In this document: one piece after another, positions 1 through 64,000 of the stretch | Position numbering within the stretch: the stretch's first letter is position 1 | Layout of the letters: each line of letters opens with the position of its first letter | IMG/VR virus record: IMGVR_UViG_3300041405_000400 | DNA: 64,000 nucleotides | Origin: an uncultured virus (IMG/VR IMGVR_UViG_3300041405_000400) | Lineage: Duplodnaviria > Heunggongvirae > Uroviricota > Caudoviricetes | Strand: one strand, 5' to 3' | The notes under the pieces: model-generated | What the model saw: only the letters and a program-made list of their open reading frames with translations | What the model was told of the DNA's origin: nothing | Database searches by the model: none | Position numbers and translations under genes: made by a program

Positions 1-209
1 CATAAGGCTCCACTATCCCCGCTGGCCGGTTCTATTGGTGGCTCATTGTCCAGGTCGCCAGTCTTGACCTTGACGTAGATTTGCTCGGGCTCACTCACCT
101 AAGCTGCCATGCTGCGCTACCGCTTACATAGCCTGTCCCTCAGTGCGATTAATCGAAAAAATGGTTAACCAAGTTACCAGAGCAACCGCTTCTGGATTTC
201 AGAAGTTTT

Positions 210-248
210 ATAATAACGATCTAATGGGTAGTTGTCAATGTCATTATT
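210..248 (-). promoter_or_regulatory. sigma70-type promoter, only one half of the palindrome; transcript runs off the left edge
   Basis: Minus strand TTGACA-N17-TATTAT. Confidence 0.55.
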
Positions 249-295
249 GCTTTTTTGTGATGCTTGAGGGAGTCCGGGCAAACTGTATTCGCAAT

Positions 296-328
296 GAAAA
301 AGCCCCAACCTATTGATTGGGGCTTTTC
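296..328 (-). terminator. intrinsic terminator after ssb
   Basis: AAAAGCCCCA-loop-TGGGGCTTTT hairpin flanked by A/T runs. Confidence 0.7.
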
Positions 329-381
329 GTTCAACTGCGAGACTGATATCGTAATCCCAATAATAGGAATGAGAATCAGTA

Positions 382-882
382 TCAAAAAGGAATGTCATCA
401 TCAAAACTGTCAAAGTCAGGTGCGGGTCCTGGCGTTGGAGTTTGCTCACCGGAACCTTGTGGTGCGGTGTTTTGCTTGCCGGTAGTCGATTGTGAAGGAC
501 GTGGAGCGCGCTGCTGTTGCTCACCGCCTTCGCCCGGCTTGCCGCCGCCCAGCAGTTGCATGGTGCCGTTCATGTCTACCACGATTTCAGTGGTGTAACG
601 TTTGACGCCATCTTTTTCCCATTCACGGGTTTGCAGTCGGCCTTCCAGATAGATCTGGGAGCCTTTTTTAACGTACTCGCCAACGATTTCAGCTACTTTA
701 CCGAAGAACACTACGCGGTGCCATTCGGTCTTTTCGACCTTCTGATTGGTTTGCTTGTCAGTCCAGGTTTCGCTAGTTGCAAGGGTCAGGTTGGTGACCT
801 TGCTGCCGTTAGGCATGTCACGAACTTCAGGATCTCCGCCCACATTACCAACCAGAATTACTTTGTTTACGCCACGAGCCAT
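382..882 (-). CDS. ssb: single-stranded DNA-binding protein
   Basis: [33 protein letters not shown]; acidic C-terminal DDDIPF. Confidence 0.97.
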
Positions 883-1001
883 GTATATTTCTCTCTTATG
901 TATAATTAATTATCTACTGTACTTTTTACTCCGTTTCCGGAGAACAATACTATTAGATCATTAATGCCTTATTATGTCTAGCGTTATTTCATTAGCACAT
1001 A

Positions 1002-1030
1002 CAAAAAACGCTCCTTTCGGAGCGTTTTTG
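1002..1030 (-). terminator. intrinsic terminator after the Hsp20 gene
   Basis: AAAAAACGCTCC-TTTC-GGAGCGTTTTT. Confidence 0.85.
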
Positions 1031-1031
1031 T

Positions 1032-1445
1032 TTAAGCGTTGATCGCGATGGATCGGGGCTTCTTGTCTTCTGGAATTTCCAGGTCGATGTCGATTGCCAA
1101 AAGGCCATGTTCGAGGGTGGCTTTTTTCACGACAGCGTACTGGTGAAGCACAAATTCCAACTTGAAATTGCGCTTGGCGATGCCTTCGCTTTGGTAAACT
1201 TTGGTTTCATCACGTTGCTGGGTGCCCTCAATGATCAACATGTCATCTTTTTGTTTGATGGAGATGTTGTCCAAGGTGTAACCGGCGACTGCCGCTGTAA
1301 TCCGTACTGAGTTGGACTCTTGATCAAGCACTTCAATGTCGCAAGGCGGGAAACTCGGGCGTTTTGCCAAGCTGTCGATGTGGCTGAACAGCTGATCGAA
1401 GCCAATGAGAAAAGCATGTGGAAGCTGGGAACTACGGGTCATCAT
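1032..1445 (-). CDS. ibpA: small heat-shock protein, Hsp20/IbpA family
   Basis: IGFDQLF, FPPCDI, AVAGY, GIAKRNF, ATLEHGLLAIDI, IPEDKKPRSIAI motifs. Confidence 0.9.
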   Translation of the reverse strand: MMTRSSQLPHAFLIGFDQLFSHIDSLAKRPSFPPCDIEVLDQESNSVRITAAVAGYTLDNISIKQKDDMLIIEGTQQRDETKVYQSEGIAKRNFKLEFVLHQYAVVKKATLEHGLLAIDIDLEIPEDKKPRSIAINA

Positions 1446-1518
1446 TCACTCTCCATGAGCAGTGTGTAATAGTTTAACCGCCTGTGTCAGGCAGTGAACC
1501 CCTCTTTTGAGCGGGAAC
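1446..1518 (-). promoter_or_regulatory. ROSE-like RNA thermometer in the 5' UTR of the Hsp20 gene
   Basis: Three hairpins; the last, CACUGCUC-AUG-GAGAGUG, hides the SD and has a bulged G. Confidence 0.5.
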
Positions 1519-1524
1519 AAATAT

Positions 1525-1553
1525 AATTTAACGTTAACAATGACTTGCGTCAA
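1525..1553 (-). promoter_or_regulatory. sigma70-type promoter of the Hsp20 gene
   Basis: TTGACG-N17-TAAATT. Confidence 0.5.
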
Positions 1554-1657
1554 TACCCTTTGATGATTTTTTTGTAATTTTGTTGCTGCGTTGTTTACTC
1601 AGCGTTTCGTAACGTGATGCACAGCAGCACCCTTTTGTGTAGAATGTCGTCTATTAT

Positions 1658-2521
1658 ATGCTGATGGGTCAGCAGCCAATCAAAGGATATTCAGCCGTGA
1701 CGGAATCGAGACAGAGCATTGTTGAGCCAAGAAATCTGGCCAATGTCCTTCAGCACATGAATGGTGTCATAGAGGCATTCATTGCCCTGCGAGAACAAGA
1801 TGAGCGGGATGAACAGGCCAGTTTTTGGATGGGTATTTTCCAGGAAGAAGCCAAAACCATTGCATCAACATTGGCCGACTTGGGTCTCATTACAAAGGCA
1901 GAAAAGGTCGATGTCCTGAAATCTATTGAATGGACAATGAGCAAGGCAGAGATCAGGGAGATCCAGCAGTACACGACTATGGAGATTGAGGCTTGCATCC
2001 TCTACGGGCACCCAGCGCCCCGGTCAATTAGCTCCGAAGATCGCGATTTGGTAATAGAACTTCAATCGCTGATTGCACAACCAGCCGGTGCCAAACAAAT
2101 ATCCGCAACCATCGATGTATTGGTCAGCCGAGGATTATTGGGAGAAAGCCAGCAGGCGCGCTTGGTCGAGATCGCCCTGCGTAAATCAACCCCACACAAG
2201 CCCTTTGAGGTTCGAACGATTGTGGGTCTTACTGAGGCCGGTCGAGCTAAACTTCTTGATCACATCGCCAGGACTGGAAATGAGACAGAATTGCCTTTTG
2301 AGGACGCTTTCTCCGGGGTGGTGACAATGATCTCATCACAAATGAACAATCCAAATAGAGATTTGGCAGGCGAGCCCTGGTACTGCTCCATCGGCATGGC
2401 TGGAACGACGTTTCCCAAAGGTTTTGATGAGCACGAGACATCTGATTACGAAGAACTATGTTTGTCGTATTACGCTTCAGACTTTCAAATTGAGCATGCC
2501 ATTAAGGAGAAAAGTAAGTGA
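1658..2521 (+). CDS. hypothetical protein
   Basis: 287-aa ORF overlapping the next ORF by 4 nt; exact start uncertain. Confidence 0.7.
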   Translation: MLMGQQPIKGYSAVTESRQSIVEPRNLANVLQHMNGVIEAFIALREQDERDEQASFWMGIFQEEAKTIASTLADLGLITKAEKVDVLKSIEWTMSKAEIREIQQYTTMEIEACILYGHPAPRSISSEDRDLVIELQSLIAQPAGAKQISATIDVLVSRGLLGESQQARLVEIALRKSTPHKPFEVRTIVGLTEAGRAKLLDHIARTGNETELPFEDAFSGVVTMISSQMNNPNRDLAGEPWYCSIGMAGTTFPKGFDEHETSDYEELCLSYYASDFQIEHAIKEKSK

Positions 2522-2742
2522 AAAACGAATTTTGCGATTTGCCACAGGCCGAGATTTTTGCGCTTAACATTCCCCTCGACATGAAGGGTTTTCTGCTCTC
2601 CCCTTTTCATCTTAATCAGCAAAACGGCTACGTATTGGTGCCAGCCGAAGCTTTTAAGGAGCTGATTGATCTCATCACAGAATACGCGATTTTGAAGGAT
2701 GGGCAATCAGAGCCTAATGCCGGTAAGACCATTGCTAGCTAG
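2518..2742 (+). CDS. hypothetical protein
   Basis: AAGGAG RBS; coupled to the upstream stop. Confidence 0.6.
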   Translation: MKNEFCDLPQAEIFALNIPLDMKGFLLSPFHLNQQNGYVLVPAEAFKELIDLITEYAILKDGQSEPNAGKTIAS

Positions 2743-3026
2743 TGGAAAAATACCGATTAGTGAAGATGTTGCCCGTATGATTCAACGCTCCGTCATGGGT
2801 AGCTGGTTTTTTTGTGTTGAGACCCCTGATACAAATGATACGCAAGATAAACAGGTAGGATTATCGCCGGGGCGATGGCAATGATGCTGAAACCGATTAG
2901 ATTACGCATGGTTCTCTCCGAATTCGTTTATTGCTTATTATATATCACGAGCCTCGGTGAAAGTGAACAGAGGTTCCCAGGAGGGAGCAAACCACCGCTG
3001 GGAACTTTCAGGGCGAAGCACTGGCA

Positions 3027-3617
3027 TTATGGGGCTGCATAATGCTCATTGGCAGACTTCTGCTTAATTAGCAGTACATGGGAGCTGGATTGTTCGATCA
3101 GGGCGTTGATCGCGTCGAAGGAGTAGACAGGTGCCCAAATCTCCCTGTCATCACTATCAAAAACGGCCACGGTGTCGTCAATCTTCTTGATGCTCAGCAA
3201 TACTCCGGTCACTGGATTGCGCAGATCCGCGCCGATGGGCATTCCAATGATTTTTCTGACACGGTGTGCATCAGTGAGCAAATGCACCTTATCAAGACCC
3301 TGCTCAATCAAGAACTCCCGACTTACCGGCCCAGTGCTTTTTACCAGACACATGAATCGATCTTCATTGACCATGGTATCTAGGTCAGAAATGTAGAAGC
3401 GCTCACGGGCAAATGCCGGGATCAATGGCACCAGGGCGATTTTGTAATTGTCGCTCACCTTGTCCTGATCTTCATTAATCGCAAACAGCATGTTGGTCGT
3501 TTCATCGCTAGAGCTGACGTAGCGCATGAAGCCCGCATCATTCAAAGGCGAGGCCGGGCCGTAGAAAAACACGTTGCTCGCGCCATGGCGAATAATCAGG
3601 TCTTGTAGATACGACAT
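3027..3617 (-). CDS. hypothetical protein
   Basis: 196-aa ORF with AAGGA RBS. Confidence 0.75.
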   Translation of the reverse strand: MSYLQDLIIRHGASNVFFYGPASPLNDAGFMRYVSSSDETTNMLFAINEDQDKVSDNYKIALVPLIPAFARERFYISDLDTMVNEDRFMCLVKSTGPVSREFLIEQGLDKVHLLTDAHRVRKIIGMPIGADLRNPVTGVLLSIKKIDDTVAVFDSDDREIWAPVYSFDAINALIEQSSSHVLLIKQKSANEHYAAP

Positions 3618-3705
3618 GGATTAATCCTTTCCTTAAGTGTTTGAGTTTTTTTGGTGCCAAAACAATAATCGATGTTCTGTCAGCCGAACACAATATTCGC
3701 CGTGC

Positions 3706-3894
3706 TCACTTGGTCAGTGTCCCATCAGGCCGCAGGTAAATTGAAGAGTCAATCGTTCTTTTCTTATCGCACTTAATGCACTGAATGTCCTGGTAGCTCC
3801 ACAGCGCAACGCCGAAGAACCTCAAGGGCCATCGGCGGACTTCTTTATATCGGTGATCACATCCAAAGAGTTTGAAATACTTAAATATTTTCAT
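3706..3894 (-). CDS. small Cys/His hypothetical protein
   Basis: GCDH..CIKC; tightly packed in the operon. Confidence 0.55.
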   Translation of the reverse strand: MKIFKYFKLFGCDHRYKEVRRWPLRFFGVALWSYQDIQCIKCDKKRTIDSSIYLRPDGTLTK

Positions 3895-3898
3895 GGTT

Positions 3899-4183
3899 CT
3901 AGTCTTTTGGTGGAATTGGGACTGTCAACTGAGCGTGGATTTGTCCGGTGATTCTTTTCTTGGAACTACGAGTGTTCCATGCCTGCACGGCTTTCAGCAA
4001 ATCCCTCCTGAGAAAGGCCGTGCCTCTTGCATCACACGAGTCACATTCAACCCATGTATCTCGCCAATTGCAATTGGGGGAAGAATCGCCGCCACAAAAT
4101 GGGCAGGGTTTGATGTCATGATATGGCATCAAAGTTGTAGTAAACATCAACAGCATTACAATCGCTCCAATTGCGCTTGACAC
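3899..4183 (-). CDS. Lar-family restriction-alleviation-like zinc-ribbon protein (start may be 4129)
   Basis: KPCPFCGG...WVECDSCDARG...AVQAWNTR pattern. Confidence 0.75.
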   Translation of the reverse strand: MSSAIGAIVMLLMFTTTLMPYHDIKPCPFCGGDSSPNCNWRDTWVECDSCDARGTAFLRRDLLKAVQAWNTRSSKKRITGQIHAQLTVPIPPKD

Positions 4184-4187
4184 CGAA

Positions 4188-4580
4188 TCAATGAGTTACC
4201 AGAAGGTTTTGCAGTTCTTCTACAGGCATTTTCACCAGCAGACCGGCATCCTTGCGATCCGTTAGAACCTTCGCATCCAGGCTCTTTTCCTGCATTTCTT
4301 TAAACCAATCACGCGGAATCTTGAAATCCAGCACGATGGCATAATCAAAGGAAGTAAACTCTTCTTCAGTGGTAAACCATTTGCTCATGTGCTCGTTCCA
4401 GATCAGATCGCACTGTGAAAATCTCTCCCGCTTCAACTCCTTATAGTGAGCCTGAGCGCTGTCGAAACCTTTCTTCATGCATTCAAGAATGGATACAGCG
4501 TTAACCAATCCCCAAGCGACAAAGCCCTGCCCTACACCGACGACTTGCTTATCTTTAACGAAATATACAGCGGTATTCAT
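4188..4580 (-). CDS. hypothetical protein
   Basis: 130-aa ORF with GGAG RBS. Confidence 0.7.
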   Translation of the reverse strand: MNTAVYFVKDKQVVGVGQGFVAWGLVNAVSILECMKKGFDSAQAHYKELKRERFSQCDLIWNEHMSKWFTTEEEFTSFDYAIVLDFKIPRDWFKEMQEKSLDAKVLTDRKDAGLLVKMPVEELQNLLVTH

Positions 4581-4639
4581 TACACACTCCGATATTGTAT
4601 GGGATGTGACCCTCTCCGGATCACTCCTGAAACGTTGGT

Positions 4640-4978
4640 TTAGGGGCGAGAGTGAACCGCCGCCTGCTCTTGCATGGACTTCAGCATCGAGGAAAACTCA
4701 GCCAGGGTTTTCGGAATTGGTTCTTCAATACCGTTCAGGCGGCTAACAGCCCAACGGTTGAAGCCTCCCTGCTTGGCCATTGTCACAGTGTTGTGGATGC
4801 CAATCATGAAGCGGAACTGATGATCGCCAAAGTAAAAGTCGCGAGTCGAACCCCTGCTGAAGTGGGAGGGCTTCATGCCATTGATACGAAGCCAGTGCCG
4901 CCATTGCTTCGGCAATTTCACGCCTTGATCTTCATGACTTGGCACTTTGTATTTGCGCGTAGTCAGGTGATTAGTCAT
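4640..4978 (-). CDS. hypothetical basic protein
   Basis: Start MTNHL follows AGGAGA and overlaps the upstream stop. Confidence 0.65.
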   Translation of the reverse strand: MTNHLTTRKYKVPSHEDQGVKLPKQWRHWLRINGMKPSHFSRGSTRDFYFGDHQFRFMIGIHNTVTMAKQGGFNRWAVSRLNGIEEPIPKTLAEFSSMLKSMQEQAAVHSRP

Positions 4979-5516
4979 GTTGATAGTCTCCTGTCCATGG
5001 CTGGATGTCTTGTTTGTTAACCAGCATGTAGGGCTGGTCATCGATCAGTTTTTGAATCGCAATGCGGCGCGGGGATACCCGATCTTTAATACCCATGCGA
5101 TCCATGGTGGCCAGCGTCAACTTTTCACTCGGTAGGTACATGACTGGATCAATACCAAAACCATCTTCCAGGCAGGCGCACAGTTCACCTGTGATGTCGC
5201 CGTAGTAGACCTTGATCACATCACCTTGAACGACGCCCAGACGCACTTCCCAGATGATTTCTGCACCGAGTGGATATTCGCCTTTGCGCAAGGCTTCGAT
5301 TTTCCAGCGGACATCAACCATAGGCTCACCGTCGAGTTTGATGATGGCATCCTCTACGATACGCCCCTCGCCTGCCTCCAGTGCCTTGTGAATGATGATT
5401 TCATCCGGTGTGCCATTAACTTCCCGAATGTCTGGGCCGTCAATAACCTGAAGGTTTGGAATGCCAAAACGCTGATATTCTTCGCGTTTTGAAGGGTTTG
5501 AGGTGACGATTAGCAT
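4971..5516 (-). CDS. HAM1/ITPase-family non-canonical NTP pyrophosphatase
   Basis: VTSNPSK, VEDA, GFGIDP, SPRRIA (SHR-like) motifs. Confidence 0.85.
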   Translation of the reverse strand: MLIVTSNPSKREEYQRFGIPNLQVIDGPDIREVNGTPDEIIIHKALEAGEGRIVEDAIIKLDGEPMVDVRWKIEALRKGEYPLGAEIIWEVRLGVVQGDVIKVYYGDITGELCACLEDGFGIDPVMYLPSEKLTLATMDRMGIKDRVSPRRIAIQKLIDDQPYMLVNKQDIQPWTGDYQHD

Positions 5517-5791
5517 GTGCTGTCCTTTCCATCTTGTCTTGCCTGATTGTTGATAATGTCGGTCACATTACCGTTCACATGGAGCGTCAGCTCATCGCCA
5601 TCCCCCATGATGATGGAGAACTCAATGTCCTTCATCAACGTTGTTCCGGTCGCTTGCATGGATGCTTTTTCGTTCAGCCATGTTTTGTCGTGAGCAATTA
5701 CGTCGTCGAGGTCCAGAGTCATTTGAAATGAAATGCTTCCATCGGGAAACACATCATGAACCTCCCCGTTTTGGAAAGTGTGGCTCATCAT
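5510..5791 (-). CDS. hypothetical protein (probable paralogue of 6115..6411)
   Basis: Coupled ORF with a similar hydrophobic pattern. Confidence 0.65.
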   Translation of the reverse strand: MMSHTFQNGEVHDVFPDGSISFQMTLDLDDVIAHDKTWLNEKASMQATGTTLMKDIEFSIIMGDGDELTLHVNGNVTDIINNQARQDGKDSTC

Positions 5792-6105
5792 TCTGATTCT
5801 GTTCCTTCAGGATAAACATCCATAGGAACCTTTCTCCAACCATTCCACCAATTAGTGCCTCGATAATTGAACCACACGGAGCCGTCTTCGCAAATCCCGG
5901 TAATGTAGTAGCCATGATCGTCTGTGGTGGTGCTGATTTCTTTAAACGATTTGCAGCCCGAGTCACGCAGACTCTTTGGCTGTGCGGCAGGAGCGGTATC
6001 AGCCTTAAAGCGTGGCTGATTATCACTTGAACTGCGGAACGTCTCTGCGTTGGCCTGGGAGGCGCACAGGATGGCAAGCAGGCAGGTGGCGAGAATGCGT
6101 TTCAT
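5788..6105 (-). CDS. secreted hypothetical protein
   Basis: Signal peptide MKRILATCLLAILCASQANA; AAGGAG RBS. Confidence 0.75.
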   Translation of the reverse strand: MKRILATCLLAILCASQANAETFRSSSDNQPRFKADTAPAAQPKSLRDSGCKSFKEISTTTDDHGYYITGICEDGSVWFNYRGTNWWNGWRKVPMDVYPEGTESE

Positions 6106-6114
6106 GAAATCTCC

Positions 6115-6411
6115 TTAAAGTACGAATTGGGGTTGATCGATGACTTGAATTTTTCCGGCACTTACCATTTCTTTGATGCTCCCCTTGATGGACAGGGTAA
6201 TCAGGCCGTCTTCTCCCACATGGGAGGCGGTCACCGATTCGAAGGCGAACAAATCGTTGCCGAAGACGTTCTGACTCACGCTTTTGTTGAAATCTTCCCG
6301 GCTCAATTCAAGCATACGCTCAGCAGACAAGCTGACGCTGAATTCGACCTTCTTGTTCGCTTTGACGATGATCTGTCCAGCGGCGGTGATGACAACTTTG
6401 GTTTTGTTCAT
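6115..6411 (-). CDS. hypothetical protein
   Basis: Start MNKTK is coupled to the upstream TGA. Confidence 0.65.
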   Translation of the reverse strand: MNKTKVVITAAGQIIVKANKKVEFSVSLSAERMLELSREDFNKSVSQNVFGNDLFAFESVTASHVGEDGLITLSIKGSIKEMVSAGKIQVIDQPQFVL

Positions 6412-6626
6412 GAGTCTGATTCCTTGATTTTGGGCTCGGTATTTTTTGCCACTGTTCGGAAGAAAAGCCCTCCGAACAGATGAATGCGGCCAGCGGGGTG
6501 GTGTTGTTTCGATCTGTCTGCTATCCACCAATGCTCAACCCGCCAGAAAGCCGCTTGCCTAATGCACACAGTGGGCACCAGCACCCATTCTGGATACGGC
6601 GCTGGTTTTTCTATCCCGGCTTTCAC
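6408..6626 (-). CDS. hypothetical protein
   Basis: Overlaps both neighbours by 4 nt. Confidence 0.6.
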   Translation of the reverse strand: MKAGIEKPAPYPEWVLVPTVCIRQAAFWRVEHWWIADRSKQHHPAGRIHLFGGLFFRTVAKNTEPKIKESDS

Positions 6627-7159
6627 ACTGAAAGCCCGACGCTGGCCATGATTGCTCGCTCGATCAAATAGGGCTTGTAGATGAAAAACTGTTCTTTACC
6701 CGTGGACGCATGCTTAAGTGCTTCATTGCCGCACAGAGATGCGCCGATCAAGTTGACTTCGAATCGAGCCTTATCGCCTTCGCCGTCAATCAAGCAGATC
6801 CGGCGAAGACCGGGGGTTCCGATCAGATGGATTTCTCGCCAGCTTTCTACAGCCTTGACTTGAAGATATTGATCGCCGGGCAGAACCAGCGGCGTCTTGA
6901 ACTCGCAAGCCTTAATGACAATGGTCAGCCACTCTCTCAGCTCTTTTTGTTTCTCGACAGAAAGGGCCGCTTTGAATTTTTCCGTGCCCTTCTCTAGCTG
7001 GTATTCGCAATATCCTGCGACCACGAGCTGCTGGGATGAGGTGACAGAGGTGGAATGCATGCCGCTTTCGGCTTTCAGAGCGAGGCCACGATCAACGTAG
7101 CTGAGAAGAATTGGGTCGGCGCAGGCCAATACACTGATTTGCTCGTTAGCGTCGCTCAT
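6623..7159 (-). CDS. hypothetical protein, paralogue family A
   Basis: Start MSDANEQ lies after the AGGGGG RBS and downstream of the promoter at 7184-7222. Confidence 0.75.
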   Translation of the reverse strand: MSDANEQISVLACADPILLSYVDRGLALKAESGMHSTSVTSSQQLVVAGYCEYQLEKGTEKFKAALSVEKQKELREWLTIVIKACEFKTPLVLPGDQYLQVKAVESWREIHLIGTPGLRRICLIDGEGDKARFEVNLIGASLCGNEALKHASTGKEQFFIYKPYLIERAIMASVGLSV

Positions 7160-7183
7160 GCAATCCCCCTGTTTAATGAGCGA

Positions 7184-7222
7184 ATTATACGTAAGCCTTG
7201 TCTTCGTGTCAATATCATTGAC
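7184..7222 (-). promoter_or_regulatory. sigma70 promoter with GTCA-N7-TGAC palindrome
   Basis: TTGACA-N17-TATAAT; plus strand GTCAATATCATTGAC at 7208-7222. Confidence 0.9.
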
Positions 7223-7250
7223 TTCGATAATTAATTGAAAAATATCGTAC

Positions 7251-8093
7251 CTAAAGGGTTGCTGGTTTGTACTTTTTATCAAACCGCTGCAAGTGCTCGT
7301 GCATGCGCCGACGCTCAGCATCGACCTGCTGGCAGGCCTGTGGCAGTCTTTTGCCAACAAACGCCTCATGCATCAGTTCAGGCGCAGGCAGAGCCTTCAG
7401 GAAGTCGATTCCCCATTTGCAATAAAGCATGCGCCCTTCGTTGCCCAGGCAAAGTCCAATGATGGACTCACACAGTTTTGAGGTGTTCTTTGACCAGCCC
7501 TCTGCCTCCAGTATTTCGGTCAGGTAGGCACGAACAAACCGGACGCACAAGGTAATGCGGTTCAGCTCATTACGCTTGTCGGCCTTGTAGGGGGCGTAGA
7601 AATTGTGAAGGCGCGAGCGCAGGCACAGGATTGGGTTGATAACCGGCACTTGAATTCCCCTCATCGGCAGCAGCTCAATGCCATCAAGGATCTCTTTGCG
7701 ATCAAGGCCACCGACTTCGTGCAGGATATCAATGATCACTTCGCGGCCAGTCTTGTCTATGACGCAGGTGGTCATGGCCAAATTGACGGTGATATCGAAG
7801 TTCTGCGGGCGCTTGAAAGGAATGCCGAGCTTTGACTCGCAGAATTCGATGGAGCTTTTCACACCATAAAAATCGAGGTCGTCACTGTAGGCAGCCTGGA
7901 ACTCGACAGCGCGCTTTTCAGTCAGCAAGTACCGGGCGTACCAAAAAGCCAGGGCCTGTCCACCGACGACAATCAGTTGGTGATTGTTCACCACATCCAC
8001 TATGTCCGCGTCCTTGTAAATGCTTTCCACAAGGTCTTGGAAGTCCTGGAAATTGGCGAGGTAGTCAGTTTCGTCGAGTAGATCCCGACTCAT
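7251..8093 (-). CDS. Pol-beta-superfamily nucleotidyltransferase-like protein (possible toxin)
   Basis: IVVGGQALAFW and SDDLDFY motifs, later IDIL; helical C-terminus. Confidence 0.7.
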   Translation of the reverse strand: MSRDLLDETDYLANFQDFQDLVESIYKDADIVDVVNNHQLIVVGGQALAFWYARYLLTEKRAVEFQAAYSDDLDFYGVKSSIEFCESKLGIPFKRPQNFDITVNLAMTTCVIDKTGREVIIDILHEVGGLDRKEILDGIELLPMRGIQVPVINPILCLRSRLHNFYAPYKADKRNELNRITLCVRFVRAYLTEILEAEGWSKNTSKLCESIIGLCLGNEGRMLYCKWGIDFLKALPAPELMHEAFVGKRLPQACQQVDAERRRMHEHLQRFDKKYKPATL

Positions 8094-8293
8094 GCATGAC
8101 TACCGAAAACGAAGCGCTTGCTCTTTCCGAACTCAGAGGCAATGCGCTGACACGCAGCGCTGGAGCGCTCGTTGATGGCTTCGCGTTCTTCGTCGCTCAG
8201 GTTGCGCAGGCTTTCGAACTTTCGCTCCCCTTCCGACTGCTTGTGAGCCATCAGTTGGGCGAAGCTGGAGGATTCTACTTGTCGAAGCTGCAT
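8090..8293 (-). CDS. small helical protein coupled to the nucleotidyltransferase (possible antitoxin)
   Basis: ATGA overlap with the downstream gene; AGGTG RBS. Confidence 0.65.
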   Translation of the reverse strand: MQLRQVESSSFAQLMAHKQSEGERKFESLRNLSDEEREAINERSSAACQRIASEFGKSKRFVFGSHA

Positions 8294-8402
8294 AAGTCAC
8301 CTGATCAGCCAGTAGGTTTCGATATACGAAGAATACCAAAAGGTGGAGCAAAACACAAGGAACGCTTGATTTAGAGCCGTTCCTCGTGTACGGATTTGCT
8401 TA

Positions 8403-8999
8403 TCAAGCGGCCAGAAGCTGCTCGAATCGAACTTGATAAAACCCGCGAAAAACGCCACTGTTTCCAAAAGTGCGCTCAGTGCGAACGACCTTCTGACCTG
8501 TCATGTTTTCGAATTTCAGCACCACCTCATCGTAGTGGGCCTGAAGTTGGGCGAGGTTTGATTTGTAATCGTGGGCAATATTTCCCTTATCGACTTCGGC
8601 CTGGATATCGAAAATGCCACGAGAGACTTCGGCCAAATAGGTCGAAAGGGCCTTCATTTCGAAATTGACGACGCCTCGCTCCATTTCGGCCTTAAGGTGA
8701 TCATCGCTTTTGATGTCACGCTCGACGGACATGTTCAGACCATTGGCGCGTGGATACTGGTTATGCCAGACGTTGCCCTCTGCATCAGCAAAGATGAAGC
8801 CGTCTTCGTTTTTTACGTCACCTGCCTCACCAGCTACCTTGTGGTGCTCCTTGCAGGTCAGCATCAGGATGTCGATGCCAACGAGCTTGTGCTCCCAGGG
8901 ATAATAGGTAAAAAAGCCGATTCCATCGGCGGTGCTGAAATTGCCTCTCTCAAATTTCACATGCACGAAAGGAACCTGACTGCCCACTTCAAAACGCAT
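8403..8999 (-). CDS. hypothetical protein, paralogue of 35068..35673
   Basis: Shared RFEVG, PWEHKL and WHNQYP motifs. Confidence 0.8.
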   Translation of the reverse strand: MRFEVGSQVPFVHVKFERGNFSTADGIGFFTYYPWEHKLVGIDILMLTCKEHHKVAGEAGDVKNEDGFIFADAEGNVWHNQYPRANGLNMSVERDIKSDDHLKAEMERGVVNFEMKALSTYLAEVSRGIFDIQAEVDKGNIAHDYKSNLAQLQAHYDEVVLKFENMTGQKVVRTERTFGNSGVFRGFYQVRFEQLLAA

Positions 9000-9029
9000 T
9001 GGAATGACCCTACTGAATGATTTGGTTGA

Positions 9030-9068
9030 ATTATAGTCATTCCATTCGAATTTGTCAACATGATTGAC
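9030..9068 (-). promoter_or_regulatory. sigma70 promoter with palindrome
   Basis: TTGACA-N17-TATAAT; GTCAACATGATTGAC at 9054-9068. Confidence 0.88.
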
Positions 9069-9350
9069 TTCCTTGGCCTCGCACTTGAGCTATACCACAC
9101 GATACGAGACTGTAATCTGAGTAAAAGATGAAAAGACGGAGTTTCCGCCGTCTCTTTTCTGACATTAAGACCGCGTATGGGCTGACATCAGTTCTTCAAA
9201 CACCGCGTTTGGCCCCATGGCAATGACACTTGTGATTGTTGACTCTTCAACACCAGCATTGCGCAACATGCGTTCATTACAAGCCTGGGTTGACCTCTTT
9301 GAACATGGGTGCGCATTAAAAACCCAGCCATCAGCTAGGTTTTTACTTAC

Positions 9351-10355
9351 TTAGGCATCACTTCCCCACGGGGTGATCATTCGCCGCGTCTCGTTTTTGA
9401 GCTTGTCCAGGTAGCCGGGCTTACGGTAATCGTATGTCTGGCGAACGTTATCCAAAGACTGCAACCGACGCCGCGCCTGCGGGTGATTGTAATCATCATT
9501 AGCGACACTGAGCCATAGGTAGGCAACCAACTCAGGGTTCTGGGTTCGAATTCTGCCGTTCAGCACGTTGTCTGCGTAGATGTACATTGCGTCCGCGTCA
9601 CCGGCAAAGGCAGCTTTGAGGTAGCAAGCACTGGCGAATTCGGTTTCACCGTTTTTCAGTGAGTAGTTACCTACGTCCATCAAAGCCTTTGGAAAGCCTG
9701 CTTTGCCAGCAAACAACAGTGCGTTTTTGGCCTCTGCGCTTGAGGACACGCGAATTGCTTTTGAGTAGTAGTAAGCCGATTCGGCATCACCTTCCTGATA
9801 GGCCATCTGGAGCAATCTTGCGCCACGGCCTGGATTATTCAGGTTCGGCTGATAGAACCCCAAATACAGCAAGCCTGCTTCACGTTGCGCTCGGACACTC
9901 GACCGGGCGGCTTTTTCAATCAGTTGCTGACCTAGGCTCACGTTCTGTGGGGTTCCAGAACCACGAAGCGTCTGCCATGCCAACACCCGCGTACCTTCGG
10001 CATAACCGGCAGCATCGGACTTCAACAGGTACGCATGCGCCTGCTCATTGTCCTGTCGAACAACGGCGCCACGGATGTAGAGCTTGGCCAGCTCGTAGTT
10101 GGCACTGCCGCTGCCAAGGTCTGCCGCTTGTTTCAGCACAGTCAAACCCTGAGTGTCGAGTCCCTGCGCAAACAGGGCGCGAGCCTGCCCTTCCAGTGCG
10201 TCAGCCTGCTGTTGAGCAGGCGAAGCGGCAACCGGCGCCACGGCTGGATAAGCCTGAACAGCACCGCTTGGTTGCGCGTATGGGTTTTCTTTCATGCTTC
10301 CACAGCCGCTGAGGAGGCTAAGGGCGGCGATCAACACAAAGGCATAGTTGCGCAT
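9351..10355 (-). CDS. Sel1-repeat (TPR-like) lipoprotein
   Basis: Lipobox LLSGC; repeated AA..G...A...L...Y..G units. Confidence 0.85.
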   Translation of the reverse strand: MRNYAFVLIAALSLLSGCGSMKENPYAQPSGAVQAYPAVAPVAASPAQQQADALEGQARALFAQGLDTQGLTVLKQAADLGSGSANYELAKLYIRGAVVRQDNEQAHAYLLKSDAAGYAEGTRVLAWQTLRGSGTPQNVSLGQQLIEKAARSSVRAQREAGLLYLGFYQPNLNNPGRGARLLQMAYQEGDAESAYYYSKAIRVSSSAEAKNALLFAGKAGFPKALMDVGNYSLKNGETEFASACYLKAAFAGDADAMYIYADNVLNGRIRTQNPELVAYLWLSVANDDYNHPQARRRLQSLDNVRQTYDYRKPGYLDKLKNETRRMITPWGSDA

Positions 10356-10387
10356 CGGATATTCCTTGTCGTGGCGTTGAGCGAAGA

Positions 10388-10870
10388 TCAGGCCTGAGCC
10401 TGGGTATCTGGCTGCGTTTTTGCAGCGGCTTTAAGTTGTTCGTGCAGATCCGGGTTACGGTGGGCGGGCTCAATTTGAAACACAGTGCCTTGTCCGTGCA
10501 TGGTAAAAACGTGCAAACCGCCTTTAAGATGCACGTAGTACTCAAAAGGCTCATCTAGGATCGGGTTGTCCAAGCGAGCGTCAACACCAAACGTAGTGTC
10601 GCTCATGGCATTGATGAACTGATCGAGGATTTCTTGGGACAAATCATCCCAGCCAAAACTCTCTAGCAACTCTTCATGGGCATAGGTGACATCACTGCAA
10701 GTGAAGCCAATTTTTGCCTGCGCAATATCGCGGATCATTCGTTGGCAAGTCTCGGAATGATAAAAGTTCTCCAGATTCTGTGTTTTATCGATCTGGTTTT
10801 GCCAAAACCTTTCCACAACATGAGGACTGATGGCGTTCAAAATGCGACTAACTCGGTCATTCAATTTCAT
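10388..10870 (-). CDS. hypothetical protein, paralogue family B
   Basis: CQRMIRDI..FGWDDL..GLHVFTMHGQGT shared with 41654 and 42067. Confidence 0.75.
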   Translation of the reverse strand: MKLNDRVSRILNAISPHVVERFWQNQIDKTQNLENFYHSETCQRMIRDIAQAKIGFTCSDVTYAHEELLESFGWDDLSQEILDQFINAMSDTTFGVDARLDNPILDEPFEYYVHLKGGLHVFTMHGQGTVFQIEPAHRNPDLHEQLKAAAKTQPDTQAQA

Positions 10871-10926
10871 GGCGCCATCCAAAGATTGATAGTGTTTTGC
10901 ATAAAAGGCATTTGGGTAATGCGCTG

Positions 10927-10965
10927 AGTATAACTAACGCACGCAACAATGTCAATGGCACTGAC
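10927..10965 (-). promoter_or_regulatory. sigma70 promoter with palindrome
   Basis: TTGACA-N17-TATACT; GTCAATGGCACTGAC at 10951-10965. Confidence 0.87.
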
Positions 10966-11007
10966 ATTTATTATTGCGGAACGATGAACTTACCCATGTT
11001 TCCTGGG

Positions 11008-12081
11008 TTACTTATCAGATCCAATCAGCTTCAGATAACCGCTGTCTGGCAATGACAGCACAGGTGAGTCCAGGCCGTTATCTTTGTTGGTGGCGGAGCG
11101 AAAAAGCTCACACAGTTCAGTGTGGACGGCGTGCATGCGCTCACTCAGCGCGGCTACCAGCTTGAGTTGGGCATCAGAATAAGCGGTTACGAACACATCA
11201 CTGTGATCTTCTTTATTGCTCACACGCCCGCCAAAGAAATCCTGTTCTGTCGATGGCGCGCCCTGCTCTTTTGCTTTATCCATCAGAAAGGTTGTCGATT
11301 GAATGATTTTGCCTTGTTCGTCACAGAGGTAATACCGCTTGCCAAAACGCACGGCGACCGCGTATTCAAAGTCGAAAGTTTTCGCCACAATGCTTTCCTT
11401 GGCCTTATGCACTGACCTTGGAAACAGATCCGTGCGATCACGCTCAAGGGCGCGGTATTTTACGACGATCACCTTCTCGCCACCTTGCAAGGACATCTTG
11501 TAAAGCTGATATGCCTCCAGCGCGATGTTATAGGGGTTACTGGTTGAGTCAGCGACAGTGGCTGGGTTGCAGTATTTTTCGATATCGCTCACTGAATCAA
11601 ACAGGATGCCGAGGTAGGACTTGGTGTCATCTTTTTTGTCGATATAGATCTTATGGATCTTTTTATCTCGTTCACCGGGAAGTCCTAGCTCATCGACCCG
11701 AATGTCACGCAAAAAACGGTAATCCATCAGTACGACAAACTTGTTGAGCTTGGTGTCGTAAAAAATGGGCGTCTTATGCGGATGATCCATTTGAGCTTCG
11801 GTGCGCTCGTAGCGCTGCACAAGACTCATTGGCAATAGGGTATTGAGATCAATTTCTTTTATTTTGATCAGCCCAGTCAAGGTGGACGTTGGAAACTTCA
11901 GCACATTGTTTTTTGCACGGATGGCTGATTCTGTTGAAAAATCACCGCGCACACCACCGACATAGACCACGCCAGCGTTTGGATTCTGAAACATGTGGAC
12001 TTCCACGTCAGTGGCCATGACAGATGAATAGCGTTCGACGTAGGTGTCGTTATCGTTGCGGTCGTATGGTTTGTTGGTCAT
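11008..12081 (-). CDS. hypothetical protein
   Basis: 357-aa ORF. Confidence 0.8.
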   Translation of the reverse strand: MTNKPYDRNDNDTYVERYSSVMATDVEVHMFQNPNAGVVYVGGVRGDFSTESAIRAKNNVLKFPTSTLTGLIKIKEIDLNTLLPMSLVQRYERTEAQMDHPHKTPIFYDTKLNKFVVLMDYRFLRDIRVDELGLPGERDKKIHKIYIDKKDDTKSYLGILFDSVSDIEKYCNPATVADSTSNPYNIALEAYQLYKMSLQGGEKVIVVKYRALERDRTDLFPRSVHKAKESIVAKTFDFEYAVAVRFGKRYYLCDEQGKIIQSTTFLMDKAKEQGAPSTEQDFFGGRVSNKEDHSDVFVTAYSDAQLKLVAALSERMHAVHTELCELFRSATNKDNGLDSPVLSLPDSGYLKLIGSDK

Positions 12082-12415
12082 TGGTTTTTATCTTGTTTGA
12101 GCGATTGTGGGATCGCCCTCTGTATCCAGACTGGGCGCGGTGCTGTGAGAAGATTCTCTTAAGCCATGTAAGACACGAGGGTAAACCGAACCCCGTGACG
12201 GTAGGCCGTCCGGATGAGTTGATCGACGGTCTGATGTCTCGGTGTATCAATGCCAGTTTGATCTTTGATCTGGCGAATCATCGATTCTTTTAGCTCGCGA
12301 GCAGCAACATCAGCTCCCGCAGTACTTTGGCGAACTGCCATAGTCGTTTCCTTTTCCGCCTCTTATTCTCGACAGCGGCAGCAGGCCGCTGAACCTAGGA
12401 AAATACTGGTGTTGC

Positions 12416-12961
12416 TTACCAGCGCTGTTGCGCTTCCCGAAGCCAATAACCTGCTGCGTAAAGACCCATGACAGCCAAAATCGTGTCATAGGCCATATAG
12501 GGCTTGATGGTTTCGTAATCAACATCCTTGGTGAACGTGAGCAGCAGGTTATCGCCTTTGAGCGGGCTGCCTTCTTCAATGAAGGCTTGAGTTTCCGTGG
12601 CGTCTCGATCATCTCGTTCCCAGGTAACTTTCGCCAGGGAGAATTCCTGGCGTTTGCCCACAACAATAAATCGGGCGTCACTCGTAGGCTCGATGGTGAA
12701 CTCACAATTGTTCAGCCAAATGGAGTCTTTGAATGTGCGTTCCAGGAAGAATTTCGTCAGCCAGACGCGTGCAGCCGTCTGATCTTCCAGTGACCATTTG
12801 CGGAAGGCTTTGCTGCCTGCGCAGACCTGATTATTCGCGAAGCCTGCCATCAGGTATTGACGGGCATTGAAATTGGGTCGATCTGGACCGTGAGAAATAT
12901 TCAGTCGCATGCCCTCATCAATGAAGTCGGTCACTTCCAGCGGATAAAGTGGGTTAGTCAT
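12416..12961 (-). CDS. hypothetical protein, paralogue family A
   Basis: AG....Q...G...F....Q.....WL motif; AAGGA RBS. Confidence 0.78.
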   Translation of the reverse strand: MTNPLYPLEVTDFIDEGMRLNISHGPDRPNFNARQYLMAGFANNQVCAGSKAFRKWSLEDQTAARVWLTKFFLERTFKDSIWLNNCEFTIEPTSDARFIVVGKRQEFSLAKVTWERDDRDATETQAFIEEGSPLKGDNLLLTFTKDVDYETIKPYMAYDTILAVMGLYAAGYWLREAQQRW

Positions 12962-12987
12962 GCGTAAATCCTTTATTTAATGGATTG

Positions 12988-13026
12988 ATTATACGTGACT
13001 GAAATTCAATTGTCAATGGTGCTGAC
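12988..13026 (-). promoter_or_regulatory. sigma70 promoter with palindrome
   Basis: TTGACA-N17-TATAAT; GTCAATGGTGCTGAC at 13012-13026. Confidence 0.88.
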
Positions 13027-13617
13027 TTAGCCCTCGAAGCGCCATTTCCGTTGCGAGACCAAACCCAAGGCTGCTTTCAGACAATCTGAAAAAGAAAAGA
13101 TTTTCGTCATTTTGTAATGGAAGGCGTCCACATTCAAAACATTGGATTGCAGGCCTTCGGGATCATAAAAGTTATAAAGTTCTCGAATTCCGATGCGGGT
13201 CAGTTTGTGATTTTCTATAACGCCAAAATAGCTCCATCGATTGAGCATGATGTTGTATGAGCCACCATATTCTACATCACATGTGAACTTTCTTTGGCAA
13301 AAAGCCAGTGGCTCCACTTCAGGGCCTGGATTCTCCAGAGTTGTCTTGAACCAAAGGAGGGCCTTAATTTGCAACTCTTTGTCGAGTCTGGAAAAGTGTT
13401 TTAGGCCTTCATTGAAGTAGTAATCGGTCAGCCCGGAAAGGATGAGTTCATGACGAGTGAAGTCGCCCTCTTCGCTTTGGATCGCTTTAGCCTTGGCAAT
13501 CAGTTTAGTTGCTCGGCTTCCTGAGATCCGATCTAATACGCTCGCGTAGGTTGGCTCAATGTATGGCTTATGCTCACTGGGCTCATCATCAAAAATTATC
13601 TCAACCCATTCAGTCAT
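13027..13617 (-). CDS. hypothetical protein, paralogue family A
   Basis: SGLTDYYFNEGLKHF..LQIKALLWF; C-terminal AALGL. Confidence 0.75.
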   Translation of the reverse strand: MTEWVEIIFDDEPSEHKPYIEPTYASVLDRISGSRATKLIAKAKAIQSEEGDFTRHELILSGLTDYYFNEGLKHFSRLDKELQIKALLWFKTTLENPGPEVEPLAFCQRKFTCDVEYGGSYNIMLNRWSYFGVIENHKLTRIGIRELYNFYDPEGLQSNVLNVDAFHYKMTKIFSFSDCLKAALGLVSQRKWRFEG

Positions 13618-13630
13618 TTTTCGATCCTTA

Positions 13631-13948
13631 TTAATTCAGGGAGCCGATCAACATGGAGTTGGCGATATCCATGTCTGATAGCCTGCTTTCCGGGTGCAAT
13701 TCGCGGTGATCGCGAACAGCCTTTTCCAGCGCTGGGCCACTTACAGCGCCTTCAGTCGCTACGAATGAAGCTGCGTCGTCTTGAGCTTGCTGGGTGTAAT
13801 AATTGGTGGATTCCAGACTGCTCATTAGCGACAGGCTGGCCAGACCGACCGTAGCAGAGATGCCATCGGATGGGGCAGAGCCGTAACCGCCTGCTTGAGA
13901 TTGACCCGCAGCAAGAATGAGGGCTGACGCTAATAGAAAACGCTTCAT
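13631..13948 (-). CDS. DUF2388-family secreted protein (Pseudomonas-type)
   Basis: Signal peptide plus AQDDAASFVATEGAVSGPALEKA..SDMDIA motif. Confidence 0.85.
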   Translation of the reverse strand: MKRFLLASALILAAGQSQAGGYGSAPSDGISATVGLASLSLMSSLESTNYYTQQAQDDAASFVATEGAVSGPALEKAVRDHRELHPESRLSDMDIANSMLIGSLN

Positions 13949-14077
13949 TTATTATACCTTTTTGTTAAATTATACCAATTCTATTGCTTATTATCCAATA
14001 AATCAAAGCTATAAAAACGACTCGACCAGCAGTATTTCAGCTGCTGGTCGATGGTTGTCGCACAATTACATGGTGAA

Positions 14078-14395
14078 TCAAAACGGGATGGCAGGCACGC
14101 CCGACAGATTCACCGAGGACAGATCCAGCTTCACGTTGTAGGCGCTGTGCAGATTTCCCTCTTTGTGAGACAGGTGCTGCAAGGTTTTAGCGTCAAACTG
14201 CACATCGTGACCGCTCTTGGTCAGATCATTGAACACATGGCCTTGATAAACCGACTTCTTGGTCTTTGTGTCATCGACACGCTTGGAGACGTGAACCAAA
14301 ACACCCTTTGGGTACATGAAACTGTGGCCGATCAGCGGCATACACTGCTCAATAGGGTGAACCTGGATGGGTTGCTGCTTTTCGTGGGACATCAT
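14078..14395 (-). CDS. hypothetical protein
   Basis: GGAG RBS; ends in IPF. Confidence 0.65.
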   Translation of the reverse strand: MMSHEKQQPIQVHPIEQCMPLIGHSFMYPKGVLVHVSKRVDDTKTKKSVYQGHVFNDLTKSGHDVQFDAKTLQHLSHKEGNLHSAYNVKLDLSSVNLSGVPAIPF

Positions 14396-14424
14396 AACTC
14401 CGTATTTTGCTCTGTTTGAGTGAC

Positions 14425-15207
14425 TTAAGCAGCCAGCTCTTCAAATGTGTACAGGTGAACAACACCAGTTTTACAAATTCCGTGATCAATCAGGCGATTA
14501 TTGCCGATCTTGATCGCGCCCTTATCTTCTACGAACACTATGTTATGCCCGCAAATGACCAATGGTGCCCCTTCAGTTCCCAGATCATCAAGATTCGCCT
14601 CGGGGCCTCTGGCCTTGCGAGTACTCACCTTGGTTCGGCCCCATACCGCAGAGTCGAGCATGTGATGGGTTTCATCGTCCAGGCTGTACACGAAGTCATC
14701 TGGCAGTGTTTCAAGCTGATCGCGCAATTCACTCCACGTGTAGTCTGGGTCTACCTCCGCATGAATCAAACCGGCAAGCATGTTGCCCTGCTCATCTTGA
14801 TATTCAATGGCCAGCGGCATATGGGCAAAGGTTTCTACGATGCGCTTCAGCTCATGATCAGTTTGACCCAACAGCCAAGTCCCGCCATTTCTCACGCAGG
14901 TTCTTGCATCTGCTGACTTGTTGATCTTGGCGTCATCGCCAGACAGCAGAAGCTCAGCCGTTTTGAACACAAAAGCACAGTGGTTACCCTGAAGGCTTAT
15001 AAACCAGCTCTCTTCCAGAAAATCCGCCGCCCGGTGACTTTCTGGGCCGCGATCTGTCAGGTCACCCAGGCAAATCAGACGATCTGTCTTTTTGTTAAAC
15101 CCTGCGGCTTCCAGCGCTTTTTCAACGAGCGTAAAACAGCCGTGGATATCGCCAATAAAGTAGTCGATGCCAAATAGATTGCGTTTCAGATAGAGGATTT
15201 TGCTCAT
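14425..15207 (-). CDS. metallophosphoesterase, PphA/lambda-type Ser/Thr protein phosphatase
   Basis: GDIHG, GDLTDRGPES, GNH, HA, GH motifs. Confidence 0.92.
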   Translation of the reverse strand: MSKILYLKRNLFGIDYFIGDIHGCFTLVEKALEAAGFNKKTDRLICLGDLTDRGPESHRAADFLEESWFISLQGNHCAFVFKTAELLLSGDDAKINKSADARTCVRNGGTWLLGQTDHELKRIVETFAHMPLAIEYQDEQGNMLAGLIHAEVDPDYTWSELRDQLETLPDDFVYSLDDETHHMLDSAVWGRTKVSTRKARGPEANLDDLGTEGAPLVICGHNIVFVEDKGAIKIGNNRLIDHGICKTGVVHLYTFEELAA

Positions 15208-15230
15208 AACTAACCTTTTGATTTTGGCTT

Positions 15231-15268
15231 ATTATACCGGCCAATCAATTGGTGTCAATACCATTGGC
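15231..15268 (-). promoter_or_regulatory. sigma70 promoter with near-palindrome
   Basis: TTGACA-N16-TATAAT; GTCAATACCATTGGC. Confidence 0.8.
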
Positions 15269-15279
15269 AGTCTCGTGCC

Positions 15280-15555
15280 TTAGTAAAATCTGTAGGTGAT
15301 GTAATATTGACCGTCATATAAAACCATGTCGATAATTTCTATGGAGCTGAACTTGTCCGATCCCTCTACAGATTTCATCAACGCCTCTTTAAGTTTGTAA
15401 AATTTCTTTCCGCCATCTTCAGAGCACCATTCTCGTACCACATGACAGGTGTACATGTGAACGTCTTGGTCGGCGTAGCCTATTTGCATTGAAATGGCTG
15501 CCATGGTCTGAGTTGAGATAATCAGACCTGCCAGTAGACTCAGTAAATATTTCAT
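15280..15555 (-). CDS. secreted hypothetical protein
   Basis: Signal peptide; AAGGGA RBS. Confidence 0.7.
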   Translation of the reverse strand: MKYLLSLLAGLIISTQTMAAISMQIGYADQDVHMYTCHVVREWCSEDGGKKFYKLKEALMKSVEGSDKFSSIEIIDMVLYDGQYYITYRFY

Positions 15556-15566
15556 GAAAAATCCCT

Positions 15567-15848
15567 TTAATACGGCGGTTTATAGGTTGTGATTCGAATT
15601 AGCTCATTAAAGTACCCGTAGGTATAAGCCCCTAGGCCGATGGCAAGCATCAAAAGTGGACTTACTTCTCTAATCCAGCTCAGCGTTACAACGGTGCTTG
15701 CTGGTATCAGAAAAAGCACCAGCAAAGCCGCCATCAAGAGCTTGGAGAATCCAGTTGGCCTCGCTGACGAGGGCATCAGTGCTGTTTTTTTCCAGCTGCC
15801 AAGGACAACGCAGATCAAAATCAGAGAAACAATCTGGGCGGTTTGCAT
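15567..15848 (-). CDS. membrane protein
   Basis: Three hydrophobic segments. Confidence 0.65.
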   Translation of the reverse strand: MQTAQIVSLILICVVLGSWKKTALMPSSARPTGFSKLLMAALLVLFLIPASTVVTLSWIREVSPLLMLAIGLGAYTYGYFNELIRITTYKPPY

Positions 15849-15858
15849 GAGGGCACCC

Positions 15859-16728
15859 CTAGCGAGGATTGATGACTTTCCGCATGGATTTTTCCATGTC
15901 AGAAATTGATTTTATGACACTGCTCAATTTCTTTCGGTCTGATGCCGGACCGATGTCGCCGCCTGGAATATCGCAGCGAGTGTCAATTTGAACATAGGCT
16001 TTCAAAAAGTTTGCATAAAGATCAACCAGTTCTTCAATCGGTTTGCCTTGCTCATCGTAGATATCAAAGTTTTCCGATGTATTAGAAATAATATTGAAAA
16101 ACTGTTCAGCCCAGGACTTCATTTGTGCAGTCATGTTCAAGGCTGTTTTGAAGCTGATTGGATTCCCCTCAAGCGTGGGCTGCTTATCAGTCAGACAATA
16201 GGCCAACACCGTTTTGGGATCGCCCTTCAGATTCCAGTCAATGTCTACTGCAAGCTGATCTTGCCGAAGTGTGCCGTCGCATAGGAAGACATCAATGTAA
16301 TCATGATCTGCCGGGAACTGGCCGAAATAGCCGGGAGCCATTGTCCAATCCGAGCGAGTTGGATCTGCCAATTCGTAACCCAGGCTTTTAATAGCCTTGC
16401 AGGTCGCTTCGTCGAATCTATCACCGGAGCGATAAGGGAGCGATGAAAACAGCTTCATCAATTTCTGAAGTTGCTGGCGCTCTTCCAGTAGCTCATTTTG
16501 GGTCTCATTGAGTTTCGTGGTCAGGACATTGTAAATGCCTTGATCACTGAGGGATGCCTCCGCGTCATCGTAAAACCCGTTTTCGTTACAGGCTGGGCAA
16601 TAAACATCCCCTTCAGCGTCTCTGCTGCACTCCTCAGAGCTGCCAAACCAGCCGCATGAACAAGCTGCGAGATAATGGTCGCCAGTAATAACTTTGAAGC
16701 GGTTCGGGTACACGTGATTTTCGTTCAT
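15859..16728 (-). CDS. hypothetical protein with N-terminal Cys-rich zinc ribbon and coiled coil
   Basis: CSCGW...C...YCPAC. Confidence 0.75.
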   Translation of the reverse strand: MNENHVYPNRFKVITGDHYLAACSCGWFGSSEECSRDAEGDVYCPACNENGFYDDAEASLSDQGIYNVLTTKLNETQNELLEERQQLQKLMKLFSSLPYRSGDRFDEATCKAIKSLGYELADPTRSDWTMAPGYFGQFPADHDYIDVFLCDGTLRQDQLAVDIDWNLKGDPKTVLAYCLTDKQPTLEGNPISFKTALNMTAQMKSWAEQFFNIISNTSENFDIYDEQGKPIEELVDLYANFLKAYVQIDTRCDIPGGDIGPASDRKKLSSVIKSISDMEKSMRKVINPR

Positions 16729-16797
16729 GAGAAACCTTTAAATTAATCGGAGTGCATTAACGGCCCGGCTACGCCGAATAAGGCCAGCAGTCGGCGG

Positions 16798-17358
16798 TTA
16801 GCCGAGGAACCGTAGTAGCTCAGGCAGCTCCTTTTCCATCCACTCGCCTTTAGGCGTCATCAGGTGCTCAATCGACTGAATTTCTAGCTCGTATTCATGA
16901 TTGAAGGCCACTTTGACCCGACCCTGAGAGTAGATGGTGTAATTACCGAATGCCTTTTTTGCTTGTTCTGCGCTAAAGGTCGGGCCGAGGACGGTGATCG
17001 CAAAGGACATGCCATTATCAAAAATGGTGTAAAGCAGCCCTTGGTCGGCGTGGCTTGCGGCCAGGATCTCTGCGTCGGTGTCCTTGGCGATGTAGCCTGC
17101 GTGTTCTTTTTGCAGAGAAACACTTTTCCCGTAGGTGCTGAATCCAGCCTTGCGCTCTCTATCCGACCCTATGGACACGAAGCCAGCAGAGATGGCCTCA
17201 AACGGGTGATCGAGCTGGCGCCAAGTTTCTTCATCGAGCACGCTGTACGCTAGAGAGCGCACAGATTGACTGTGGGTTTGTGTAGGATCGACCATGATGA
17301 AATGCTCGGCATCATCACCTGCGAGCTTGAACGTGACGTATTTTGGATTGTCGAACAT
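16798..17358 (-). CDS. hypothetical protein
   Basis: 186-aa ORF behind a promoter. Confidence 0.75.
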   Translation of the reverse strand: MFDNPKYVTFKLAGDDAEHFIMVDPTQTHSQSVRSLAYSVLDEETWRQLDHPFEAISAGFVSIGSDRERKAGFSTYGKSVSLQKEHAGYIAKDTDAEILAASHADQGLLYTIFDNGMSFAITVLGPTFSAEQAKKAFGNYTIYSQGRVKVAFNHEYELEIQSIEHLMTPKGEWMEKELPELLRFLG

Positions 17359-17387
17359 AGGATGTCCCAGCCATTAATTATCGATCT

Positions 17388-17416
17388 ATTATCTTGGTTT
17401 CCGCGCTTTTTGTCAA
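17388..17416 (-). promoter_or_regulatory. sigma70 promoter (no complete palindrome)
   Basis: TTGACA-N17-GATAAT. Confidence 0.7.
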
Positions 17417-17421
17417 TGTCA

Positions 17422-17766
17422 CTATTCAAGTTTGCTGGTGCTGACGACGGTAAAGTTGTGAAGGCTTGGGTTTTCAGCCTCAAGTACGCGGTGCAGGTAC
17501 TCCCAGCTTTCGACAGATTTGATTTCTAGGCCCAGGCAATGGATGGTTTCGGCAACACCGCCTTTGTCGCTGGCGCCATACACCCGAGCGAGCGTGTTGG
17601 GATTGGCGTCGCCAAAAATATCCTTGCTCGTGAAAATGAACACGCTGCGCGCCAGATATTCGCCTTCTTTGCAAGCCGTGGTTTTGGTGGTCTGATTCGG
17701 TGCCGCCGCGAAACATTGTGCGGTTGCGGTCATGGCCAGGATCAGTGACAAAGCAAATTTTTTCAT
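17422..17766 (-). CDS. secreted hypothetical protein
   Basis: Signal peptide; AAGGA RBS. Confidence 0.7.
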   Translation of the reverse strand: MKKFALSLILAMTATAQCFAAAPNQTTKTTACKEGEYLARSVFIFTSKDIFGDANPNTLARVYGASDKGGVAETIHCLGLEIKSVESWEYLHRVLEAENPSLHNFTVVSTSKLE

Positions 17767-17808
17767 GATGTCCTTTGGAGAAAATTGTTGTTCGATTGAT
17801 TGATGAAG

Positions 17809-18123
17809 TTACGCGTTTGAGTTGTCATACCGCGAATAGGCTTCATCCTCGAAAGATCGGAAGGGCATTTTCAGGAAGATGCGGATGTTTCGGTCAATCA
17901 GCTCTGCCAGCTCTTGGGCTTGCTGATCGTTTCTGCAACGCGAGTGAACAATCCAGTTCCGATTCAGCATCGAGGGTTCACAGGTCAGTGTTTGACAGGC
18001 ACTGAACGGATCGACGATCTTCTCAATGATCTCCTTGGCCTGCTCTGGCGTGAGGCCTGCACGGTAGTAATCTTCCAAGTGCAGCCAGATGTTGATCGAG
18101 GTGAAGTATCTCAGGGTGCTCAT
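17809..18123 (-). CDS. hypothetical protein
   Basis: Coupled to the upstream stop. Confidence 0.65.
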   Translation of the reverse strand: MSTLRYFTSINIWLHLEDYYRAGLTPEQAKEIIEKIVDPFSACQTLTCEPSMLNRNWIVHSRCRNDQQAQELAELIDRNIRIFLKMPFRSFEDEAYSRYDNSNA

Positions 18124-18416
18124 CAGTGGCGCTTCCTGGTGATTTCAGTGATTTCGTAGTGAATAACTTCAGGGTTTTCTTCTTCGACCACGAAAATATG
18201 TTCATCATTTTCGGTTGGGAAAACCGTGATCCAGTGGCCAGCAGTGGAATTAAGTTGCTTCAAGCCCAGTGCTTCGGACATTCCTTTGGCGATCTCGAAT
18301 GCACGACTGTGATCATCTAGGCCCGAACGGAAAACGATTTCTGTTTCCACGTGCTCGACTCCGGCGTTATCTTCTCGCATTTGCTGGTATACAACTCGAT
18401 AGCTCATGGGGTGCAT
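18123..18416 (-). CDS. hypothetical protein
   Basis: GGAG RBS; first gene after the promoter. Confidence 0.7.
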   Translation of the reverse strand: MHPMSYRVVYQQMREDNAGVEHVETEIVFRSGLDDHSRAFEIAKGMSEALGLKQLNSTAGHWITVFPTENDEHIFVVEEENPEVIHYEITEITRKRH

Positions 18417-18455
18417 TGCTCCGTCGTAATGCAGTCAGGCATATAATATACGAGC

Positions 18456-18494
18456 AGTATACCTAGATCTAGACCACATGTCAATGCCATTGAC
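18456..18494 (-). promoter_or_regulatory. sigma70 promoter with palindrome
   Basis: TTGACA-N17-TATACT; GTCAATGCCATTGAC at 18480-18494. Confidence 0.9.
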
Positions 18495-18503
18495 TTCGCG
18501 ACG

Positions 18504-19004
18504 TTATTCGATGGGCAGACGTCTTTTGCAGTGTGCGCAGGGTTGGTTCGCTTGTTCGTCTATGATCTGAAGCTGATCAATGGTCGAGCACTGCTCCATC
18601 CACAAAGGTGTCAGAACGCGATTGGGTAGGCTGTCTTGCCACTTTTTAATGGTCTTTACGGGGATGACCAAGGGCATCGGGCGCTTGTGCCCACCTACCG
18701 CCTTGCCGTATTGGCAGCCATGGAAATCCCAGTTTTTGTTGATCCTTACCGTGGGCACAAAGATCGCCTCGCGGCTGGCATAAAGGCTTTTGCCATCCTT
18801 GTTGACGTGATCATGAAGAGTCAGTGAGAGCATGCCGCTGTTTCTGAAATACTTGACGGGGTGATAACGCTCGTACCAATTTTTAAAATCGTCTTTCTCA
18901 AGGCTTTTCATCAGATGCGGATAGTCCACAATCCCCACGCACTCCATCCAGAACGTGCCATAGGTACTATCGTTGTGTTCGGTATGGATGATTGGAGGAA
19001 GCAT
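18504..19004 (-). CDS. hypothetical protein
   Basis: 166-aa ORF in the operon. Confidence 0.7.
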   Translation of the reverse strand: MLPPIIHTEHNDSTYGTFWMECVGIVDYPHLMKSLEKDDFKNWYERYHPVKYFRNSGMLSLTLHDHVNKDGKSLYASREAIFVPTVRINKNWDFHGCQYGKAVGGHKRPMPLVIPVKTIKKWQDSLPNRVLTPLWMEQCSTIDQLQIIDEQANQPCAHCKRRLPIE

Positions 19005-19009
19005 GGGTA

Positions 19010-19465
19010 TCAGGAGCCATTAAAGGCGTCTTTGAGACGTTGCAGCATCGATTTCACGGCTGTTTTTGGTGGCTCCAGGTGCGAGAGGTCATGGCTGAGC
19101 AGGTATTGCTGCCACAGCTTTTCGAACACATGTTCTGCGAGCTTGTAATCGTCTTGCTTTGCCATAACGCATTGACCGTTTTTCGCACCGGTATATCCAA
19201 TGGATTCAGGAAGGAAGGCAAAACTGGCCGCATTCAGCGCTTCAGCGCGCTCCCGTCCGAGCTTATCGTAACGACCAAGCCACAGCATGCGTAGGTTGTA
19301 CACCATCCTCTCTTCGGCGAGCTGTTTGGCCTTCTCCAGCGTCATGGTTTGAGGCGAACCTACCTTCCAGACGTTGAGGTCTGAATTTAGCTCGGCAAGA
19401 AAATCCTGGGTCATGGCAGGCGTCCGATTAGCGGGTGGCGGAGGTGGCTTCAGATTCGTCTTCAT
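19010..19465 (-). CDS. hypothetical protein
   Basis: 151-aa ORF in the operon. Confidence 0.65.
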   Translation of the reverse strand: MKTNLKPPPPPANRTPAMTQDFLAELNSDLNVWKVGSPQTMTLEKAKQLAEERMVYNLRMLWLGRYDKLGRERAEALNAASFAFLPESIGYTGAKNGQCVMAKQDDYKLAEHVFEKLWQQYLLSHDLSHLEPPKTAVKSMLQRLKDAFNGS

Positions 19466-19706
19466 CCACTTCGGCTTGCAGCTCGTAGTGAATGGCTGTA
19501 AAGCTTTGGAAGCCGTTCAGTCGATCATGCACCAGAATAACGTGCATGGCGCCGAATTCGGCGCAGTCAGCCGCAAACCTCATGTCATCCACATGGTCTG
19601 GGCGCGTGATTTTAACCCCGCCTTTCAGGTCGCAGCGATTTGCGCTGAAGTGAGTGCCATTGTGGCTGGTATGGCTGTATGGGTTTTCATTAATCCACTG
19701 GGTCAT
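19428..19706 (-). CDS. hypothetical protein
   Basis: Start MTQWI follows AGGA. Confidence 0.6.
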   Translation of the reverse strand: MTQWINENPYSHTSHNGTHFSANRCDLKGGVKITRPDHVDDMRFAADCAEFGAMHVILVHDRLNGFQSFTAIHYELQAEVDEDESEATSATR

Positions 19707-19710
19707 GATT

Positions 19711-19923
19711 TTAGATCCTGAAGGCGGTTGGAAAGGAGGCGGACAATCCGATGGCGGTTGCCATGAGCATACGCGCTTGTTTGCGCTTGGCATGATCTTC
19801 CGGCGTCATGGCGGCTTCACGTTCGCGCTGACGTTGTTCGTAAGCAGCGTGCAATTGAGCCTTTTTCTCGACACCTTGAATAACTCGCTCTTCTCGCGAG
19901 CCTCGTGCTTTGGCTTGTCCCAT
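19711..19923 (-). CDS. small conserved phage/plasmid-type protein
   Basis: MGQAKARGSREER N-terminus; GGAG RBS. Confidence 0.7.
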   Translation of the reverse strand: MGQAKARGSREERVIQGVEKKAQLHAAYEQRQREREAAMTPEDHAKRKQARMLMATAIGLSASFPTAFRI

Positions 19924-19952
19924 GATGAACCGTTCTCCGTGGTTGTGGGGTC

Positions 19953-19991
19953 ATTATAAGGACACCTACCACAATTGTCAATGTCAATGAC
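19953..19991 (-). promoter_or_regulatory. sigma70 promoter with palindrome
   Basis: TTGACA-N17-TATAAT; GTCAATGTCAATGAC at 19977-19991. Confidence 0.88.
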
Positions 19992-19997
19992 AAATAA

Positions 19998-20396
19998 TCA
20001 AAACCCGCAGTCTTTAAAGAAATCCGCTTTGACCTCAACGCTGGCGTCCATCTCGCTTTCAGACAGGGCCAGAAGCTCATCAATGGTCTTCATCTGTTTT
20101 TCCAGATCGTCTTTGGTAACAATCCCTGAGATCTTCTTGAGAATCTGATCTTCGTACTGGTGTATATGGCTGATCTCATCAATAGCGGCGTTCCAGTCTC
20201 CGTATTGGTTTTTTGGCGCGATTACAATGCCTTGTGCAAGTTTGCAAAGGTAATAAGCCTGAGCAAGCTCTTGTTTGCTCTCTTTCGAGAGTTCTTCGGA
20301 AAGCATTTCGATTAGGATTTTTTCATTGATTTTCACGGTCACTGCTTCGTACATCAGCGTGTGCATTCGATGATAATAAACAATTTCTCTGTTCAT
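19998..20396 (-). CDS. hypothetical protein
   Basis: 132-aa ORF. Confidence 0.7.
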   Translation of the reverse strand: MNREIVYYHRMHTLMYEAVTVKINEKILIEMLSEELSKESKQELAQAYYLCKLAQGIVIAPKNQYGDWNAAIDEISHIHQYEDQILKKISGIVTKDDLEKQMKTIDELLALSESEMDASVEVKADFFKDCGF

Positions 20397-20559
20397 CTCT
20401 GTTTCCTGGAAAGGTGATTAATTTTTTACGGGCGTGGTATGGTTAAAATCGCCACCATTTTCTCTTCACTAAGTTTTGATTCATTAATCGAATAAAGATG
20501 TGACTAACCGGCACATTCAGCCGAGTAGTCACCCGATGTCGGAAATAGATTCTGAATTA

Positions 20560-21192
20560 TTATGCTTTCGTTTTTACTACTGAGGCTGGCTTAGGATTTC
20601 GATGAGGCGTGATTTCCAAAACGCTTCCGTCCTTCAGTGTGAATGAAGTGGCCTTATCCCAAGGGAGGTTCGCGACACGAGTCATCGTGAAATTGTTGGT
20701 GTCCCCTACTCTAACAGCGCAGGTGTCGGTGATTTGCAATGGATCATCCAATTGCACGGTACTTACCGACAGGGTGAGTGCGGTGTATAGGCCGTCTTCA
20801 TCCAAGCTGACCGGGATAAGAAGCATTGATAGGCCTTCAGTGGCTTTGCGTTCAATAGTGGTCGTGACTGGAAAGGCAATGTCTTTAAATTCGCACCCTG
20901 GCGACTTAAATTCAGTACTCGTTTCAAATGTCGTCGGGTTCCTCAGATAAGTGTAAATGGTGCTTGAGGATACAATTTCTTTACCTTTGAGCACCTTGGT
21001 TTGATAGGAAACATTGTCAATTTCAGATTCGAAAATGGGTGCGGCTTCTTTATTGGCTTGGGAGGCGGTGCTGGCGGTTTGGGCTTTCGGCGGGTGCATA
21101 AAGGCTGATACATCTGCTGCTTGAGCAACGGCAGCAATTGATGAAATGGCGATGGACAGCATAGCTGCTAAGATGGTCTTGTACGGCTTCAT
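20560..21192 (-). CDS. secreted beta-rich protein, paralogue of 21560..22111
   Basis: Signal peptide; two conserved Cys and an EG(L/F)S motif. Confidence 0.75.
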   Translation of the reverse strand: MKPYKTILAAMLSIAISSIAAVAQAADVSAFMHPPKAQTASTASQANKEAAPIFESEIDNVSYQTKVLKGKEIVSSSTIYTYLRNPTTFETSTEFKSPGCEFKDIAFPVTTTIERKATEGLSMLLIPVSLDEDGLYTALTLSVSTVQLDDPLQITDTCAVRVGDTNNFTMTRVANLPWDKATSFTLKDGSVLEITPHRNPKPASVVKTKA

Positions 21193-21306
21193 TCGAAATC
21201 ACTCCGGTTGTTTGCTTGATATTATATATGCAAAATCACCTGTTTTGGCAAGCTCTGCATAATTCAGTAACAAGCTCTTCCTGAAATCAGAAAGAGCTTC
21301 ATGGGG

Positions 21307-21579
21307 TCAAGCGTGCCAGTCAGGCTGCGTTGGCAGGTAATCAAGTTCAAGCAACTCCGCGTGTGCGGCAGTTCGGTCGGTTGGATTCTTCTTGTCGATG
21401 ATGAGCACTGTGTAGGGTCTTTCTGTGCCCTTCTCCAGAATCATGTCATGAACCGAAAAACGACCAGAACTGTCATCGTGACTTTCGAGGTCATCATCTT
21501 TGATCAGGTTCCGCGTCAGGAACAGCGCAGCGGCGAAGGCTTCAGCCTCTTCGCCCGTTTTAAATTTTACTTTTCGCAT
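21307..21579 (-). CDS. hypothetical protein
   Basis: AAGGAG RBS. Confidence 0.7.
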   Translation of the reverse strand: MRKVKFKTGEEAEAFAAALFLTRNLIKDDDLESHDDSSGRFSVHDMILEKGTERPYTVLIIDKKNPTDRTAAHAELLELDYLPTQPDWHA

Positions 21580-22111
21580 GTGTGACTCCTTGAGTGCTAG
21601 GTGGCACTGAATTGGGTGGTGTTTCCCTGGTTACGGTTAGAACCAAGATTTGGTCGATGAATTTCACAAATATGGGCTTGCCTGGAGTCACGTCTAGAAC
21701 GCCGTTGTAAGTCTGTGCTTGCATCGTGCCGTTCACAATTGAGCAACCTGAATTGATCTCTGTCACGCCTTTCACATCGAATTTTGATTGAGAGAGATTA
21801 ACCAATGTTGTGATAATGTCATCAGTGTCATCAATCACTAGTACCGAAATGGAAAAACCCTCGCGCAACGGGCTTTCAATCTCAATGATGGTGTTCTCCG
21901 CCTTGATCTTACAAGTACTTCCTTGTTTTCGTTCGTCCCACAATTCACCGCTGGCTACTTTCTTCTTGGTTGCTTGCATGGCTCCTTCAGAGGAGGCGCT
22001 CTTAATTTTAAAGGTGTATATCGTCTCACCCTCGGCGGCAACCGCCTGGGTTATATGGCCAGGCACCAAGGCGAAGCAAATACCAATGGAGATAATTAGT
22101 TGTTTTACCAT
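21560..22111 (-). CDS. secreted beta-rich protein
   Basis: Signal peptide starting at MVKQL. Confidence 0.7.
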   Translation of the reverse strand: MVKQLIISIGICFALVPGHITQAVAAEGETIYTFKIKSASSEGAMQATKKKVASGELWDERKQGSTCKIKAENTIIEIESPLREGFSISVLVIDDTDDIITTLVNLSQSKFDVKGVTEINSGCSIVNGTMQAQTYNGVLDVTPGKPIFVKFIDQILVLTVTRETPPNSVPPSTQGVTHAKSKI

Positions 22112-22179
22112 GTGTTTAGTCCGAGAGCTGAATGTTGTAGATGAACACGCATGCAATCCAGAAAGAGGTGCAATCATCC

Positions 22180-22581
22180 TTATGTCACTGGGTCTGAACT
22201 AAATTTTGAATCTCTGTGTTGGAGCCCCAGGTCTTGGAAGGCTTTGCGCAGACCACCGATCACCCGATTAGCCCCTTGAATATAAGGGATCACTGTTTCA
22301 TGTGTGTCGTACCCATCAGGAATGCGATCATCATCAATCGTAAAGCTTTCGGGAATTGCCTTGAGCAGTGCCGACAGTGCTTTTTCTGGCGACACAGCCT
22401 CTTCTGATGGCCCTTGAACGATGATTTCGATGTTGCCCATGTCGCTCAGAAAGGACAGTAGACTGAGCTTGCTGTGGGCTGACAGAAAGGTTTCCTGGCC
22501 GAATTCGTCTACGACTTTTGCCCAGTATTTGTAATCGGACTGTTGGGCGGGCTCGATGTAGGCTTTTTTGACTGTTGGCAT
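22180..22581 (-). CDS. hypothetical protein
   Basis: 133-aa ORF. Confidence 0.65.
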   Translation of the reverse strand: MPTVKKAYIEPAQQSDYKYWAKVVDEFGQETFLSAHSKLSLLSFLSDMGNIEIIVQGPSEEAVSPEKALSALLKAIPESFTIDDDRIPDGYDTHETVIPYIQGANRVIGGLRKAFQDLGLQHRDSKFSSDPVT

Positions 22582-22694
22582 AGGTCGTCCGAATCAAATT
22601 GGGTAATTCCCGCATCATATCGGAAATAGACGATATTATCAATATTATTTTCGAAATGGTCTGCGAGTTTTTTGAGAATGGAGGGGAAATGTTA

Positions 22695-22723
22695 TTGACA
22701 CAAAAATCACCAATACAGATAAT
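22695..22723 (+). promoter_or_regulatory. sigma70 promoter
   Basis: TTGACA-N17-GATAAT. Confidence 0.7.
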
Positions 22724-22761
22724 CAGGTATTAATATTGAGTGTGCAGCGACACTCTCAAAA

Positions 22762-23217
22762 ATGAGAACGCCTATGAAATCAATAACCCCTTCATCCGAT
22801 ATTGCTTCTGGTGAATTGAGAGCAAACATCCGCCACGATATCAATCCTGAATTAGTAAGTTGTCAGATTGATGCGGCTATTGCTCAATGGGAAAGACACA
22901 AGGCTAGGCGCACGGAGGAGGAGACTCAAAACCTTGAGAGTTATGAGGCAGCCAAGTTTTCCAGTAAGGATGGCAAAGTTAAAGGTTGGATAAAGCCTCC
23001 AGCCGGGCCGGGCTGGGTTGGCCCGTATTATGACGAATGTATTGAACAAGAGCGAACCCATTATGCGCTGGTTCGTATAATTGAACTGCCTACTAAGGAG
23101 AAAAAACGATTCTTGCTCGTTTACGGCGACATTGATGACTCGATGGTCACTTCCGGCACAGGTCCTTTCGAAAGTGTTGATGCGGCGGCTAAATGGTTCC
23201 TGGAGTCAGGTCGCTGA
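22762..23217 (+). CDS. hypothetical protein
   Basis: 151-aa ORF behind a promoter. Confidence 0.7.
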   Translation: MRTPMKSITPSSDIASGELRANIRHDINPELVSCQIDAAIAQWERHKARRTEEETQNLESYEAAKFSSKDGKVKGWIKPPAGPGWVGPYYDECIEQERTHYALVRIIELPTKEKKRFLLVYGDIDDSMVTSGTGPFESVDAAAKWFLESGR

Positions 23218-23237
23218 TATTGCACATCCACCCATGC

Positions 23238-23705
23238 CTAATTTGTTTTTTGGACAAGGTGATAGCCTGAAATCAATCGAATGGGTTTTCCATCTGCCCA
23301 TTCTTTCGCTGCTTTTGTGTAACCCGACAGCGCCACAATAAAGACTTGCTCATGTTGTTGGGCGTGCATCAGTCCAAACATCTCTCGAACAACAGCCACG
23401 CCCACCCTTCCCTTCCAGTGTTTACATTGCACGACGGCTTGCTTGCCATTTTTTGTTATCAACAAGTCCATTCCATTATCGGCACCGCCCAGGCCGGTCA
23501 TGGTGACTTTGTACCCTTTGGTCTTGAAGTAACCTGAGCATACATGTTCAAAATCTTGCCATGACAGATTCTTCAGCGCTTCAATGCCTTTTTTGGCACT
23601 ACGATGAAACAAATTGGTTTTTCTGTGTCTTGATTTGAGATCAAGTAAAGGTTCAATAGCCAATAACAATGGCATCATGGCTACAAAAATGTATGCAGTG
23701 TTCAT
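23238..23705 (-). CDS. Mrr-like (Mrr_cat) restriction endonuclease with hydrophobic N-terminus
   Basis: WQDFEH..F...GY.V, GADNGMDL, VQCKHW, VREMFG, YTKAA. Confidence 0.88.
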   Translation of the reverse strand: MNTAYIFVAMMPLLLAIEPLLDLKSRHRKTNLFHRSAKKGIEALKNLSWQDFEHVCSGYFKTKGYKVTMTGLGGADNGMDLLITKNGKQAVVQCKHWKGRVGVAVVREMFGLMHAQQHEQVFIVALSGYTKAAKEWADGKPIRLISGYHLVQKTN

Positions 23706-23776
23706 CAGTAGTAGTTCAGGTTATTGGGTTATGACTATTACAGATACTTAAACACATTAATATATTGAAAATCAAT

Positions 23777-23810
23777 AAAAAGCCGAACAAGAGTTCGGCT
23801 TTTGTTTTTT
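23777..23810. terminator. intrinsic terminator
   Basis: AAAAAGCCGAAC-AAGA-GTTCGGCTTTT. Confidence 0.8.
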
Positions 23811-23835
23811 GGAGCGGTATTGCTGAATGGCCTGA

Positions 23836-24714
23836 TTATGCAGCTACCAGGACAAAGCGATTCATATCCAGAGCGAAAGCTTCAACTGGAACAACCTCTG
23901 ATTTGCCTGTTGCAACTTTATCGGCGGCGTCACCACTGACGTAGCTGGTGGTAATCTCTACTTGATGGTCATTCAGTCCGACAATTTTCACCAAGTGGAA
24001 GCAATTGGTCAGGCTGGTATCATGCCAAACCTGTCCAGCTGCCAATTCTGGCAAAATTGCCTTCATAACACATTCAAGTGTCTGGCCAGCAGGCACAAAG
24101 CGCTTGCTGAGAAGGCCACTAGCGGTCAATTCGGTCAGATTCTTGCTGACGTATTCATAACCACCCGCCTTGCCGTTGAATCGACCTTCCAAGGCCAGTG
24201 TTGGCTTGGCGTCATGAACGGCCTGTGGGCGAGATCCAGAAACATCGGTCGAATAACGAGTGATAATTTGAACCTTGTCATCAGTCTTCTCGCCGACGAC
24301 TTGTACATAGCGCATGCGAGTGCCCTTCAGCTCACGCCAGATCTCGCCAGTGAGCGGTTCTGCCTTTGGCAGTGCCGAGATACTAAGAGTGCCGAGGTCA
24401 ACCTTGCTGGCTTCTGCCAGAGCGCGCTTGTGCAGGCGTTGAGCGAACAGAATGATGCCCAGCTGCTTGGCGTTAAATTCTTTGAGGTTTTTGGCGATGT
24501 AGCTGTACCCTTCTGACATGCCATGAAAGCGGTCAGCACGAGGATAGGTAATCATGCCGTTCTCAATTACCTTGGGAAGACTGTATTTCTCTTCACTGCG
24601 GAAAATGGTGGTGATTTCAACGCGACCGTGGCTATCGGCTTCTCGTGTGACCTGAACGTAGCGGGTCACTGGGGATTTGTTGTCTTTCCAAATTTCATAT
24701 TTATGTGCTTTCAC
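23836..24714 (-). CDS. hypothetical protein with three internal domain repeats
   Basis: EIWKD..RYVQV..VEITT / EIWRE..RYVQV..VQIIT / QVWHD..LVKIV..VEITT. Confidence 0.8.
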   Translation of the reverse strand: MKAHKYEIWKDNKSPVTRYVQVTREADSHGRVEITTIFRSEEKYSLPKVIENGMITYPRADRFHGMSEGYSYIAKNLKEFNAKQLGIILFAQRLHKRALAEASKVDLGTLSISALPKAEPLTGEIWRELKGTRMRYVQVVGEKTDDKVQIITRYSTDVSGSRPQAVHDAKPTLALEGRFNGKAGGYEYVSKNLTELTASGLLSKRFVPAGQTLECVMKAILPELAAGQVWHDTSLTNCFHLVKIVGLNDHQVEITTSYVSGDAADKVATGKSEVVPVEAFALDMNRFVLVAA

Positions 24715-25070
24715 GAGATAAGTCCTAATGCGTTAAGAGAGAAAATAATTGTGTGGGTAATACGAACAACGCCGCCAGTGAAAATCTGTCATATTGACTC
24801 GATCAGCGGCACATCCATCCATCCATCGGTCACAGTCAGTGTGGGTGACACTTACGGTTTAGATATATTGAAATTATCTACAAGAAATCCTGATTTGTCC
24901 AGCTCTTCATATGCATTTCCGCCTATTTGCCAATTTTTTACTCCGCATATGGCGTGGTCACGTGATTCACGCTTATCTTTTTTGCGAAAATATAGCGCGT
25001 CGTGCTTGGGCTCCCTTCAGATCGCCGTTCGAATACTGTATACTTTTATAGTTATTAATAATCTCCCGGT

Positions 25071-25568
25071 GTGCCACCGAAATGGCCAGCGGGTCTTTTG
25101 GAGCTTTACATGAACCTCAGACGCCACGGCGCGCTTATTTTTGCTGGATCAGTCGTTTCCCTGATCCTTTTGATGATCCTTGGAATGAACATTTATTCGC
25201 GAACGGTGACATATGAATTCACCGTTAATCAGGATCTAGCCCTGACTCTAGTGGAGGCAAAAGAAGTCCCGGTAGGTGATAAGGAGATGGAATCTACCCT
25301 GGCGTTTGTCGATCTCACCGGGAAGCGTTACTCGCAGACTCTGAAATTTAACCGGACACACGATTCGCAGTGCTTTGAGTACTACAAGAGCAGAATGGGC
25401 CATACCATCGTTCTCAAACAGGAAAAAGGCATTGCCACTTCATTCTTCGGTAGCCACGAGTTTGATCATACGATTGACAGTAACGGAGTGATCTTTGAAG
25501 CCTGCTGGTATGCGCAAAGAAAGGTAATGGATGAAAAAATACTGAAAAAGAAAGCTGCCAACCCATGA
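25071..25568 (+). CDS. membrane-anchored hypothetical protein (start probably MNLRR)
   Basis: N-terminal TM segment; terminator follows. Confidence 0.7.
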   Translation: MPPKWPAGLLELYMNLRRHGALIFAGSVVSLILLMILGMNIYSRTVTYEFTVNQDLALTLVEAKEVPVGDKEMESTLAFVDLTGKRYSQTLKFNRTHDSQCFEYYKSRMGHTIVLKQEKGIATSFFGSHEFDHTIDSNGVIFEACWYAQRKVMDEKILKKKAANP

Positions 25569-25569
25569 T

Positions 25570-25601
25570 AAAAAAGCGCTCTCTTGAGCGCTTTGTTTTT
25601 T
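25570..25601. terminator. bidirectional terminator between convergent genes
   Basis: AAAAAAGCGCTC-TCTT-GAGCGCTTTGTTTTT. Confidence 0.8.
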
Positions 25602-25638
25602 GCCGTAGATCACATGTGGAATTGAAGCGTATTTACGC

Positions 25639-26016
25639 TTAAGCCTTAAATATCAGGGCTCGAATGATACACAGGCCATCTTGAAAGCCTTTCAGCAAGG
25701 TTTTCTGCTGCATCTTTGTCATTTCCGTCTGGCTTTCAGGGTCAACGCAGTAATCAATCATTTCGGCCAGTTTTTTCTTGGCGCTAGACTCCTGCTGATC
25801 GTCGATCATTGCGAAATCGTAGATGCAATCGATATCAACAATATCGGCGCCATCTGCTTGATAGCGGACGCCATAATGGATCAAGACCAAGCATGGATAC
25901 TGGGCCGGAGTTTGGGATGGCTCAAAGACATTGTGCTTCTGAAAGTACGCCTGGAACTCAGCTTCACTCTGCGCAACAAAGTGTTTGATTTGGTTCAGGC
26001 TGATCATTGCTTTCAT
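25639..26016 (-). CDS. hypothetical protein
   Basis: Start MKAMI lies downstream of the promoter. Confidence 0.7.
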   Translation of the reverse strand: MKAMISLNQIKHFVAQSEAEFQAYFQKHNVFEPSQTPAQYPCLVLIHYGVRYQADGADIVDIDCIYDFAMIDDQQESSAKKKLAEMIDYCVDPESQTEMTKMQQKTLLKGFQDGLCIIRALIFKA

Positions 26017-26045
26017 GAAATTATCTCTGTGAGGTAATGACGACA

Positions 26046-26084
26046 ATTATGACCACACCTCATAGCAATGTCAATATCACTGAC
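26046..26084 (-). promoter_or_regulatory. sigma70 promoter with palindrome
   Basis: TTGACA-N17-CATAAT; GTCAATATCACTGAC at 26070-26084. Confidence 0.87.
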
Positions 26085-26125
26085 TGCCCACATCGGCAAA
26101 TTTGCCGTTTTGAGTGCTCCCCCAT

Positions 26126-26536
26126 TTAAGCTGCACCAGATAGGGCGCTATGGCTTTTTTTGTGCCGTAGTAGGCATACTCCAAGCTTTCGTTCACCTTT
26201 CGGTTGGTCGGATATTCGGCGTATTCCGAGCCGTCCGTGTACACCTTCCAGCGAGCTGGATCGAGAGAATCTCGCTTGATGACCCAATTCGGATGAGTAG
26301 AGTTTGCCGTCTTGAGCCTTTACATAAGCGTAGCCTGGATCAGGGTCGCGTTCCTCGGGGTTTTGTGGCTCTGCGTAGATTACCGCAATCTCGATGAAAT
26401 CGAGTGCCATGAACTCCGACTTGGAAACCCTTTCAGAGAGATTGGAACTCAGTACTTCGTTAACACGTAGAAAGACTGGATGGTTATGCCCATCGGATTT
26501 TTCATCGCTCAACAGTGATCTCTTCCAATAAGTCAA
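26126..26536 (-). CDS. hypothetical protein
   Basis: Operon-packed ORF. Confidence 0.6.
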   Translation of the reverse strand: MTYWKRSLLSDEKSDGHNHPVFLRVNEVLSSNLSERVSKSEFMALDFIEIAVIYAEPQNPEERDPDPGYAYVKAQDGKLYSSELGHQARFSRSSSLEGVHGRLGIRRISDQPKGERKLGVCLLRHKKSHSALSGAA

Positions 26537-26986
26537 TTATTTGTCGGTTTGGACTTTTGCGACAAATTCTTTCATATTCTTCCAGGATTCGGCGGTTTTG
26601 GTAGTGTTTGCATTTTCACGAATCAGCTCGGCCGTCCCCTGCTCAATCAGCGCCTTGATCTCCATGACAAGGCTTTCGGCATTGAATCGCTCCGCGCCTG
26701 ATTTCAGCCAAACACTAATTGATTGGCCTTCAATTGCGATGCGGTCTATACAAAAAGACTGATTTTTCGTATCAAAAGTGAATGCGTCCCGCGAGGGGCT
26801 GTACGATTCAAAATAAACGGTTGATCCGCCGATGTATGAAATTCGCCGAATGTCATACGGGTTTTTGAACCCTTTCAGCAGATAAGTGACATAGATGCTG
26901 AATTCTTCGTTCCGAGGCTTGAGACACACTTCATCAACGTCGAGCTTGAGAAACTTACCAAACTTTCTGAGCAGCCAATTTTTCAT
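26537..26986 (-). CDS. hypothetical protein
   Basis: GAGGA RBS; operon-packed. Confidence 0.7.
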   Translation of the reverse strand: MKNWLLRKFGKFLKLDVDEVCLKPRNEEFSIYVTYLLKGFKNPYDIRRISYIGGSTVYFESYSPSRDAFTFDTKNQSFCIDRIAIEGQSISVWLKSGAERFNAESLVMEIKALIEQGTAELIRENANTTKTAESWKNMKEFVAKVQTDK

Positions 26987-26988
26987 AC

Positions 26989-27585
26989 TTATTCCTCAAT
27001 TTCTGTATAGAGGGTGTGCATGCCTTTGCTAAGGCTCTCCTCTGTGGGGGTGAGGCTATTGCGAGTCTCATAATCACCCCAGGCCAGAATTTCCAGGTCG
27101 CAGTCCTTCATCAGGACTCGAATTCCGTCTTGAAACACCATAAAACTGTCGATCACATCATCAGTGAAGGCGATAACAATCAGGAACCCCTCACTGTGTT
27201 CTCGCTTAAGTTTCTCAATACCGGAGTCCTGGATAAGGCTTTCCATAACATCAAAATGAACGTGGATCGCCGCTGCGTGCGAGCTTCGAACCTTGAAAAG
27301 TTCGCCGCCTTTGGTTTCAACCAAAATCTTGAAGGCGCCATTGGGAATGGAATGCTCTTCAAGCAGAAGCCATGTGGTGCCCGGTGGAGCATCCTCGACG
27401 CGACGCATGCCGCCGTACATCAGGCCATCGCCATCTGTGGCAGGAGCCACGGTGTACACATTGGACTGCTTGTTCGCACCTGACCACGGCTCAAAGACAG
27501 CGTAAAGGCCTGCGACTTGTGGGACAGTGAGTTTCCAACCGGTGCTCATAATTTCGTCCTGTGAAGAAAGCGTTAAGTTTGGCAT
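26989..27585 (-). CDS. hypothetical protein
   Basis: 198-aa ORF. Confidence 0.7.
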   Translation of the reverse strand: MPNLTLSSQDEIMSTGWKLTVPQVAGLYAVFEPWSGANKQSNVYTVAPATDGDGLMYGGMRRVEDAPPGTTWLLLEEHSIPNGAFKILVETKGGELFKVRSSHAAAIHVHFDVMESLIQDSGIEKLKREHSEGFLIVIAFTDDVIDSFMVFQDGIRVLMKDCDLEILAWGDYETRNSLTPTEESLSKGMHTLYTEIEE

Positions 27586-27613
27586 TAGTGATCACTACTG
27601 AGTTCAGGAGTGA

Positions 27614-27829
27614 TTAACCTTCATAGCCCCATGCCAGAGCGATGCAGTCTACAAGATCAGAGAATCCAGATCCATCTTCAAACAGGTAGCTGGCACGCAG
27701 GCCGCAGTCTGTTTTGACCAGAAAAATTCGATCCAGTCCGTTCTCATCTTTGCGCAGCTCGAAAGGAGGTCGTCCGTGCGTGGCAATTTCATGCCAGTGA
27801 ATTTTGCTGCCTTTCACTTTCATGTTCAA
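27614..27829 (-). CDS. hypothetical protein
   Basis: Coupled to the upstream stop. Confidence 0.6.
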   Translation of the reverse strand: MNMKVKGSKIHWHEIATHGRPPFELRKDENGLDRIFLVKTDCGLRASYLFEDGSGFSDLVDCIALAWGYEG

Positions 27830-28164
27830 ACACCCCGCTCGACTGGTTTTTCAGTGGAATATTCCATCGTTTCGATATCCAGGTACTCGACTTTCCCTGT
27901 TTCGAGGTTGAGGCGATCAAAAGACAGCCCCATCAGGTAAGCTGTTTTGATCGGGATGGGGCCGTCGAATACGCCTGCGTGTTCGGGGATGAAGTCCTTG
28001 TCACAATCTCGGCACCAGAGGTGCTTCTCGAACTCAGACCACTCGGTCATTGAATTGCCACAGGAGCAATCTGACATATCAAACCCTCGCGGTGGCGTTA
28101 TATAGCACCATTTGCGTTTTGGCTTCTCGCCTTCTGGGGCGACAACGACGTTCTGATTGCTCAC
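27826..28164 (-). CDS. Cys-rich hypothetical protein
   Basis: CSCGN..EWSEFEKHLWCRDC; GAGG RBS. Confidence 0.75.
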   Translation of the reverse strand: MSNQNVVVAPEGEKPKRKWCYITPPRGFDMSDCSCGNSMTEWSEFEKHLWCRDCDKDFIPEHAGVFDGPIPIKTAYLMGLSFDRLNLETGKVEYLDIETMEYSTEKPVERGV

Positions 28165-28189
28165 TGAAAAACCCTCTCTTTGATTGGCT

Positions 28190-28227
28190 ATTATACCAGA
28201 AGATAGACTTTTGTCAATGGCAATGAC
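28190..28227 (-). promoter_or_regulatory. sigma70 promoter with palindrome
   Basis: TTGACA-N16-TATAAT; GTCAATGGCAATGAC at 28213-28227. Confidence 0.85.
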
Positions 28228-28310
28228 GAAGCACCGATGAGCACATCACAGTGATCTGACCGGATATTTGTGATATTATTTGCAAAAATAAATCCTGCGG
28301 AGATTGGATA

Positions 28311-29309
28311 ATGAAACAAAAGGCAATAGATGCCGCTGGTGATGAGGCGAGATCTCGCCCGGCAAAAAATGAAAATGTGGCTGCTGAGTATGCTCGTAGT
28401 TTGATGACAAAAAAGCAGAAACTGACACATTACTGGCGCAGACTAACCGCTGCTGACTATGGGCGAGTCAATCTTGAGGATGTATTGGATTGGACGAGAG
28501 CCAGTCAAATTATCATCCAAGGTCGAAACGTTGAAAAGAAGCACATTATCTTCAATAGGATTTTGGATAAGGACGGTATGAACTGGAAGCGAGGGGGATT
28601 TGCCTTTGTTGGCATGGAGCGAGCTATGCAAATAGAAGACGCCCTTGAGCGCCAGGGAATTGAGGTCAATATTTTTATGATGCGCGACTTGCTGTCGAGC
28701 GGATTTGATTTCGAGTCCATACGACTTCTCCCTGCTGGCGTAGTCACCGTTTTCGCTTATGATGGCACTGACTCTGAGGAAACCAAGAAGAAAGCCATAG
28801 ATCGAGTGCGAGTGTTTCTGTCTGAGCAATTCTGGATGTATTTTGATCGTAATGATCCTTCTATCTGTAATGAAAAACTGCTGACTCCAGAACCTGTGGA
28901 GGTTCGTAGAAAGAGAATTGTACCGCTAGTCTTTGAGGGGCTGTTGACCAGCTACAGTGGAGTGGGGTTATTTGGCGCACAGATGCGATCATTTTTCACC
29001 ACAGTTCACTTTGTGGATCAGTCCTTTGCAGTAGGAAAAAATTCTGTCTTCGAGGCGGATGACCAAGCAGTTGTTGAGGAGGCGCGCTTCCTTGTAGCCA
29101 ATACTCAAATGGTGCTTTTGCTAAAGGATGATGAATTTAAGGGTGTCTACCCTCGTGGGCGTACTATCCATAATAGCCTTGTATTTGCTGAAGCCTCCTT
29201 GGAATTCCCCTCAAAACCTTGCTATGACGAAAGTGACCCCTATAACGCTGTCCTGACGACCGCTGGTGTTTATCTCTCAGTTGATCTAAAGAGGAAAGCA
29301 AGGAGCTAA
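28311..29309 (+). CDS. hypothetical protein
   Basis: 332-aa ORF; GGAG RBS; hairpin downstream. Confidence 0.8.
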   Translation: MKQKAIDAAGDEARSRPAKNENVAAEYARSLMTKKQKLTHYWRRLTAADYGRVNLEDVLDWTRASQIIIQGRNVEKKHIIFNRILDKDGMNWKRGGFAFVGMERAMQIEDALERQGIEVNIFMMRDLLSSGFDFESIRLLPAGVVTVFAYDGTDSEETKKKAIDRVRVFLSEQFWMYFDRNDPSICNEKLLTPEPVEVRRKRIVPLVFEGLLTSYSGVGLFGAQMRSFFTTVHFVDQSFAVGKNSVFEADDQAVVEEARFLVANTQMVLLLKDDEFKGVYPRGRTIHNSLVFAEASLEFPSKPCYDESDPYNAVLTTAGVYLSVDLKRKARS

Positions 29310-29485
29310 CGGGGCACCCTGCTGGCCCCTTTCCCGAAGGGGTTTCGCTCTCTTTTGCAATCAATACCTATGCATTCACTTGCACTTTGTCCGAAAAAGT
29401 GGAAGAGTAGATTGCCTGTCTGAGTTATGCTTACTATGCTCTATCTAGGCAATCCAAAATTTTCTTAATCGGCAAGGTGCTCGAT

Positions 29486-29857
29486 ATGTCTCTAATCAAT
29501 GAATACAATGCAACCGAACAAGCCATCAAGGACTTGCAGGCAAAGATTGATGTCTTGCGCCAAGATCCGTCTTTGGCTCGCGAATTGGAATTCAAAGACA
29601 AGCTGGTTGCACTGATGGAGGGCGGCAATAAGACCCTTCGTGACGTGATCGCCTTGCTTGATCCTCAGAGCCAGCGTCGTGGCAAATACGTTCCGATTGC
29701 GCCGTCTGGTCGTTCTGCGCGCCGTGTGAAGCGTTATAAAAACCCTCACAACGGCGAAGTCATCGAAACCAAGGGCGGGAACCACAAAGCCCTGCAAGAA
29801 TGGAAAAAGAAATGGGGCGGGGATGAGGTCGAGGGTTGGGCGACTTATAAAGATTGA
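29486..29857 (+). CDS. mvaT: MvaT/H-NS-like nucleoid-associated silencer
   Basis: MSLINEY, ELEFKDKL, LRDVIALLDP, RYKNPHNGEVIETKGGNHKALQEWK..WG. Confidence 0.95.
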   Translation: MSLINEYNATEQAIKDLQAKIDVLRQDPSLARELEFKDKLVALMEGGNKTLRDVIALLDPQSQRRGKYVPIAPSGRSARRVKRYKNPHNGEVIETKGGNHKALQEWKKKWGGDEVEGWATYKD

Positions 29858-29874
29858 TTTTTCCGTTATCACCG

Positions 29875-29903
29875 AGGGAGCCGAAAGGCTCCCTTTTTGT
29901 TTT
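29875..29903 (+). terminator. intrinsic terminator after mvaT
   Basis: AGGGAGCC-GAAA-GGCTCCCT-TTTT. Confidence 0.88.
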
Positions 29904-30050
29904 CAAAAATAATCACAAATGATACTAGGACATGGATCTGTCTTAGATTTTTTATTGTCAAAAAAGACAGCAAGATCGTTATGCGGGGGTCGCTCGCTTG
30001 ACATATTTTAACCTAAATTATATCATACGGCCCACTAATAGGATCTCTAC

Positions 30051-30518
30051 ATGCTTTTTAACATTGGGAATTTAACATCATTTTTTGACGCATGTGTGAT
30101 CCTTTCGGTGACCACAAAACAGCTCTTAATCTATGGGACAATCTTTAATCTCAGCCTGATCGCCTCAACTACAGATGAAATAGAAAAGTCTCTCGTAAGG
30201 ATCGGTGCTTTTTTTTGTTTATTGCTAGCGCCCTTTATGTTTTCTGTCTTAAGTGTAGGGGTCAATGTGAGATCTATTAATGAGCAGCCACTCATCATCG
30301 AATTGGCAGCCGAAATTATCTCAGGCCCAGCCTATGTTGGAGTGATAGCTTTGCTTGGCTTTGTACTATCGCTGCTCCCCCTTCTGGCAAGGTTCTGGAA
30401 AAAGCTTTGGTTGAGTGTAGGGAAGGCATCTGTAACCCGTGGCAAGCCGCTCAGTGCGCTGTCCTCTCGGCAACAATCGTCTAATCGAAAACTAGGCCGA
30501 GGCATCTTCAGGGACTGA
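30051..30518 (+). CDS. membrane protein
   Basis: Several hydrophobic segments; TTGACA-N17-TATCAT upstream. Confidence 0.65.
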   Translation: MLFNIGNLTSFFDACVILSVTTKQLLIYGTIFNLSLIASTTDEIEKSLVRIGAFFCLLLAPFMFSVLSVGVNVRSINEQPLIIELAAEIISGPAYVGVIALLGFVLSLLPLLARFWKKLWLSVGKASVTRGKPLSALSSRQQSSNRKLGRGIFRD

Positions 30519-30575
30519 ATGACTGAGATCATTATTTTACACCGCTATAGATAATTTGAATCCAAGGACTTACCA

Positions 30576-31052
30576 ATGAAAACAACAGTTGTAATCGGCC
30601 ACTATTTCAAAGTCAGCTCGCAGGAAAAACTGCGCAAAGAAAGTAAGATGACCTGCGTGAATACCTCATGCAGGAATCATGGAAACAAGCTGCAAGAACG
30701 TTTTTGTGGAAAATGCGGCGGTCAGGTGCAAAACATGTCTTTCTCCTCGCTAATCACCTCGAATAATCCGTGGGATTTGCTCCCAAGAGATCTTGCAGAC
30801 GCAGTGTGCAGTTGGGAATACGGTGATCAGGACGTATGGGGCATCAACATCAAAATCCCCGGTGGCTCCGGCTCTCGATTTGAAGAGCACCAGGGTGGCC
30901 CGGCGATTGTCATCACACCTGAACTCATTGTAAAAGAGCGCGAAGCTGTGCTGGCCAATGAGACTTTGAAGAGTATTATCGGTTATATGCAACAGACTTA
31001 TGGACAAAATTCAATTGAATTGCTCTATGGCGCATACTGCTACGCATCATAA
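30576..31052 (+). CDS. zinc-ribbon hypothetical protein
   Basis: CVNTSC...FCGKCG; AAGGA RBS. Confidence 0.75.
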   Translation: MKTTVVIGHYFKVSSQEKLRKESKMTCVNTSCRNHGNKLQERFCGKCGGQVQNMSFSSLITSNNPWDLLPRDLADAVCSWEYGDQDVWGINIKIPGGSGSRFEEHQGGPAIVITPELIVKEREAVLANETLKSIIGYMQQTYGQNSIELLYGAYCYAS

Positions 31053-31179
31053 CTCCTCCCCTAACAATGGGCAGTAAATATCAAAACGAGGGGCGGATGC
31101 AGAACAACGAGCAGCTAGTCTGCTCGTTTTCATATCCAATTTTGAGCTTATTTAAGATTAAGTTTGCCAGTTGCAGTCT

Positions 31180-31482
31180 TCATTGACTTTTTATGCAATT
31201 ATCGAGTGCCTGGGACAAGAAATACTGGCGAGCAGCATCATCCGTATTTTGAAGTGCGAAATTATAAGCCTCGATATTCATTCGACCAGTTACAGTACTA
31301 GGGTCAAACTTGTAACGAGCGCCACGGTCCGCATTCTGCATGATTGTATTGAGGTTATCAGATTTGGTTTGGCATTCAGCCTTTATTTCATCTCCCTGAT
31401 TTTGGCCCTCAGCTTCAATTGAGTGTGCTTGAGCAGCTGTCCAGCTAAACAGCCCCAAGGTTAAAAAGATCCAGTATTTCAT
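31180..31482 (-). CDS. secreted hypothetical protein
   Basis: Signal peptide; GGAG RBS. Confidence 0.7.
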   Translation of the reverse strand: MKYWIFLTLGLFSWTAAQAHSIEAEGQNQGDEIKAECQTKSDNLNTIMQNADRGARYKFDPSTVTGRMNIEAYNFALQNTDDAARQYFLSQALDNCIKSQ

Positions 31483-31708
31483 TCAGTTAGCTCCAATTTT
31501 CCCTTGAGTGTATCAGCTAAAATTCGATAGCGAAGCGACTATACGAGGGCCTTTATAGTTTTCCAGCATAACCTGTAGCTCCTCTTCTGCATTGCAATTG
31601 GTGCAGGCCTTGGCTTCGCGAGGGTGGCATTTTCCGTGCTCAAGCGTCATGTTGCGGAGCAGTGTCATCACTCTGTGGAAGCTCTCTGCATCGTCACGAA
31701 TTTCTTGT

Positions 31709-32299
31709 TCAAGCATGTTGCACCTCTTTACTATTGATGGGTAGCCATTCAAACCTGCGTCCACCCTCACCTACTTCTGATTGGATTATACGCCATTGTT
31801 CGACAGTTATTTCCCGTGGGTATTTGGAGGCAAAAAACACTGATCGTTTGATGTTGCCTCCCATTAGAAAATTAAAACACGTCAGGGCGAAATCTTGACT
31901 TGTGGCACTGCCGGAAGGAACAGTGATTGCCCCTGATCCGTCTCTGTTTTTAACGATAAAGACCTTCTTATCGCCCCACTCTCGATCCCTCTTGCGGGAA
32001 AAATCGAGCGTTTCGGCGGTGGCCTTAGCGCGCAAGCCATCGCGGCGCTGCATGAAGAACTCATGTTTTTCGTTTTCGAATGAATACAATCTACAATCAG
32101 ATTCATTCACAAATTGTTTGCACAAACGAGTCAAGCCACTATGCAAATCTGCTGGAATCCATCGATGTTTTCCTTCCAATGCATCCACAATTCCGCTGAT
32201 CATGGACAATTCACCAGCGCAAACAGCCAAAGTTTCTCTTTTTTTGTTTTGTTTAAAGTCCCAAAGCATAAAAACAAAATCAGTATCGTTTGTTTCCAT
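31709..32299 (-). CDS. hypothetical protein
   Basis: GAGGA RBS; 196 aa. Confidence 0.72.
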   Translation of the reverse strand: METNDTDFVFMLWDFKQNKKRETLAVCAGELSMISGIVDALEGKHRWIPADLHSGLTRLCKQFVNESDCRLYSFENEKHEFFMQRRDGLRAKATAETLDFSRKRDREWGDKKVFIVKNRDGSGAITVPSGSATSQDFALTCFNFLMGGNIKRSVFFASKYPREITVEQWRIIQSEVGEGGRRFEWLPINSKEVQHA

Positions 32300-32339
32300 T
32301 TGTTCCTCGATATAATTCCATAATTCGATTATTTTTCAT

Positions 32340-32682
32340 ATTGTGAGGTGCCAGTTCCGGCCTGAATGGTTCCAGGGGACACAAGACTCAGGACTGCCGG
32401 GCGATGTGCATGGTTGGATGGGATCTCACCATATTCCTCCTGGGCATAATCAAGCATTGTCGGGAGGGTCTTGGCCAGATCCTGCATCTGCCAGCGCCAC
32501 AAGCCCTGTGTGAGCGTTCATCCAGAAGGCTGTTTGGATAGGCGCACCCCTTGTTTTCGGTAACCTGCTGTCGGTTGCTCTCTTGACAGTAGCTTTTCCG
32601 AGCCGTCTTTCTGATTACCCTTACGCGGAATTGAGGTGATTACCAGATGAGCGCCATTTGCTTCCGATAATTCCGCGTATCT
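32340..32682 (-). ncRNA. candidate structured RNA or leader (weak)
   Basis: Gap with no ORF of 60 aa or more; perfect 11-bp inverted repeat (32622-32632/32669-32679) and several hairpins; no clear promoter or terminator. Confidence 0.3.
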
Positions 32683-33200
32683 GTATGATACAGCATTTTG
32701 CAGTGGTGTTACCCATCACTTGGTTCTTTCACCTGCCATCGAATTCGCGCTCTGGGCGCAATAATGACCTCCAGGCCATTGTAAAAAGGCGCAGCCTTGC
32801 GGGCTTTTATGTGTTTTCGATTAGAAAATCCAATTACCACCGCCCACTCCCGGTCATCGCATTCCACTCTCTTGAATACGTCGCCTAGTGTCAGTTGATT
32901 GGTGGACTTGATGCGCACGGTGCCTCCTTGCGAGCCGCCCTACTCGGGCGGAAATGGCCAGCGGGGTTAGAGGCCTTTCTCGCCGCACTTTGGGCAGCAC
33001 AGAATGATGGTGTACAACTGAAATCCGCCCACGTAATAACCTGCCTGATGGCACATGGTGATTCGTTTGGCTTTGACCGGTGTGATCACCTGCATGCACG
33101 CACGACACTCTCGCGGTGCCGCGACCAAATGATCCTTGGTGAGATCAACGTCAGAAACAACCATCATTTGCTCCAGATTATCTGAGATGGCCGAGATGGA

Positions 33201-33386
33201 TCAGGAGGCTCTCAAGGCTTGCACGTCTGCCGGTAGCCGATTCCATTCTTGCTCAGTAAGGTTCTGAACACCGAAAATTTCCGGCGTTTGTCGGCTGGAG
33301 TAAATTTGTTTCAGGCCATCGTCCCATTGCATAAGGTGGCCCTTATAGGAGATACCAACAACCTCTCCATCTTTGAAAGCGCGCAT
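33201..33386 (-). CDS. small hypothetical protein
   Basis: Start MRAFK lies just after the promoter. Confidence 0.6.
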   Translation of the reverse strand: MRAFKDGEVVGISYKGHLMQWDDGLKQIYSSRQTPEIFGVQNLTEQEWNRLPADVQALRAS

Positions 33387-33416
33387 CGCGTATAAACCTT
33401 TTAATATGATTGGGTA

Positions 33417-33455
33417 ATTATAATAAACCCGGACATTAAAGTCAATGTTATTTAC
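33417..33455 (-). promoter_or_regulatory. sigma70 promoter with near-palindrome
   Basis: TTGACT-N17-TATAAT; GTCAATGTTATTTAC. Confidence 0.8.
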
Positions 33456-33549
33456 TTTTAAGGGCGTGCTGGTTCTGTCGATATGACATTCTTTTCCGCT
33501 CGCTGCCGCGCCACAGGGGGTGATTGTCCGCTGGCGCTTGGCTTTGCTC

Positions 33550-33852
33550 TTAGGCAGCCAACAGCGCCCTCTCGCAAAAATCCAGGCGGCGGATCGCTTC
33601 AATGTTGCAGTCCACTGGCTTTTCACACTCGATGAATGCAAGGTTGAATCGGCGCCCTGTGGGCTGCTTAGCAATGATTTCGGCCTTCACCAGCTGCCAC
33701 ACATCGCCACCGGTCAAGCTGAGGCGTACAGGGGCTGGCAGGCCTGCGCCGTGGACGTACCACGCGGCGGAATCCGCCTCAAGCTGGGCGAGTTCACCTT
33801 GTGAGGCCATCAGTGCGGAAATGCATTTTTGTTGACGAGAATTAAGGGTCAT
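33550..33852 (-). CDS. hypothetical protein
   Basis: Start MTLNS follows TTGACA-N16-TATAAT at 33881-33908. Confidence 0.65.
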   Translation of the reverse strand: MTLNSRQQKCISALMASQGELAQLEADSAAWYVHGAGLPAPVRLSLTGGDVWQLVKAEIIAKQPTGRRFNLAFIECEKPVDCNIEAIRRLDFCERALLAA

Positions 33853-33973
33853 GAGAACACTATTGATTGGAAAGGCGATTATTATAGTGATCATCGCTCA
33901 ATTGTCAATATAATATGGTAGAAATAGCAATGTTATCCCCAAGAAAGCTCCTGGGGTGTTCGAGACTGCTTTA

Positions 33974-34969
33974 TCAACCTATGGATGGCTGGTTGGAGTA
34001 AAGGTGAAGGGCTTTCTCCTGCCTCATCTTCACAGGCTCTCGCTCAAACATCGAGGATTCAGGAAAGCATGCATTGCGTGCAAGATCCAGCTTCTCGTGC
34101 AAATCATCCAGGTCAGTCCTGTTGTCTGTCGTGTCGTTAATGCACACTGACAGTTTCACGCCAAGTGCGTCCATTAGCTCGGCACTCACATCGCGTTGCT
34201 CGACATGATCGGTATACAGATAAAGCGATTGATCGTAACGGATATCAGAACGTCCTGAGGTCGCGCACCAGTCAGGATAGACGTTTGCGAGTATGCTCTG
34301 GCCAAACACGCGACGGAATTTTTCTGATCTGACTTCATGAAACATGTCTGGGTGTAGTGTCTCCAGTTCTTGCATCCAGCCTTTTTTGATGCCTTTAGGG
34401 GTGTGTTCTGGCAGATAATCAAGTTTGGATTCACCGTAATGTTCAATCATCCACAGCTTTGCGTTTAGTGCATCGTTACCACCGGCCAAATTACCCACTG
34501 AGTTCACTTCTGGAAGGCGTTCGTTCGTGAGGTATACACGAGATCCTTTTTCACCGAAAAAGTCGTCAAATTGAACGTGACGGCTCAGAAAAACGTCGTC
34601 GTTAAAGGCCACGAAATGTTCACTGAGTCCCGGTATTTTGTGCAGGGCCGATTCAATGACTCGGGATGAGAACGTCGGCAGGTAGCATTCATCGAGTATT
34701 TGAGTGTGATCAATGATTTTGACGCGTGGATTGTTGTTTAGAAATTCCGGACGTTGATTGTCGGTTACGATAAAGATATTGCCTTGGAACGGCCAGAAGT
34801 GCTCGATGGAGCGCAGAAGAAATTTCAGTTCTCCATTGTCCCGGTAGCGGCCTTCAACATTTGAGGTTGAAAGTGTCGAGGCGAGGTTTCCATTTTCAGA
34901 ACGCTCTCTTTTTTGTCTCCAAACAGGATCGTTCCCATTTACCCAGGTAATGACGGCATCTACTTTCAT
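33974..34969 (-). CDS. Stealth-family hexose-1-phosphate transferase
   Basis: CR1 VDAVITWVNGND; CR2 RYRDNGELKFLLRSI..PTFSS..IE..IPGLSEHF..FNDD; CR4 CIND. Confidence 0.93.
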   Translation of the reverse strand: MKVDAVITWVNGNDPVWRQKRERSENGNLASTLSTSNVEGRYRDNGELKFLLRSIEHFWPFQGNIFIVTDNQRPEFLNNNPRVKIIDHTQILDECYLPTFSSRVIESALHKIPGLSEHFVAFNDDVFLSRHVQFDDFFGEKGSRVYLTNERLPEVNSVGNLAGGNDALNAKLWMIEHYGESKLDYLPEHTPKGIKKGWMQELETLHPDMFHEVRSEKFRRVFGQSILANVYPDWCATSGRSDIRYDQSLYLYTDHVEQRDVSAELMDALGVKLSVCINDTTDNRTDLDDLHEKLDLARNACFPESSMFEREPVKMRQEKALHLYSNQPSIG

Positions 34970-35067
34970 TATTGCTACTCATTTTTTATTGTTATTATAT
35001 CTCCATTGTAGCACTGTACATTTAATAGCAGAAAGGCCCTTTCGGGCCTATTGTCACATGACGTGCG

Positions 35068-35673
35068 TTAAGCTAGCACACCTTGCAATGGTGAGATTTT
35101 CACCTTTGCATAGTGCTCCAGCAGATGCTCTTCAGGCATTTGCGGCTCAAAGCCAATGTCCATTCCGAATTGTGTGCGGAACTGCTCGCACACCACATCC
35201 AAATGCTTCTGAAGCTGCGCCGCCAACTCTGGCTTGTTGTGCTCGTTCAGCTCGTATATGCCGAATGCCACGTTTGAGAGATAGCTTTTCAAACAGGTGC
35301 CCGAGAGGATATGGCCACCCTCTTCCACCGCATTTTGAATTTCCTCGCGGCTCTCGAAGTGACGGCGGGCAATCCAGTTGGCGTTGTCGCTGATTTGCCC
35401 AAAATGGGCAACTGGATATTGGTTGTGCCACGTTTTGCCATTCGAATCGCGCAGCACGTAACCGGGCGCGGTGCGGTCTTCACTGTACTCGACCGGAGAC
35501 TGGTGCTCCATCAAAGATTCCAGCTCAAAGATGTCGATGCGCAGCAGCTTATGCTCCCAGGGGAGATAAGTGCTTGGCGTCAAGCCGTTGTTATTACTCC
35601 GGCCATTTCCGAATTGAAAGCGAACGAATATGAAAGGATGTTTTTGTCCAACTTCAAAGCGTTGATTCGACAT
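35068..35673 (-). CDS. hypothetical protein, paralogue of 8403..8999
   Basis: RFEVG, PWEHKL, WHNQYP. Confidence 0.8.
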   Translation of the reverse strand: MSNQRFEVGQKHPFIFVRFQFGNGRSNNNGLTPSTYLPWEHKLLRIDIFELESLMEHQSPVEYSEDRTAPGYVLRDSNGKTWHNQYPVAHFGQISDNANWIARRHFESREEIQNAVEEGGHILSGTCLKSYLSNVAFGIYELNEHNKPELAAQLQKHLDVVCEQFRTQFGMDIGFEPQMPEEHLLEHYAKVKISPLQGVLA

Positions 35674-35728
35674 GTTGATTTCCGGATGATGTGAGGGTTG
35701 TTAGGCCAGCAGGGGCGGGCCGTTGAAT

Positions 35729-36067
35729 TCAGATGACTTCTTCAAGGCCTTCGCGAGAAATCAGTTGGGCATTGGCCCAATCGCCACCTTGCAGTTGCAG
35801 GAGGCGACCGTCTTTGTACTCAATGATGATGCGTTCATCGCCCCAGGTGAGATCGGCGCCAGTGTTGTCTTTGTGGCGCTGAAAGCCTTTGTTGGTGTTT
35901 TCCAGACGATCAACCGTGCGATTGATGTCATCAACGGCCTTGGTTTTCTTTTCGTCGTGATACCAATAGCCAGTGGCGAATGTGGCTTTCACTTCTGGGC
36001 CGAACAATGCCTTCGAAATCTCAGTCAGCGGCTTGCTTTTTTTGATCAACATGCTGCTAGCGGTCAT
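35729..36067 (-). CDS. hypothetical protein
   Basis: AGGAG RBS; promoter TTGACA-N17-TATACT at 36136-36164. Confidence 0.72.
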   Translation of the reverse strand: MTASSMLIKKSKPLTEISKALFGPEVKATFATGYWYHDEKKTKAVDDINRTVDRLENTNKGFQRHKDNTGADLTWGDERIIIEYKDGRLLQLQGGDWANAQLISREGLEEVI

Positions 36068-36148
36068 GAAAGACTCCTGCTGGACTTAAACACGGTTTTG
36101 TGTTCGACGTACCAAAATCAAAATTTATGCGTTAGAGTATAGAGAACC

Positions 36149-36703
36149 TTGAGACAAATGTCAATGACAAAAACATTAGTATCTGCTCATCATTATTTCA
36201 TTACCCATGAGTACGCCCGGTGGACGGTAGTGTCTGCTTTGCGTCGCGGCGCAATTCGGAGTAAATCCGCCATTTACTCGGCCTTGATCAAGGTGGATTT
36301 TTCACCTCTTTTCGACTTGTCGTTGGGCGTTATCGATGAAAATGAATTTTCACAATGGCATGACAATGCCTTGACCGTCCTAGTCGGCACTGCTGGGCTG
36401 GAGAATCAATACGGCTGGGCAGCTAAGATACTGAATGTCTACCTCAAGACCACTGTCTACGTCGCAGGCCTTGGTCGATCAGGCTTGATTGAATTGGTCC
36501 ATCCTCCCATCGACACCGGGCTTTGGGGTGGCTTGTTGGAGCAGTTTCCTGGTCAAGATGTGTTGCGTCAGACACATCGTGTTCAGGCGATTGTGGGTAT
36601 TACCAATTTGGCCATCTATCACGACATCATTGATGGGATGAAGCAGATGGCCAATATGCGTCAGTGCCTGCTGATCGAGCTGGAGCAGTTCTGGCTCAAT
36701 TAG
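36149..36703 (+). CDS. hypothetical protein (start uncertain)
   Basis: YGWAAKILNVYLK..HPPID conserved-looking block. Confidence 0.7.
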   Translation: MRQMSMTKTLVSAHHYFITHEYARWTVVSALRRGAIRSKSAIYSALIKVDFSPLFDLSLGVIDENEFSQWHDNALTVLVGTAGLENQYGWAAKILNVYLKTTVYVAGLGRSGLIELVHPPIDTGLWGGLLEQFPGQDVLRQTHRVQAIVGITNLAIYHDIIDGMKQMANMRQCLLIELEQFWLN

Positions 36704-37754
36704 CGATTATTGCAGTGCCTTGGTGGCCCAGACTATCCATCAGGCTCACAATCTCATCATGATGCACCAGATGGACTTTGTTGCGCGTTGCAACTGTCCT
36801 GGCTGCTTTGGTGTAACTGGCGTTCGACACCACCACGGCAGCCTGACACTGGTAAAAGTCTTTTGCTGTGTACGCCTCTTGTACACTGCTGTTCCCCACA
36901 GGCGATGAGTACAGCTTGCATTGAATGGCGACTTGAAAGCCACCTTTGTTGGCAATGATATCCGCGCCATGATCCCCCGTTGCCGGTGTCAGCGTGGCCT
37001 GCCACCCTGCTGTCTCCAGAAGCCCAGCGACAAATGACTCGTAATCAATGCCGGTAATCACATCGCTCATTGTCAGCGCCACAACCTCGGCGGAGACGTA
37101 TGGAACCATGTCATTGATCATTTGATGCCAATGGGCTGGGGGCTTGTCATACACCCCATAAGTATTAATGGAGATAAAGGCCACACGAGCGACAAAATAA
37201 TTGGCTTCCTTGCGCCAGTCTGACTCGCGCAGCACGTCATACTCATCAATGAACGTGCCCTGACTGCGTTTTCGGCTCAGTAGCAGAAAGTGTTTTTGCA
37301 CCAGCTCGGAAAACTCGGCGTTGGCCAGATCTTCGACGACCTTCGCAAAGTCCTGTTTGAAACGTGCTTGTGCCGCATCGAAGCTGTCCTCATTGCGACA
37401 ATGCCAAACTTTAAACCGTCGAAACGCCACGTTGTCCGATCTTGGGGCTGCCAGATACTCTTGCCTCAATGTCCTGTAGCGGGATGAGACGCTGTAGACG
37501 TACATGACCAATCGTGTCAGATAAAACGCAGGCAAAAACAGCAGAATGACACCCAGGGCAATGACAAGCTGGGTTTCGTAAGCGCTCACTATCGACTTGA
37601 ACAGGATCAGGATAACCCAAATAATCCCGGCGCCAAGAGTATGCCAAAATGGTTGGCGCAGCTCGCAGTCAAGTTTGACGTAAATGGCTACCAGGGCGAC
37701 TGTAATCAGTCCAACGGTAGCAACTAGCGCTGGTGTTATTTCAAGTGCCGACAT
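36696..37754 (-). CDS. membrane-anchored Mrr-like restriction endonuclease
   Basis: Three N-terminal TM segments; GIDYESFVA..GW, TGDHGADII, IQCKLYSSPVGNSSVQE, YTKAA. Confidence 0.9.
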   Translation of the reverse strand: MSALEITPALVATVGLITVALVAIYVKLDCELRQPFWHTLGAGIIWVILILFKSIVSAYETQLVIALGVILLFLPAFYLTRLVMYVYSVSSRYRTLRQEYLAAPRSDNVAFRRFKVWHCRNEDSFDAAQARFKQDFAKVVEDLANAEFSELVQKHFLLLSRKRSQGTFIDEYDVLRESDWRKEANYFVARVAFISINTYGVYDKPPAHWHQMINDMVPYVSAEVVALTMSDVITGIDYESFVAGLLETAGWQATLTPATGDHGADIIANKGGFQVAIQCKLYSSPVGNSSVQEAYTAKDFYQCQAAVVVSNASYTKAARTVATRNKVHLVHHDEIVSLMDSLGHQGTAIIAN

Positions 37755-37802
37755 ACCGCGTCCTTGTTATAAAGAGAAAGACGACATTACCGCATGCATC
37801 CT

Positions 37803-38579
37803 CTACAGCTCAACTGGAGGTACGGCCTTGATGTCCTTCTCATAGGTTTCCTGATCTGGGAAAAAGGTGTCGTGCCGACTCATAACTTCGACCAGATGAG
37901 TGCATCGATACGATTTTCCTTCCTGCTCAAGCGCCATCATTTTACCAATGGCGGAATTCGGATCGGCGTACAGGTCATACCCGCCTTTCCAATACAATGC
38001 GCAGGCTTCCTCAACAAACTCTTTGTAGGCCGTCATGTCGAGCAGCGATTTTGCGGTGTCGATGTCGCCGGTTTCCAATGCTTGCAGTGCTTCATTCATC
38101 CGCACCAACAAACCACGGTAGTCTTTATGCAACTCTGATTGGTGGCTGAAAGCTGCATCCAGGTAACCGTCCATACTGTCGGCGAACAGGTGCGCCTCAA
38201 AGGGTGAAGTGAAGAGTCTGGCAAGCGCCAATCCCCATGGACGGCCTAGTGCTTCTCCGTCCACGTTTTTGGGGCAGATTCGAACAGACCAGCCTTCAAG
38301 ATCCCACATGACAATCGTCCAATTGCTGTTCGGTCGCATGTGATCCAGTTTCGGCATTCCAGGCACATCAGAGGTGTCACCCGTAACACTATGTTCTTTC
38401 ATGTGGGCCGCACTGGGCACGCCAATGGAAAATGTCGGCACCAGTTGACGAAGAATGACGATTGTTCGATTGCAGCAGGATGTTACCTCAAACGACTGTT
38501 CCGGAGAATCAGCGTTGTACTCAGGGGTAATGACCGCATTGCAATGTGGGCAGTTGTAATCTTCCATTGGGCGCCTCAA
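37803..38579 (-). CDS. hypothetical protein with N-terminal zinc ribbon
   Basis: CPHC...SCC. Confidence 0.72.
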   Translation of the reverse strand: MRRPMEDYNCPHCNAVITPEYNADSPEQSFEVTSCCNRTIVILRQLVPTFSIGVPSAAHMKEHSVTGDTSDVPGMPKLDHMRPNSNWTIVMWDLEGWSVRICPKNVDGEALGRPWGLALARLFTSPFEAHLFADSMDGYLDAAFSHQSELHKDYRGLLVRMNEALQALETGDIDTAKSLLDMTAYKEFVEEACALYWKGGYDLYADPNSAIGKMMALEQEGKSYRCTHLVEVMSRHDTFFPDQETYEKDIKAVPPVEL

Positions 38580-38607
38580 GGCGTAAAAGTTAAATTTGGT
38601 TTTAATA

Positions 38608-39048
38608 TTAGGAGGCGAGCGCGTCTTCTACGGCTTTCAGCGATCCTTCAAAATAGCCGTTCTCATAATCACCTTTGAGATAGGCGTAATACACTGGCTT
38701 GCCCTCACAAATGAGCAGCCCGATCCGAGGATCGGAAATGGCCAGCGGTTGGTGGTTCTCTTGCTCATCTCCTTTGAGATCGACGGACTCATCGAAGCAG
38801 TCATCATCAAGCATGCTGGAGCCAAGTACCTCTTCTCGAAGCCAGACGATGGTGCATTTGCCAAATGGAATGAACCCCGAGCGAGCAGCTGCCCGAGGGG
38901 TGTCCTGACGATAAGCCTGTGCAATGATCTGCCGAGCTTCTGTCTTGTTCTTGGCATCGACGTAATCTTCTTGACCCTGACCTTCAGGCGAGTCCAGACG
39001 ATAAAACAATCTGAGCATGATTATGTCCTTTGGCAAAACAGAGGGCAC
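38608..39048 (-). CDS. hypothetical protein
   Basis: Operon-packed ORF; start uncertain. Confidence 0.65.
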   Translation of the reverse strand: MPSVLPKDIIMLRLFYRLDSPEGQGQEDYVDAKNKTEARQIIAQAYRQDTPRAAARSGFIPFGKCTIVWLREEVLGSSMLDDDCFDESVDLKGDEQENHQPLAISDPRIGLLICEGKPVYYAYLKGDYENGYFEGSLKAVEDALAS

Positions 39049-39074
39049 AGCTCATGCGCCCCTGTGGGTATGGG

Positions 39075-40550
39075 TTAGACGATGACCGAAATGGTGCCTT
39101 TGTTCATGTCGATCCAAACGTCCATGTAGTCACGCAGCTCTACTGCCTTGTCCCACATGATGATAGGTACATCCAGCTCGCGTCCTACGGTCGCCATGTG
39201 CGCCAGCGGCCCGCCAGTGATGCAGATGATCGCGCAGCCGTGCTTGGCAGCTGAGCGCAGTGCTGCATCGAACTGGACACCGGCATGTGCAATGACGCCG
39301 ATCTGCCCTTTGTCCAGTTTTTCACCCGGCTCCAGGCGTTTTACCTTGCCACTGATCGAGGCCTTGCTGGATTTGCTGAGAACAGCGAATTCAAAATTCA
39401 TCAGCTCGCGGGCCAGCTTCTGGCGCAGAACGTAGGAGCTGTCGGAAACATCCTTTTGAGCCGCGTAGAAGTTTTCAGGATTGAAACCGGCACCGATTAC
39501 CCAGTCATTGTGATAGGCGTTGTCGTTCATCATTTTCATGCCTGGAGGGCTCACCCGAGTCCACTTAGGTGCCACGCCAAAGGCTTCGGCACGCACATCG
39601 CCCAGCGACCACAGCAAAAACGGCGCTTTAGGCACTTGCACGTAGCTGTCAGGCGTTGCGTCGTAGTGACGCGAAGATGCTTCTTTGAAAACTGGCAGGC
39701 GCATCCAGCCATCACCATCAATAGGGCCTGCTTGGGCGACAATTTTTGCTCGCAGCTCGGCTACGCCCTCTTCGTATTCTTTTGCCAGCAATTCATCACG
39801 AGCGGCATAATCGTCCCAGCACAGGCCACGGTCTTTTCGCAGAAAGGATTTGTAGCCTTCCGGGTTGTCGCGAATCATGTCCAGAATTTCGGTGTCGGCC
39901 CCGTTCACCTGAATGCGGCGATGCTCCACGTAATCGGCCAATGCCTTGGACTGGTCGTGATGCGGTGACATCCACACCGGGTAGTCATCGCACGGCGCCC
40001 ACAGGACGATCCACTCGGCTGGATTTTCTTCATCCCGCAGGTCAACACGCTGCGTGGTCGCCTTCAGGCTATTCGGCAGAGTAATGTGGTAAGGAATGCC
40101 ACTGGTGCCTGCGTAATACTTGGCGCGCCAATACAGGAATTCACGGGAGTCAGATGCAGAGCATTCCTCGCTGGCGAACTTGTGGTCTTCCACGCCGAGC
40201 GCTTCGATGCGCCATGATGGGCGATAAACTCGGCCTTCATGCTTGAGCAGGCCGCTGTACTGGAAGGCCAGGGTTTCGAGGTATCCGGCAACCGCATCGC
40301 TATTGATGTCGTCGTCCGCCAGAGTAACGCCTGCTTCGGAGCTGGAGTTGCCGACGAATTTCTTTTCACCCTTGAGAATGGCGTAAGCGATTTCGTGGGT
40401 GCAGCCACCGATATCCTCGATCATCAAGTTCAGCGCGCCGCGCCAGTCGTTGGACAGAACGCGGTGGCGCAAATGATCAGTCAGCCACTCGCCGCAAATC
40501 GAGAATGCTACAGACTTCATTTCAGTGCGTGCAGTAGTGGCTTTGCTCAT
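39075..40550 (-). CDS. large protein with C-terminal PEP-utilising swivelling His domain
   Basis: IICITGGPLAHMATVGRELDVPII; start MSKAT lies downstream of the promoter. Confidence 0.82.
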   Translation of the reverse strand: MSKATTARTEMKSVAFSICGEWLTDHLRHRVLSNDWRGALNLMIEDIGGCTHEIAYAILKGEKKFVGNSSSEAGVTLADDDINSDAVAGYLETLAFQYSGLLKHEGRVYRPSWRIEALGVEDHKFASEECSASDSREFLYWRAKYYAGTSGIPYHITLPNSLKATTQRVDLRDEENPAEWIVLWAPCDDYPVWMSPHHDQSKALADYVEHRRIQVNGADTEILDMIRDNPEGYKSFLRKDRGLCWDDYAARDELLAKEYEEGVAELRAKIVAQAGPIDGDGWMRLPVFKEASSRHYDATPDSYVQVPKAPFLLWSLGDVRAEAFGVAPKWTRVSPPGMKMMNDNAYHNDWVIGAGFNPENFYAAQKDVSDSSYVLRQKLARELMNFEFAVLSKSSKASISGKVKRLEPGEKLDKGQIGVIAHAGVQFDAALRSAAKHGCAIICITGGPLAHMATVGRELDVPIIMWDKAVELRDYMDVWIDMNKGTISVIV

Positions 40551-40583
40551 GTTCGAGATTCCGTGAATGTTTTTGATATGCCC

Positions 40584-40622
40584 ATGATAGCCATTCTTTT
40601 TACAATTGTCAATCACAATGAC
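40584..40622 (-). promoter_or_regulatory. sigma70 promoter with palindrome
   Basis: TTGACA-N17-TATCAT; GTCAATCACAATGAC at 40608-40622. Confidence 0.87.
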
Positions 40623-40638
40623 ACATGCGGCCAAAGAG

Positions 40639-41052
40639 TTAGGCTGCGGTGGCGATGAGTGGATTCGATACACTTTTGATCATTACAGCGCCATCCTCAG
40701 CTTCACCGAATAGCTCAAAGCCACAGGCTGTGTACCAATGGTTGATTGCGCTGCTGGGCAGTTCTGATTCAAGGCGTGTTGCAACTAGCATGAGCAATGT
40801 GGCGCCCTTGGCCATGGCGCCTGTAGCAAAGCCGTCGATCAATTTACGCCCGGCCCCACCGCCTCGCGCACGAGGCTCAATAAAGATGTTGTTGATGATT
40901 GCGATGGTTAGGTTCTGAGTCCTGGCCCACTCAATGAAGTGGTGGGCAGGAACAACGGGATCGAACAGATGGCTGAGGGCATTTTCTTCGTGGCTATGAA
41001 CAACTAGGCCAGAAATTTCGCCAAAGGATTGGCTGATGTCGAGAAAATGCAT
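40639..41052 (-). CDS. GNAT-family acetyltransferase
   Basis: IFIEPRARGGGAGRKLI (motif A); WYTACGF. Confidence 0.82.
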   Translation of the reverse strand: MHFLDISQSFGEISGLVVHSHEENALSHLFDPVVPAHHFIEWARTQNLTIAIINNIFIEPRARGGGAGRKLIDGFATGAMAKGATLLMLVATRLESELPSSAINHWYTACGFELFGEAEDGAVMIKSVSNPLIATAA

Positions 41053-41181
41053 GCGAGCCTCATTTGCTGGCGACAGCTAGCCCCTTCGAGCCAATTTGTC
41101 CCGTGATTTGTTTGTAGGCAATCGTCGTAGGTGCTGCCAAAACGATGGTGGCCACCAAGACATATCCAGCTATTTTTATAA

Positions 41182-41415
41182 TCATCCCAGTGCCTCCTTG
41201 GCCAGTGTCAGGGCAGTAGTTTCGTCAGCTGTAGGGCCGTTTGCATCCAGGGCAATCCAGTCTTTAAGCATGTCGCAAGCTTCGATCAGAAGCCCACGGT
41301 TGGTCTTGGTATCCATGTCGCCGAGGATTAGCTCGGTGGCATGAACAGGAGCGCCAGCATCGACCCAGCGTTTTTCAAGAGCGTTTTTGATGTGTTGGCT
41401 GGCTGAATCGAGCAT
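41182..41415 (-). CDS. hypothetical protein
   Basis: GAGGA RBS; first gene after the promoter. Confidence 0.65.
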   Translation of the reverse strand: MLDSASQHIKNALEKRWVDAGAPVHATELILGDMDTKTNRGLLIEACDMLKDWIALDANGPTADETTALTLAKEALG

Positions 41416-41475
41416 GGAAATTCCTCGGTATGCATGGCTATTTCAGGCCATTTAAATCATGAGTATTAGTTTGAT

Positions 41476-41514
41476 AGTGTAGCATCGAAGTGACTAATTG
41501 TCAATTTGAATGAC
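41476..41514 (-). promoter_or_regulatory. sigma70 promoter with palindrome
   Basis: TTGACA-N17-TACACT; GTCAATTTGAATGAC at 41500-41514. Confidence 0.82.
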
Positions 41515-41653
41515 CAAAAACACTTAATTAATGTCATTTGACGATTTTTGTAATGGCTGGTCGATCAAAACCCTTTAGGGAGCGTCTTGATGACAGTTTT
41601 GGTGGGGTTGTCGGCGTGAATGGTTGATTGATCCCTTGCTGAAGCGGGGGAGA

Positions 41654-42070
41654 TCAGTCGTCATCATCCTCATCTTCAAAAACACTCACTGAAGCGAAGC
41701 CGCCCTGCCCTTGCATCACATCGACCCGCAGGCCGCGCTTAAGCATGGAGACATCGTAATAGCCGCCCAGGTCTTCGTCTTCGGAGAATGGGCTGCCATC
41801 ATCGCCAAACTCATATTCCTCATCGCCGAGGTCATAATCTTGGAGGCACTGAAGCAGCAGAATCATGTGCGCATGAGTTACGCCCATCCAGTCGAAGCGC
41901 TCGATGAGCACTTCGGGCTGGTACATGATCTCCAGGCTTGTGAAGCCTTTCTTGGAGCGAAGAATGTCTTCGATCATTCTCAGGCAAACATCATCATCCC
42001 AAAATGAACTGATTTGCTGATGACGTTGCAACAGCTCTTCGAAGAAGACATCCAGGCTGTCCCGCATCAT
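41654..42070 (-). CDS. acidic hypothetical protein, paralogue family B
   Basis: CLRMIEDI..FDW..KRGLRVDVMQGQGG. Confidence 0.78.
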   Translation of the reverse strand: MMRDSLDVFFEELLQRHQQISSFWDDDVCLRMIEDILRSKKGFTSLEIMYQPEVLIERFDWMGVTHAHMILLLQCLQDYDLGDEEYEFGDDGSPFSEDEDLGGYYDVSMLKRGLRVDVMQGQGGFASVSVFEDEDDDD

Positions 42071-42573
42071 TTTTCCTTAACCAATGCCAACTCTTCAGCC
42101 GTTGCGGGGCGAATGAAGTACACGGTGCCTTGGCCACTGAGCGAGTTGATATGCAGCCCTCGCTTGATGCAAGACCATTCGGAGCAGTCGTCCTCTTCGC
42201 CTTCCTCAAGCTCACGCTCCAGATGGTGCTCTATCGCAGTTACCTCGCCATCGGTCATGGTGTCGATGAACAGTTGTATGACCTCTTTCGGAAGATCTTG
42301 CCATCCGAAGCGCGCTTGGGTTTGCTTGAGGACGTAGGCAAACTCAGAATCAAGACCTGCCTGAACACGCATGATGTCACTGATCATTCGCTCGCACAGT
42401 GGAGAGCTTGCGAACTCGATACGATCATGTATCTGTGCGTTTCTGACTAGACGCATGTTCTCCAAAATAGCGCTGGCAGGAGACGACACAGCACGAGTGT
42501 GCTGTGCCACTGCAAGACCGTTGGCTCCCACCTGCTCTGCCGTCAGATTTGAAAAATCGGGTTTCAAAGTCAT
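42067..42573 (-). CDS. hypothetical protein, paralogue family B
   Basis: CERMISDI..FGWQDL..KRGLHINSLSGQGT. Confidence 0.8.
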   Translation of the reverse strand: MTLKPDFSNLTAEQVGANGLAVAQHTRAVSSPASAILENMRLVRNAQIHDRIEFASSPLCERMISDIMRVQAGLDSEFAYVLKQTQARFGWQDLPKEVIQLFIDTMTDGEVTAIEHHLERELEEGEEDDCSEWSCIKRGLHINSLSGQGTVYFIRPATAEELALVKEK

Positions 42574-42605
42574 GCCAAATATTCCTTATTTAATGGCAAG
42601 ATCAT

Positions 42606-42644
42606 ATCATATCAGAACAAGACATCAGTGTCAATACTATTGAC
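42606..42644 (-). promoter_or_regulatory. sigma70 promoter with palindrome
   Basis: TTGACA-N17-TATGAT; GTCAATACTATTGAC at 42630-42644. Confidence 0.88.
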
Positions 42645-43567
42645 TATGCGCTGATGAAAAGCAGTTCTCCGCAATCCGGACGACCGTTCCTATCCTTCAG
42701 GTTTTCATGGGCTTCATTCTCATCATGAAACGGGCCGAGCGTATTCACGTGTGCCCGCTTTGTAATGCAATCAAGGCTATGCACGGTTATTCCAGGGAGT
42801 GTCCTGATGACGACGTATTTTGGCGACTCTGTAGCTTTGTGGGTTTTTTCAAGGAATGTGGTTTCGTCAATATGACGGTGCTTGTATTCCCTTTGCTCCT
42901 TTCTTTCCAGTTCAACGATCACTCCCTCAGGAAACGCCTCGACAAGTGAATGCGCCTCCTTGGAAAATCCGAGAATCTTGAAGGTTTTGCCATCAGATCC
43001 AATTGCCGCGTACTCGGCGATCTGACTAGAGTCAGGAATATAAGGATTGCGCGAGCTGATGTCGCACGGGCTGGTGGTAACGGGGGTGTTCGAAACCTCC
43101 GTTGGCATTTTTGATGCTTCAAGATGCTCATCACTCAACACATCGGTGTTTACGCCATAGTAATCGTTGGCCAAGCGCTCCATGTCATGGTGTGTTTTTT
43201 CTACAAGGCCGATATTTTTGGCCTGGAGCCATTCAAGAAATTTGAGCACACTCCCTCGGCCAGCGGCTTCTGCAACCACCAATTTAGCGATTTCAGGAAA
43301 GCGTGGTTCGCAGGTCATGAAATCAAGGACGGGTTCGATTTGAATAACATGATACGGCATGCGGTTTCTTTTGCGATCTTCCCAAGAGGGCTCTTTATGA
43401 CGGCGCCAGTCTATATCGCCTGCTCGACCTTCAATTGTCTTGTCGGCCCAGCGCACCTTTACGTGCTCATCAAAGGGAACAGGGCATACGCCATCCTGAT
43501 GACGATAGGGGTGGATTGTCCAAACGAGTGGTTCGCCAGTAATAAGCTTGAAGGTATCGTGATTCAT
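42644..43567 (-). CDS. hypothetical protein
   Basis: 307-aa ORF. Confidence 0.75.
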   Translation of the reverse strand: MNHDTFKLITGEPLVWTIHPYRHQDGVCPVPFDEHVKVRWADKTIEGRAGDIDWRRHKEPSWEDRKRNRMPYHVIQIEPVLDFMTCEPRFPEIAKLVVAEAAGRGSVLKFLEWLQAKNIGLVEKTHHDMERLANDYYGVNTDVLSDEHLEASKMPTEVSNTPVTTSPCDISSRNPYIPDSSQIAEYAAIGSDGKTFKILGFSKEAHSLVEAFPEGVIVELERKEQREYKHRHIDETTFLEKTHKATESPKYVVIRTLPGITVHSLDCITKRAHVNTLGPFHDENEAHENLKDRNGRPDCGELLFISA

Positions 43568-43814
43568 CTAGGAGTCCTGATGGGTTTTTGGAGTCATTTC
43601 CAGACAACTGAAGGTCTTTATTCAAATAATGGCAAGTACATAACAAAAACAATGAGTTAATCGCATTTCGTCGGCAATATCTCGACGCTTAATTCTCAGA
43701 TATCATACAATCGAATTACATTACGTCAAGCTTTCAGGAAGGATTTATCTAATATTATTTGCCAGTCACTACACGTTTAGTGATAGTATTTCCTAAAAAA
43801 ATGGAAGCGAAATC

Positions 43815-44417
43815 GTGTTAGTTCAAATTGTGCGAAACCTGTTTACCAAGAAGGCGTCAGGAGTCGAGTCGATCTGTGAGGTCTGCGAGAAATCCTGTAA
43901 CGCGGCCCAGCTTGAACCATTGTCTCTGACACTGAGTCGGGCTTCTTCCTGCTTGGCATGCCCTGACTGCTCAGAGCGCTACGCCAACCCTTACAACGGC
44001 GCCGCTATATTCGTGGTCGAGTTTTTGTCGATGAGTGATGTTAAGGAGCTGCATGAGCAGGAGCTTGATATGAAATTGCTGATCGGAAACAACCCGTTTT
44101 TTGAGAAAATGCTTGCTCGCTCGCAAGTCTTCGACGGAAATGGCTACGTTTCCGCAAAATCCCTGGTGATCAACAAAACAACCGAGCTGATCGCGCATTA
44201 CGTGAGCGGATACGAAGATCGAATGACTATCTCGCACATTGAGGGGCGGTCTATTGCATCCAAGGTTGCCATCGGACAGCTAGATCTGCAAAATCTGATG
44301 GATGCGAACAAATTCAGCCGCATTGACTCGGGAAAGTTCTCTTTTTATTTTGACAGCAACAATAGTAGTGATTTATCGGGTCATAAATTGAGGGCAGTAG
44401 AAAGACGCTCGGAGTAA
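43815..44417 (+). CDS. hypothetical protein with CxxC..CxxC-like motifs
   Basis: CEVC...CPDC. Confidence 0.7.
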   Translation: MLVQIVRNLFTKKASGVESICEVCEKSCNAAQLEPLSLTLSRASSCLACPDCSERYANPYNGAAIFVVEFLSMSDVKELHEQELDMKLLIGNNPFFEKMLARSQVFDGNGYVSAKSLVINKTTELIAHYVSGYEDRMTISHIEGRSIASKVAIGQLDLQNLMDANKFSRIDSGKFSFYFDSNNSSDLSGHKLRAVERRSE

Positions 44418-44458
44418 ACAACTTACCGGCACCGCCGTGCAGTGCCGGATATGTTTGC

Positions 44459-45073
44459 TTATTTTTCCAATTGGGCCAGTGCGGCGACTGCGGCCCGCAG
44501 AGTGGTTTGGTACTTCTTCCCTTCTCGAATGGACTCCATGATGTCGCCCATTGCCCGGTGGCTGGTGCCTTTTTCGGTCGCGAACTGTGGTGAGACTGTC
44601 AGCAAAAACTCGTTGACCGATGACATGTCCATGTTGCGGTAGTGAATGAAGTCACTCAGCGCTGGCATTTTGATTTCGATGAAAACCCGATCCAGGTACA
44701 CCGAGTTCCCGCACAGGCGCGCTTCCCACCCATTCACACCATTTTCTTTGAAGAACGCCAGTATCTGAGCTTCGGCCTCCTTCAGGGAAAGACTGGATTT
44801 TTCGCATTCCGCGAACAAGCCGTTGTCGGTGTGCATCTTGATTACTACATCATCCGAGACAGGCAGGTAGTCTTCGGGCTGGTAGTGAATCACGACGTTC
44901 AGGCTAGCGAAGGGATTGAGATCACTGTCAGTCAGAACAATCGCCATTTCCAGCAGGCAATGCTTGTAGGCCATTTGTTCGGAAAGCTTCGTAAACCCGG
45001 TTGTCTCTACGTCGATCCAAGCATACTTTCGGCTTTCAAGGCTGCTGTCCCACTGTTGTTTTCCACCGGCCAC
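44459..45073 (-). CDS. orn: oligoribonuclease (DEDDh exonuclease)
   Basis: WIDVETTG, MHTDNGL, CGNSVYLDRVF, HYRNMDMSS, HRAMGDIMESI. Confidence 0.93.
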   Translation of the reverse strand: MAGGKQQWDSSLESRKYAWIDVETTGFTKLSEQMAYKHCLLEMAIVLTDSDLNPFASLNVVIHYQPEDYLPVSDDVVIKMHTDNGLFAECEKSSLSLKEAEAQILAFFKENGVNGWEARLCGNSVYLDRVFIEIKMPALSDFIHYRNMDMSSVNEFLLTVSPQFATEKGTSHRAMGDIMESIREGKKYQTTLRAAVAALAQLEK

Positions 45074-45106
45074 AAGGCACCTATTAGATTAATTTAACAA
45101 GTCGTC

Positions 45107-45145
45107 ATTATAGGGCTCAGTCGTATATGCGTCAACCATAATGAC
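45107..45145 (-). promoter_or_regulatory. orn promoter with palindrome
   Basis: TTGACG-N17-TATAAT; GTCAACCATAATGAC at 45131-45145. Confidence 0.85.
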
Positions 45146-45158
45146 ATATATAATGGGA

Positions 45159-45187
45159 TTGACAGGAGAGCATTTCATCGTTAATAT
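45159..45187 (+). promoter_or_regulatory. sigma70 promoter of ncRNA-1
   Basis: TTGACA-N17-TAATAT. Confidence 0.78.
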
Positions 45188-45193
45188 TTACTC

Positions 45194-45414
45194 AACGGCG
45201 CCGCTCCAACGGCTAGTGCTTCAGGGCATGACATCAAGCAGAGTGGAATCTGCACCTGGGGGTTCTAACATTCCCCGCAATGTTGGCGTGTGGCAAACGT
45301 TAGATCAGGCATGAAGAGCTGGCGAGCCCGGAAATGGGCGTTTGAGCCAATAGCAATTGCTTGCACTTGATGTACATGTATCGGCTACAGATTAACCGCT
45401 TCGGCGGTTTTTTT
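45194..45414 (+). ncRNA. structured ncRNA-1 (~220 nt), family unknown
   Basis: Own promoter and terminator; no ORF; helix ACATCAAG/CTTGATGT encloses several hairpins; homologous to the 3' domain of ncRNA-2. Confidence 0.75.
45394..45414 (+). terminator. terminator of ncRNA-1
   Basis: AACCGC-TTCG-GCGGTT-TTTTT. Confidence 0.88.
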
Positions 45415-45430
45415 GTTTTTGCAAACAGTG

Positions 45431-45459
45431 TTGACAACTTAAAAAAGCGTCGTTATAAT
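45431..45459 (+). promoter_or_regulatory. consensus sigma70 promoter of ncRNA-2
   Basis: TTGACA-N17-TATAAT. Confidence 0.9.
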
Positions 45460-45465
45460 TCGCTG

Positions 45466-45843
45466 TGTTGAGAGTGGAGCATAATTAGCGATGCCGTCCG
45501 TTATTGGAGGACGTTAAAGGCTATGTCTTCGGACTTACACCGCCATCAGCCGACTTGCGACCGGCCCCCTCAAACGATTTTAAGAGTGATTGCGGCATCC
45601 CTGGCGGGCTCCTCGCGGTCATTCTTTTTTAAACGTGCCGACTCTCATCGGCTAGTGCCTCCGTGCATGACGAGAAACAGGAGAGACACCTGTAGCGGAA
45701 CGGCCAACGCGGACCAGTTGGCGGGTGGCAGCGTCAGTCCCAGCTATGCGAGCTTTAAATGGCGTCTGAGCATAGTAACAAGGATAGCTCGACTGGTTAC
45801 CGCAAGTAACTAAAGGGCCGCATATTCGTATGCGGCCTTTTTT
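45466..45843 (+). ncRNA. structured ncRNA-2 (~380 nt), family unknown
   Basis: Own promoter and terminator; nested helices TGAGAGT/ACTCTCA, GGAGC/GCTCC, GATGCCG/CGGCATC; UUCG hairpin; 3' domain homologous to ncRNA-1. Confidence 0.75.
45812..45843 (+). terminator. terminator of ncRNA-2
   Basis: AAAGGGCCGCATA-TTCG-TATGCGGCCTTT-TTT. Confidence 0.9.
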
Positions 45844-46103
45844 ATTGCTTGGAATTAACAAGCTCAGTGTCGGTGGGCAGATTAACTGTCGTATCGGCGC
45901 CAGGGCTTTAAAAGCCGACCGCTTTGGTGTTTTTGGCAGGGAGGAAGCGACATTTTATAAGATTTATGTTCGACACGAATTCCACCCAAACACAAGGATT
46001 TAAGTGGTCTTCTAATGAGCCCATCGTCACAATGGCCTAATCATGGAGTCTTGCGCGGCTAGTCGTCTAAGTGAACTAATAAAACTCGAAGACTTCGATC
46101 ATT

Positions 46104-46340
46104 TCACGCCGGAAACGAAACGCCGCTTGTGCAATCCATTGGTGCGGTAATTGGACTGTCGGAAAACTCGGTAAATTGACAAATCAGGGGATTCCAGCCG
46201 CTGTATCCATTATCCATCACATAAACGGCGCCATCCCAAATCTGGACATGAGTCACCACCAATCCCAGGCGTGAATGAATAGCCCAATACCAACCGGCTT
46301 TGGTTGGCGCATCTTTAGTCATTTTCATTTTCATTTCCAT
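46104..46340 (-). CDS. small phage-type hypothetical protein
   Basis: PTKAGWYW motif; GAGG RBS. Confidence 0.65.
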   Translation of the reverse strand: MEMKMKMTKDAPTKAGWYWAIHSRLGLVVTHVQIWDGAVYVMDNGYSGWNPLICQFTEFSDSPITAPMDCTSGVSFPA

Positions 46341-46453
46341 TTTTTCGCCTCTTGCGTGAATTTATTGACTTTGGAAAGGGAGATATCTTCCCACAGCAAC
46401 GTAGTCAGTGGGATTTTGATGTGCCTTATGGCACTTAATACGCTCATCGACAC

Positions 46454-46795
46454 TCAGCTGGACTCAGTGTCGGCAGTCTTCAGTAGTCGTTTCAAACGAC
46501 TAATTTCATTGTCGTTTTTCATGATCCTGTTGTGATACGCAGTCCAGTAGGACTTTGTGCTATCGCCAGGGTAAAACATCTTCGACCACGTATGAGCGCG
46601 AAGGTGAAACGTTTTTGCCCCCTCCGATGTGTTCAAATAGCTGGCGCAATGCACCATATCATGCGCACACCGCCTTCCTGATTTAACAGCCACCTCCAGC
46701 AGATCCCTCAGCCCGTTAGCGGTCAGCTTTTGCGGAAAGCGACTGAAGATAATCGCAAGGCGTACTTTTGTGATAAGCGTAGTTATTGAATTCAT
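46454..46795 (-). CDS. hypothetical protein (probable paralogue of 46811..47158)
   Basis: GAGGA RBS; CA...H...F...A..W pattern and C-terminal EI.RL coil. Confidence 0.68.
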   Translation of the reverse strand: MNSITTLITKVRLAIIFSRFPQKLTANGLRDLLEVAVKSGRRCAHDMVHCASYLNTSEGAKTFHLRAHTWSKMFYPGDSTKSYWTAYHNRIMKNDNEISRLKRLLKTADTESS

Positions 46796-46810
46796 ATCTT
46801 ATTCCTCGTT

Positions 46811-47158
46811 CTAGAACGGAATTTCTTCAGGATCAGCTGCATCCAATCCACGTGCTTCGCACATCTCACGAAGCTTGGCAATTTCACGCTCTTGTTCCTC
46901 AGCGATTCCCGTCAATTCATCGCAGTAAGCTACGAGTCCTCTGACTGACGCCGTTGCATCAAACCATTCTTCGGCATTATTGCTGAACGCTGATTTAATG
47001 TGAGGCTCATCAATGTGGGGAATTGCGTGTTGAAACTCCTTGGCGCAGGCATTCGCCGAGGAAAGGTAGGAGAGGAGCAACCCACCACTGGCCACATTCA
47101 ATTCATCCAGGTGCTGAAAGCTCCTGATGAATTGGTAAAACCTTTTGAATGGATTCAT
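46811..47158 (-). CDS. hypothetical protein
   Basis: AAGGA RBS; ends in EEIPF. Confidence 0.7.
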   Translation of the reverse strand: MNPFKRFYQFIRSFQHLDELNVASGGLLLSYLSSANACAKEFQHAIPHIDEPHIKSAFSNNAEEWFDATASVRGLVAYCDELTGIAEEQEREIAKLREMCEARGLDAADPEEIPF

Positions 47159-47482
47159 ATTGATTCCTTCACCTTTGATTAAATACGGTGTTTATCAACA
47201 ATTAGCAAATGTTGTATTATCGACATGATCACACACTATTAAGGAATGAAAATGAAACTAACTGATCATGAAATTAACAATGCTTATCTTACTTCTATCA
47301 AGGCTGCCCTTAAGTCAGAGCCTGATTTTTGGTACGTCTATACACCCGGCATAGGTATGCAACAAGTGGACAAAGCAGGTCGTGATGCTTACATCCAGGC
47401 TCGCATGGCCAACAGGGTACAATGATTGCTCGATGAGTAATAAGGAGGGCCTGCACCCTCCTTCTCTTTTTTGCCGACAACT

Positions 47483-48355
47483 TTAAGCAACTTCGATTTC
47501 CCCGAAAACTTCCTCCAGCTTGAATCCATCGGCATCCACCAGAGAGACATCTTTTTTCAGCACTGGCTTGGCCGCGTTGAAGATAACTTCCACCGGGTTG
47601 GCTATCGAACTGAACTTCGGCATGTCGATCACATCGATCTTCGAGCGAATAATCGCCAATTCCGGATTGCTGCGTGCCATGTGCTTCTCCGGTAGCTTTT
47701 CTAGCTCCTCGACCGTGAACGGTTTGGAGAAGCTTGTGCGTTGCACATAGGTGCCACGTTTGAAGCTCACTGGGTAGTCGTTCCAATTGATGCCGTTTTG
47801 GAACAGCAATTCTTGTTTCTCCGCGCCATTTTTGCCTTTCAGCTGGCTCGTGGTATAGAAACCAGAAGCAGCCATGGTGATGCTGTTTTTGGTAGCATCC
47901 CACTCGCGCCACAATACCGAGTTAGCCGCTTCAATTGCGGTTGGAACCTGCCAGACACGGGCGTCGAAGGTCGGCAGTCGCCGGGCGTACTTTGGCATGG
48001 TGCGCAAGATTTCGTTGTAGAAACCGATAGTGGCTTGAGCCGCCAGCTGCGAAATCATTTTGGTGATTCGGGCGTTAAACCACACAGCCCGTTTTTTGGC
48101 GTGCGGGTTGAACACCAGGGTGATTTCATCACTCTGCGTATAGCCGATACAGGCGTTGGTTTCCTTGACCAGAAACTTGGTGGTTTCGATCATCGCATTT
48201 GTCATCAACTGATCAAATGGTCGGCCCATGCCTTTGGTGAATTTGCTGAAACCACGACCGTCTACACGGGCAATGATCGGAATGCCCGGCATAAATTTAC
48301 GAGCAGCTTCAAGCCCTTCGTATTCCTTCATCCGGTCGCCAAGTGCGTCGTTCAT
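47483..48355 (-). CDS. Thg1-like tRNA(His) guanylyltransferase / 3'-5' polymerase
   Basis: LGDRMKEYE, RVDGRGFSKFT, YTQSDEITL, FDARVW, WREWDATKNSI, GINWND. Confidence 0.95.
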   Translation of the reverse strand: MNDALGDRMKEYEGLEAARKFMPGIPIIARVDGRGFSKFTKGMGRPFDQLMTNAMIETTKFLVKETNACIGYTQSDEITLVFNPHAKKRAVWFNARITKMISQLAAQATIGFYNEILRTMPKYARRLPTFDARVWQVPTAIEAANSVLWREWDATKNSITMAASGFYTTSQLKGKNGAEKQELLFQNGINWNDYPVSFKRGTYVQRTSFSKPFTVEELEKLPEKHMARSNPELAIIRSKIDVIDMPKFSSIANPVEVIFNAAKPVLKKDVSLVDADGFKLEEVFGEIEVA

Positions 48356-48413
48356 TCTATTGCTCCACGATATTTGATAATTGGCTGATCACTTCAGATC
48401 AGCTCAGAGTAAT

Positions 48414-48923
48414 TCAGGCGCTGGCCTGTTCAGCCTTCTGAGTCAGCTCATGCAGACGACCTTCACGCTTGAGCATTCGAATATGGCTTTTCGACACACC
48501 AAAACGTTCTTTCAATTCGTCAACAGTGCCTTCCGGCGCCGGTTTATTCATTTCACGCACTGCCGCTGCCGTTTTGGCTAGATCGCGAGCTTTCTGCGCT
48601 TTGCTCAGCTGTTGCTGGTGACGCTCTTCATTTTTGAGGTCGCTAGCACCCATATTGAACAGCGATTGAAGCTCGCGTCGATACATGCCCTTCAGGCGCT
48701 CCAGCATCCCGACAATCTCGCTGTCTTGCAGGTCTGACTCGTACTCTGGCAGTTTTCCGTAATGCTTGTGGTAAAGGAAAACTGAAATATCCTTGTCCAT
48801 CTGCCCCATGAGGAGCATCGGGACGTTGCTCATATTAATTGAGCCCATCAGTGCGGCGCCCATATAGGCTGTCGCCAGGGTCACGTCGAGTTTAATCGGA
48901 TCGGCCATCGATGTTGCCCTCAA
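48414..48923 (-). CDS. hypothetical protein with possible C-terminal HTH
   Basis: TVDELKERFGVSKSHIRMLKREG. Confidence 0.7.
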   Translation of the reverse strand: MRATSMADPIKLDVTLATAYMGAALMGSINMSNVPMLLMGQMDKDISVFLYHKHYGKLPEYESDLQDSEIVGMLERLKGMYRRELQSLFNMGASDLKNEERHQQQLSKAQKARDLAKTAAAVREMNKPAPEGTVDELKERFGVSKSHIRMLKREGRLHELTQKAEQASA

Positions 48924-48925
48924 AA

Positions 48926-49360
48926 TTAGTCGTTAATCAGGAATCGCTCTATCAATGGCGCAATAATGAGAGCGGCCACAACAGATGCAAAAAAGACCGG
49001 TAGGAAGAAAAACAACAGGTTCTGTCTTCCTGTTTGTTTCATGTCAAAAGGCCGGACATACACCACGCGCTTTTCACCAACGACCGCTGACGCGAAGGTG
49101 CCCACTGGCACCTCTCGGTCGAAGAGAATCTTCTCTTCGGCATTCCAGTACGAGATCATTGGGCGGTCGTGGCTTTTCCTCGACTTCGCAGCCAGGATCA
49201 TCTTGGCGTCCACAGTGACGTTTACATCACGTGGTGTCATGTAATCATTACTCAGATACAACGCGGCAAGCGGCGCCAAAACGAGCAATACTACGGCCCA
49301 ATAGAGCGGGCACTTGTATTGGCGGATCTTGGCTGTCAGCTTTTGCACTGAAACTGTCAT
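48926..49360 (-). CDS. two-TM membrane protein
   Basis: N- and C-terminal hydrophobic helices. Confidence 0.72.
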   Translation of the reverse strand: MTVSVQKLTAKIRQYKCPLYWAVVLLVLAPLAALYLSNDYMTPRDVNVTVDAKMILAAKSRKSHDRPMISYWNAEEKILFDREVPVGTFASAVVGEKRVVYVRPFDMKQTGRQNLLFFFLPVFFASVVAALIIAPLIERFLIND

Positions 49361-49743
49361 GCTTTGCCTGCGTTCGGGTTTGCCGAGTAATTGATGATCG
49401 GATTACGCATTACCATTTGAAGGTTTTGGTAGTGACTGATCCATTCGGCGGCGACGTTGTTCAGCTCATTCGTCAGCATCGCTACGGCCTCTTCCACACG
49501 CGACTCCTCGCAATAGGTGAAGCGCATCAGGTGTTTGGTGTCCTCGCACAGCGAATGTGCGGCCATGGCCGTTTCATGTTTGATGTGGGCGTTGTTCCAC
49601 ATCAAGACGTAGTGCGCATCGGTTCGCCGGGCAAAATACGGCTGCACACTGATCACGAAATCCTCGCTGCCATTTTCCCCAGGCGTAGCCGAGACGTAGC
49701 AGAGGACGACAGGAAAGTCTTCGCGGTTCTTCTTGGCAGTCAT
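49357..49743 (-). CDS. hypothetical protein
   Basis: First gene after the promoter; coupled to the next gene. Confidence 0.72.
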   Translation of the reverse strand: MTAKKNREDFPVVLCYVSATPGENGSEDFVISVQPYFARRTDAHYVLMWNNAHIKHETAMAAHSLCEDTKHLMRFTYCEESRVEEAVAMLTNELNNVAAEWISHYQNLQMVMRNPIINYSANPNAGKA

Positions 49744-49776
49744 GACGCTCGCTCACAATCGATTCTTTATTCGATT

Positions 49777-49815
49777 ATTATACTAGTGTCACGACGTATT
49801 GTCAATGCATTTGAC
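49777..49815 (-). promoter_or_regulatory. sigma70 promoter with palindrome
   Basis: TTGACA-N17-TATAAT; GTCAATGCATTTGAC at 49801-49815. Confidence 0.88.
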
Positions 49816-49826
49816 TTCTCTGGCAG

Positions 49827-50270
49827 CTATTCTGCCTTGAGCAGTTGAACGCTCACAAACGGGATATCATCGCCTCTGTGGCATGTGTTTTCGCCACTAT
49901 CGCTAATGATTTGCGCGAAATTTTTGCAGAAATCTTCTGCTCGCCGCTGGATTTCCAGCAATTGCTCTTCAGATGGCGCAGTTTCAACCAAAAATTCCAC
50001 AGAACTGTGCATTCGGAATTCAGTGCTGTACCGTATCGCCACTTTGCGTTGATCGACGTATTCGTCACGCGTGTAGGGTACATCCAGCAGGTTGTCCTCC
50101 CACCATTCCAGGAGCTTGTTACTTTGATTGAATTTTTTTCTGATGCCCGCGCCATACCAGATGTCATCAGAGATGCCGGTGATGTAGGCACAGATATGGC
50201 GTTCAAAATTGCCGGTATAGGCACCTGTATTGACCACTACCAAATGGTTTTCCATATCATTATCTCTCAT
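49827..50270 (-). CDS. phage-type hypothetical protein
   Basis: NTGAYTGNFERHICAYITG block. Confidence 0.75.
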   Translation of the reverse strand: MRDNDMENHLVVVNTGAYTGNFERHICAYITGISDDIWYGAGIRKKFNQSNKLLEWWEDNLLDVPYTRDEYVDQRKVAIRYSTEFRMHSSVEFLVETAPSEEQLLEIQRRAEDFCKNFAQIISDSGENTCHRGDDIPFVSVQLLKAE

Positions 50271-50301
50271 TTTCAGTTTAGCTAAAATGCTGAATTTATA
50301 G

Positions 50302-50490
50302 AAAAAAACGAAACCACCGTTTCCGATGATTCCGTTTTAGTCTTGGTTTGCCCGCTGCGTTATCAGTACCCCTAGGTGCGCTATAACCGGCATCGCTGAC
50401 GGCACTGGTCTTCGCGGTAAAGATAGAACCACACTAGCCTCATCGGTGTTCCATTTAAGGAATTCAGCGATCAGGACGGCTCAAAGCAAG
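50302..50490 (-). ncRNA. structured ncRNA-3 or attenuator leader (~190 nt)
   Basis: Promoter at 50497-50525; terminator at 50302-50338; 5'/3' closing helix and ATCGCTGA/TCAGCGAT stem; no ORF. Confidence 0.6.
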
Positions 50491-50496
50491 GATTAC

Positions 50497-50535
50497 ACTA
50501 TGGCAACAACATTCCGTTTTGTCAATATTATTGAA
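50497..50535 (-). promoter_or_regulatory. sigma70 promoter with near-palindrome
   Basis: TTGACA-N17-CATAGT; GTCAATATTATTGAA. Confidence 0.72.
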
Positions 50536-51211
50536 TGGCCATATTTTCGGTCGTGTGAATCTGAGAAATGGTCCCGAAAAGCCGCATATCAATGGCCAGC
50601 GCCTCAGCATGAGCCTCCATGATCTCCATTTGGATCATTACAGTGTACAGACTCGACAAGGCGACGGTCAGGGCGCCCTGGATGTCGCCGAACCGGTCGG
50701 TGAAGACGGTGCCGTGCGACAAATCAGAGAACGTGCCGCGTACAGTAGAGATGCTGTCACGCACGGCGCAGATCAACTTGCTCGACGGAGTGTCCATGTC
50801 CACACCTTGCCAAGGATCAACCGTGGCGTTGTCGGCCATGACCTGCCTTTCCTCGCGGGTAAAGGCTTTGTCAGGCAGTATCACCGGCTCGTATGGCGAT
50901 GGCCCTGTGTCTCGGCAGTGCTGCTCGTAACGCTCTAGCTCTACCATCATGTTGTCCAGGCTCATAATGCCGCAAGTCATCAGGCCCACGTGAGGCTCAA
51001 GACGTTGCGTCAGCAGAGGGTTCAACTCCCGAAGAACATTCAGTTTGCTACGGATTTTTACAATGCTGATTATTCCGTCTTGAACCAAGTGGCTCACGGG
51101 TTTTGAGAAATCAGTGCCCCAAATCGGGCGTTTTTTGTAGTTGATGCGATCTTGCCACTGACCTTCCGAAGTGGGTTTACCGCAGCAATCACACTTGAGT
51201 TGCTTTGACAT
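50528..51211 (-). CDS. hypothetical protein
   Basis: 227-aa ORF; AAGGA RBS. Confidence 0.72.
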   Translation of the reverse strand: MSKQLKCDCCGKPTSEGQWQDRINYKKRPIWGTDFSKPVSHLVQDGIISIVKIRSKLNVLRELNPLLTQRLEPHVGLMTCGIMSLDNMMVELERYEQHCRDTGPSPYEPVILPDKAFTREERQVMADNATVDPWQGVDMDTPSSKLICAVRDSISTVRGTFSDLSHGTVFTDRFGDIQGALTVALSSLYTVMIQMEIMEAHAEALAIDMRLFGTISQIHTTENMAIQ

Positions 51212-51280
51212 GACAATTCCTTGAGAAAAGTGCGTTGAGACCTGCCTATTTGTAATCGGTAAGCCTCAGAAAAATGGCAT

Positions 51281-51658
51281 TTAGTCGTCTGAGTCTTCGT
51301 TGGGACGCACGGTGAGCATTGGCTCCACGTCGAAGCTGGCAAGCATTTTGGCATAGCTGGCAGCCAGATTTTCGGCCTGCTTCTTAGCGCCAGCCAGAAC
51401 GTAGGCTTTTGCTGCTTCAAGCTGATCTTCCGTGCAGTGAACATACCGCGAAATGGAAAACTCATTCTGATCGGATTGCAGCAACATCAAGGAGTTGAGC
51501 TTGATTCGCTCGCCAGAAAACTTGATGTAGTTGCTTGCAGTTTGCTTGACCTGAAAGCTCTTCACGGTGAGCCGTGGACACTTGTCATCGGACATGACGT
51601 TGACCGACACACGGTACAGCGTCAGTGGACATTCTTTCAGGATTTGTTCATTGATCAT
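51281..51658 (-). CDS. hypothetical protein
   Basis: First gene after the promoter. Confidence 0.72.
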   Translation of the reverse strand: MINEQILKECPLTLYRVSVNVMSDDKCPRLTVKSFQVKQTASNYIKFSGERIKLNSLMLLQSDQNEFSISRYVHCTEDQLEAAKAYVLAGAKKQAENLAASYAKMLASFDVEPMLTVRPNEDSDD

Positions 51659-51692
51659 CTGGGCGTCTCGATGAATGAATATTTATTGGGTG

Positions 51693-51731
51693 ATTATACT
51701 GATCAAGCACCCAGATGTCAATCACGCTGAC
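51693..51731 (-). promoter_or_regulatory. sigma70 promoter with palindrome
   Basis: TTGACA-N17-TATAAT; GTCAATCACGCTGAC at 51717-51731. Confidence 0.88.
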
Positions 51732-51732
51732 A

Positions 51733-52272
51733 TCAAGAGTCCATGAATGCTTTGGATTCTTTAACGCTGCACAAATCCATGATCGGGCCTTGCATCGACG
51801 ATGGTCTGGTCAGCGAAATCCTTGCGCGCCCCTCAAAGCCGTTGTGCTCATCGGCCCGCTCAAACCATGCGTAACCCTGGATGACTGGATTAAACGCCTC
51901 AGAGCGGCTTTTGGCGACGGGGGCGTCGATTTTCTGCGTGATGTTCTGGCTGGTGAGAAATTCTTGAGCACGGCGAGCCCAATTTTGCTGTTCTGGTCGT
52001 GTCGGCTCCCGGAATTTACCGTCTTCCTGTTGCATCATGGTCACGGCCATCTCCTGCAAAAGCGCCATTGCTCCCAAATACGCATCTTCCTTGGCCTCAT
52101 GCTCATCTTCTGTCACCAGTCGCGCTTGCACGACGCGGCTGCCAAGGTCTTTAAGATTTTCCCAGCCTGGAACCTCTTGCATGCTTTCTTCAACAGCATC
52201 CATGGTGCTTTTGCAGGTGTATGGCAAAAGCTCGCCAAGATCGTTCACAACAGCGGCGCAGAGTTTATTCAT
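51733..52272 (-). CDS. hypothetical protein
   Basis: GAGGA RBS; 179 aa. Confidence 0.72.
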   Translation of the reverse strand: MNKLCAAVVNDLGELLPYTCKSTMDAVEESMQEVPGWENLKDLGSRVVQARLVTEDEHEAKEDAYLGAMALLQEMAVTMMQQEDGKFREPTRPEQQNWARRAQEFLTSQNITQKIDAPVAKSRSEAFNPVIQGYAWFERADEHNGFEGRARISLTRPSSMQGPIMDLCSVKESKAFMDS

Positions 52273-52326
52273 AATATCCTCAAATATGGAAAGCGCCCTC
52301 TTGGGCGCTTTATGTTAGCTCTTATT

Positions 52327-53496
52327 TTATAGGCCCATGAAGCAGAGCATTATGAAGGTCATAAAGAGCACAAAGTGCGTCATACCTTCGATGGCATTCG
52401 TTTCGCCATCACTAACGTTCATGCCTGCTACTACCAAGGTTACAGCGAGCATCAGCCCTTGAGCGGGACTAAGCGCCATATTAATATCTTGATTATTGAT
52501 AAGTGCAATAACCTCAATAACCGGCACTGTTAGGATGACTGTACACAGGGATGCACCGAGTGCCAAGTTTATCACGACTTGAAATTGGTTTTTCATTGCT
52601 GCACGCATGGCGGTCAACAACTCAGGACTGGCGGAGATACCTGCAACGACCAGAGCAGAAACAATAGGAGGCAGGCCTGTTCCTTCAATACTAACACCCA
52701 TTGTTTTGGCCATTATTTCTGCAAGAACGCCTGTCCAAATTACACCCACTCCGATCATGAATATTGAAAGTTTTGTACTTTCGTACTCGGAATCATCAGG
52801 ACTATCTTCGATTTTTTCGCCAATGAATTTTGCATGCTCTGCTCGTTTCTTTGCCTCATGTTTTTCATAGCTGTAATGAAAGAAATAGCTATGTTCTTTT
52901 GTTTGGAGCCTTAGAAATAGGGCATACAGCAAGACCATCGTACAGATAGTGAATACTGAATATGCCTTCCATTGACCGCCTGGAATGAATGCTGGAACAG
53001 CCATTGAAACTGTAACTGCGGTAATAATCATGACAACGTAAACACGACCGGAATCATGGTTATAGATTTGTTCTCCATGTTTAAGCCCGCCAACTAGCGC
53101 TGCAATACCCATGAGAGCATTCGTATCCACCATCACCGCTGAAAAAATAACATCGCGAGCCAACGTAGGTGATGGAGAATGCTGCATAACGATTGCCAAA
53201 ATGACAACTTCGACCAGCACTGCGGCAAGGGTCAAAATCATGGTTCCGTAGGGGTCTCCTACTTTTTCAGCAAGCACTTCGGCGTGGTGTGCAATCCGAA
53301 CTGGTGTAGCAATAATCGCGCCGACCAAGACGATTGTAGCTATCCCCGAAAATACCTTTCCATGGCTGATCAGCATATGCTCCATCGGATATGCGATCAG
53401 TGCCAATAGCGCGGATAGAATAATCAACTTCTCATTGATGATTCGTTGATAAATCGATGGTGCTACCCCCAGGATAGGGGTGTTGGCGGTATGCAT
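52327..53496 (-). CDS. chaA: Ca2+/H+ antiporter (CaCA family)
   Basis: About 11 TM segments; HAEVLAEKVGDPYGTMILTLAAVLVEV, LVGGLKHGEQ, SPE, NLALGA, GETNAIEG. Confidence 0.93.
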   Translation of the reverse strand: MHTANTPILGVAPSIYQRIINEKLIILSALLALIAYPMEHMLISHGKVFSGIATIVLVGAIIATPVRIAHHAEVLAEKVGDPYGTMILTLAAVLVEVVILAIVMQHSPSPTLARDVIFSAVMVDTNALMGIAALVGGLKHGEQIYNHDSGRVYVVMIITAVTVSMAVPAFIPGGQWKAYSVFTICTMVLLYALFLRLQTKEHSYFFHYSYEKHEAKKRAEHAKFIGEKIEDSPDDSEYESTKLSIFMIGVGVIWTGVLAEIMAKTMGVSIEGTGLPPIVSALVVAGISASPELLTAMRAAMKNQFQVVINLALGASLCTVILTVPVIEVIALINNQDINMALSPAQGLMLAVTLVVAGMNVSDGETNAIEGMTHFVLFMTFIMLCFMGL

Positions 53497-53519
53497 TTTA
53501 TGTCCTTTGTGTTGGATGC

Positions 53520-54560
53520 TTACTTGGATTTTGTGTTTTCGTATGCGGTTTTGATGTCTGCAACAATCGTGTCTTGATCGGTGTTCATGACATAGCCTTC
53601 AAATTCACTCTTTGAAGCAAATCGCGCTTTGAATTGGGTGATGAAATCACCCAGCTCCTTGCGCTCATAGCCAGTGATCTCACTGATCAGATGGCCATTG
53701 AATTTTTGCTGGCAGTCCTTCTGGCGTTGAATATCCGAAAAGATCGCGTCAAACTCAACCCTGGCAGCCGGGAATAGCTGCCACAGGTTTTCCCTCAGCG
53801 CCTGACTGTAGGGAAACCAGTTAAAGCGCTTGTGTTTTTCCGGGTGAGCATCCACCCATTCAATGAAATTCATGTAGCCTGGGCGCTTGAGAACGCCTTT
53901 GCGGTCGGCCTCGTTCAGGCGATCAAGACTGAAGACTTTAGGGTGAAAGCCTTTCCACTCGGAGAAAAATTCGTAGATTTCTTCAAGGTTGTTGAAGCCT
54001 TGGCTCCAGCGGTCAGCATCCAGGCACAGGTACTCCAGAGCGACTTTGAAGTCTCGGGTGAGCATCACCCTTCCCAGCTTGTTAGTGCCTTGCTTGACGC
54101 TGTAGGAAAGCCCATTGATGCCGATGCTTAGGCCCATCCGCGACGTGACTCGCAACAGAATGGTCGATACGTCATTCCACGACAGGTAGCTCACCGCAAA
54201 TTGCAGTGCTTCGTCCTTTACGCAGATCAGATCAAGCTGATAGGCCTTTTCACCGTCGAGCAGTACGCAGTTCGCCATATTGCCGAATTTGCGAAACTCG
54301 ATCTTTTCAACGCCCAGCTCTTTGGCCAGACGATTCACCAGCTTGTCCAGATTGCCACCAAAGCTGTCATGCGGCACTACGACATCGATATCGCCGTGGT
54401 CAGTCTTGTCCCGGCAGCTTGGCACCAGCACCGCTGATTCGGTAGAACCCAAAGACTTCAGGGCCGCGTTGATGGCCTCCAGCGCCTGAGTGGACACACG
54501 CTCGTACGTGGCTTGATCCAGTCGGGAAACGCCGTATTTTTGAAGTGCCTTGCCGCCCAT
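53520..54560 (-). CDS. phage/plasmid-type nucleotidyltransferase (Pol-beta fold)
   Basis: MGGKAL, KTDHGDIDVV, YQLDLI, C-terminal KFNGHLI..TG..G domain; promoter TTGACA-N16-TATAAT at 54593-54620. Confidence 0.8.
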   Translation of the reverse strand: MGGKALQKYGVSRLDQATYERVSTQALEAINAALKSLGSTESAVLVPSCRDKTDHGDIDVVVPHDSFGGNLDKLVNRLAKELGVEKIEFRKFGNMANCVLLDGEKAYQLDLICVKDEALQFAVSYLSWNDVSTILLRVTSRMGLSIGINGLSYSVKQGTNKLGRVMLTRDFKVALEYLCLDADRWSQGFNNLEEIYEFFSEWKGFHPKVFSLDRLNEADRKGVLKRPGYMNFIEWVDAHPEKHKRFNWFPYSQALRENLWQLFPAARVEFDAIFSDIQRQKDCQQKFNGHLISEITGYERKELGDFITQFKARFASKSEFEGYVMNTDQDTIVADIKTAYENTKSK

Positions 54561-54733
54561 TGGGTGACTCCGAATGCTTGATTTAGTCTGCTATTATACC
54601 CCTCCATCATTTTTTGTCAATGCCAAAAACATAATGAATGGGCTGTCAGCGAGCATTTCAAATCAGGAGTTGTCTTTGAATGGGCACATTGAGCAATGTA
54701 CCCCTGTATTCAGCGCTGCCTTTATGATTCCGA

Positions 54734-55840
54734 TCAATCAAACGCCCCGGCGCGATAGAGTCTTTCCAAATTATGGGCTGACCTAAGGTGCTTCTCCGTG
54801 CGATTCAAGAAGCTGCTGATGGAACCATTTCTCAGTGAAAAGCAGCAGTCTGGCCGCACATGACGCTGGGTAAGCATGCTGGTTGAGGTGGTGGTAATCA
54901 ACACCTGGGCAGTTGACTCAAGCGCACGCTGAAAAGTAGACCCAGAGGCTAGATGATGAAGACCATCCATGTCATCGATGAAGATGAACGATGCCTGCTT
55001 GCGCTCTGACTCAGCTGTCTTCATCCAGAAAAAGAAGGTGATCAGCGTCCTTACCCCAACTGACGTGTTGCGCAGCAAATTCATGGTTTGGTTGCCGATT
55101 CGCTGCCCTATGAATGCTTCGCCGTCCAAATTTTCTGCGGTCAAGCGGTAGCTCAGCCCGCACTCACCCAGGAACGAGACTAGCTCATCGAGCCAGCCAT
55201 TTTTCAGGATAGCGGCGCCAAGGTCTCTTTTCCCCTGGGTAAACCCAATGTAAGAATTGACATCGACCGCGCTGAAATACAGCATATTTTCTACGGAGCT
55301 GATAAATTTCTTAAAGCATTCATTCGCTGGGTTTTTTTCGAGCAGCGAGTTTTTGTGAATGTATGAGGCGATTGAAATGGTAGAGCTGGAAAGATCTCGC
55401 TTCAAGTGCTCGGCACCATCTGCGAGGATGGTGGCGTTTCCACCAAAACGGCGATCAACTTCCGCGTAAAGGCCCCCATCGATTATTATGCGTTCGTACA
55501 CGAGATCTCCTGATGCTGAACGAGCGTACGCATAGGTCAGATCCTGGTGATCAAATCGGAATTGATAGGTGAATTCCATCATCTCAGTCCCACTGCCGAG
55601 GCTCATGTCAGAATCGTGGCTGCCAATTACGTGACTATTCGTAAGGTGGCGAGTCAGGTCGAAAATCGCCATTCCCAAAGCGGTTTTTCCTGCACCTGAG
55701 TTGGCGAGGACAATGCCAGTCTTCACCAGCCGATTCGTAACCGACGCCTCGCTGAAATCTTGGCGACCCACAGCGCCGAAGTCCAAAAACAACATTTCAT
55801 CAAAGCATCGAAATCCGGTCACGCTGAAATAATGGAGCAT
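54734..55840 (-). CDS. AAA_21/RloA-like ABC-type ATPase (divergent)
   Basis: GFRCF, ANSGAGKT, SVG, IFIDDMD, QVLITTTS, RPD, NLERLYRAGAF. Confidence 0.8.
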   Translation of the reverse strand: MLHYFSVTGFRCFDEMLFLDFGAVGRQDFSEASVTNRLVKTGIVLANSGAGKTALGMAIFDLTRHLTNSHVIGSHDSDMSLGSGTEMMEFTYQFRFDHQDLTYAYARSASGDLVYERIIIDGGLYAEVDRRFGGNATILADGAEHLKRDLSSSTISIASYIHKNSLLEKNPANECFKKFISSVENMLYFSAVDVNSYIGFTQGKRDLGAAILKNGWLDELVSFLGECGLSYRLTAENLDGEAFIGQRIGNQTMNLLRNTSVGVRTLITFFFWMKTAESERKQASFIFIDDMDGLHHLASGSTFQRALESTAQVLITTTSTSMLTQRHVRPDCCFSLRNGSISSFLNRTEKHLRSAHNLERLYRAGAFD

Positions 55841-55884
55841 AGCTAGATTCTCAAGATTTTATGGCATTCAAAAAGTGTTGCCTT

Positions 55885-55924
55885 ATGGTACGCATCCAAA
55901 TGACACATTGTCAATGTTATTGAC
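55885..55924 (-). promoter_or_regulatory. sigma70 promoter with palindrome
   Basis: TTGACA-N18-TACCAT; GTCAATGTTATTGAC at 55910-55924. Confidence 0.8.
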
Positions 55925-55963
55925 TGCATTTGAACTCTAGGTTTTTGGAAGGCTGCTGCTGAC

Positions 55964-56767
55964 TCAGGGCTTCCCAGCTCCGTTAATGTAGGTGTCGTAA
56001 GCTGCCAGAAACCCAGGTCGATACTCGGCAACATCGCCTTGTAGGTGGTCTTCAATTGTATCTTGTATCTTGGCATTCCAAAGCATATCGCGATAAGCAT
56101 TGGAAAATTCATAGGCCAAAAACATTCTATTCACACATTTGAATTTTTCAATGTCGTAGATCAATTCGCCAACGCTGGTGATATGGGTGATCGCCACCCT
56201 ATTCCCGTTGATAAGTTCAATGGTTCGAGGCTTAGTTAGCTTCCCAATTTGCAGCCTAACAGGTCTATGCATTTCTTCTTCAGAAAACTCATAACCCCAA
56301 TCATAACGTTGGCCGCTTTTGCTTTTAATTTTATTTATTTCAGAAAATTTGAAGTTCTTTTCAGTTCGTTCCATACCATCAATATCAAACCTGAAGTACT
56401 TCGAGTTATGTTGCTTCTTCTCTACCCAAAATAGTCGATTCACAAGCTCTGCCAAAACAGTTTCATTCCGGTAATTTTTGACATGTTCTACAGTGTCAAA
56501 ATCCGTTAGAAATTCAACCGTGTGCCGTGGATTGTTGAGCCATTCGTTGGTGGGAGTGGTAATCGTTCGGGCATCTACAGGCGAATAGCTACCGGCTTGA
56601 TTGGTCTCAAAACTTAGAATGATCCCGTCTAGTCCGTTATTCTGATAGACATCGTTTTTCTCGGAAGTGTACCAAGTCACCGTTTTTTTGAATGGGTTAC
56701 CATCCTTAAGACTTGTGACTTTAATGGTCGTTGCTGGAGGAATGTCACGTACGTCTGAAATTTTCAT
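55964..56767 (-). CDS. hypothetical protein
   Basis: 267-aa ORF, AT-richer than its neighbours. Confidence 0.75.
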   Translation of the reverse strand: MKISDVRDIPPATTIKVTSLKDGNPFKKTVTWYTSEKNDVYQNNGLDGIILSFETNQAGSYSPVDARTITTPTNEWLNNPRHTVEFLTDFDTVEHVKNYRNETVLAELVNRLFWVEKKQHNSKYFRFDIDGMERTEKNFKFSEINKIKSKSGQRYDWGYEFSEEEMHRPVRLQIGKLTKPRTIELINGNRVAITHITSVGELIYDIEKFKCVNRMFLAYEFSNAYRDMLWNAKIQDTIEDHLQGDVAEYRPGFLAAYDTYINGAGKP

Positions 56768-57065
56768 TGGCGATCCCTGATTAGCAGAAGGGTGCTATCG
56801 ATGGAATATCGAAATGGATTGGACTGTCAGACGATGGGCTGCCGGTGCTTTTCTTCTTATCTGACTTTTTCTTCTGGTTTTTTTCGGAGGCGATTTTGCT
56901 CGACGTGGTGTTGGTGTAATTGCTTGAAGTGCCAGATGGTTCAGGTACATCAAAACCGAAATCAATTTCCATGGTTTGTCTCACTGTGTTATTAGGAATT
57001 CATGTGATTGGGCATGAGTAACGGAGGGCGCAACAATTAATTATTGTGAGCCCCAATACGTGGAC

Positions 57066-57257
57066 TCAGGCATTATCTTTGGATGGGTATTGCTTGTTGA
57101 AGGCGGCAATCATCGCCTCACTGCCCTTCTCAGCTAGCAATTTTCTCGCCCCCAACAAAACTGGATCATCATCCTGGACGACAGAAGGGATCTCAAGCAC
57201 GGTGTAAGGCCCGCGTTGTACGGCCTTGATCATTGCTTTTGGTTCATTATTTTCCAT
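57066..57257 (-). CDS. small hypothetical protein
   Basis: Overlaps the upstream stop. Confidence 0.6.
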   Translation of the reverse strand: MENNEPKAMIKAVQRGPYTVLEIPSVVQDDDPVLLGARKLLAEKGSEAMIAAFNKQYPSKDNA

Positions 57258-57678
57258 AACTGGCCCACGCAGGTTGAATCGCGATGATGGTGTAGTGGCA
57301 ACTCAAGGCGTCACCGATGGAGTGTGAAAATGCGCGCCATCCTTTACGGTTGGAGCCATCGTGATCAGGCTCATCGCCGTAATCGGTTTCTTTCAACCAG
57401 ATTGTCGCCAGTTGTGCTGCGCCAAAAGGATTGATGTCTCGGCCAAGTGGTTCTGAATGCCGGTCTTCATGCCAGAGAAAGATCATGGTAGGCACGCCAT
57501 CGGCGTCCTCAATCAACCGTGTCATGTGATCGTTGGTGGGAATACCGAAGTGTCGGGTCTTCTCCTTGAGCTTGGCATAACGAACGTGAGCCGCTTTGCC
57601 GCCCGTCATGGCCAAGCGGATGACCAATTCAAGTTCTTGGTCGCCGATTGAGGTTACATCGATAGAAAGGTTATCCAA
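57247..57678 (-). CDS. phage-type hypothetical protein
   Basis: EPDHDGSNRKGWRAF..IQPAWASYGK block. Confidence 0.72.
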   Translation of the reverse strand: MDNLSIDVTSIGDQELELVIRLAMTGGKAAHVRYAKLKEKTRHFGIPTNDHMTRLIEDADGVPTMIFLWHEDRHSEPLGRDINPFGAAQLATIWLKETDYGDEPDHDGSNRKGWRAFSHSIGDALSCHYTIIAIQPAWASYGK

Positions 57679-57707
57679 TGGAGCTACCTGTTCAATGTGA
57701 AGAAAAT

Positions 57708-57736
57708 AAAAAAAGACCCGTCAGTGCGGGTCTTTT
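57708..57736 (-). terminator. terminator of ncRNA-4
   Basis: Minus strand AAAAGACCCG-CACTGA-CGGGTCTTTT-TTT. Confidence 0.85.
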
Positions 57737-58260
57737 GGTCGAAGCCTTCCCGCCAGCTTCGTATTTTATCTAACATTCAGTCCTTCAGGCGTCTTAGCGG
57801 CTACGCCACCATTGGATCGGCTGTCGTTCTGGTGTCGCGGGTAACTCTGTTCGCGCATAGAGGCTTTGCCGACTCCGGCTCCGCCTTTGGGTATCGCTAC
57901 TTGAAGCTGATTAGTGCCTCCGACAACCAAGATTCCGGTCTCTCAGTTGTTTTCGAGCTTCGAATTCCACAGGAACATGTGGATTTAATTCGACTGGGGC
58001 GTGACACGCAACAGGTCAAAACCTGCTGGATCATCTCTCTGCTATCCTGCGCACCTTCGACTCACAGGAGTGGTAGTCCCTCTGACCGCATTTGCCAGAG
58101 CCTATCTGCTAAACACATGGAATCATCCAGGTGTTGCTGGTCTGCTAGGTCAGCACAGCGTTGACCTCATTACCACTCCCAGCCGTCGCCATGGAGTTTA
58201 CGACCCTTGGCAGGGATTGACGGCAAAACATCCAGCCATCAACCATCTGTTTCCTGCTTG
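57708..58260 (-). ncRNA. large structured ncRNA-4 (~550 nt), family unknown
   Basis: Own promoter and terminator; no minus-strand ORF of 60 aa or more; many nested helices whose G-U pairs favour the minus strand. Confidence 0.72.
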
Positions 58261-58266
58261 GATTAC

Positions 58267-58295
58267 AATATATCGCTCAGAACATCGCCTGTCAA
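58267..58295 (-). promoter_or_regulatory. sigma70 promoter of ncRNA-4
   Basis: TTGACA-N17-TATATT. Confidence 0.8.
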
Positions 58296-58383
58296 TGTTT
58301 ATGTTTTATTATTTATAAAAATCTGCGATTACGTTGCATCGCGAATAGCGTCTGGTCTTTAACCATGGCGACTGCTTGAACGC

Positions 58384-58737
58384 TTATTTCTTTTCAGGAT
58401 CGCAGAAGCTGGCAACTTCAATGTCATAATCGCCAGTTTTTTCATTTTTGACGATGGATTTCAGATACTGCTGACAATACACAGGTCTGTCGTTCTGGGT
58501 GGAACGGATCTTATACAGCTTCAGACGTTTTCCGGCCACGTCTCCCTCAATAAAAGAGACGTTATTCAGTGCGGGAGCGCTGTTAATTTCTAGCCCTGGG
58601 GTGGCGGGTGCCAATGCAGGTGTTGCTGCTTGAACTTCAGGTGCCTGTCGGTTCTGATGAGCACAGCCGGATAATGTGAGCACCAAAAACGCGGCACTTA
58701 GGATTGTGATTGATTTTGAACTGCGTAAATTTAACAT
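58384..58737 (-). CDS. lipoprotein
   Basis: Lipobox TLSGC; GAGGA RBS. Confidence 0.78.
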   Translation of the reverse strand: MLNLRSSKSITILSAAFLVLTLSGCAHQNRQAPEVQAATPALAPATPGLEINSAPALNNVSFIEGDVAGKRLKLYKIRSTQNDRPVYCQQYLKSIVKNEKTGDYDIEVASFCDPEKK

Positions 58738-58761
58738 CTTTATTCCTCTAAGTTATTTGTA

Positions 58762-59358
58762 CTACATTCCGCTAATTACGAAAAGTGGATCGAAAAATAC
58801 CGTTCTGATTTTGTAATCGATGTGTTCGTCATACAAATGTCCCAAATAGATCGGGCTGATTTGATTGATGACCGTATGCAACTGCTTGATGTGCTCAAGG
58901 CCATTATTTTTTACATCGTCTGGCAATTCCCAGGCAGTCGCGATCTTGATGAACGCTGCTTCTGTTTGGGTTTGATCGCAAAAAAGAGGAATGCCATGAG
59001 TTGACTCAACTATTTGTTTGTTGAGCCAGCTGAAAATATCGGATTGTGATTCCGTGTCAGTATTCGTGGGCTTGGGGTGCTGATACTGAAGCCAGAAGGT
59101 TGAAATCAGGCTACCGTTGTCGATATGCATATCTAGACACAGACTGTATCGCGTATCAAAAAGCGTGATCCCATCACCATCAAAGCGATCAAGATTTTTA
59201 CTTTCGCCCAAAAACATATCCAAGGTGAAATAGCTGCAACTATCTTCATCCAAATCGGTGGAACTGGTGCCTTTCAGTGAATCAAAAAGCGCTTGATGAT
59301 CATTGATGAGCATTCGAAGATATTGATGTGCAGACATTCTGGACTTCATGTGACCCAC
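58762..59358 (-). CDS. hypothetical protein
   Basis: 198-aa ORF. Confidence 0.65.
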   Translation of the reverse strand: MGHMKSRMSAHQYLRMLINDHQALFDSLKGTSSTDLDEDSCSYFTLDMFLGESKNLDRFDGDGITLFDTRYSLCLDMHIDNGSLISTFWLQYQHPKPTNTDTESQSDIFSWLNKQIVESTHGIPLFCDQTQTEAAFIKIATAWELPDDVKNNGLEHIKQLHTVINQISPIYLGHLYDEHIDYKIRTVFFDPLFVISGM

Positions 59359-59384
59359 CTTGGGTTTTGGTATTTTCGTGGTTA

Positions 59385-59411
59385 CAAAAAAGCCCCATTA
59401 CGGGGCTTTTG
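59385..59411 (-). terminator. intrinsic terminator
   Basis: CAAAAAAGCCCC-ATTAC-GGGGCTTTTG. Confidence 0.8.
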
Positions 59412-59468
59412 GGACGAGCGGCATGTTGTCATGGTGTAGCAGACAGATGCTCGTTCAGCACTGTGTGA

Positions 59469-59768
59469 TCAGGCAGCACTCGACTGGGAGTTTTGAGCAA
59501 AGATTTCACGAACACGACCCACGATGGCCTGAGTGAAATGCTTCAGCGGCTGATCCTTGTAGGCATCTGCCAGCGGCATGCCATCGGCTTCCAGGCCCAG
59601 CGAGACGGACAGGCCGGTGTAGAACTTGCGTTCCTTCTCTTCGGACATGCCGTAGGTGGCTTGCCAGTATTGACGGCCAGCCATGATGTCTTCGACGATG
59701 GTGACTTCTTTTGCTGAGGCGTTGCGGTAAAATTCACTGGCGCGTTGTTTGTCGGCAGCAGATTTCAT
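59469..59768 (-). CDS. hypothetical protein
   Basis: AAGGGA RBS; promoter TTGACA-N17-TATACT at 59894-59922 with a ~120-nt leader. Confidence 0.75.
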   Translation of the reverse strand: MKSAADKQRASEFYRNASAKEVTIVEDIMAGRQYWQATYGMSEEKERKFYTGLSVSLGLEADGMPLADAYKDQPLKHFTQAIVGRVREIFAQNSQSSAA

Positions 59769-59949
59769 GTAGTGTTCCCTTGAGCGGATTCTGTAATGGT
59801 AGCGTCAGGATATTCTGACGCATGATTGGGTAATTCGTTGTCTTCCGATGTCAGCGGGATGGCTCTATCTGCCTTCTCGCCTTTCGTGTTTCTAGTATAT
59901 TAATACCAGGCCACACTGTCAACAGCATATTTCCTATTATTCGATATTA

Positions 59950-60732
59950 TTATTCGACCTCGCCGATCAGTTGTTCGAACGTGTAGAGGATGGCATCTTC
60001 GTTCCGGTACAGGCCGTGATCGATGTAACGGTTATTGGCTACACGAAATGGCCCACCGTCTTGCTGCGGGACAATTGAATGGCCACACACAAGGTACGGA
60101 ATGCCGTCTGTAATGTAAGCATGCGATTCAGCATCCTTATTCAGCTCGGCGGCTTTGATTTTTGTGCGGCCCCATAGGCACTGGTGCAGCAGGTCGCTGT
60201 TTTGAGTGCTTAGAGATGATACAAAGTCCCATGGCAGTTCTTGCAGCATCACTGCCAACTCCGTCCAACTGGAGCCCATAGGCACCTCGCCATGAATGAG
60301 GCCGAGCAGTGGTGTCCCGTCATGATCCTGGTATTCGATGGCAATTGGAAGATACTTGATCGTTTCGATGAAGTCTTCAAGCACTGCTCGTTTCTGATTC
60401 TCGATCCACTCTCCCCCATTGTTGTAGGAGATCCTGGAGTCTTTATCTTCACGGGAGTAATCGTGCATCAACACCTGACGGGCTGCGTGGGAGGTTACGC
60501 AGTCGTGATTACCCTGAACCGCAAGAGCCCACCCCTCCTTAAGCAAGTCCGCGATACGATGGCTCTCTGGGCCTCTATCGCATAAATCCCCTGCCAAAAA
60601 CAGCCGGTCTTTGGATTTATCAAAACCAACACGTTCGAGTGCTTCTTCAATTTTAGTGATACACCCATGCGCATCACCTGACCAGTAATCAGTCCCTTTG
60701 GTGTTGCGTTTCACTTCCATGAATTTCGTCAT
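59950..60732 (-). CDS. metallophosphoesterase, PphA/lambda-type (paralogue of 14425..15207)
   Basis: GDAHG, GDLCDRGPES, GNHD, HG, GHS. Confidence 0.92.
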   Translation of the reverse strand: MTKFMEVKRNTKGTDYWSGDAHGCITKIEEALERVGFDKSKDRLFLAGDLCDRGPESHRIADLLKEGWALAVQGNHDCVTSHAARQVLMHDYSREDKDSRISYNNGGEWIENQKRAVLEDFIETIKYLPIAIEYQDHDGTPLLGLIHGEVPMGSSWTELAVMLQELPWDFVSSLSTQNSDLLHQCLWGRTKIKAAELNKDAESHAYITDGIPYLVCGHSIVPQQDGGPFRVANNRYIDHGLYRNEDAILYTFEQLIGEVE

Positions 60733-60747
60733 TAATTTAAACCCTGA

Positions 60748-61290
60748 TTATTGCTCGCCGGTAAATTGTACGGCACCCCAGCAGAAGGTCAATGCCAAAG
60801 CAAAGGCGCAGGATTGTAGTAGCCATGCGCAGCCAGACACTAGCACTTGCTGGCGTCTCAACCGGCGCATTTCATCCTTCGTGGCCTGAATGATCTTGCT
60901 GGAAAAGCGATTTCCCCGATTACAGAGGACACGGCACGAGTCCTCTACTTCGCAGCGTTGCACCTTGGCCATGACAGCGTACAAGCCTGAAAGGCCAACG
61001 ACTCGATAGTAGGTTCGAGGGCCAACCTTGGCGGACAGCGTGTCTTTAATGCTCAGCAGGTTTCCACCAGCCATCCTTGTCATTGATGCCGCCACTTCTT
61101 GTGCTTGTGAGGCTGTCCGATACCACGAGGTTTCAATTGGTTCGTCGATGGTCAGCTTCTCGCCTTGGGTCAGTACAAATGGCCCGTCTGAAATCATGAA
61201 GTGCTTACCGACGATGCGAGCATCGTCAAATTCATCCAGCGGGGGCTGCTCTGCCTGGGTTACTGCTTGTACTGCGTTGAGGGTCATCAA
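60748..61290 (-). CDS. C-terminally anchored membrane protein
   Basis: C-terminal hydrophobic helix. Confidence 0.65.
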   Translation of the reverse strand: MMTLNAVQAVTQAEQPPLDEFDDARIVGKHFMISDGPFVLTQGEKLTIDEPIETSWYRTASQAQEVAASMTRMAGGNLLSIKDTLSAKVGPRTYYRVVGLSGLYAVMAKVQRCEVEDSCRVLCNRGNRFSSKIIQATKDEMRRLRRQQVLVSGCAWLLQSCAFALALTFCWGAVQFTGEQ

Positions 61291-61300
61291 AAAACCATGG

Positions 61301-61798
61301 TTAAATGTAATTGAATGTTTTTAGTGCGTAGACGGCGGAAGCGATTGGAACAAGCAGCACGCACGCCTCGATCAAACGAAAGCCAAAGACCTGCGATTTT
61401 TGTACGTCAACAATTTGCTTCATGAGTGAAGGTGTCCACTCAAGCAAATTTCTTTTGTGCTCTTCCAGGTACTCGCTCGCTTCACGGGCTTGGGCCTCAG
61501 TCCCCGTGCGCTGTGTAGAGCAGATCGAGATGGTGGCGCTGGCGCGATAATAGTGCCAGAAAAAAAGCACTACTTTTGTGTTCAATGTATGATCGCTAAA
61601 GGCGTTGGCGCGATACCTTTTGCCTGTTTCGAATACATATTCCCAGGCACCGAAAAGGTTGCGGCGCCACGGAGACTGAAGCACGGTGCTGCATTCGATT
61701 CTCTGCCCCTCCGGCACCACCAGAGGGTCTTCATGCGTGACGAGACGTGCTTCGCTCTTTTTCCAAAATACAACTGTATCGGGCGCGCTTTGCGTCAT
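61301..61798 (-). CDS. C-terminally anchored membrane protein
   Basis: C-terminal hydrophobic helix. Confidence 0.65.
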   Translation of the reverse strand: MTQSAPDTVVFWKKSEARLVTHEDPLVVPEGQRIECSTVLQSPWRRNLFGAWEYVFETGKRYRANAFSDHTLNTKVVLFFWHYYRASATISICSTQRTGTEAQAREASEYLEEHKRNLLEWTPSLMKQIVDVQKSQVFGFRLIEACVLLVPIASAVYALKTFNYI

Positions 61799-61825
61799 AG
61801 TGAAAAATCCAGGCTGGGCGGCTGA

Positions 61826-62032
61826 TTAAGGTTCGTACTTTTGGGTAAAGTCGTTGTTGTCCAGCGCCCATTGAGCGGCTTCGCGGGTTTGGTAGTATTC
61901 TTCCGATTCGCGAGAGCATGGCCCTGAATCATCAAAGGTGCCGATGTAAAAGCCAGCCCCGCTTTCGAGGACTTTGAGCGGTAGCCGCTGTTTCAGGAAT
62001 TCGTAAGCCAGTTTGCCATGAGGAACGTGCAT
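61826..62032 (-). CDS. small conserved plasmid/ICE-type protein
   Basis: LPLKVLESGAGFYIGT..GPCSRESEEYY; GAGGTG RBS. Confidence 0.8.
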   Translation of the reverse strand: MHVPHGKLAYEFLKQRLPLKVLESGAGFYIGTFDDSGPCSRESEEYYQTREAAQWALDNNDFTQKYEP

Positions 62033-62062
62033 GTCGTAAACACCTCAATAATTTATATAGAT

Positions 62063-62101
62063 ATTATACCAAGAAACGCCATCTATGTCAATTGTGCTGA
62101 C
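62063..62101 (-). promoter_or_regulatory. sigma70 promoter with palindrome
   Basis: TTGACA-N17-TATAAT; GTCAATTGTGCTGAC at 62087-62101. Confidence 0.88.
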
Positions 62102-62144
62102 TTGAGTGGCGCTATTTAATGTGCCTTTGTGGCAAACTTGGCGA

Positions 62145-62708
62145 CTACAGCAGGCCTCGGAAGGTCAGGCTGATTCGTGGGCCGCACACAGCAGAGTGCT
62201 TTGGAATGCGGTGCAGATCCAGGTGCTGCATGCCAGCGGGCATTTCCAACAAGCTGCCGGAGGCCAGACTGATCTTCACCACTTCAGCCGCTTCACCTTC
62301 GGGCACACGAGGTGGCCTTGGCTTGAACCACAATTCGCGGACGGCGCCAAAGCTGTACACCAGGATCGGGCGCGAGTGGTCGATGCTTGGGCTATCATCG
62401 GCGTGCCAGCCCAAGTGGTTATGCTGGTTTTCGTACCCATTGATGAACAGCGCTTCAAACTTGCAGCCGTACTGCGCCTCAGCTTGAGCCTGAATGCCTT
62501 TGCAGATCTCATCCCACACCGGATTGGGGGTATACGTCCGTGCGTATGCGCCTTCACCATAGGTATACGGCTCACCCTTGTCGCTGAAGAAGACTTCTTT
62601 GCGCGGTGCTTCGCGCTGTTCCCATGGTAGATTTTTCCACAGGTGATCGAAGATCTCGGCGGCATTGGCAATCGCGTTGGGGGTGTAGATCGGCATCGTG
62701 GGCTTCAT
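62145..62708 (-). CDS. AlkB-family 2OG-Fe(II) dioxygenase
   Basis: NGY..LGWHADD, SFGAVR, GSLLEM..Q..LHRIPK, RISLTFR; start MKPTM lies downstream of the promoter. Confidence 0.92.
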   Translation of the reverse strand: MKPTMPIYTPNAIANAAEIFDHLWKNLPWEQREAPRKEVFFSDKGEPYTYGEGAYARTYTPNPVWDEICKGIQAQAEAQYGCKFEALFINGYENQHNHLGWHADDSPSIDHSRPILVYSFGAVRELWFKPRPPRVPEGEAAEVVKISLASGSLLEMPAGMQHLDLHRIPKHSAVCGPRISLTFRGLL

Positions 62709-62760
62709 GTGTTCATTCCGTTTCTCGTGAGATTCCGTTTGTTGGAGTATCTGAGCGAGG

Positions 62761-62799
62761 ATTATAGCAAGCCTGCGACATTCGGTCAATGTCATTTAC
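62761..62799 (-). promoter_or_regulatory. sigma70 promoter with near-palindrome
   Basis: TTGACC-N17-TATAAT; GTCAATGTCATTTAC. Confidence 0.8.
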
Positions 62800-63161
62800 A
62801 CTTCAATATTTTGTATTGGTGTACTCGCTGCTGGTCGAAATCATCAGTTCAGAATTGTGCCTTGACTGTCGCGCCAGCGCACCCAGCAGCACCGCTTGAT
62901 ACGTAGATCATAGCGAGATCACACGATTAAGTAGCTCTTCAGTGACTTGGCTGTCTCGGTTCAATTTTCTCTCTCGTTTATCGACTTCCAACATACGTCG
63001 ATCACGCTCTTCTTGACGTGCTGCACGCTCTTCAGGCGTAAGCTTCGCCCGAGCCTGCTCGATAAGATCTTCCAGTGTCATGCTTCTCTCCCCCAGGCAT
63101 TGGTTATTGTGTACCGATAATACAAAACGCCCACCATGAAGCTCGGCGCGTTAAAACTACA

Positions 63162-63377
63162 TCAAATGGTGCAGACTTTTCTCAGCAGCTCTGCCGTAGG
63201 CTGTTTAGCGGCAATCCGTTTCTCGCATTCGATGCTCCATTGGCGAATGCGTGCATAACTTTCTTCACGGTTTTTTTCATTACGCAGAGTGATTTCGGCT
63301 GTTTCTTCCGGAGAAAGTTCACCGGCTTCGTACTTCTGCATTTTAATGGACAGATCGATCAGTGCTTTAAGGGACAT
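63162..63377 (-). CDS. small helical hypothetical protein
   Basis: AGGTG RBS; TATAAT upstream. Confidence 0.65.
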   Translation of the reverse strand: MSLKALIDLSIKMQKYEAGELSPEETAEITLRNEKNREESYARIRQWSIECEKRIAAKQPTAELLRKVCTI

Positions 63378-63498
63378 GCTTCACCTATTAGTAGATGATC
63401 ATTATACCGCTGATTGAGTGCTATTTGACAACAATAGACCTGTTCCTGCTGTTGCAAGGAAAAGTCTATGGCGCCACGCAGGGCGCCATATCGAGGGA

Positions 63499-63954
63499 TC
63501 AATGCTGGGCTTTTAGATGGCCAGCCTTAACGATCTGGGTTTGCGCACCCTGTATGGCTGCGTTAAGCTTTGCAGCTTGTTCCAGCTCGATTGCGGATTG
63601 CGCTTTGAATGCCTCCACGACAAGCTTACATCCCTCTTCCATGTCCTCTTCGAGGCATTGAAGCATGTATTCTGACGGCAGATAATTGCCAATCAGGACT
63701 GGCTTTAGCAATGCGTCGAATTTTACCCGCACACCTGTGGTTTTTTCGTAGTGATCGGCTGCCTTTTTTGCCTTCATTGGGGAGACTTTAACTTGAATGT
63801 ACGTCGCATTGCTCTCCTGATCCTGTTGTAGGCCAACGCGAATATGCAGCAAGGTGTAGTCAAAACCTTTGGTCTTAAGATAGCCGGTCTCAACAACCAC
63901 GCGGGCGAGATGTAGCTGTTCGGGAGTCGCCACAAGGCGCTTCGAATCAACCAT
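63499..63954 (-). CDS. hypothetical protein
   Basis: GGAG RBS; 151 aa. Confidence 0.72.
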   Translation of the reverse strand: MVDSKRLVATPEQLHLARVVVETGYLKTKGFDYTLLHIRVGLQQDQESNATYIQVKVSPMKAKKAADHYEKTTGVRVKFDALLKPVLIGNYLPSEYMLQCLEEDMEEGCKLVVEAFKAQSAIELEQAAKLNAAIQGAQTQIVKAGHLKAQH

Positions 63955-64000
63955 TCCGTTTCTCCAGCCGTGATAATAGCTGCGGCTACGGTCGCTCCCA

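Follow-up and report, generated by a model that had tools for sequence, protein, structure and literature searches.

The window (the whole 64-kb stretch that was analysed, to which all counts refer unless otherwise given) contains many genes with phage homologues, and other homologues of it occurred on a 910-kb plasmid and on contigs of 0.94-1.06 Mb. A gene for a silencer of the MvaT/MvaU family was located inside the plus-strand cluster at 28311-31052. Based on this silencer gene and on the homologues on plasmids and contigs of about 0.9-1 Mb, the element looks like a large Pseudomonas-type megaplasmid, which is plausible. On the minus strand, strong promoters whose -35 box forms part of a palindrome (Table 1) headed co-directional gene arrays with few terminators.

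Table 1. Palindrome-bearing promoters of the window and their adjoining genes.
Interval	Strand	Palindrome	Promoter boxes and spacer	Remarks
7184..7222	-	GTCAATGATATTGAC	TTGACA-17-TATAAT	Both arms with TTGAC; heads ORF 6623-7144
9030..9068	-	GTCAATCATGTTGAC	TTGACA-17-TATAAT	Heads ORF 8403-8999
10927..10965	-	GTCAGTGCCATTGAC	TTGACA-17-TATACT	Heads ORF 10388-10882
12988..13026	-	GTCAGCACCATTGAC	TTGACA-17-TATAAT	Adjoins stop codon of upstream ORF 13027-13617
15231..15268	-	GCCAATGGTATTGAC	TTGACA-16-TATAAT	Variant (15254, GCCA); heads Metallophos phosphatase gene 14425-15207
18456..18494	-	GTCAATGGCATTGAC	TTGACA-17-TATACT	Perfect palindrome, left arm 7/7; heads ORF 18123-18416
19953..19991	-	GTCATTGACATTGAC	TTGACA-17-TATAAT	Heads ORF 19711-19923
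26046..26084	-	GTCAGTGATATTGAC	TTGACA-17-CATAAT	
28190..28227	-	GTCATTGCCATTGAC	TTGACA-16-TATAAT	Borders plus-strand cluster 28311-31052
33417..33455	-	GTAAATAACATTGAC	TTGACT-17-TATAAT	Variant (33441, GTAA)
40584..40622	-	GTCATTGTGATTGAC	TTGACA-17-TATCAT	Heads PEP-utilising-enzyme mobile domain gene 39075-40544
41476..41514	-	GTCATTCAAATTGAC	TTGACA-17-TACACT	Third half-site (GTCA at +10, spacer)
42606..42644	-	GTCAATAGTATTGAC	TTGACA-17-TATGAT	1-base overlap with upstream ORF stop codon
45107..45145	-	GTCATTATGGTTGAC	TTGACG-17-TATAAT	Heads RNase T/orn-like gene 44459-45073
49777..49815	-	GTCAAATGCATTGAC	TTGACA-17-TATAAT	Heads array from 49743 to Thg1 gene (47483-48355)
50497..50535	-	TTCAATAATATTGAC	TTGACA-17-CATAGT	Variant (50521, TTCA); weakest -10 box of the set
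51693..51731	-	GTCAGCGTGATTGAC	TTGACA-17-TATAAT	Heads ORF 51281-51658
55885..55924	-	GTCAATAACATTGAC	TTGACA-18-TACCAT	GTCA at +10; heads 368-aa ATPase-like gene 54734-55840
62063..62101	-	GTCAGCACAATTGAC	TTGACA-17-TATAAT	Heads ORF 61826-62032
62761..62799	-	GTAAATGACATTGAC	TTGACC-17-TATAAT	Variant (62785, GTAA); upstream of AlkB-like gene (2OG-Fe(II) oxygenase)

In agreement with the preliminary description, which had left the regulator of these promoters unidentified, no recognisable gene for a DNA-binding regulator was found in the 64 kb (scans of 127 ORFs with Pfam, 92 with PHROGs and 20 with NCBIfam). The sole hint, a 67-aa ORF with a match to HTH_38 (E = 0.017), received no backing as a regulator from a protein atlas search.

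Sequence and register of the palindrome

The pattern GTCAA-N6-TGAC, searched as GTCAANNNNNNTGAC, gave 22 strand-specific matches, equivalent to 16 distinct sites, against a chance expectation of 0.53 (shuffles; largest 3; 0 of 100 shuffles reached 22). Read on the minus strand, each site is GTCAnTGnnATTGACA followed after 16-18 bp by a TATAAT-like box. All 16 sites that had been proposed as GTCAAY-nnn-nnTGAC were recovered in place, as were the four one-mismatch variants, each of them on a promoter. The looser pattern GTCA-N7-TGAC occurred at 19 sites (1.02 expected), the three additional ones (12007, 24835 and 51584) having neither AT before TGAC nor a -10 box, and allowing one mismatch gave 43 matches (4.98 expected).

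Position frequencies, tabulated for 15 sites with the 55910 site left out, gave as consensus a palindrome over the full 15 bp, GTCAATG-n-CATTGAC, with the extended -35 box as right arm. The sixth base of the left arm was T in 11 of the 15 sites and the seventh was G in 8, and 13 of the 15 had A before TTGAC; the bases conserved in the left arm (G, T, C, A, followed by T, G) are the reverse complement of CATTGAC. The boxes and the second half-site were conserved as originally described, but the conserved unit is longer than had been claimed. Positions 5-6 of the left arm held A, G or T, against a constant T-A in the right arm, and this variation without compensatory change argues for recognition of the sequence and not for selection of a hairpin.

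Promoter-like sites, defined as TTGAC plus a -10 box with at least 4 of 6 matches, numbered 31 on the minus strand. The spacing described as invariant was borne out, with 16 of the 31 carrying GTCA at offset -10 (counted from the T of TTGAC); elsewhere near promoter-like TTGAC, GTCA occurred only at offsets -29, -28 and -4, once each. The GTCA left arm was present in none of the 47 non-promoter TTGAC sites of the minus strand. Where GTCA was missing, promoters still had a degenerate form of the left arm in front of TTGAC, A/T-A-T-G-n-Y-A. Information content did not exceed 0.54 bits in the spacer or 0.53 bits upstream of GTCA; spacers and flanks are therefore unrelated and the sites are not copies of one repeat, as had also been proposed. 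The centres of the GTCA and TGAC cores are 11 bp apart, approximately one helical turn, which in our reading would suit a dimer bound to a single face of the helix.

GTC was also seen, by eye, 9-11 bp past TTGAC in nine promoters of the window, two of which carry the complete GTCA at +10 in the spacer; a simple operator of two half-sites leaves this unexplained.

Promoter strength, hairpins and direction

Perfect TTGACA-N16-18-TATAAT promoters occurred 12 times against 0.01 expected, consistent with the near-consensus sigma-70 promoters noted previously. The match to the core consensus averaged 11.38 of 12 in the palindrome-bearing promoters (8 of 16 perfect) and 10.73 of 12 in the 15 promoters without palindrome. 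The best cores thus accompany the palindrome, the opposite of an activator-dependent design.

Predicted hairpins of the palindromes were weak (mean -4.65 kcal/mol, range -3.2 to -8.5), and no U tract was seen after them. The four plus-strand TTGAC-N17-19-TAnnnT matches of the window were all away from the palindromes, and a plus-strand -10 box was present in none of the six fully palindromic sites. At 12 of the 16 exact sites, the palindrome began -1 to 43 bp past the upstream stop codon. A relative contig with about 94% identity had 1216 bp in place of 29 bp of the window (55900 to 55930, covering the palindrome) and, at a second joint (58301 to 58368), 1436 bp between; these two, the joints at which the contig has over 1 kb of other sequence, both mapped to promoter edges.

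Comparison with host genomes and with plasmid CP136011.1

The second half-site does not characterise host TTGACA promoters. The architecture GTCA-N5-ATTGACA-N16-18-TAnnnT matched 0-2 times per genome in 401 Pseudomonas-genus genomes, and among the matches listed in Pseudomonas genomes nearly all were one orthologous promoter before a gene read as ung. The preliminary description had made equal frequency at host promoters one of its refuting tests, and this test does not refute it. A comparable promoter array was absent from all 401 genomes sampled across the order; in the two genomes with the highest counts in the order sample (G154 and G312), the matches sat within repeated coding sequence.

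Plasmid CP136011.1 (Stutzerimonas stutzeri FeN3W, 910 kb, about 48% G+C) is a distant relative; 17 ORF hits, in part from overlapping frames, represent approximately 13 distinct genes that it has in common with the window, with amino-acid identities of 30-57%. The promoters of the plasmid read TA-TTGACA and, as in the window, a palindrome (here 15-19 bp) incorporates the -35 box as one arm at many of them (24 promoters). The second arm, however, lies downstream, in the spacer (TATTGACA-N3-TGTCAATA). TTGAC-N5-GTCA occurred 72 times, against 7-33 for other spacings, and 30 of the 72 had a -10 box; full mirror-image sites (TTGAC-N5-GTCAA) numbered 30, 24 of them at promoters. The geometry of the window occurred 19 times in CP136011.1, never at a promoter. 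Two of the 30 sites were true divergent promoter pairs with a common palindrome (723450/723464 and 136479/136493). These mirror-image palindromes are new here.

Interpretation of the palindrome

With slightly better than even confidence, we read the palindrome as the operator of a single dimeric protein with sequence-specific DNA binding, a repressor whose gene would most likely lie elsewhere on the element. Protein binding, the dimer, repression and the coding location are all what we infer, repression from the overlap with bases contacted by sigma-70. The promoter-proximal half-site would be the extended -35 box itself, at about -37 to -31, and the whole operator, centred near -38, would span about -45 to -31, assuming a transcript start 7 bp past the -10 box. 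TGAC, the best conserved part of the right arm, coincides with the bases read by sigma-70 region 4.2, so that a bound dimer and RNA polymerase would exclude each other, as expected of a repressor. The weak hairpins, the lack of a divergent -10 box at the window sites and the superior cores together point to an operator whose dimer would compete with sigma-70 region 4. Against the operator reading are the regulator search in the 64 kb, which returned no recognisable gene, and the mirrored geometry of CP136011.1, which would need a differently built dimer or else reading by RNA polymerase itself.

The latter, an inverted copy of the -35 box 10 bp away that is read by RNA polymerase/sigma-70 as an intrinsic part of the promoter with no extra factor, is unlikely, even though the second arm has exactly the form of an inverted -35 box. 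The copy might serve as a second docking site, insulate the promoter from divergent or read-in transcription, or be the relic or seed of a bidirectional promoter. That the half-site in CP136011.1 lies on the opposite flank of the -35 box, and that two sites there are bidirectional, is most easily explained with polymerase as the reader, and the absence of a recognisable regulator gene from the window agrees with it. However, a -10 box for the opposite direction is missing from all 16 window sites, the 401 Pseudomonas-genus genomes do not use the architecture (0-2 matches each), and the conserved T and G at positions 6-7 and the A before TTGAC lie beyond the sigma-70 hexamer. The UP element, in the region of -45 to -42, is A-rich, and no polymerase contact is known to read GTCA there.

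It is improbable that the palindromes are composite cassette borders like the PeSLs of T4-type phages (for which PMC4122927 is a follow-up study), that is, structural stem-loops and/or short homologies for the exchange of promoter plus gene that require no dedicated regulator. PeSLs are described as numbering about 50 per genome, with strong sigma-70 consensus promoters directly behind an upstream stop codon, preceding genes of unknown function in variable regions; their stem-loops can overlap the -35 box, and close relatives differ by insertions and deletions at the motifs (PMC2839356). The window has the same layout of upstream stop codon, strong sigma-70 promoter, Shine-Dalgarno and start codon, and the distances to upstream stops and the two joints of the relative contig agree with such borders. 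As far as that account describes them, however, PeSL stem-loops vary in sequence and position and are stable, often poly-G then poly-C, acting as terminators (PMC2839356), whereas the window has one fixed sequence in a fixed register with weak, A-T-rich hairpins and no U tract. The arm sequence is conserved but pairing is not, and 15 bp is short for homologous exchange. A border function can be compatible with the operator reading.

An activator site overlapping -35 in the class II manner (CRP, FNR, lambda cI at PRM) that recruits RNA polymerase is also improbable: the dyad overlaps -35 near the -41.5 at which class II sites are centred, and its position has no AT-rich UP-like tract, but the near-perfect cores need no activation, co-binding would be sterically unlikely with a half-site over the bases read by sigma-70 region 4, and the FNR-type box TTGAY-N4-RTCAA had no match in the window.

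Relation to known regulons

In IncN pKM101 (CUP/ArdK) and IncW R388 (ArdK), one plasmid protein represses strong establishment and anti-restriction promoters that fire on entry; the regulon genes form a co-directional array, with IncN CUP in the leading region. CUP elements are long conserved repeats, whereas in the window only the boxes and a left arm of 4-7 bp are common and the flanks carry no information. IncP-1 operators sit on or beside the core promoter. In IncP-1 plasmids (RK2/RP4), a few plasmid-encoded repressors (KorA, KorB, KorC and TrbA) are described as co-controlling the backbone (PMC2665229, PMC4889941). To the extent of those descriptions, the likeness lies in the recurrence of short, symmetric operators at many strong promoters across a single plasmid; the operator sequences differ, however, and in the window the -35 hexamer itself is one half-site. 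The KorB operator had no match in the window with up to two mismatches allowed and the KorA operator had three (1.88 expected, chance level), and neither a ParB-like nor a KorA-like gene was seen in the domain scans of the window ORFs.

Cluster A mycobacteriophages are reported to carry dozens of stoperators genome-wide, one per few kb, for one repressor (PMC9283540), which resembles the window in dispersal and density. Stoperators are, in that account, asymmetric, read by a monomer and stop elongation, whereas in the window symmetric sites are fused with the signals for initiation.

The earlier interpretation is, as a whole, partly supported, namely for the near-consensus promoters, the promoter-specific second half-site, its contrast with host promoters and the lack of a recognisable regulator in the window; its burst of expression on entry (zygotic induction), its anti-defence roles for the hypothetical genes and, on the 64 kb available, its element-wide reach are conjectural. 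Under the operator reading, one protein would silence together at least 16 (20 with the variants) very strong and otherwise constitutive promoters, and the variation of the left arm would grade its affinity among them.

Results

Palindromic sites and their promoters

The pattern GTCAANNNNNNTGAC occurred at 16 distinct places in the window, against an expectation of 0.53 and a maximum of 3 in dinucleotide-preserving shuffles. The scan returned 22 strand-specific matches, because TTGAC was present in both arms at six of the sites. Read on the minus strand, all 16 sites consisted of GTCA-N5-ATTGAC(A) followed by 16-18 bp, a TATAAT-like hexamer and a start codon, and they were predicted to be sigma-70-type (housekeeping) promoters from their TTGACA, 16-18 bp spacing, TATAAT and start codon at a plausible distance.

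The GTCA arm was in fixed register with the -35 box. When minus-strand promoter-like sites were chosen by TTGAC and a -10 box (at least 4/6, with A2 and T6), ignoring the left arm, GTCA lay exactly 10 bases 5' of the T of TTGAC in 16/31, and otherwise once each at -29, -28 and -4 and nowhere else. At the 47 other minus-strand TTGAC sites of the window GTCA was never found at offset -10. GTCA was followed by n, T (11/15) and G (8/15), and TTGAC was preceded by A (13/15). These positions make the consensus a perfect palindrome, GTCAATG-n-CATTGAC, and site 18480 was an exact copy of it. Window promoters lacking GTCA retained a degenerate left arm (GTAA, GCCA, GTTT etc., then T-G-n-Y-A), and the match thus formed a gradient, not two sharp classes. 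Spacers and flanks of the palindrome promoters carried at most 0.54 bits per position.

All 16 coordinates in the preliminary description were recovered exactly by the scan, and its four one-mismatch variants were all present, each on a promoter. The near absence of information in spacers and flanks upheld its view that the promoters are not duplicated repeats. The conserved unit proved larger than it described. The palindrome is a real feature and probably an operator.

Perfect TTGACA-N16-18-TATAAT promoters numbered 12 in the window (0.01 expected), and all but one were on the minus strand. The spacer was 17 bp in 14/16 palindrome promoters. From the promoter-proximal edge of the palindrome to the start codon there were 48-84 bases at 15/16 sites and 23 at site 26070, and at 12/16 exact sites the palindrome started -1 to 43 bp past the stop codon of the preceding gene. 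Good minus-strand terminators were few in the 20 kb scanned, with four strongest candidates (see table). Given this closeness to stop codons and the scarcity of terminators, the promoters are therefore read as boosters within long co-directional arrays.

A perfect consensus promoter without palindrome was present on the plus strand, flanked by terminator-like hairpins, where the region varies most. The 96-aa ORF that it heads is doubtful; the promoter may drive a small RNA, or the ORF may be spurious.

Contigs of four runs were compared with window positions 40001-60000, and one relative (from run X3) spanned the region. This contig (98.6 kb, ~94% identical to the window) bridged the compared region and lacked 45849-46451. 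Window positions 55901-55929, the palindrome and the -35 box of promoter 55910, were replaced in it by 1216 other bases, and positions 58302-58367, immediately upstream of promoter 58295, by 1436. In this one relative, the two joints that held over 1 kb of other sequence were thus at promoter edges, and cassette gain and loss therefore probably occurs at promoter borders. Promoter-early stem-loops (PeSLs) of T4-type phages likewise have cassette insertions and deletions at promoter motifs (PMC2839356).

Features of the window and of plasmid CP136011.1 with their positions
Feature	Position	Strand	Remark
Exact palindromic sites (starts)	7208, 9054, 10951, 13012, 18480, 19977, 26070, 28213, 40608, 41500, 42630, 45131, 49801, 51717, 55910, 62087	-	on predicted promoters
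One-mismatch variants	15254, 33441, 50521, 62785		on promoters
Mirror-type sites	41504, 55914		TTGAC-N5-GTCA
Terminator candidates (stem starts)	44448, 45837, 50338, 57736	-	strongest in 20 kb
Consensus promoter without palindrome	45431	+	
Stretches around promoter 45431 with terminator-like hairpins	45394-45460, 45812-45841		45431 lies between hairpins
67-aa ORF	8090-8293		rejected regulator candidate
MvaT/MvaU-family xenogeneic silencer	29477-29857	+	full-length; NCBIfam NF041859, 149.8 bits (cut-off 75)
DUF2388 protein			profile scan
SSB			profile scan
Hsp20			profile scan
Ham1			profile scan
NinI-like phosphatases (two)			profile scan
Mrr-type nucleases (two)			profile scan
Stealth-family protein			profile scan
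Lar-like protein			profile scan
GNAT acetyltransferase			profile scan
RNase T/orn-like protein			profile scan
Thg1			profile scan
Ca/H antiporter-like protein			profile scan
AlkB			profile scan
357-aa ORF, CP136011.1	471376-472449 (L395:11376-12449)	+	candidate reader

Nature of the element

The window came from a rhizosphere metagenome, and near-identical or ~94%-identical contigs were present in other runs. Its MvaT/MvaU protein shared 59-64% identity with the best homologues on chromosomes of the sampled genomes; the MvaT/MvaU and DUF2388 families are typical of Pseudomonas. The MvaT/MvaU gene belonged to a small plus-strand cluster whose promoters had no palindrome. In this region of ~49% G+C, the element-borne silencer may itself damp these promoters.

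A 368-aa ATPase-like gene had relatives on two large contigs, one from JGI of 1.06 Mb (65% identity) and one from P. syringae pv. actinidiae of 938 kb (56%). Plasmid CP136011.1 (909,734 bp) carried a homologue, 47% identical, of a gene with a PEP-utilising-enzyme mobile domain. Many window genes had phage homologues, and no relative of the window was found by protein in IMG/VR or metagenome contigs. With homologues on very large replicons and in phages and no IMG/VR relative, the window is therefore called, without certainty, a megaplasmid-like element of a Pseudomonas-type host.

DNA similarity searches of phage and plasmid collections gave no match except 99 bp to pMPPla107 in distant mode. 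That plasmid (972 kb) was rejected as a close relative, since neither the PEP-domain gene nor Thg1 had a homologue there; it shared one gene with the window in the compared 24-kb stretch plus four small loci, and contained 2 window-type matches, 5 mirror-type palindromes and 4 promoters of perfect consensus. The best Thg1 homologues were in megaphages LR745206 and LR745208, which were rejected as carriers (0 and 3 motif matches, not above controls). The operator-plus-promoter pattern gave scattered single matches in IMG/VR and metagenome contigs, with no cluster and no window-like locus, and among the matches listed for GTDB genome contigs there were also scattered singles and no cluster.

Nine IMG/VR viral contigs (L119, L121, L124-L130) shared a near-identical promoter, GTCAATGTAATTGACA-N17-TATAAT, with a window-type palindrome. 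It was found once per locus within ~5 kb on each side, and the nine copies may be homologous within a single phage group.

Mirror-image palindromes in CP136011.1

The strain with CP136011.1 was published as Stutzerimonas stutzeri FeN3W, in a genome announcement whose abstract does not mention promoters. The plasmid (47.8% G+C vs ~49% in the window) had ~13 distinct genes in common with the window (17 ORF matches, some on overlapping frames), at 30-57% amino-acid identity and without synteny. The whole plasmid (loci L372-L417) was analysed as for the window. Its promoters, too, were of the form TA-TTGACA (A at -1 in 74/93), but GTCA lay on the downstream side, 10 bases from the T of TTGAC, and not upstream.

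TTGAC-N5-GTCA occurred 72 times (strand-specific) in CP136011.1, vs 7-33 times for spacings N1-N11, and 30/72 had a proper -10 box. The full TTGAC-N5-GTCAA was present at 30 distinct sites, with a promoter one way at 22, both ways at 2 and neither way at 6, and the site consensus was TATTGACA-N3-TGTCAATA. The -35 box was the upstream arm at 24 predicted sigma-70-type promoters. Genes with such a promoter included a recA homologue, an RNase H gene, a TerC-family gene and the plasmid's counterpart of the window's PEP-domain gene; divergent promoter pairs were predicted at two sites. Window-type geometry had 19 copies in CP136011.1, none with a -10 box, and the mirror geometry only two in the window, where seven further promoters had weaker GTC matches at +9 to +11. 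A -35 box that is one arm of an element-wide palindrome was thus common to two distant elements, with opposite arm placement.

Host chromosomes

The promoter pattern GTCA-N5-ATTGACA-N16-18-TAnnnT had 0-2 matches per genome in 401 genomes of Pseudomonas, the genus whose chromosomes have the MvaT homologues closest to that of the window (G547 and G768, both unpublished, entered the tally only). A half-site that is an ordinary feature of host TTGACA promoters, which the preliminary description had named as evidence against its regulon, was therefore not seen. No arrays of palindrome promoters were found among the 401 genomes sampled across the order.

Nearly all listed host matches were one orthologous promoter ahead of a presumed uracil-DNA glycosylase gene (ung). 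This promoter, GTCAGATCAATTGACA-17-TAGGGT, was present in genome G374 (contig C1, ~1566969; locus L354, 2972-3040) and in 185 other genomes of the genus, and was not palindromic outside GTCA/TGAC. A host regulon in the two genomes with the highest counts, G154 and G312 (7.0 and 7.4 Mb; loci L342, L343 and L349), was rejected since the motif was inside paralogous coding repeats: six and two tandemly spaced paralogues carried GTCAGATGTATTGACA within conserved coding sequence, unrelated to promoters. A mirror-type chromosomal palindrome, ATTGACACCATGTCAAT, was conserved in G374 (contig C1, ~4416422; locus L418, 2022-2045) and in ~60 other genomes. It lay within the first codons of a gene for a 475-aa protein, apparently a GntR/MocR-type regulator, and may be that regulator's own operator. 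None of these three, the ung-side promoter, the coding repeats or the GntR/MocR-side site, pointed to a host reader.

GTCAATGTGATTGACA followed by a weak -10 box was conserved in two genomes (L357, G545:C1, ~1012560; L358, G462:C54, ~116380), and the adjoining stretch gave the impression, from its sequence, of an island border.

Search for the regulator

No recognisable regulator gene was found in the window with Pfam (127 ORFs, including a second scan of 35 at E up to 1), PHROGs (92) and NCBIfam (20), the same outcome as in the preliminary description, which had identified no regulator there. The 67-aa ORF was rejected as regulator; its HTH_38 match was weak (E = 0.017) and unsupported by protein atlas features or structure search.

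In CP136011.1, a 357-aa ORF had a palindrome-bearing promoter with degenerate arms (TTGACTAAGCGTCAC). Its residues 1-72 aligned to region 4 of RpoD/RpoS, and this stretch included TRERVRQI, which occurred once in CP136011.1 and was absent from the window. Of its 28 matches to solved structures, the top 27 were RpoD or RpoS (E from 0.014 upward), and its Pfam Sigma70_r4 match (E = 0.0099) was under the family cut-off. The window had no homologue of this protein. A protein bearing the -35-reading helix of sigma-70 would be a natural reader for TTGACA palindromes, and this weak match in a distant relative makes the 357-aa protein a possible candidate for the role.

Discussion

Palindromic sites of fixed register and symmetry, restricted to promoters and absent from hosts, were observed in the window. 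Their symmetry, the distance of 11 bp (one helical turn) between the GTCA and TGAC cores and the fact that sequence, not pairing, is conserved all speak for a dimeric sequence-specific protein, which would bind the palindrome. Taking the transcript start as 7 bp past the -10 box, the site would extend from ~-45 to -31. The TGAC core of its right arm would then be the part of the -35 hexamer contacted by sigma-70 region 4.2. Region 4.2 of sigma-70 reads the TGAC part of this hexamer. Joint binding of the dimer and sigma-70 appears unlikely, and repression through exclusion of sigma-70 would therefore be expected. A single repressor of this kind, presumably encoded elsewhere on the element, would govern most of the ~90 minus-strand ORFs in the window.

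The main rival explanation is that RNA polymerase itself reads the palindrome at -35, with no separate regulator. The opposite arm placement in the window and in CP136011.1 would call either for two regulators of different dimer geometry or for such reading by polymerase. A divergent-promoter function is opposed by the plus strand, on which the window had only four promoter-like matches, all away from the sites. An activator site that rescues weak promoters was rejected, because the 16 palindrome promoters matched the core consensus better (mean 11.38/12, perfect in 8/16) than the 15 promoters without palindrome (mean 10.73/12). A class II site of FNR or CRP type (TTGAY-N4-RTCAA or TGTGA-N6-TCACA, with its centre at -41.5 and a weak -35 box) was rejected since the window sites have everted arms (GTCAA...TTGAC), a centre near -38 and perfect -35 boxes; the window had 0 FNR-type boxes. 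A structural stem was rejected because left-arm positions 5-6 varied without compensating change in the right arm, and a divergent promoter pair because the six fully palindromic sites, read on the plus strand, had no -10 box.

The repressor reading comes closest in working principle to the multi-operator global repressors of plasmids, such as KorA/KorB of IncP. As in the IncP Kor type, a short symmetric site recurs at many promoters of the window and overlaps their core; the cognate, usually autoregulated repressor gene carried by elements of that type was not recognised in the 64 kb. The KorB operator, which we take to be TTTAGCSGCTAAA, had 0 matches in the window, and the KorA operator, presumably GTTTAGCTAAAC, had 3, which is chance level. 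The IncN CUP/ArdK regulon is another multi-operator global-repressor system close in principle; IncN CUP is a long conserved promoter-carrying repeat, from which the window differs in its nearly information-free flanks and spacers.

Dispersed phage repressor sites (stoperators) resemble the window arrangement. Those of mycobacteriophages are asymmetric, 13-14 bp, in one orientation to transcription and mostly off promoters, whereas the window site is symmetric and 16/16 exact sites were on promoters. As in PeSLs, a strong sigma-70 promoter in the window comes right after a stop codon and before the Shine-Dalgarno sequence and start codon; the PeSL stem-loop is stable and terminates upstream transcription (PMC2839356). 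The RNA folds of the window sites averaged only -4.65 kcal/mol (-3.2 to -8.5) without a U tract, for which a terminator-like stem-loop was also rejected, and their arms were conserved in sequence, not in pairing.

Judged by sequence and architecture, the window system is not a member of the IncP, IncN CUP or stoperator class. What appears new is the -35 hexamer serving as half-site at every member promoter, with unrelated flanks and a related plasmid showing the mirror image. A limited literature search found no description of the palindrome motif or of a design with the -35 box as half-site.

A wider reading, which we regard as unlikely, is an element-wide switch of Pseudomonas-type megaplasmids of ~48-49% G+C, in which the host -35 hexamer doubles as half-operator and is read by a sigma-70-region-4-like plasmid protein that binds TTGAC palindromes as a dimer and competes with host sigma-70 at dozens of consensus promoters. 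The 357-aa protein of CP136011.1 is the lead to this reading. If such a half-operator switch were true, cassettes would join or leave the regulon through gain or loss of GTCA beside the -35 box, and lineages would differ in dimer geometry, with everted arms in the window and inverted arms in CP136011.1.

The sites flag likely transcription units in a region where ~85% of genes are hypothetical, and they offer a clean bait for the regulator; the two natural operator geometries are comparison material for repressor design. The mirror image in a distantly related 910-kb plasmid suggests a solution that recurs among megaplasmids of a class to which little study has been given. One repressor, if true, would be a single handle on the expression timing of dozens of uncharacterised genes. 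The design would be evolutionarily cheap, because the -35 box is already half an operator and four added bases recruit a cassette. If one protein shuts 16-20 consensus-strength promoters in the 64 kb, with an element-wide count that is probably far higher, this would explain how a host tolerates a very large foreign replicon with so many strong promoters.

Follow-up and report, generated by a model that had tools for sequence, protein, structure and literature searches.

The gap at positions 45136-45846 of the window (the whole 64-kb stretch of DNA that was analysed) is best explained as a pair of paralogous genes whose products would be structured non-coding RNAs that belong to an undescribed family and act in trans as RNA, a reading to which we give somewhat better than even chances. 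Two units lie on the + strand, each running from promoter to terminator, RNA-1 at 45194-45416 and RNA-2 at 45466-45846. The conserved unit is a ~180-nt core together with its terminator, i.e., 45194-45416 in RNA-1 and 45632-45846 in RNA-2; the latter stretch, the RNA-2 core, is the paralogue of RNA-1 and is preceded in RNA-2 by a poorly conserved 5' segment (45466-45631).

RNA-1 lies behind a + strand promoter at 45159-45187 (TTGACA-17-TAATAT, 10/12 consensus). Its predicted length of ~221-224 nt is set by signals at both ends: the start is placed 7 nt behind the -10 hexamer, and the end in the U run behind an intrinsic terminator with a 6-bp stem and a UUCG loop (hairpin 45394-45409, U run to 45416). 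The promoter of RNA-2, P2, has the full consensus (TTGACA-17-TATAAT, 45431-45459, 12/12); two close relatives of the locus, X3 and X6, carry G instead of T at 45456 in its -10 hexamer. RNA-2 ends in a terminator of 13 pairs with a UUCG loop (hairpin 45812-45841, U run to 45846), which also scores on the - strand (45837-45816), serving leftward genes. The initial annotation had given each unit a promoter and a UUCG-capped terminator of its own, and both promoters and both TTCG-loop hairpins with T runs are indeed found there. Its statement that the units are independently transcribed is valid for the units as drawn but does not extend to the conserved unit 2 core, since the promoter scan detected no promoter of its own directly upstream of the RNA-2 core.

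The left edge of the ORF-poor gap is formed by a divergent - strand promoter (45107-45135, 11/12), predicted to drive an RNase T/oligoribonuclease-like gene at 44459-45073. Near-consensus promoters in the 64-kb window are predominantly on the - strand (30/37), a pattern that fits a phage early region, and both RNA units are oriented in the opposite direction, inside the gap that separates a - strand terminator from a - strand promoter. As a whole, the window has the appearance of an early region from a novel large phage, and the RNA pair sits in an early region transcribed by the host polymerase. Contigs of a metatranscriptome run (X20) cover the neighbouring genes of a relative and none extends over the units, an observation on contigs that says little about silence.

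The paralogy of the two units, as claimed in the initial annotation, is borne out by three collinear blocks, all of which are present as quoted there, as are the stem pairs. Block 1 occurs exactly twice in the 64 kb, at 45210-45232 and 45649-45671, with 20/23 positions identical between the copies; 0.16 matches are expected by chance, and at least two were obtained in 1/100 shuffles. Block 2 is found exactly at 45282 and 45717. With unit 1 as its only input, a covariance model recovers the unit 2 core (45635-45800) with 35.0 bits and an E-value of 1.4e-8 for the 64 kb, and the next-best match in the window, with 9.7 bits and an E-value of 0.19, is not credible. The corresponding sequence-only model of RNA-1 gives the RNA-2 core a score of 19.3 bits, as compared with 35.0 bits for the covariance model. 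Between the blocks the divergence of the paralogues is saturated, and within them they are identical. The RNA-2 5' segment was considered as a third copy and rejected; when model R1 is run unfiltered on 45000-46000, it detects two copies and no more.

In the predicted fold, RNA-1 starts with two short hairpins, P1 (45200-03/45210-13, GCCG/CGGC) and P2 (45216-19/45226-29, GUGC/GCAU), which together make up block 1 (RNA-1 45200-45229); their stems are invariant between the copies, and their loops differ. They are followed by a junction domain (45231-45373) closed by P3 (45231-37/45367-73), inside which are modelled P4 (45238-42/45249-53), P5 (45265-69/45282-86), a small block-2 hairpin (45291-94/45299-302), P7 (45320-23/45346-49) and P8 (45326-29/45336-39). 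The RNA-2 core is assigned the corresponding helices P1 (45637-41/45648-52), P2 (45655-58/45665-68), P3 (45671-74/45788-91), P4 (45677-81/45689-93), P5 (45704-08/45717-21), the block-2 hairpin (45726-29/45733-36), P7 (45743-49/45770-76) and P8 (45752-54/45761-63), and has an extra 3' hairpin (45795-45811). All these helices are on the + strand.

Block 3 corresponds in RNA-1 to a kink-turn-like internal loop (45324-45345), where G324-A325 are opposite G344-A345 adjoining P7, and a 4-nt bulge (45340-43) adjoins P8. The RNA-2 loop (45750-51/45764-69) has the same layout, with G768-A769 opposite A751-G750. A kink turn, as defined in PMC4316175, consists of tandem G.A/A.G pairs that open the NC helix on the 3' side of a bulge, with a canonical C helix on its 5' side. 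The tandem G.A/A.G pairs and the flanking helices are present in both copies, as read from the sequence pattern. The bulge comprises 4 nt in both (GUUU and GUCU) as opposed to the standard 3 given in that source, a count that assumes that the last P8 pair is G326-C339 in RNA-1 and G752-C763 in RNA-2.

Two further pairings are candidates for tertiary contacts. In RNA-1, loop L1 (45205-08, UCCA) may pair with loop L4 (45244-47, UGGA), and the aligned positions of RNA-2 read UCUC/GAGA, in a register that shifts with the position given to a 1-nt gap in L4. A candidate pseudoknot would connect the P2 loop of RNA-1 (45221-25, UCAGG) with J4/5 (45255-59, CCUGG), and its equivalent in RNA-2 is UCCGU/GCGGA. 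A long-range pairing between blocks 2 and 3 (CAAACG/CGUUUG in one copy and CAGCG/CGUCUG in the other) was discarded, since its geometry is awkward and P8 and the kink-turn-like loop compete with it. Folding stability is ordinary for unit 1, with a z-score of -0.74 and 42/200 shuffles folding equally well, and the z-score of the unit 2 core is -2.04. The proposed RNA-1 fold, at -37.5 kcal/mol, lies far above the minimum free energy of -59.8 kcal/mol.

The stems had initially been described as covarying between the units, and this holds in part: several helices keep their pairing despite changes on both sides, however, the comparison involves two diverged paralogues and its outcome depends on how the loops are aligned. 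When the alignment is guided by the model, 95.9% of the cells pair and six pairs change on both sides (in P3, P4 and P7), as compared with 29-40% pairing and 0-2 double-sided changes in slid controls; four helices then carry at least two compensatory pairs (P 0.007). The anchor-based alignment gives five such helices of at least 4 bp, i.e., P3, P4, P7, L1-L4 and L2-J4/5, against null means of 0.3-0.55, and five were reached in 0/1000 and 0/2000 shuffles. The plain MAFFT alignment, in which block 3 is misaligned, yields no helix with two or more compensatory pairs, and a test allowing ±3 nt of slack has no power (72 observed versus 61.5 ± 10.2). The P1 and P2 stems are conserved in primary sequence and never covary. 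P3 of RNA-2 has an ambiguous register, since the model chose a register different from the manual one, and in another relative, P0001, a change of 45677 from A to C, deduced from codons, breaks the terminal pair of P4.

Relatives of ~96% identity from public runs can distinguish constrained RNA bodies from promoters and spacers. In X3 (~96% identical), 10/457 positions differ in the two RNA bodies compared with 27/316 in other non-coding DNA (Fisher p 1e-4); conservation of the unit bodies thus exceeds that of the surrounding promoters and spacers about four-fold. The differences amount to 5/223 for RNA-1 and 5/234 for the RNA-2 core, 10/120 and 6/49 for the two promoter/spacer stretches, and 11/147 for the RNA-2 5' segment, the last count being obtained as 51 minus 40 listed rows; with RNA-1 and the directly listed flanks only, the Fisher p is 0.002. 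All five RNA-1 changes fall at positions that are unpaired in the model. In the neighbouring gene, 16/19 changes are at codon position 3, and the relatives are therefore informative on selection. By this sequence comparison, purifying selection acts on both copies as non-coding sequence.

These data bear directly on the possibility that the locus is decaying duplicated DNA without RNA function, i.e., promoter-terminator cassettes left by recombination that serve at most as insulators between leftward operons. The locus does adjoin a recombination boundary, with relatives diverging at 45848 and 45850 and having an indel of 417 letters at 45612-15; the RNA-2 terminator, being bidirectional, ends the leftward operon as well; the stability of RNA-1 is ordinary; and distant homologues are lacking from the collections searched. 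However, bodies that are better conserved than their surroundings are the opposite of what an insulator or a decaying duplicate predicts, and neither the combination of saturated divergence between the blocks with identity inside them nor the compensatory changes are in line with decay, which we thus regard as unlikely. Should the RNAs not be made, the locus would be no more than an ordinary recombination scar.

The RNAs match no known family, in agreement with the initial annotation. None of the 4227 models of Rfam 15 matches the window at its gathering score, and ARAGORN predicts no tRNA or tmRNA gene in it. At E<=10, the stretch 44900-46300 gives 12 sub-threshold Rfam matches, nearly all of which overlap the two terminators; the best of them score 21.2 against a gathering score of 37 (isrD) and 19.7 against 56 (rsmX). 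When the locus was compared by blastn with 5,426 E. coli genomes, only terminator matches of ~29 nt were returned, and no record covered 80% of it. A likeness of some words to tmRNA and 5S rRNA was dropped on the results from ARAGORN, Rfam and the E. coli genomes.

Searches for homologues gave similar results. By blastn, 45100-45900 has no match in 50,697 phage records, and larger stretches searched by megablast have none in phages or plasmids. The block 1 pattern is found at 38 loci in IMG/VR, none of which has block 3 and all of which score at most 16 bits with model R2; in four of them a word loosely like block 2 is present, but wrongly spaced. The block 2 pattern occurs at two IMG/VR loci, both GC-rich and coding-looking by eye, and the block 3 pattern at none. 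The combined pattern of blocks 1 and 2 has one chance match in JGI metagenomes, coding-looking by eye, and three in GTDB genomes. Covariance model R2 has no match in five large phage records, and two weak ones in 151 genomes from the order of genome G001, where the better (21.3 bits, E 0.0044 per genome) is without P7-P8 and, over 151 genomes, is at chance level. Relatives of the neighbouring exonuclease could not be confirmed in IMG/VR. The collections searched thus hold no homologue beyond relatives that are ~92-100% identical, and the pair probably represents a new, narrowly distributed phage RNA family.

The order of promoter, complex fold and intrinsic terminator is that of a transcriptional riboswitch, and the units could be cis-regulatory platforms of a riboswitch-like aptamer and a terminator that control either the following unit or a gene located rightward of 45848 in relatives. 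Kink turns that arrange loop contacts are typical of riboswitch aptamers, and the SAM-I, c-di-GMP and cobalamin aptamers combine the same elements, i.e., a junction, an arm of kink-turn type and tertiary pairings of loop with junction or loop with loop, followed by an intrinsic terminator (PMC4316175). Moreover, the sequence of X3 and X6 differs directly behind the RNA-2 terminator (with ends at 45848 and 45850), where a + strand gene could follow. In the window, however, there is no credible + strand gene behind either terminator, the ORFs of at least 70 aa to the right all being on the - strand up to 48966. An anti-terminator alternative is not evident, Rfam riboswitch models do not match even at E<=10, the bulge has 4 nt, and nothing hints at a ligand. 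On balance, a cis-regulatory role is improbable.

Tandem sibling sRNAs are common, and a paralogous tandem pair in which each gene has its own Rho-independent terminator and U tail has the usual Hfq-type build; the weak sub-threshold Rfam matches to isrD, isrK and suhB, on the terminators, point in the same direction. The two RNAs might accordingly be siblings that base-pair with host or phage mRNAs through a conserved seed. The invariant blocks are, however, mostly occupied by intramolecular stems or by the kink-turn-like loop, and therefore no long unpaired conserved seed is left. Complements of block 1 and block 2 are absent elsewhere in the window on both strands (at <=3 and <=2 mismatches, respectively), and ~220 nt with a multi-helix junction is large for an sRNA of the seed type. 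We give base-pairing of this kind only a small chance. Tandem sibling sRNAs occur in Pseudomonas, and the decoy RNAs RsmX/Y/Z stand for the idea that an abundant RNA titrates a protein. The present pair shares with such siblings the tandem paralogous genes and their terminators, but its fold is that of a junction rather than of serial GGA hairpins. A CsrA/RsmA decoy of the RsmX/Y/Z type was rejected: GGA occurs 2 times in the 223 nt of RNA-1 (0.009 per nt), which is background compared with 0.0115 per nt on the + strand of the window, and eight times in the 381 nt of RNA-2 with only one A-N-GGA, and the sub-threshold rsmX match is on the terminator region.

The 5' segment of RNA-2 needs separate consideration, because a ~180-nt 5' domain closed by TGAGAGT/ACTCTCA had been proposed as part of the fold. 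The complementary pair exists (45469-75/45641-47), but it uses the loop of hairpin P1, the minimum-energy fold is without this helix, and by our own arithmetic ~4 perfect 7-mer complements are expected by chance in an RNA of 381 nt; the closing helix was discarded as chance level. The segment diverges about as fast as the spacers, and contains a weak third terminator-like hairpin, missed in the first reading, at 45604-45616 with a T-rich run to 45631. In X3 and X6, 417 letters replace 45613-14, and the RNA-2 core behind this insert is still ~98% identical. The proposed domain is therefore abandoned: the 5' ~165 nt of RNA-2 are outside the conserved RNA, and look like a remnant of something 415 nt longer in the relatives.

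The same segment contains the start of a 96-aa ORF (45523-45813), which together with small ORFs of unit 1 could be the actual product of the locus, the blocks being peptide motifs. A Shine-Dalgarno-like GGAGG (45507-11) lies 11 nt upstream of its ATG at 45523, its 96 codons are open, and equally so in P0001, and the two units share the reading frame of block 1 (RLV..MT). Block 2, however, is read in different frames, owing to block spacers of 49 versus 45 nt; the 57-aa ORF over RNA-1 begins upstream of the RNA-1 promoter; and the composition is rich in R and S with low-complexity stretches. Neither Pfam nor PHROG has a matching family, and among 5.8 billion protein clusters the ORF has a single relative, P0001, which is 92% identical with 8/96 residues replaced and is also the only hit when the N-terminus is searched among longer proteins. 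A strong counter-argument is the insertion in X3 and X6, the net 415 nt of which are not a multiple of 3 and split the ORF. The units do not encode a conserved protein, in line with the ncRNA call of the initial annotation, and a coding explanation is very improbable.

An equally remote explanation is a DNA-level element (replication origin, protein-binding array or single-strand initiation signal) with blocks read as DNA: the blocks are conserved as primary sequence, including the never-covarying stems P1 and P2, and the cumulative GC skew has its maximum in the bin 44001-46000, however, each unit lies between a promoter and a terminator that share one orientation, the G-U pairs in P2, P5 and P8 are compatible with the + strand only and make the helices strand-specific, the compensatory changes point to a folded single strand, and neither iterons nor an AT-rich unwinding stretch could be seen in the sequence.

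Among the closest known parallels are ncRNA001 and ncRNA002 of the Pseudomonas jumbo phage PA5oct, which are highly transcribed throughout infection, have no known family or sequence relative, and are of unknown function (PMC7318152). They lie 13 kb apart, are not described as paralogues and were annotated without known promoters (PMC7318152). They were detected by RNA-seq, and the present pair is known from sequence alone. The two pairs are not alike in sequence or structure: model R2, run with a cut-off of E<=1, retrieves nothing from the complete PA5oct record or from the stretch that holds both ncRNAs.

Ornate phage- or prophage-associated RNAs provide a second comparison. GOLLD, ROOL and OLE (PMC12286853) and manA (bioRxiv 10.64898/2026.07.01.735769) are presented as self-assembling. 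These RNAs are, like the present pair, structured, of unknown function and in some cases phage-borne, and their loops and kink turns make RNA-RNA contacts; the candidate 4-bp L1-L4 complementarity of the present RNAs, which covaries between the paralogues, could act within or between molecules. In contrast to these families with their hundreds of members, the present one consists of two paralogues and near-identical relatives. The Rfam models of GOLLD, ROOL, OLE and manA do not match, and the present RNAs are far smaller than GOLLD and ROOL. An oligomerisation of the present RNAs by analogy would be pure conjecture.

Loop complementarity also recalls the pRNA, although the two systems differ in other respects. 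The phi29 pRNA is a phage RNA of ~120-170 nt from an early promoter, with a 4-bp complementarity of two loops that covaries between related phages, and it belongs with the packaging motor of small phi29-like Bacillus phages. A likeness may lie in the candidate 4-bp complementarity of L1 and L4, whose register is gap-dependent. The pRNA model of Rfam does not match, the proteins of the window show no phi29-like packaging motor, and the present RNAs, unlike pRNA, are two paralogues with mutually non-matching loop pairs.

Returning to trans-acting structured RNAs as the preferred reading, the near-consensus promoters would yield abundant RNA soon after infection. Each RNA would fold into the two short invariant 5' hairpins P1 and P2 and, behind them, a junction of several helices, which P3 would close and from which P4, P5 and P7-P8 would extend as arms; of these, P7-P8 would carry the kink-turn-like loop of the conserved GCGAGC and CGUYUGAGC blocks. 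Docking of the P1 loop on the P4 loop, and of the P2 loop on J4/5, would give a compact pseudoknotted particle, which would act in trans as RNA and not as an mRNA or a leader. As the likeliest mode of action, although we propose it only tentatively, the RNAs would bind a host or phage protein via the invariant blocks, as a scaffold or a decoy; the analyses made here point to no particular protein partner. The ribozyme function suggested initially received no support of its own.

More speculatively, the pair may be the first members of a new class of compact pseudoknotted phage RNA particles, in which the kink-turn arm and the covarying 4-5-bp loop contacts would be intermolecular and each paralogue would self-assemble, an extension that we consider improbable. 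The loop codes of the paralogues are mutually non-matching, and on the intermolecular reading each RNA would therefore assemble with itself. If so, the locus would specify two assemblies orthogonal to each other, of RNA only or of RNA and protein, or a catalytic core, as high-level products of the first minutes of infection that capture a host factor or a defence sensor.

Large phages have many ORF-less, strongly transcribed regions, few of which have an internal paralogue that permits a fold to be derived from sequence. If the RNAs are real, they offer a model that is small (~180 nt) and tractable, combining one kink-turn-like arm with a pair of candidate tertiary contacts, and an insight into early structured phage RNA, for instance as a scaffold, a decoy of an RNA-binding or defence protein, or a self-assembling particle.

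The phage is a large one from soil, and its host is probably Pseudomonas. Small word shares were seen in soil, wastewater and plant runs, from which no habitat claim is drawn. Genetic work on the locus may be feasible, since near-identical or related DNA is present in sequencing runs labelled as single organisms, not metagenomes.

We show that RNA-1 (45194-45416) and RNA-2 (45466-45846, with its core at 45632-45846), both on the plus strand, are paralogous, are framed like genes and belong to no known family; predicted from sequence, the pair is probably a new, narrowly distributed phage RNA family. All features quoted in the initial annotation are present in the window. Each unit has a sigma70 promoter, with 10/12 consensus positions at 45159-45187 and 12/12 at 45431-45459 (promoter P2, upstream of RNA-2), and a terminator (45394-45409 and 45812-45841) in which a TTCG loop is followed by a T run. 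The RNA-2 terminator also scores on the minus strand, where the leftward operon would end, and a divergent promoter (45135-45107, 11/12) serves the exonuclease gene; the RNA units therefore lie in a gap bounded by a terminator and a promoter of leftward genes, and point the opposite way.

Among the sequence blocks common to both units, block 1 is present at just two sites in 64 kb, where chance predicts 0.16, and block 2 has an exact copy at each place. Built on unit 1 only and given a hand-drawn structure, a covariance model scores the unit 2 core with 35.0 bits (E 1.4e-8 in the 64-kb window), the runner-up (9.7 bits, E 0.19) lying within a minus-strand ORF; with filters off, it detects no third copy in 45000-46000, leaving two copies only. 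This structured model gives RNA-2 15.7 bits more than does a model of RNA-1 that uses sequence only, a gain to be taken as indicative, because the models differ in information content.

The two copies can be drawn into a common fold with a kink-turn-like arm and two putative tertiary pairings, which is supported but not proven. On a hand-fitted alignment anchored by coordinates on the invariant blocks, RNAalifold predicts helices P1, P2, P3 (4 bp), P4, P5, a small block-2 hairpin, P7 and P8, with a consensus energy of -38.6 kcal/mol and an SCI of 0.72. Against column shuffles this alignment reaches z -6.2 (0/300), versus -1.9 (14/300) and -3.2 (1/300) for MAFFT alignments. In the model-guided alignment A5, 95.9% of cells pair (29-40% in slid controls), and six pairs, two per helix in P3, P4 and P7, have both partners changed (0-2 in slid controls). 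An in-register scan of the anchored alignment finds five helices of at least 4 bp with at least two compensatory pairs, a count reached in 0/(1000 + 2000 + 2000) shuffles under three nulls (means 0.55, 0.47 and 0.32). The variants are CAUC/GAUG vs CGAG/CUCG in P3, GCAGA/UCUGC vs ACAGG/CCUGU in P4 and UGGC/GCCA vs AUGC/GCAU in P7; a candidate L1-L4 loop contact (UCCA/UGGA vs UCUC/GAGA) and a candidate pairing of L2 with the P4-P5 junction J4/5 (UCAGG/CCUGG vs UCCGU/GCGGA) were not designed into the alignment. The number of such helices depends on the alignment, being four on A5 (P 0.007) and zero on the MAFFT alignment A2. A test allowing ±3 nt of slack has no power, the P3 register in RNA-2 is ambiguous, and the proposed RNA-1 fold lies 22 kcal/mol above the minimum free energy. 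P2, P5 and P8 contain G-U pairs, compatible with the plus strand only.

As we read it, block 3 would be accounted for by a kink-turn-like loop. Its strands, GC-GA-GC and C-GUYU-GA-GC, place tandem G.A/A.G pairs next to P7 and a bulge next to P8, which is the layout defined by Lilley, except that the bulge has 4 nt instead of 3 (PMC4316175). The usual role of kink turns is to enable tertiary contacts or protein binding (PMC4316175), which fits the two candidate loop contacts.

The RNA-2 5' segment (45466-45631) had been taken as an extra domain of the fold, a view that fails: its divergence is spacer-like and includes an indel, and the 7-bp closure assigned to it is at chance level, takes up the P1 loop and is absent from the minimum-energy fold. 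The segment carries GGAGG and an ATG at 45523 and, as an addition to the earlier description, a weak terminator-like hairpin (45604-45616) followed by a T-rich run. On the simplest reading, promoter P2 and this segment are the former start of a longer element, either a small gene or a further unit; the sequence here is still 415 nt longer in two relatives, X3 and X6. Between 45460 and the RNA-2 core there is no sigma-70-like site; the core would therefore need transcription from promoter P2 through the weak hairpin, or processing.

Close relatives are present in public sequencing runs, four of which were compared with the window. X2 is essentially identical, while X3 and X6 share about 96% identity from 44400 to 45848-45850, turn into unrelated sequence just past the RNA-2 terminator, and have 417 letters in place of 45613-14; the pair thus lies between two recombination or indel points. 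At the level of base changes, these comparisons show constraint on both RNA bodies. X3 differs at 5/223 bases in RNA-1 and 5/234 in the RNA-2 core, against 10/120 in 45074-45193, 6/49 in 45417-45465 and an inferred 11/147 in the RNA-2 5' segment (from 51 differences in the whole piece, 40 of them listed individually), i.e., 10/457 versus 27/316 for other non-coding DNA (Fisher p 1e-4; p 0.002 for RNA-1 against the directly listed flanks only). That such relatives report constraint follows from the exonuclease gene, in which 16/19 differences fall at codon position 3. All five RNA-1 changes (45277, 45315, 45341, 45375 and 45383) are at model-unpaired positions, for which our own arithmetic gives chance odds of ~0.12.

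We show no coding signal in the RNA units. Block 1 is in the same frame in both, and spacers of unequal length (49 and 45 nt) put block 2 in different frames; the 57-aa ORF across RNA-1 starts upstream of the RNA-1 promoter. The 96-aa ORF (45523-45813), whose conservation under purifying selection was named in the initial annotation as contrary to an RNA, is broken in X3 and X6 by a net 415 nt, has no protein family match and, among 5.8 billion clusters, a sole relative (P0001, 92% identity, eight replacements), found by protein search on a contig with the window's architecture. The P0001 replacements imply a minimum of seven substitutions within the RNA-2 core, of which five would be unpaired, one would turn A-U into G-U in the 3' hairpin and one, at 45677, would break the P4 end pair. 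As for known RNAs, Rfam gives no family at threshold on the window, nearly all of its 12 sub-threshold matches (E<=10) falling on the two terminators; ARAGORN finds no tRNA or tmRNA, and blastn against 5,426 E. coli genomes finds nothing beyond ~29-nt terminator matches. An Rsm-type decoy is rejected, since GGA motifs in RNA-1 are at background rate.

Exact-pattern searches of IMG/VR (three patterns), JGI metagenomes and GTDB species genomes returned chance matches only, with the other blocks absent. The two-copy covariance model R2 scored at most 16 bits on 44 pattern loci, had two chance-level matches in 151 genomes, and found nothing in five records of large phages, PA5oct, 201phi2-1 and Viktualia among them. 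Three IMG/VR viral contigs of 32-80 kb (L009, L017 and L033) have a nearly identical block-1-like word at about locus position 1501, two of them agreeing in all 22 letters. They lack the remainder of the RNA and reach 11.9-14.2 bits with R2; the word probably belongs to a conserved stretch in a different group of phages and has no relation to the RNA locus.

The initial annotation was broadly right on RNA nature and wrong on the 5' domain, and on covariation and transcription it went further than the evidence. Host polymerase would transcribe both RNAs early and abundantly, and the RNAs may act in trans and use the invariant blocks to bind a protein. The stems of P1 and P2, invariant while adjacent helices covary freely, may be read by sequence. 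The phi29 pRNA is among the next-nearest comparisons, together with ornate self-assembling RNAs, and the locus is a member of neither. Nearest of all among described RNAs are those of jumbo phage PA5oct, ncRNAs that lack ORFs and are highly transcribed (PMC7318152); they do not match R2. Kink-turn riboswitch aptamers (PMC4316175) are also next nearest, and the locus is not one of them.

We read the window as the part of a novel large phage that is expressed early by the host polymerase. Of 102 non-overlapping ORFs of at least 70 aa, 74 are on the minus strand, as are 30 of 37 sigma-70 consensus sites with at most one mismatch per hexamer. At least six near-consensus promoters, mostly on the minus strand (e.g., 19953-19995, 40584-40626 and 28190-28231), have an extended upstream word in common, namely a further TTGACA-like copy immediately 5' of the -35 hexamer (repeat family D1), and look like a phage-specific early-promoter class. 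Identifiable proteins are phage-like or accessory in kind, with family matches to SSB, Hsp20, a Ham1-like protein, two metallophosphoesterases, a DNA-polymerase-like PHROG and a DUF2388 protein; two Mrr-type restriction-endonuclease catalytic domains (23238-23705 and 36696-37754, both minus) lie in the same early region. A 126-aa protein (29477-29857, plus) contains a DNA-binding domain of the MvaT-type xenogeneic silencers (E 6e-20); an H-NS/MvaT-like protein carried by a phage could act against the host's silencing or imitate it. The host is probably Pseudomonas, given the MvaT and DUF2388 matches and the rhizosphere/soil runs containing the phage DNA. No DNA match to the window occurs in INPHARED or PLSDB. 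For four proteins, the closest phage match stays under 60% identity in every case, the highest being that of the Thg1-like protein (53.3% to an uncultured 635-kb phage, followed by Pseudomonas phages Viktualia and 201phi2-1). Unusual phage cargo comprises a Na/Ca-exchanger-family membrane protein (52327-53496, minus) and a Stealth-family, capsule phosphotransferase-like protein (33974-34969, minus). Genes for the Thg1-like tRNA-His guanylyltransferase (47483-48355, minus) and the RNase T/oligoribonuclease-like exonuclease (44459-45073, minus) flank the RNA locus within 3 kb, in a window lacking tRNA genes by ARAGORN. A 200-aa ORF (43815-44417, plus), which has two CxxC pairs and matches no family, converges with the exonuclease gene at a GC-rich hairpin (44426-44448).

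Follow-up and report, generated by a model that had tools for sequence, protein, structure and literature searches.

A stand-alone transcription unit for a candidate structured non-coding RNA of about 550 nt in an uncultivated huge phage

The DNA analyzed here is a single stretch of 64 kb (hereafter the window), whose minus strand is densely filled with small genes, most of them orphans. Recognizable among their products are SSB, Hsp20, a Ham1-like protein, two metallophosphatases, two Mrr-like nucleases, a Stealth protein, GNAT, an RNase T-like exonuclease, a Thg1-like enzyme, AlkB and a polymerase-beta-like protein. The best phage matches of the window proteins came from jumbo and huge phages; the Thg1-like protein is 53% identical to one encoded by a 635-kb uncultured phage, and the proteins neighbouring the locus described below were found on contigs of 443 kb and 1.14 Mb. 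The latter may be a prophage or a mis-join, since it is larger than any phage among the matches seen. Judged by these matches, the setting is an accessory region of an uncultivated huge phage. Four genes of the window (47483-48355, 14425-15207, 59950-60732 and 62145-62795) look aimed at RNA or nucleic-acid repair, the set consisting of a Thg1-like 3'-5' polymerase, an AlkB-like dioxygenase and two NinI/metallophosphatase paralogues with a weak likeness to the phosphatase part of an RNA-ligase family.

Within this region, a non-coding unit lies between two minus-strand genes. The upstream gene (58384..58737) encodes a predicted lipoprotein of 117 aa, with a signal peptide and an LSGC lipobox read by eye, whose relatives are 91-92% identical. 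The operon to which it belongs is closed by a weak terminator-like hairpin retrieved by the terminator search (58325..58342, minus strand), just ahead of a sigma-70-type promoter on the same strand (58267..58295). The downstream gene (57247..57678, minus strand; 143 aa, relatives 91-99% identical) has no promoter of its own and starts ~30 nt past an intrinsic terminator (57701..57736, minus strand); its product gave a weak match to HTH_72 (E 0.0047, below the cut-off). None of the four ORFs from 57678 to ~55964 has a consensus promoter: the next promoter is at 55914, and sites at 57196 and 57100 reach only 9 of 12 positions. Between the promoter and the terminator lies the body of the non-coding RNA (ncRNA), about 550 nt from the predicted start near 58260 to the end of the U-tract (57708..58260, minus strand), which we assessed by coding score, RNA-library contigs and Rfam searches.

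The promoter and the terminator had both been predicted from the sequence, and both are there. The -35 box TTGACA (58295-58290), a 17-nt spacer and the -10 box TATATT (58272-58267) agree with the sigma-70 consensus at 11 of 12 positions and are preceded by AT-rich sequence. Promoter-like sites in a 3-kb region are no more numerous than in shuffled sequence (4 found, 4.1 expected), so the argument for a promoter rests on the quality of this single site (58295-58267) and on the pattern of the window as a whole, in which 24 of the 32 TTGACA sites of the minus strand have a -10-like hexamer 16-18 nt further on. This pattern indicates that the phage genome is read from many host-type promoters, that of the ncRNA being one of them. 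Around 24 near-consensus sigma-70 promoters on the minus strand carry a GTCA.T-like motif ~10 nt before the -35 box (for example, at 62091, 54620, 51721, 49805, 28217, 19981, 13016, 9058 and 7212), a class that the repeat search also detected, as a 25-nt direct-repeat family. The GTCA.T motif is common to most other promoters of the window and is absent from that of the ncRNA, which has the AT-rich stretch instead. At the other end of the unit, the strong terminator that had been placed at 57708-57736 is found at 57736-57711; its 10-bp stem contains five G-C pairs, carries a 6-nt loop and is followed by seven U, and its hairpin has a pair probability of 0.96 in ensemble folding. Read from these signals, the transcription unit is real: the host RNA polymerase should be able to start at the promoter and should stop at the terminator.

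Searches of sequencing runs returned 24 rows from 21 studies, with eight rows recorded as RNA and one possibly being the source of the window itself. Four runs were compared with the window, two of DNA (X2 and X5) and two of RNA (X9 and X14), while six further RNA rows (X11, X13 and X15-X18) and the other DNA rows were left out of the expression and habitat counts. Relatives of the whole locus are present in X2, on a 98.6-kb contig, and in X5, a run labelled with a named organism. Contigs lying on the unit were also assembled from two RNA libraries belonging to two studies. The soil metatranscriptome X9 yielded one contig of 521 nt that falls wholly within the unit (57729-58249), shows 5 differences from the window and has a mean word depth of 211, contig depth being a poor measure of expression level. 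The peat metatranscriptome X14 yielded contigs on 57771-58116, 58087-58234 and 58087-58225, with 9, 5 and 13 differences, respectively; peat-type variants differ by up to 9% in the 5' part of the unit. As these contigs carry no strand, the strand of the RNA is deduced from its promoter and terminator and from the G-U pairs described below. The RNA contigs end near 58249 (X9) and 58234 (X14), where the DNA contigs continue beyond, a weak hint of a 5' end that agrees with the predicted start near 58260. The flanks (56800-57690 and 58258-59200) are without cover in X9 and X14, which we did not count as evidence.

Comparison with X2 showed that divergence is unevenly spread over the locus. Substitutions number 28 in 56800-57303 (5.6%), 3 in 57304-57707 (about 0.7%, plus deletions of 28 nt and 1 nt), 7 in the 558 nt of the ncRNA (1.25%) and 54 in 58368-59200 (6.5%); the piece 56800-58301 holds 42 differences, 38 of them listed and at most 4 unlisted. 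The quiet block at ~57304-58301, with 10 substitutions in ~1 kb, spans the ncRNA together with most of the downstream gene, so low divergence is not a property of the RNA alone, and its cause may be recombination of the whole block instead of selection on the RNA. Inside the ncRNA, the listed variants all fall at 58018-58231, in the 5' half; the X9 contig has zero differences in 57729-58017, and X2 has none among the listed differences in 57737-57989. X2 retains an intact unit next to a 143-aa gene that the 28-nt deletion has split. Pieces of the same protein (42 and 92 aa) are found in the database on the 1.14-Mb contig, where the gene is thus a pseudogene although the ncRNA is intact. Upstream of the unit, X2 carries 1436 nt ending in inverted repeats where the window has the 66 nt of 58302-58367; six bases separate this element from the -35 box, and the promoter is left intact. 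We take the element to be a probable insertion sequence; its ends recur on another contig of run X2.

The unit does not look coding, and no reading frame is kept among the relatives. The longest minus-strand ORFs inside it have 54, 45, 33 and 30 aa, in agreement with the prediction that none would reach 60 aa, and its small ORFs belong to no Pfam or PHROG family. A codon score derived from 25 long window genes, which themselves score at least 0.10 (mean 0.25), gave negative log-odds, from -0.12 to -0.45, in every one of the unit's six frames. Two ORFs on the plus strand, 57697-58164 and 58001-58318, had been named as possible sources of a conserved product, and both are present in the sequence. 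The first, an antisense ORF of 155 codons (57697..58164), has a codon score of -0.086 and no match in Pfam or PHROG, and we judged it spurious. The change C>A at 58026 turns its codon 110 from TGC to TGA in all four runs compared. Its relatives in the protein database form a single cluster of two members (109 and 115 aa), which both end at window codon 109, and the database contains no shorter forms. The ORF is thus cut from 155 to 109 codons in all six relatives (four runs and two database proteins) and is not conserved.

Folding of the whole RNA gave -200.6 kcal/mol (z = -3.23), a value that none of 100 shuffled sequences equalled, compared with z = -2.54 for the plus strand of the unit. Among 14 coding control windows matched to the unit in length and strand, the mean z was -0.93, and one of them (z = -3.45) was at or below -3.23; since this control folds equally well, folding energy alone is suggestive, not decisive. 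The best-defined part is a 5' core domain of 197 nt (57990..58186, minus strand), in which an 8-bp closing helix surrounds a long irregular stem, a three-way junction and a hairpin at 58028-58009. This core has z = -3.67 (0 of 200 shuffles as good), its minimum free energy (MFE) structure is identical to the centroid (MFE frequency 0.086), and its helices have probabilities of 0.84-0.99, as a thermodynamic prediction only, with 0.98 for the closing helix (58185-58178/57998-57991). The 3' half (57737..57989, minus strand) is predicted to form short hairpins, including 57950-57923, 57920-57903, 57886-57861, 57836-57772 and 57761-57740, joined by single-stranded linkers. Its sequence is identical in the relatives compared, and folded alone it gives z = -2.03 (4 of 200 shuffles as good).

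Natural variants were set against this fold at 11 sites, three of which are unpaired in the MFE structure and eight paired. Half of the paired sites (58219, 58160, 58144 and 57950) stay paired as G-U, which holds for the minus strand only, and the other half (58121, 58027, 58026 and 58021) break the predicted pair. All variants seen are single-sided, and the number of compensated pairs is zero. An insertion and a deletion that flank hairpin 58129-58118 in one peat contig would shift its 4-bp stem by one step, not destroy it. As for the structure proposed in the original prediction, the local stems (CAGCAGGU/ACCUGUUG, UCCACA/UGUGGA and ACAACUGAGA/UCUUGGUUGU) occur in the sequence and most of them appear in the MFE fold, and G-U pairs in several helices agree with the proposed restriction of the wobbles to the minus strand. 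Two long-range helices had been proposed as well, one of 7 bp (58236-58230/58031-58025) and one of 9 bp (58179-58171/58075-58067). In the window both can form without a mismatch, yet neither appears in the MFE or the centroid fold, where their bases pair otherwise with probabilities of 0.89-0.98. The three relatives keep 5/7, 5/7 and 4/7 pairs of the first, and two of the three keep 8/9 pairs of the second. The nested, long-range, multi-domain architecture is not supported, as better alternatives compete with both long-range helices and natural variants damage them.

In order to assign the RNA to a family, we searched the window with the Rfam covariance models and found no match at the gathering score over all 64 kb; at E<=10, the region 57500-58500 gave six junk hits only, mostly on the terminator. 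ROOL (RF03087) and GOLLD (RF01998) had no hit at the gathering score in the window and were absent at E<=10 from 57500-58500. The model of OLE (RF01071) gave no hit, and the neighbours of the unit are a lipoprotein, ORFans and a phosphatase, with no oap-type linkage. No group I or group II intron model matched at E<=10, no reverse transcriptase or homing endonuclease is encoded within 3 kb, and ARAGORN found 0 tRNA or tmRNA genes in the 64-kb window. The original prediction, which could not assign the RNA to ROOL, GOLLD or OLE and saw no group I or group II intron core, stands in this respect after the Rfam search. We also considered and rejected two other classes. For a sponge of the CsrB/Rsm type, the RNA contains 13 GGA motifs where 12.4 would be expected (z = 0.26; 237 of 500 shuffled sequences contain at least as many), and the only Rfam trace of this type is rsmX on the terminator (14.6 bits, E 5). 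For a ToxI-like RNA of a type III toxin-antitoxin system, no tandem repeat was found in 57500-58500.

Homologous sequences were sought as well. Distant blastn against phages and plasmids retrieved no DNA homologous to the ncRNA, megablast of 40000-64000 against phages returned nothing, and viral, genome and metagenome contigs contained no exact match to a 22-mer taken from the invariant part. When the spurious plus-strand ORF was used for six-peptide scans, 378, 16 and 246 stretches matched, none of which was confirmed, and four flanking proteins had no close relative in viral contigs. Against five published huge-phage records (2.98 Mb), BLAST matches were at chance level (best E 0.31), and a single-sequence model of the 3' domain gave 0 hits, a search that had no positive control and shows little. 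In the collections searched, we found no homologue of the ncRNA outside one phage lineage, and hence nothing that points to a wider family. The literature search retrieved no description of such an RNA, which is weak evidence given that a text search cannot recognize a sequence. A second copy, paralogue or antisense target in the 64-kb window was sought as well, and only matches of 10-13 nt at E>=0.35 were found; a 9-nt complementarity between 57817-57809 and the start of the downstream gene is about what chance would give (by our own estimate, ~0.9 expected in 700 nt).

Elsewhere in the window, two or three further ORF-poor units running from promoter to terminator, with no Rfam family match, lie on the plus strand at 45159-45845. 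Unit A (promoter 45159-45187, terminator 45394-45409) is ~220 nt long and has z = -0.76. Unit B has a perfect TTGACA-17-TATAAT promoter (45431-45459) and an internal terminator-like hairpin (45604-45616), ends in a 13-bp terminator (45812-45841) and has z = -3.39. Unit A and the 3' part of unit B are paralogues, with 73% column identity. An 11-nt complementarity of the ncRNA to unit B (45653-45663) is at chance level, the duplex z being 0.08 for unit A and 0.01 for unit B.

On balance, we think that the locus is probably a stand-alone gene of a huge phage for an orphan, trans-acting, structured ncRNA of ~550 nt that belongs to a new family, a view that we hold with reasonable rather than high confidence. 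The original prediction of an undescribed large ncRNA thus survives in part: the stand-alone, non-coding unit of ~550 nt, outside any described family, is retained, and the long-range multi-domain fold is not.

The main alternative, in our judgement unlikely, is that the unit is a long structured leader acting in cis, with the terminator as the attenuator or antitermination checkpoint of the operon from 57678 to ~55964 and the terminated leader as the species that accumulates. Such a leader would fit the position of the 143-aa gene, which begins ~30 nt past the U-tract, and the want of a consensus promoter in all four ORFs down to 55964. It would also fit the 33-codon ORF (58145..58246, minus strand) at the 5' end of the RNA, the sole minus-strand ORF of the unit with a ribosome-binding site (AGGA, 5 nt before the ATG). 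However, the change at 58219 in X2 introduces a stop at codon 10 of this ORF, which we judged not to be a gene, and the change at 58231 makes it M6L in X2, X5 and X9. The terminator hairpin, with its probability of 0.96, has no competing antiterminator in the ensemble, and the first downstream gene is broken in X2 where the ncRNA is intact. Known attenuator leaders are, moreover, far shorter than 550 nt, and if this were one after all, it would be an unusual regulatory device in its own right.

We regard as improbable that the unit is a transcribed remnant, that is, a decayed gene or spacer without function, caught between a live promoter and a terminator. No homologue was found outside the lineage, no compensatory changes were seen and the low divergence is shared with the neighbouring gene, all of which a remnant would explain. 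Against this, no frame retains a coding signal or matches a family, the predicted fold of the 5' core is good (z = -3.67, MFE = centroid), the promoter and terminator have been kept beside an insertion and a broken neighbour, and the unit was assembled from the RNA libraries of two studies.

It is very improbable that the transcript is an mRNA for one or more very small proteins, of 33, 45, 54 or 30 codons. The 33-codon ORF, with its AGGA and its codon score of 0.155, would be the natural candidate, but it is the one interrupted in X2; in the 45-codon ORF, four of four variants are non-synonymous. The 54-codon ORF sits in the invariant part of the RNA, where natural variants are uninformative and it escapes this kind of test; yet it starts with TTG, has no clear ribosome-binding site, has no relative in the protein database and has a codon score of 0.02, below the 5th percentile of real 54-codon windows (0.114). 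Finally, an element acting at the DNA level, either a replication origin with a primer transcript or a packaging site, is brought to mind by a hairpin-rich, little-diverged stretch 3-4 kb from the polymerase-beta-like gene and by the ~550-nt primer RNA II of ColE1, but it is just as hard to credit, given a transcript ended by a strong terminator, the lack of iterons or tandem repeats, and G-U pairs and variants staying G-U that favour one strand as RNA.

If, as we favour, the locus is a gene for a stand-alone RNA, the host polymerase would transcribe it from the moment the phage DNA enters the cell, and the product would act as RNA, in trans. According to the folding model, it would form a compact 5' core of ~200 nt, closed by the 8-bp helix, followed by the 3' array of hairpins and linkers. 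This array, invariant in sequence among the relatives seen, would most likely be a docking platform for a protein or for a second molecule of the RNA. By analogy with what is suspected for other large phage RNAs, such a platform might serve as a scaffold or decoy in host take-over. Some polymerase probably reads through the terminator, which would allow the four promoter-less ORFs downstream to be expressed. A more speculative extension, which we put forward tentatively as a possibility, is that the RNA is the founding member of a new class of large phage RNAs, carried by huge soil phages and accumulating as a distinct molecule in the RNA pools of soil and peat, which would use the compact 5' core and the invariant 3' interaction array for RNA-only or RNA-scaffolded assembly of the GOLLD/ROOL kind during host take-over.

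Only a few large structured phage RNAs are known, GOLLD and ROOL among them, and solved structures have not revealed what they do, so that each new family would offer a fresh handle on them. ROOL is encoded by phages and prophages and, as far as the cited account goes, has no known protein partner or function (PMC12286853). The source of the RNA described here is a huge phage of soil and rhizosphere communities, in which phage RNA biology is almost blank. Since a close relative of the locus is present in a run labelled with a named organism (X5), the system may be reachable in culture.

ROOL, GOLLD and OLE resemble the RNA in nothing but size and setting. The gene for OLE lies on the chromosome of Gram-positive extremophiles, and OLE has partner proteins, whereas the ncRNA described here is phage-borne and has no neighbours of the OLE type. 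OLE itself is described as a highly expressed, structured ncRNA of ~600 nt (PMC3413148). In the jumbo phage RaK2 (NC_019526), we found three mutually similar ORF-free stretches of ~0.7 kb on the same strand (6768-7440, 191272-192009 and 279631-280365), which match their own profile with nhmmer E values of 1e-105 to 1e-251. This profile had no hit in the window at E<=10; BLAST of the ncRNA against RaK2 was at chance level (best E 0.31), and the model of the 3' domain found nothing in it. The RaK2 stretches are present in three copies, compared with one copy of the ncRNA in the 64-kb window. GOLLD resembles the RNA described here in being a large ncRNA of phages and prophages whose function is not known, but many GOLLD RNAs exceed 800 nt, compared with about 550 nt here, and they are often found near tRNA islands, whereas ARAGORN found no tRNA in the 64-kb window; a location beside tRNA islands is common in GOLLD and ROOL but not required of them. 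ROOL occurs in rumen settings and in Firmicutes; our RNA, in contrast, comes from a soil huge phage with proteobacterial-type signals, and it has neither a tRNA neighbourhood nor covariation-supported pseudoknots. With a size of ~580 nt, ROOL nevertheless falls in a similar size class to the ncRNA reported here, and both are phage-encoded.
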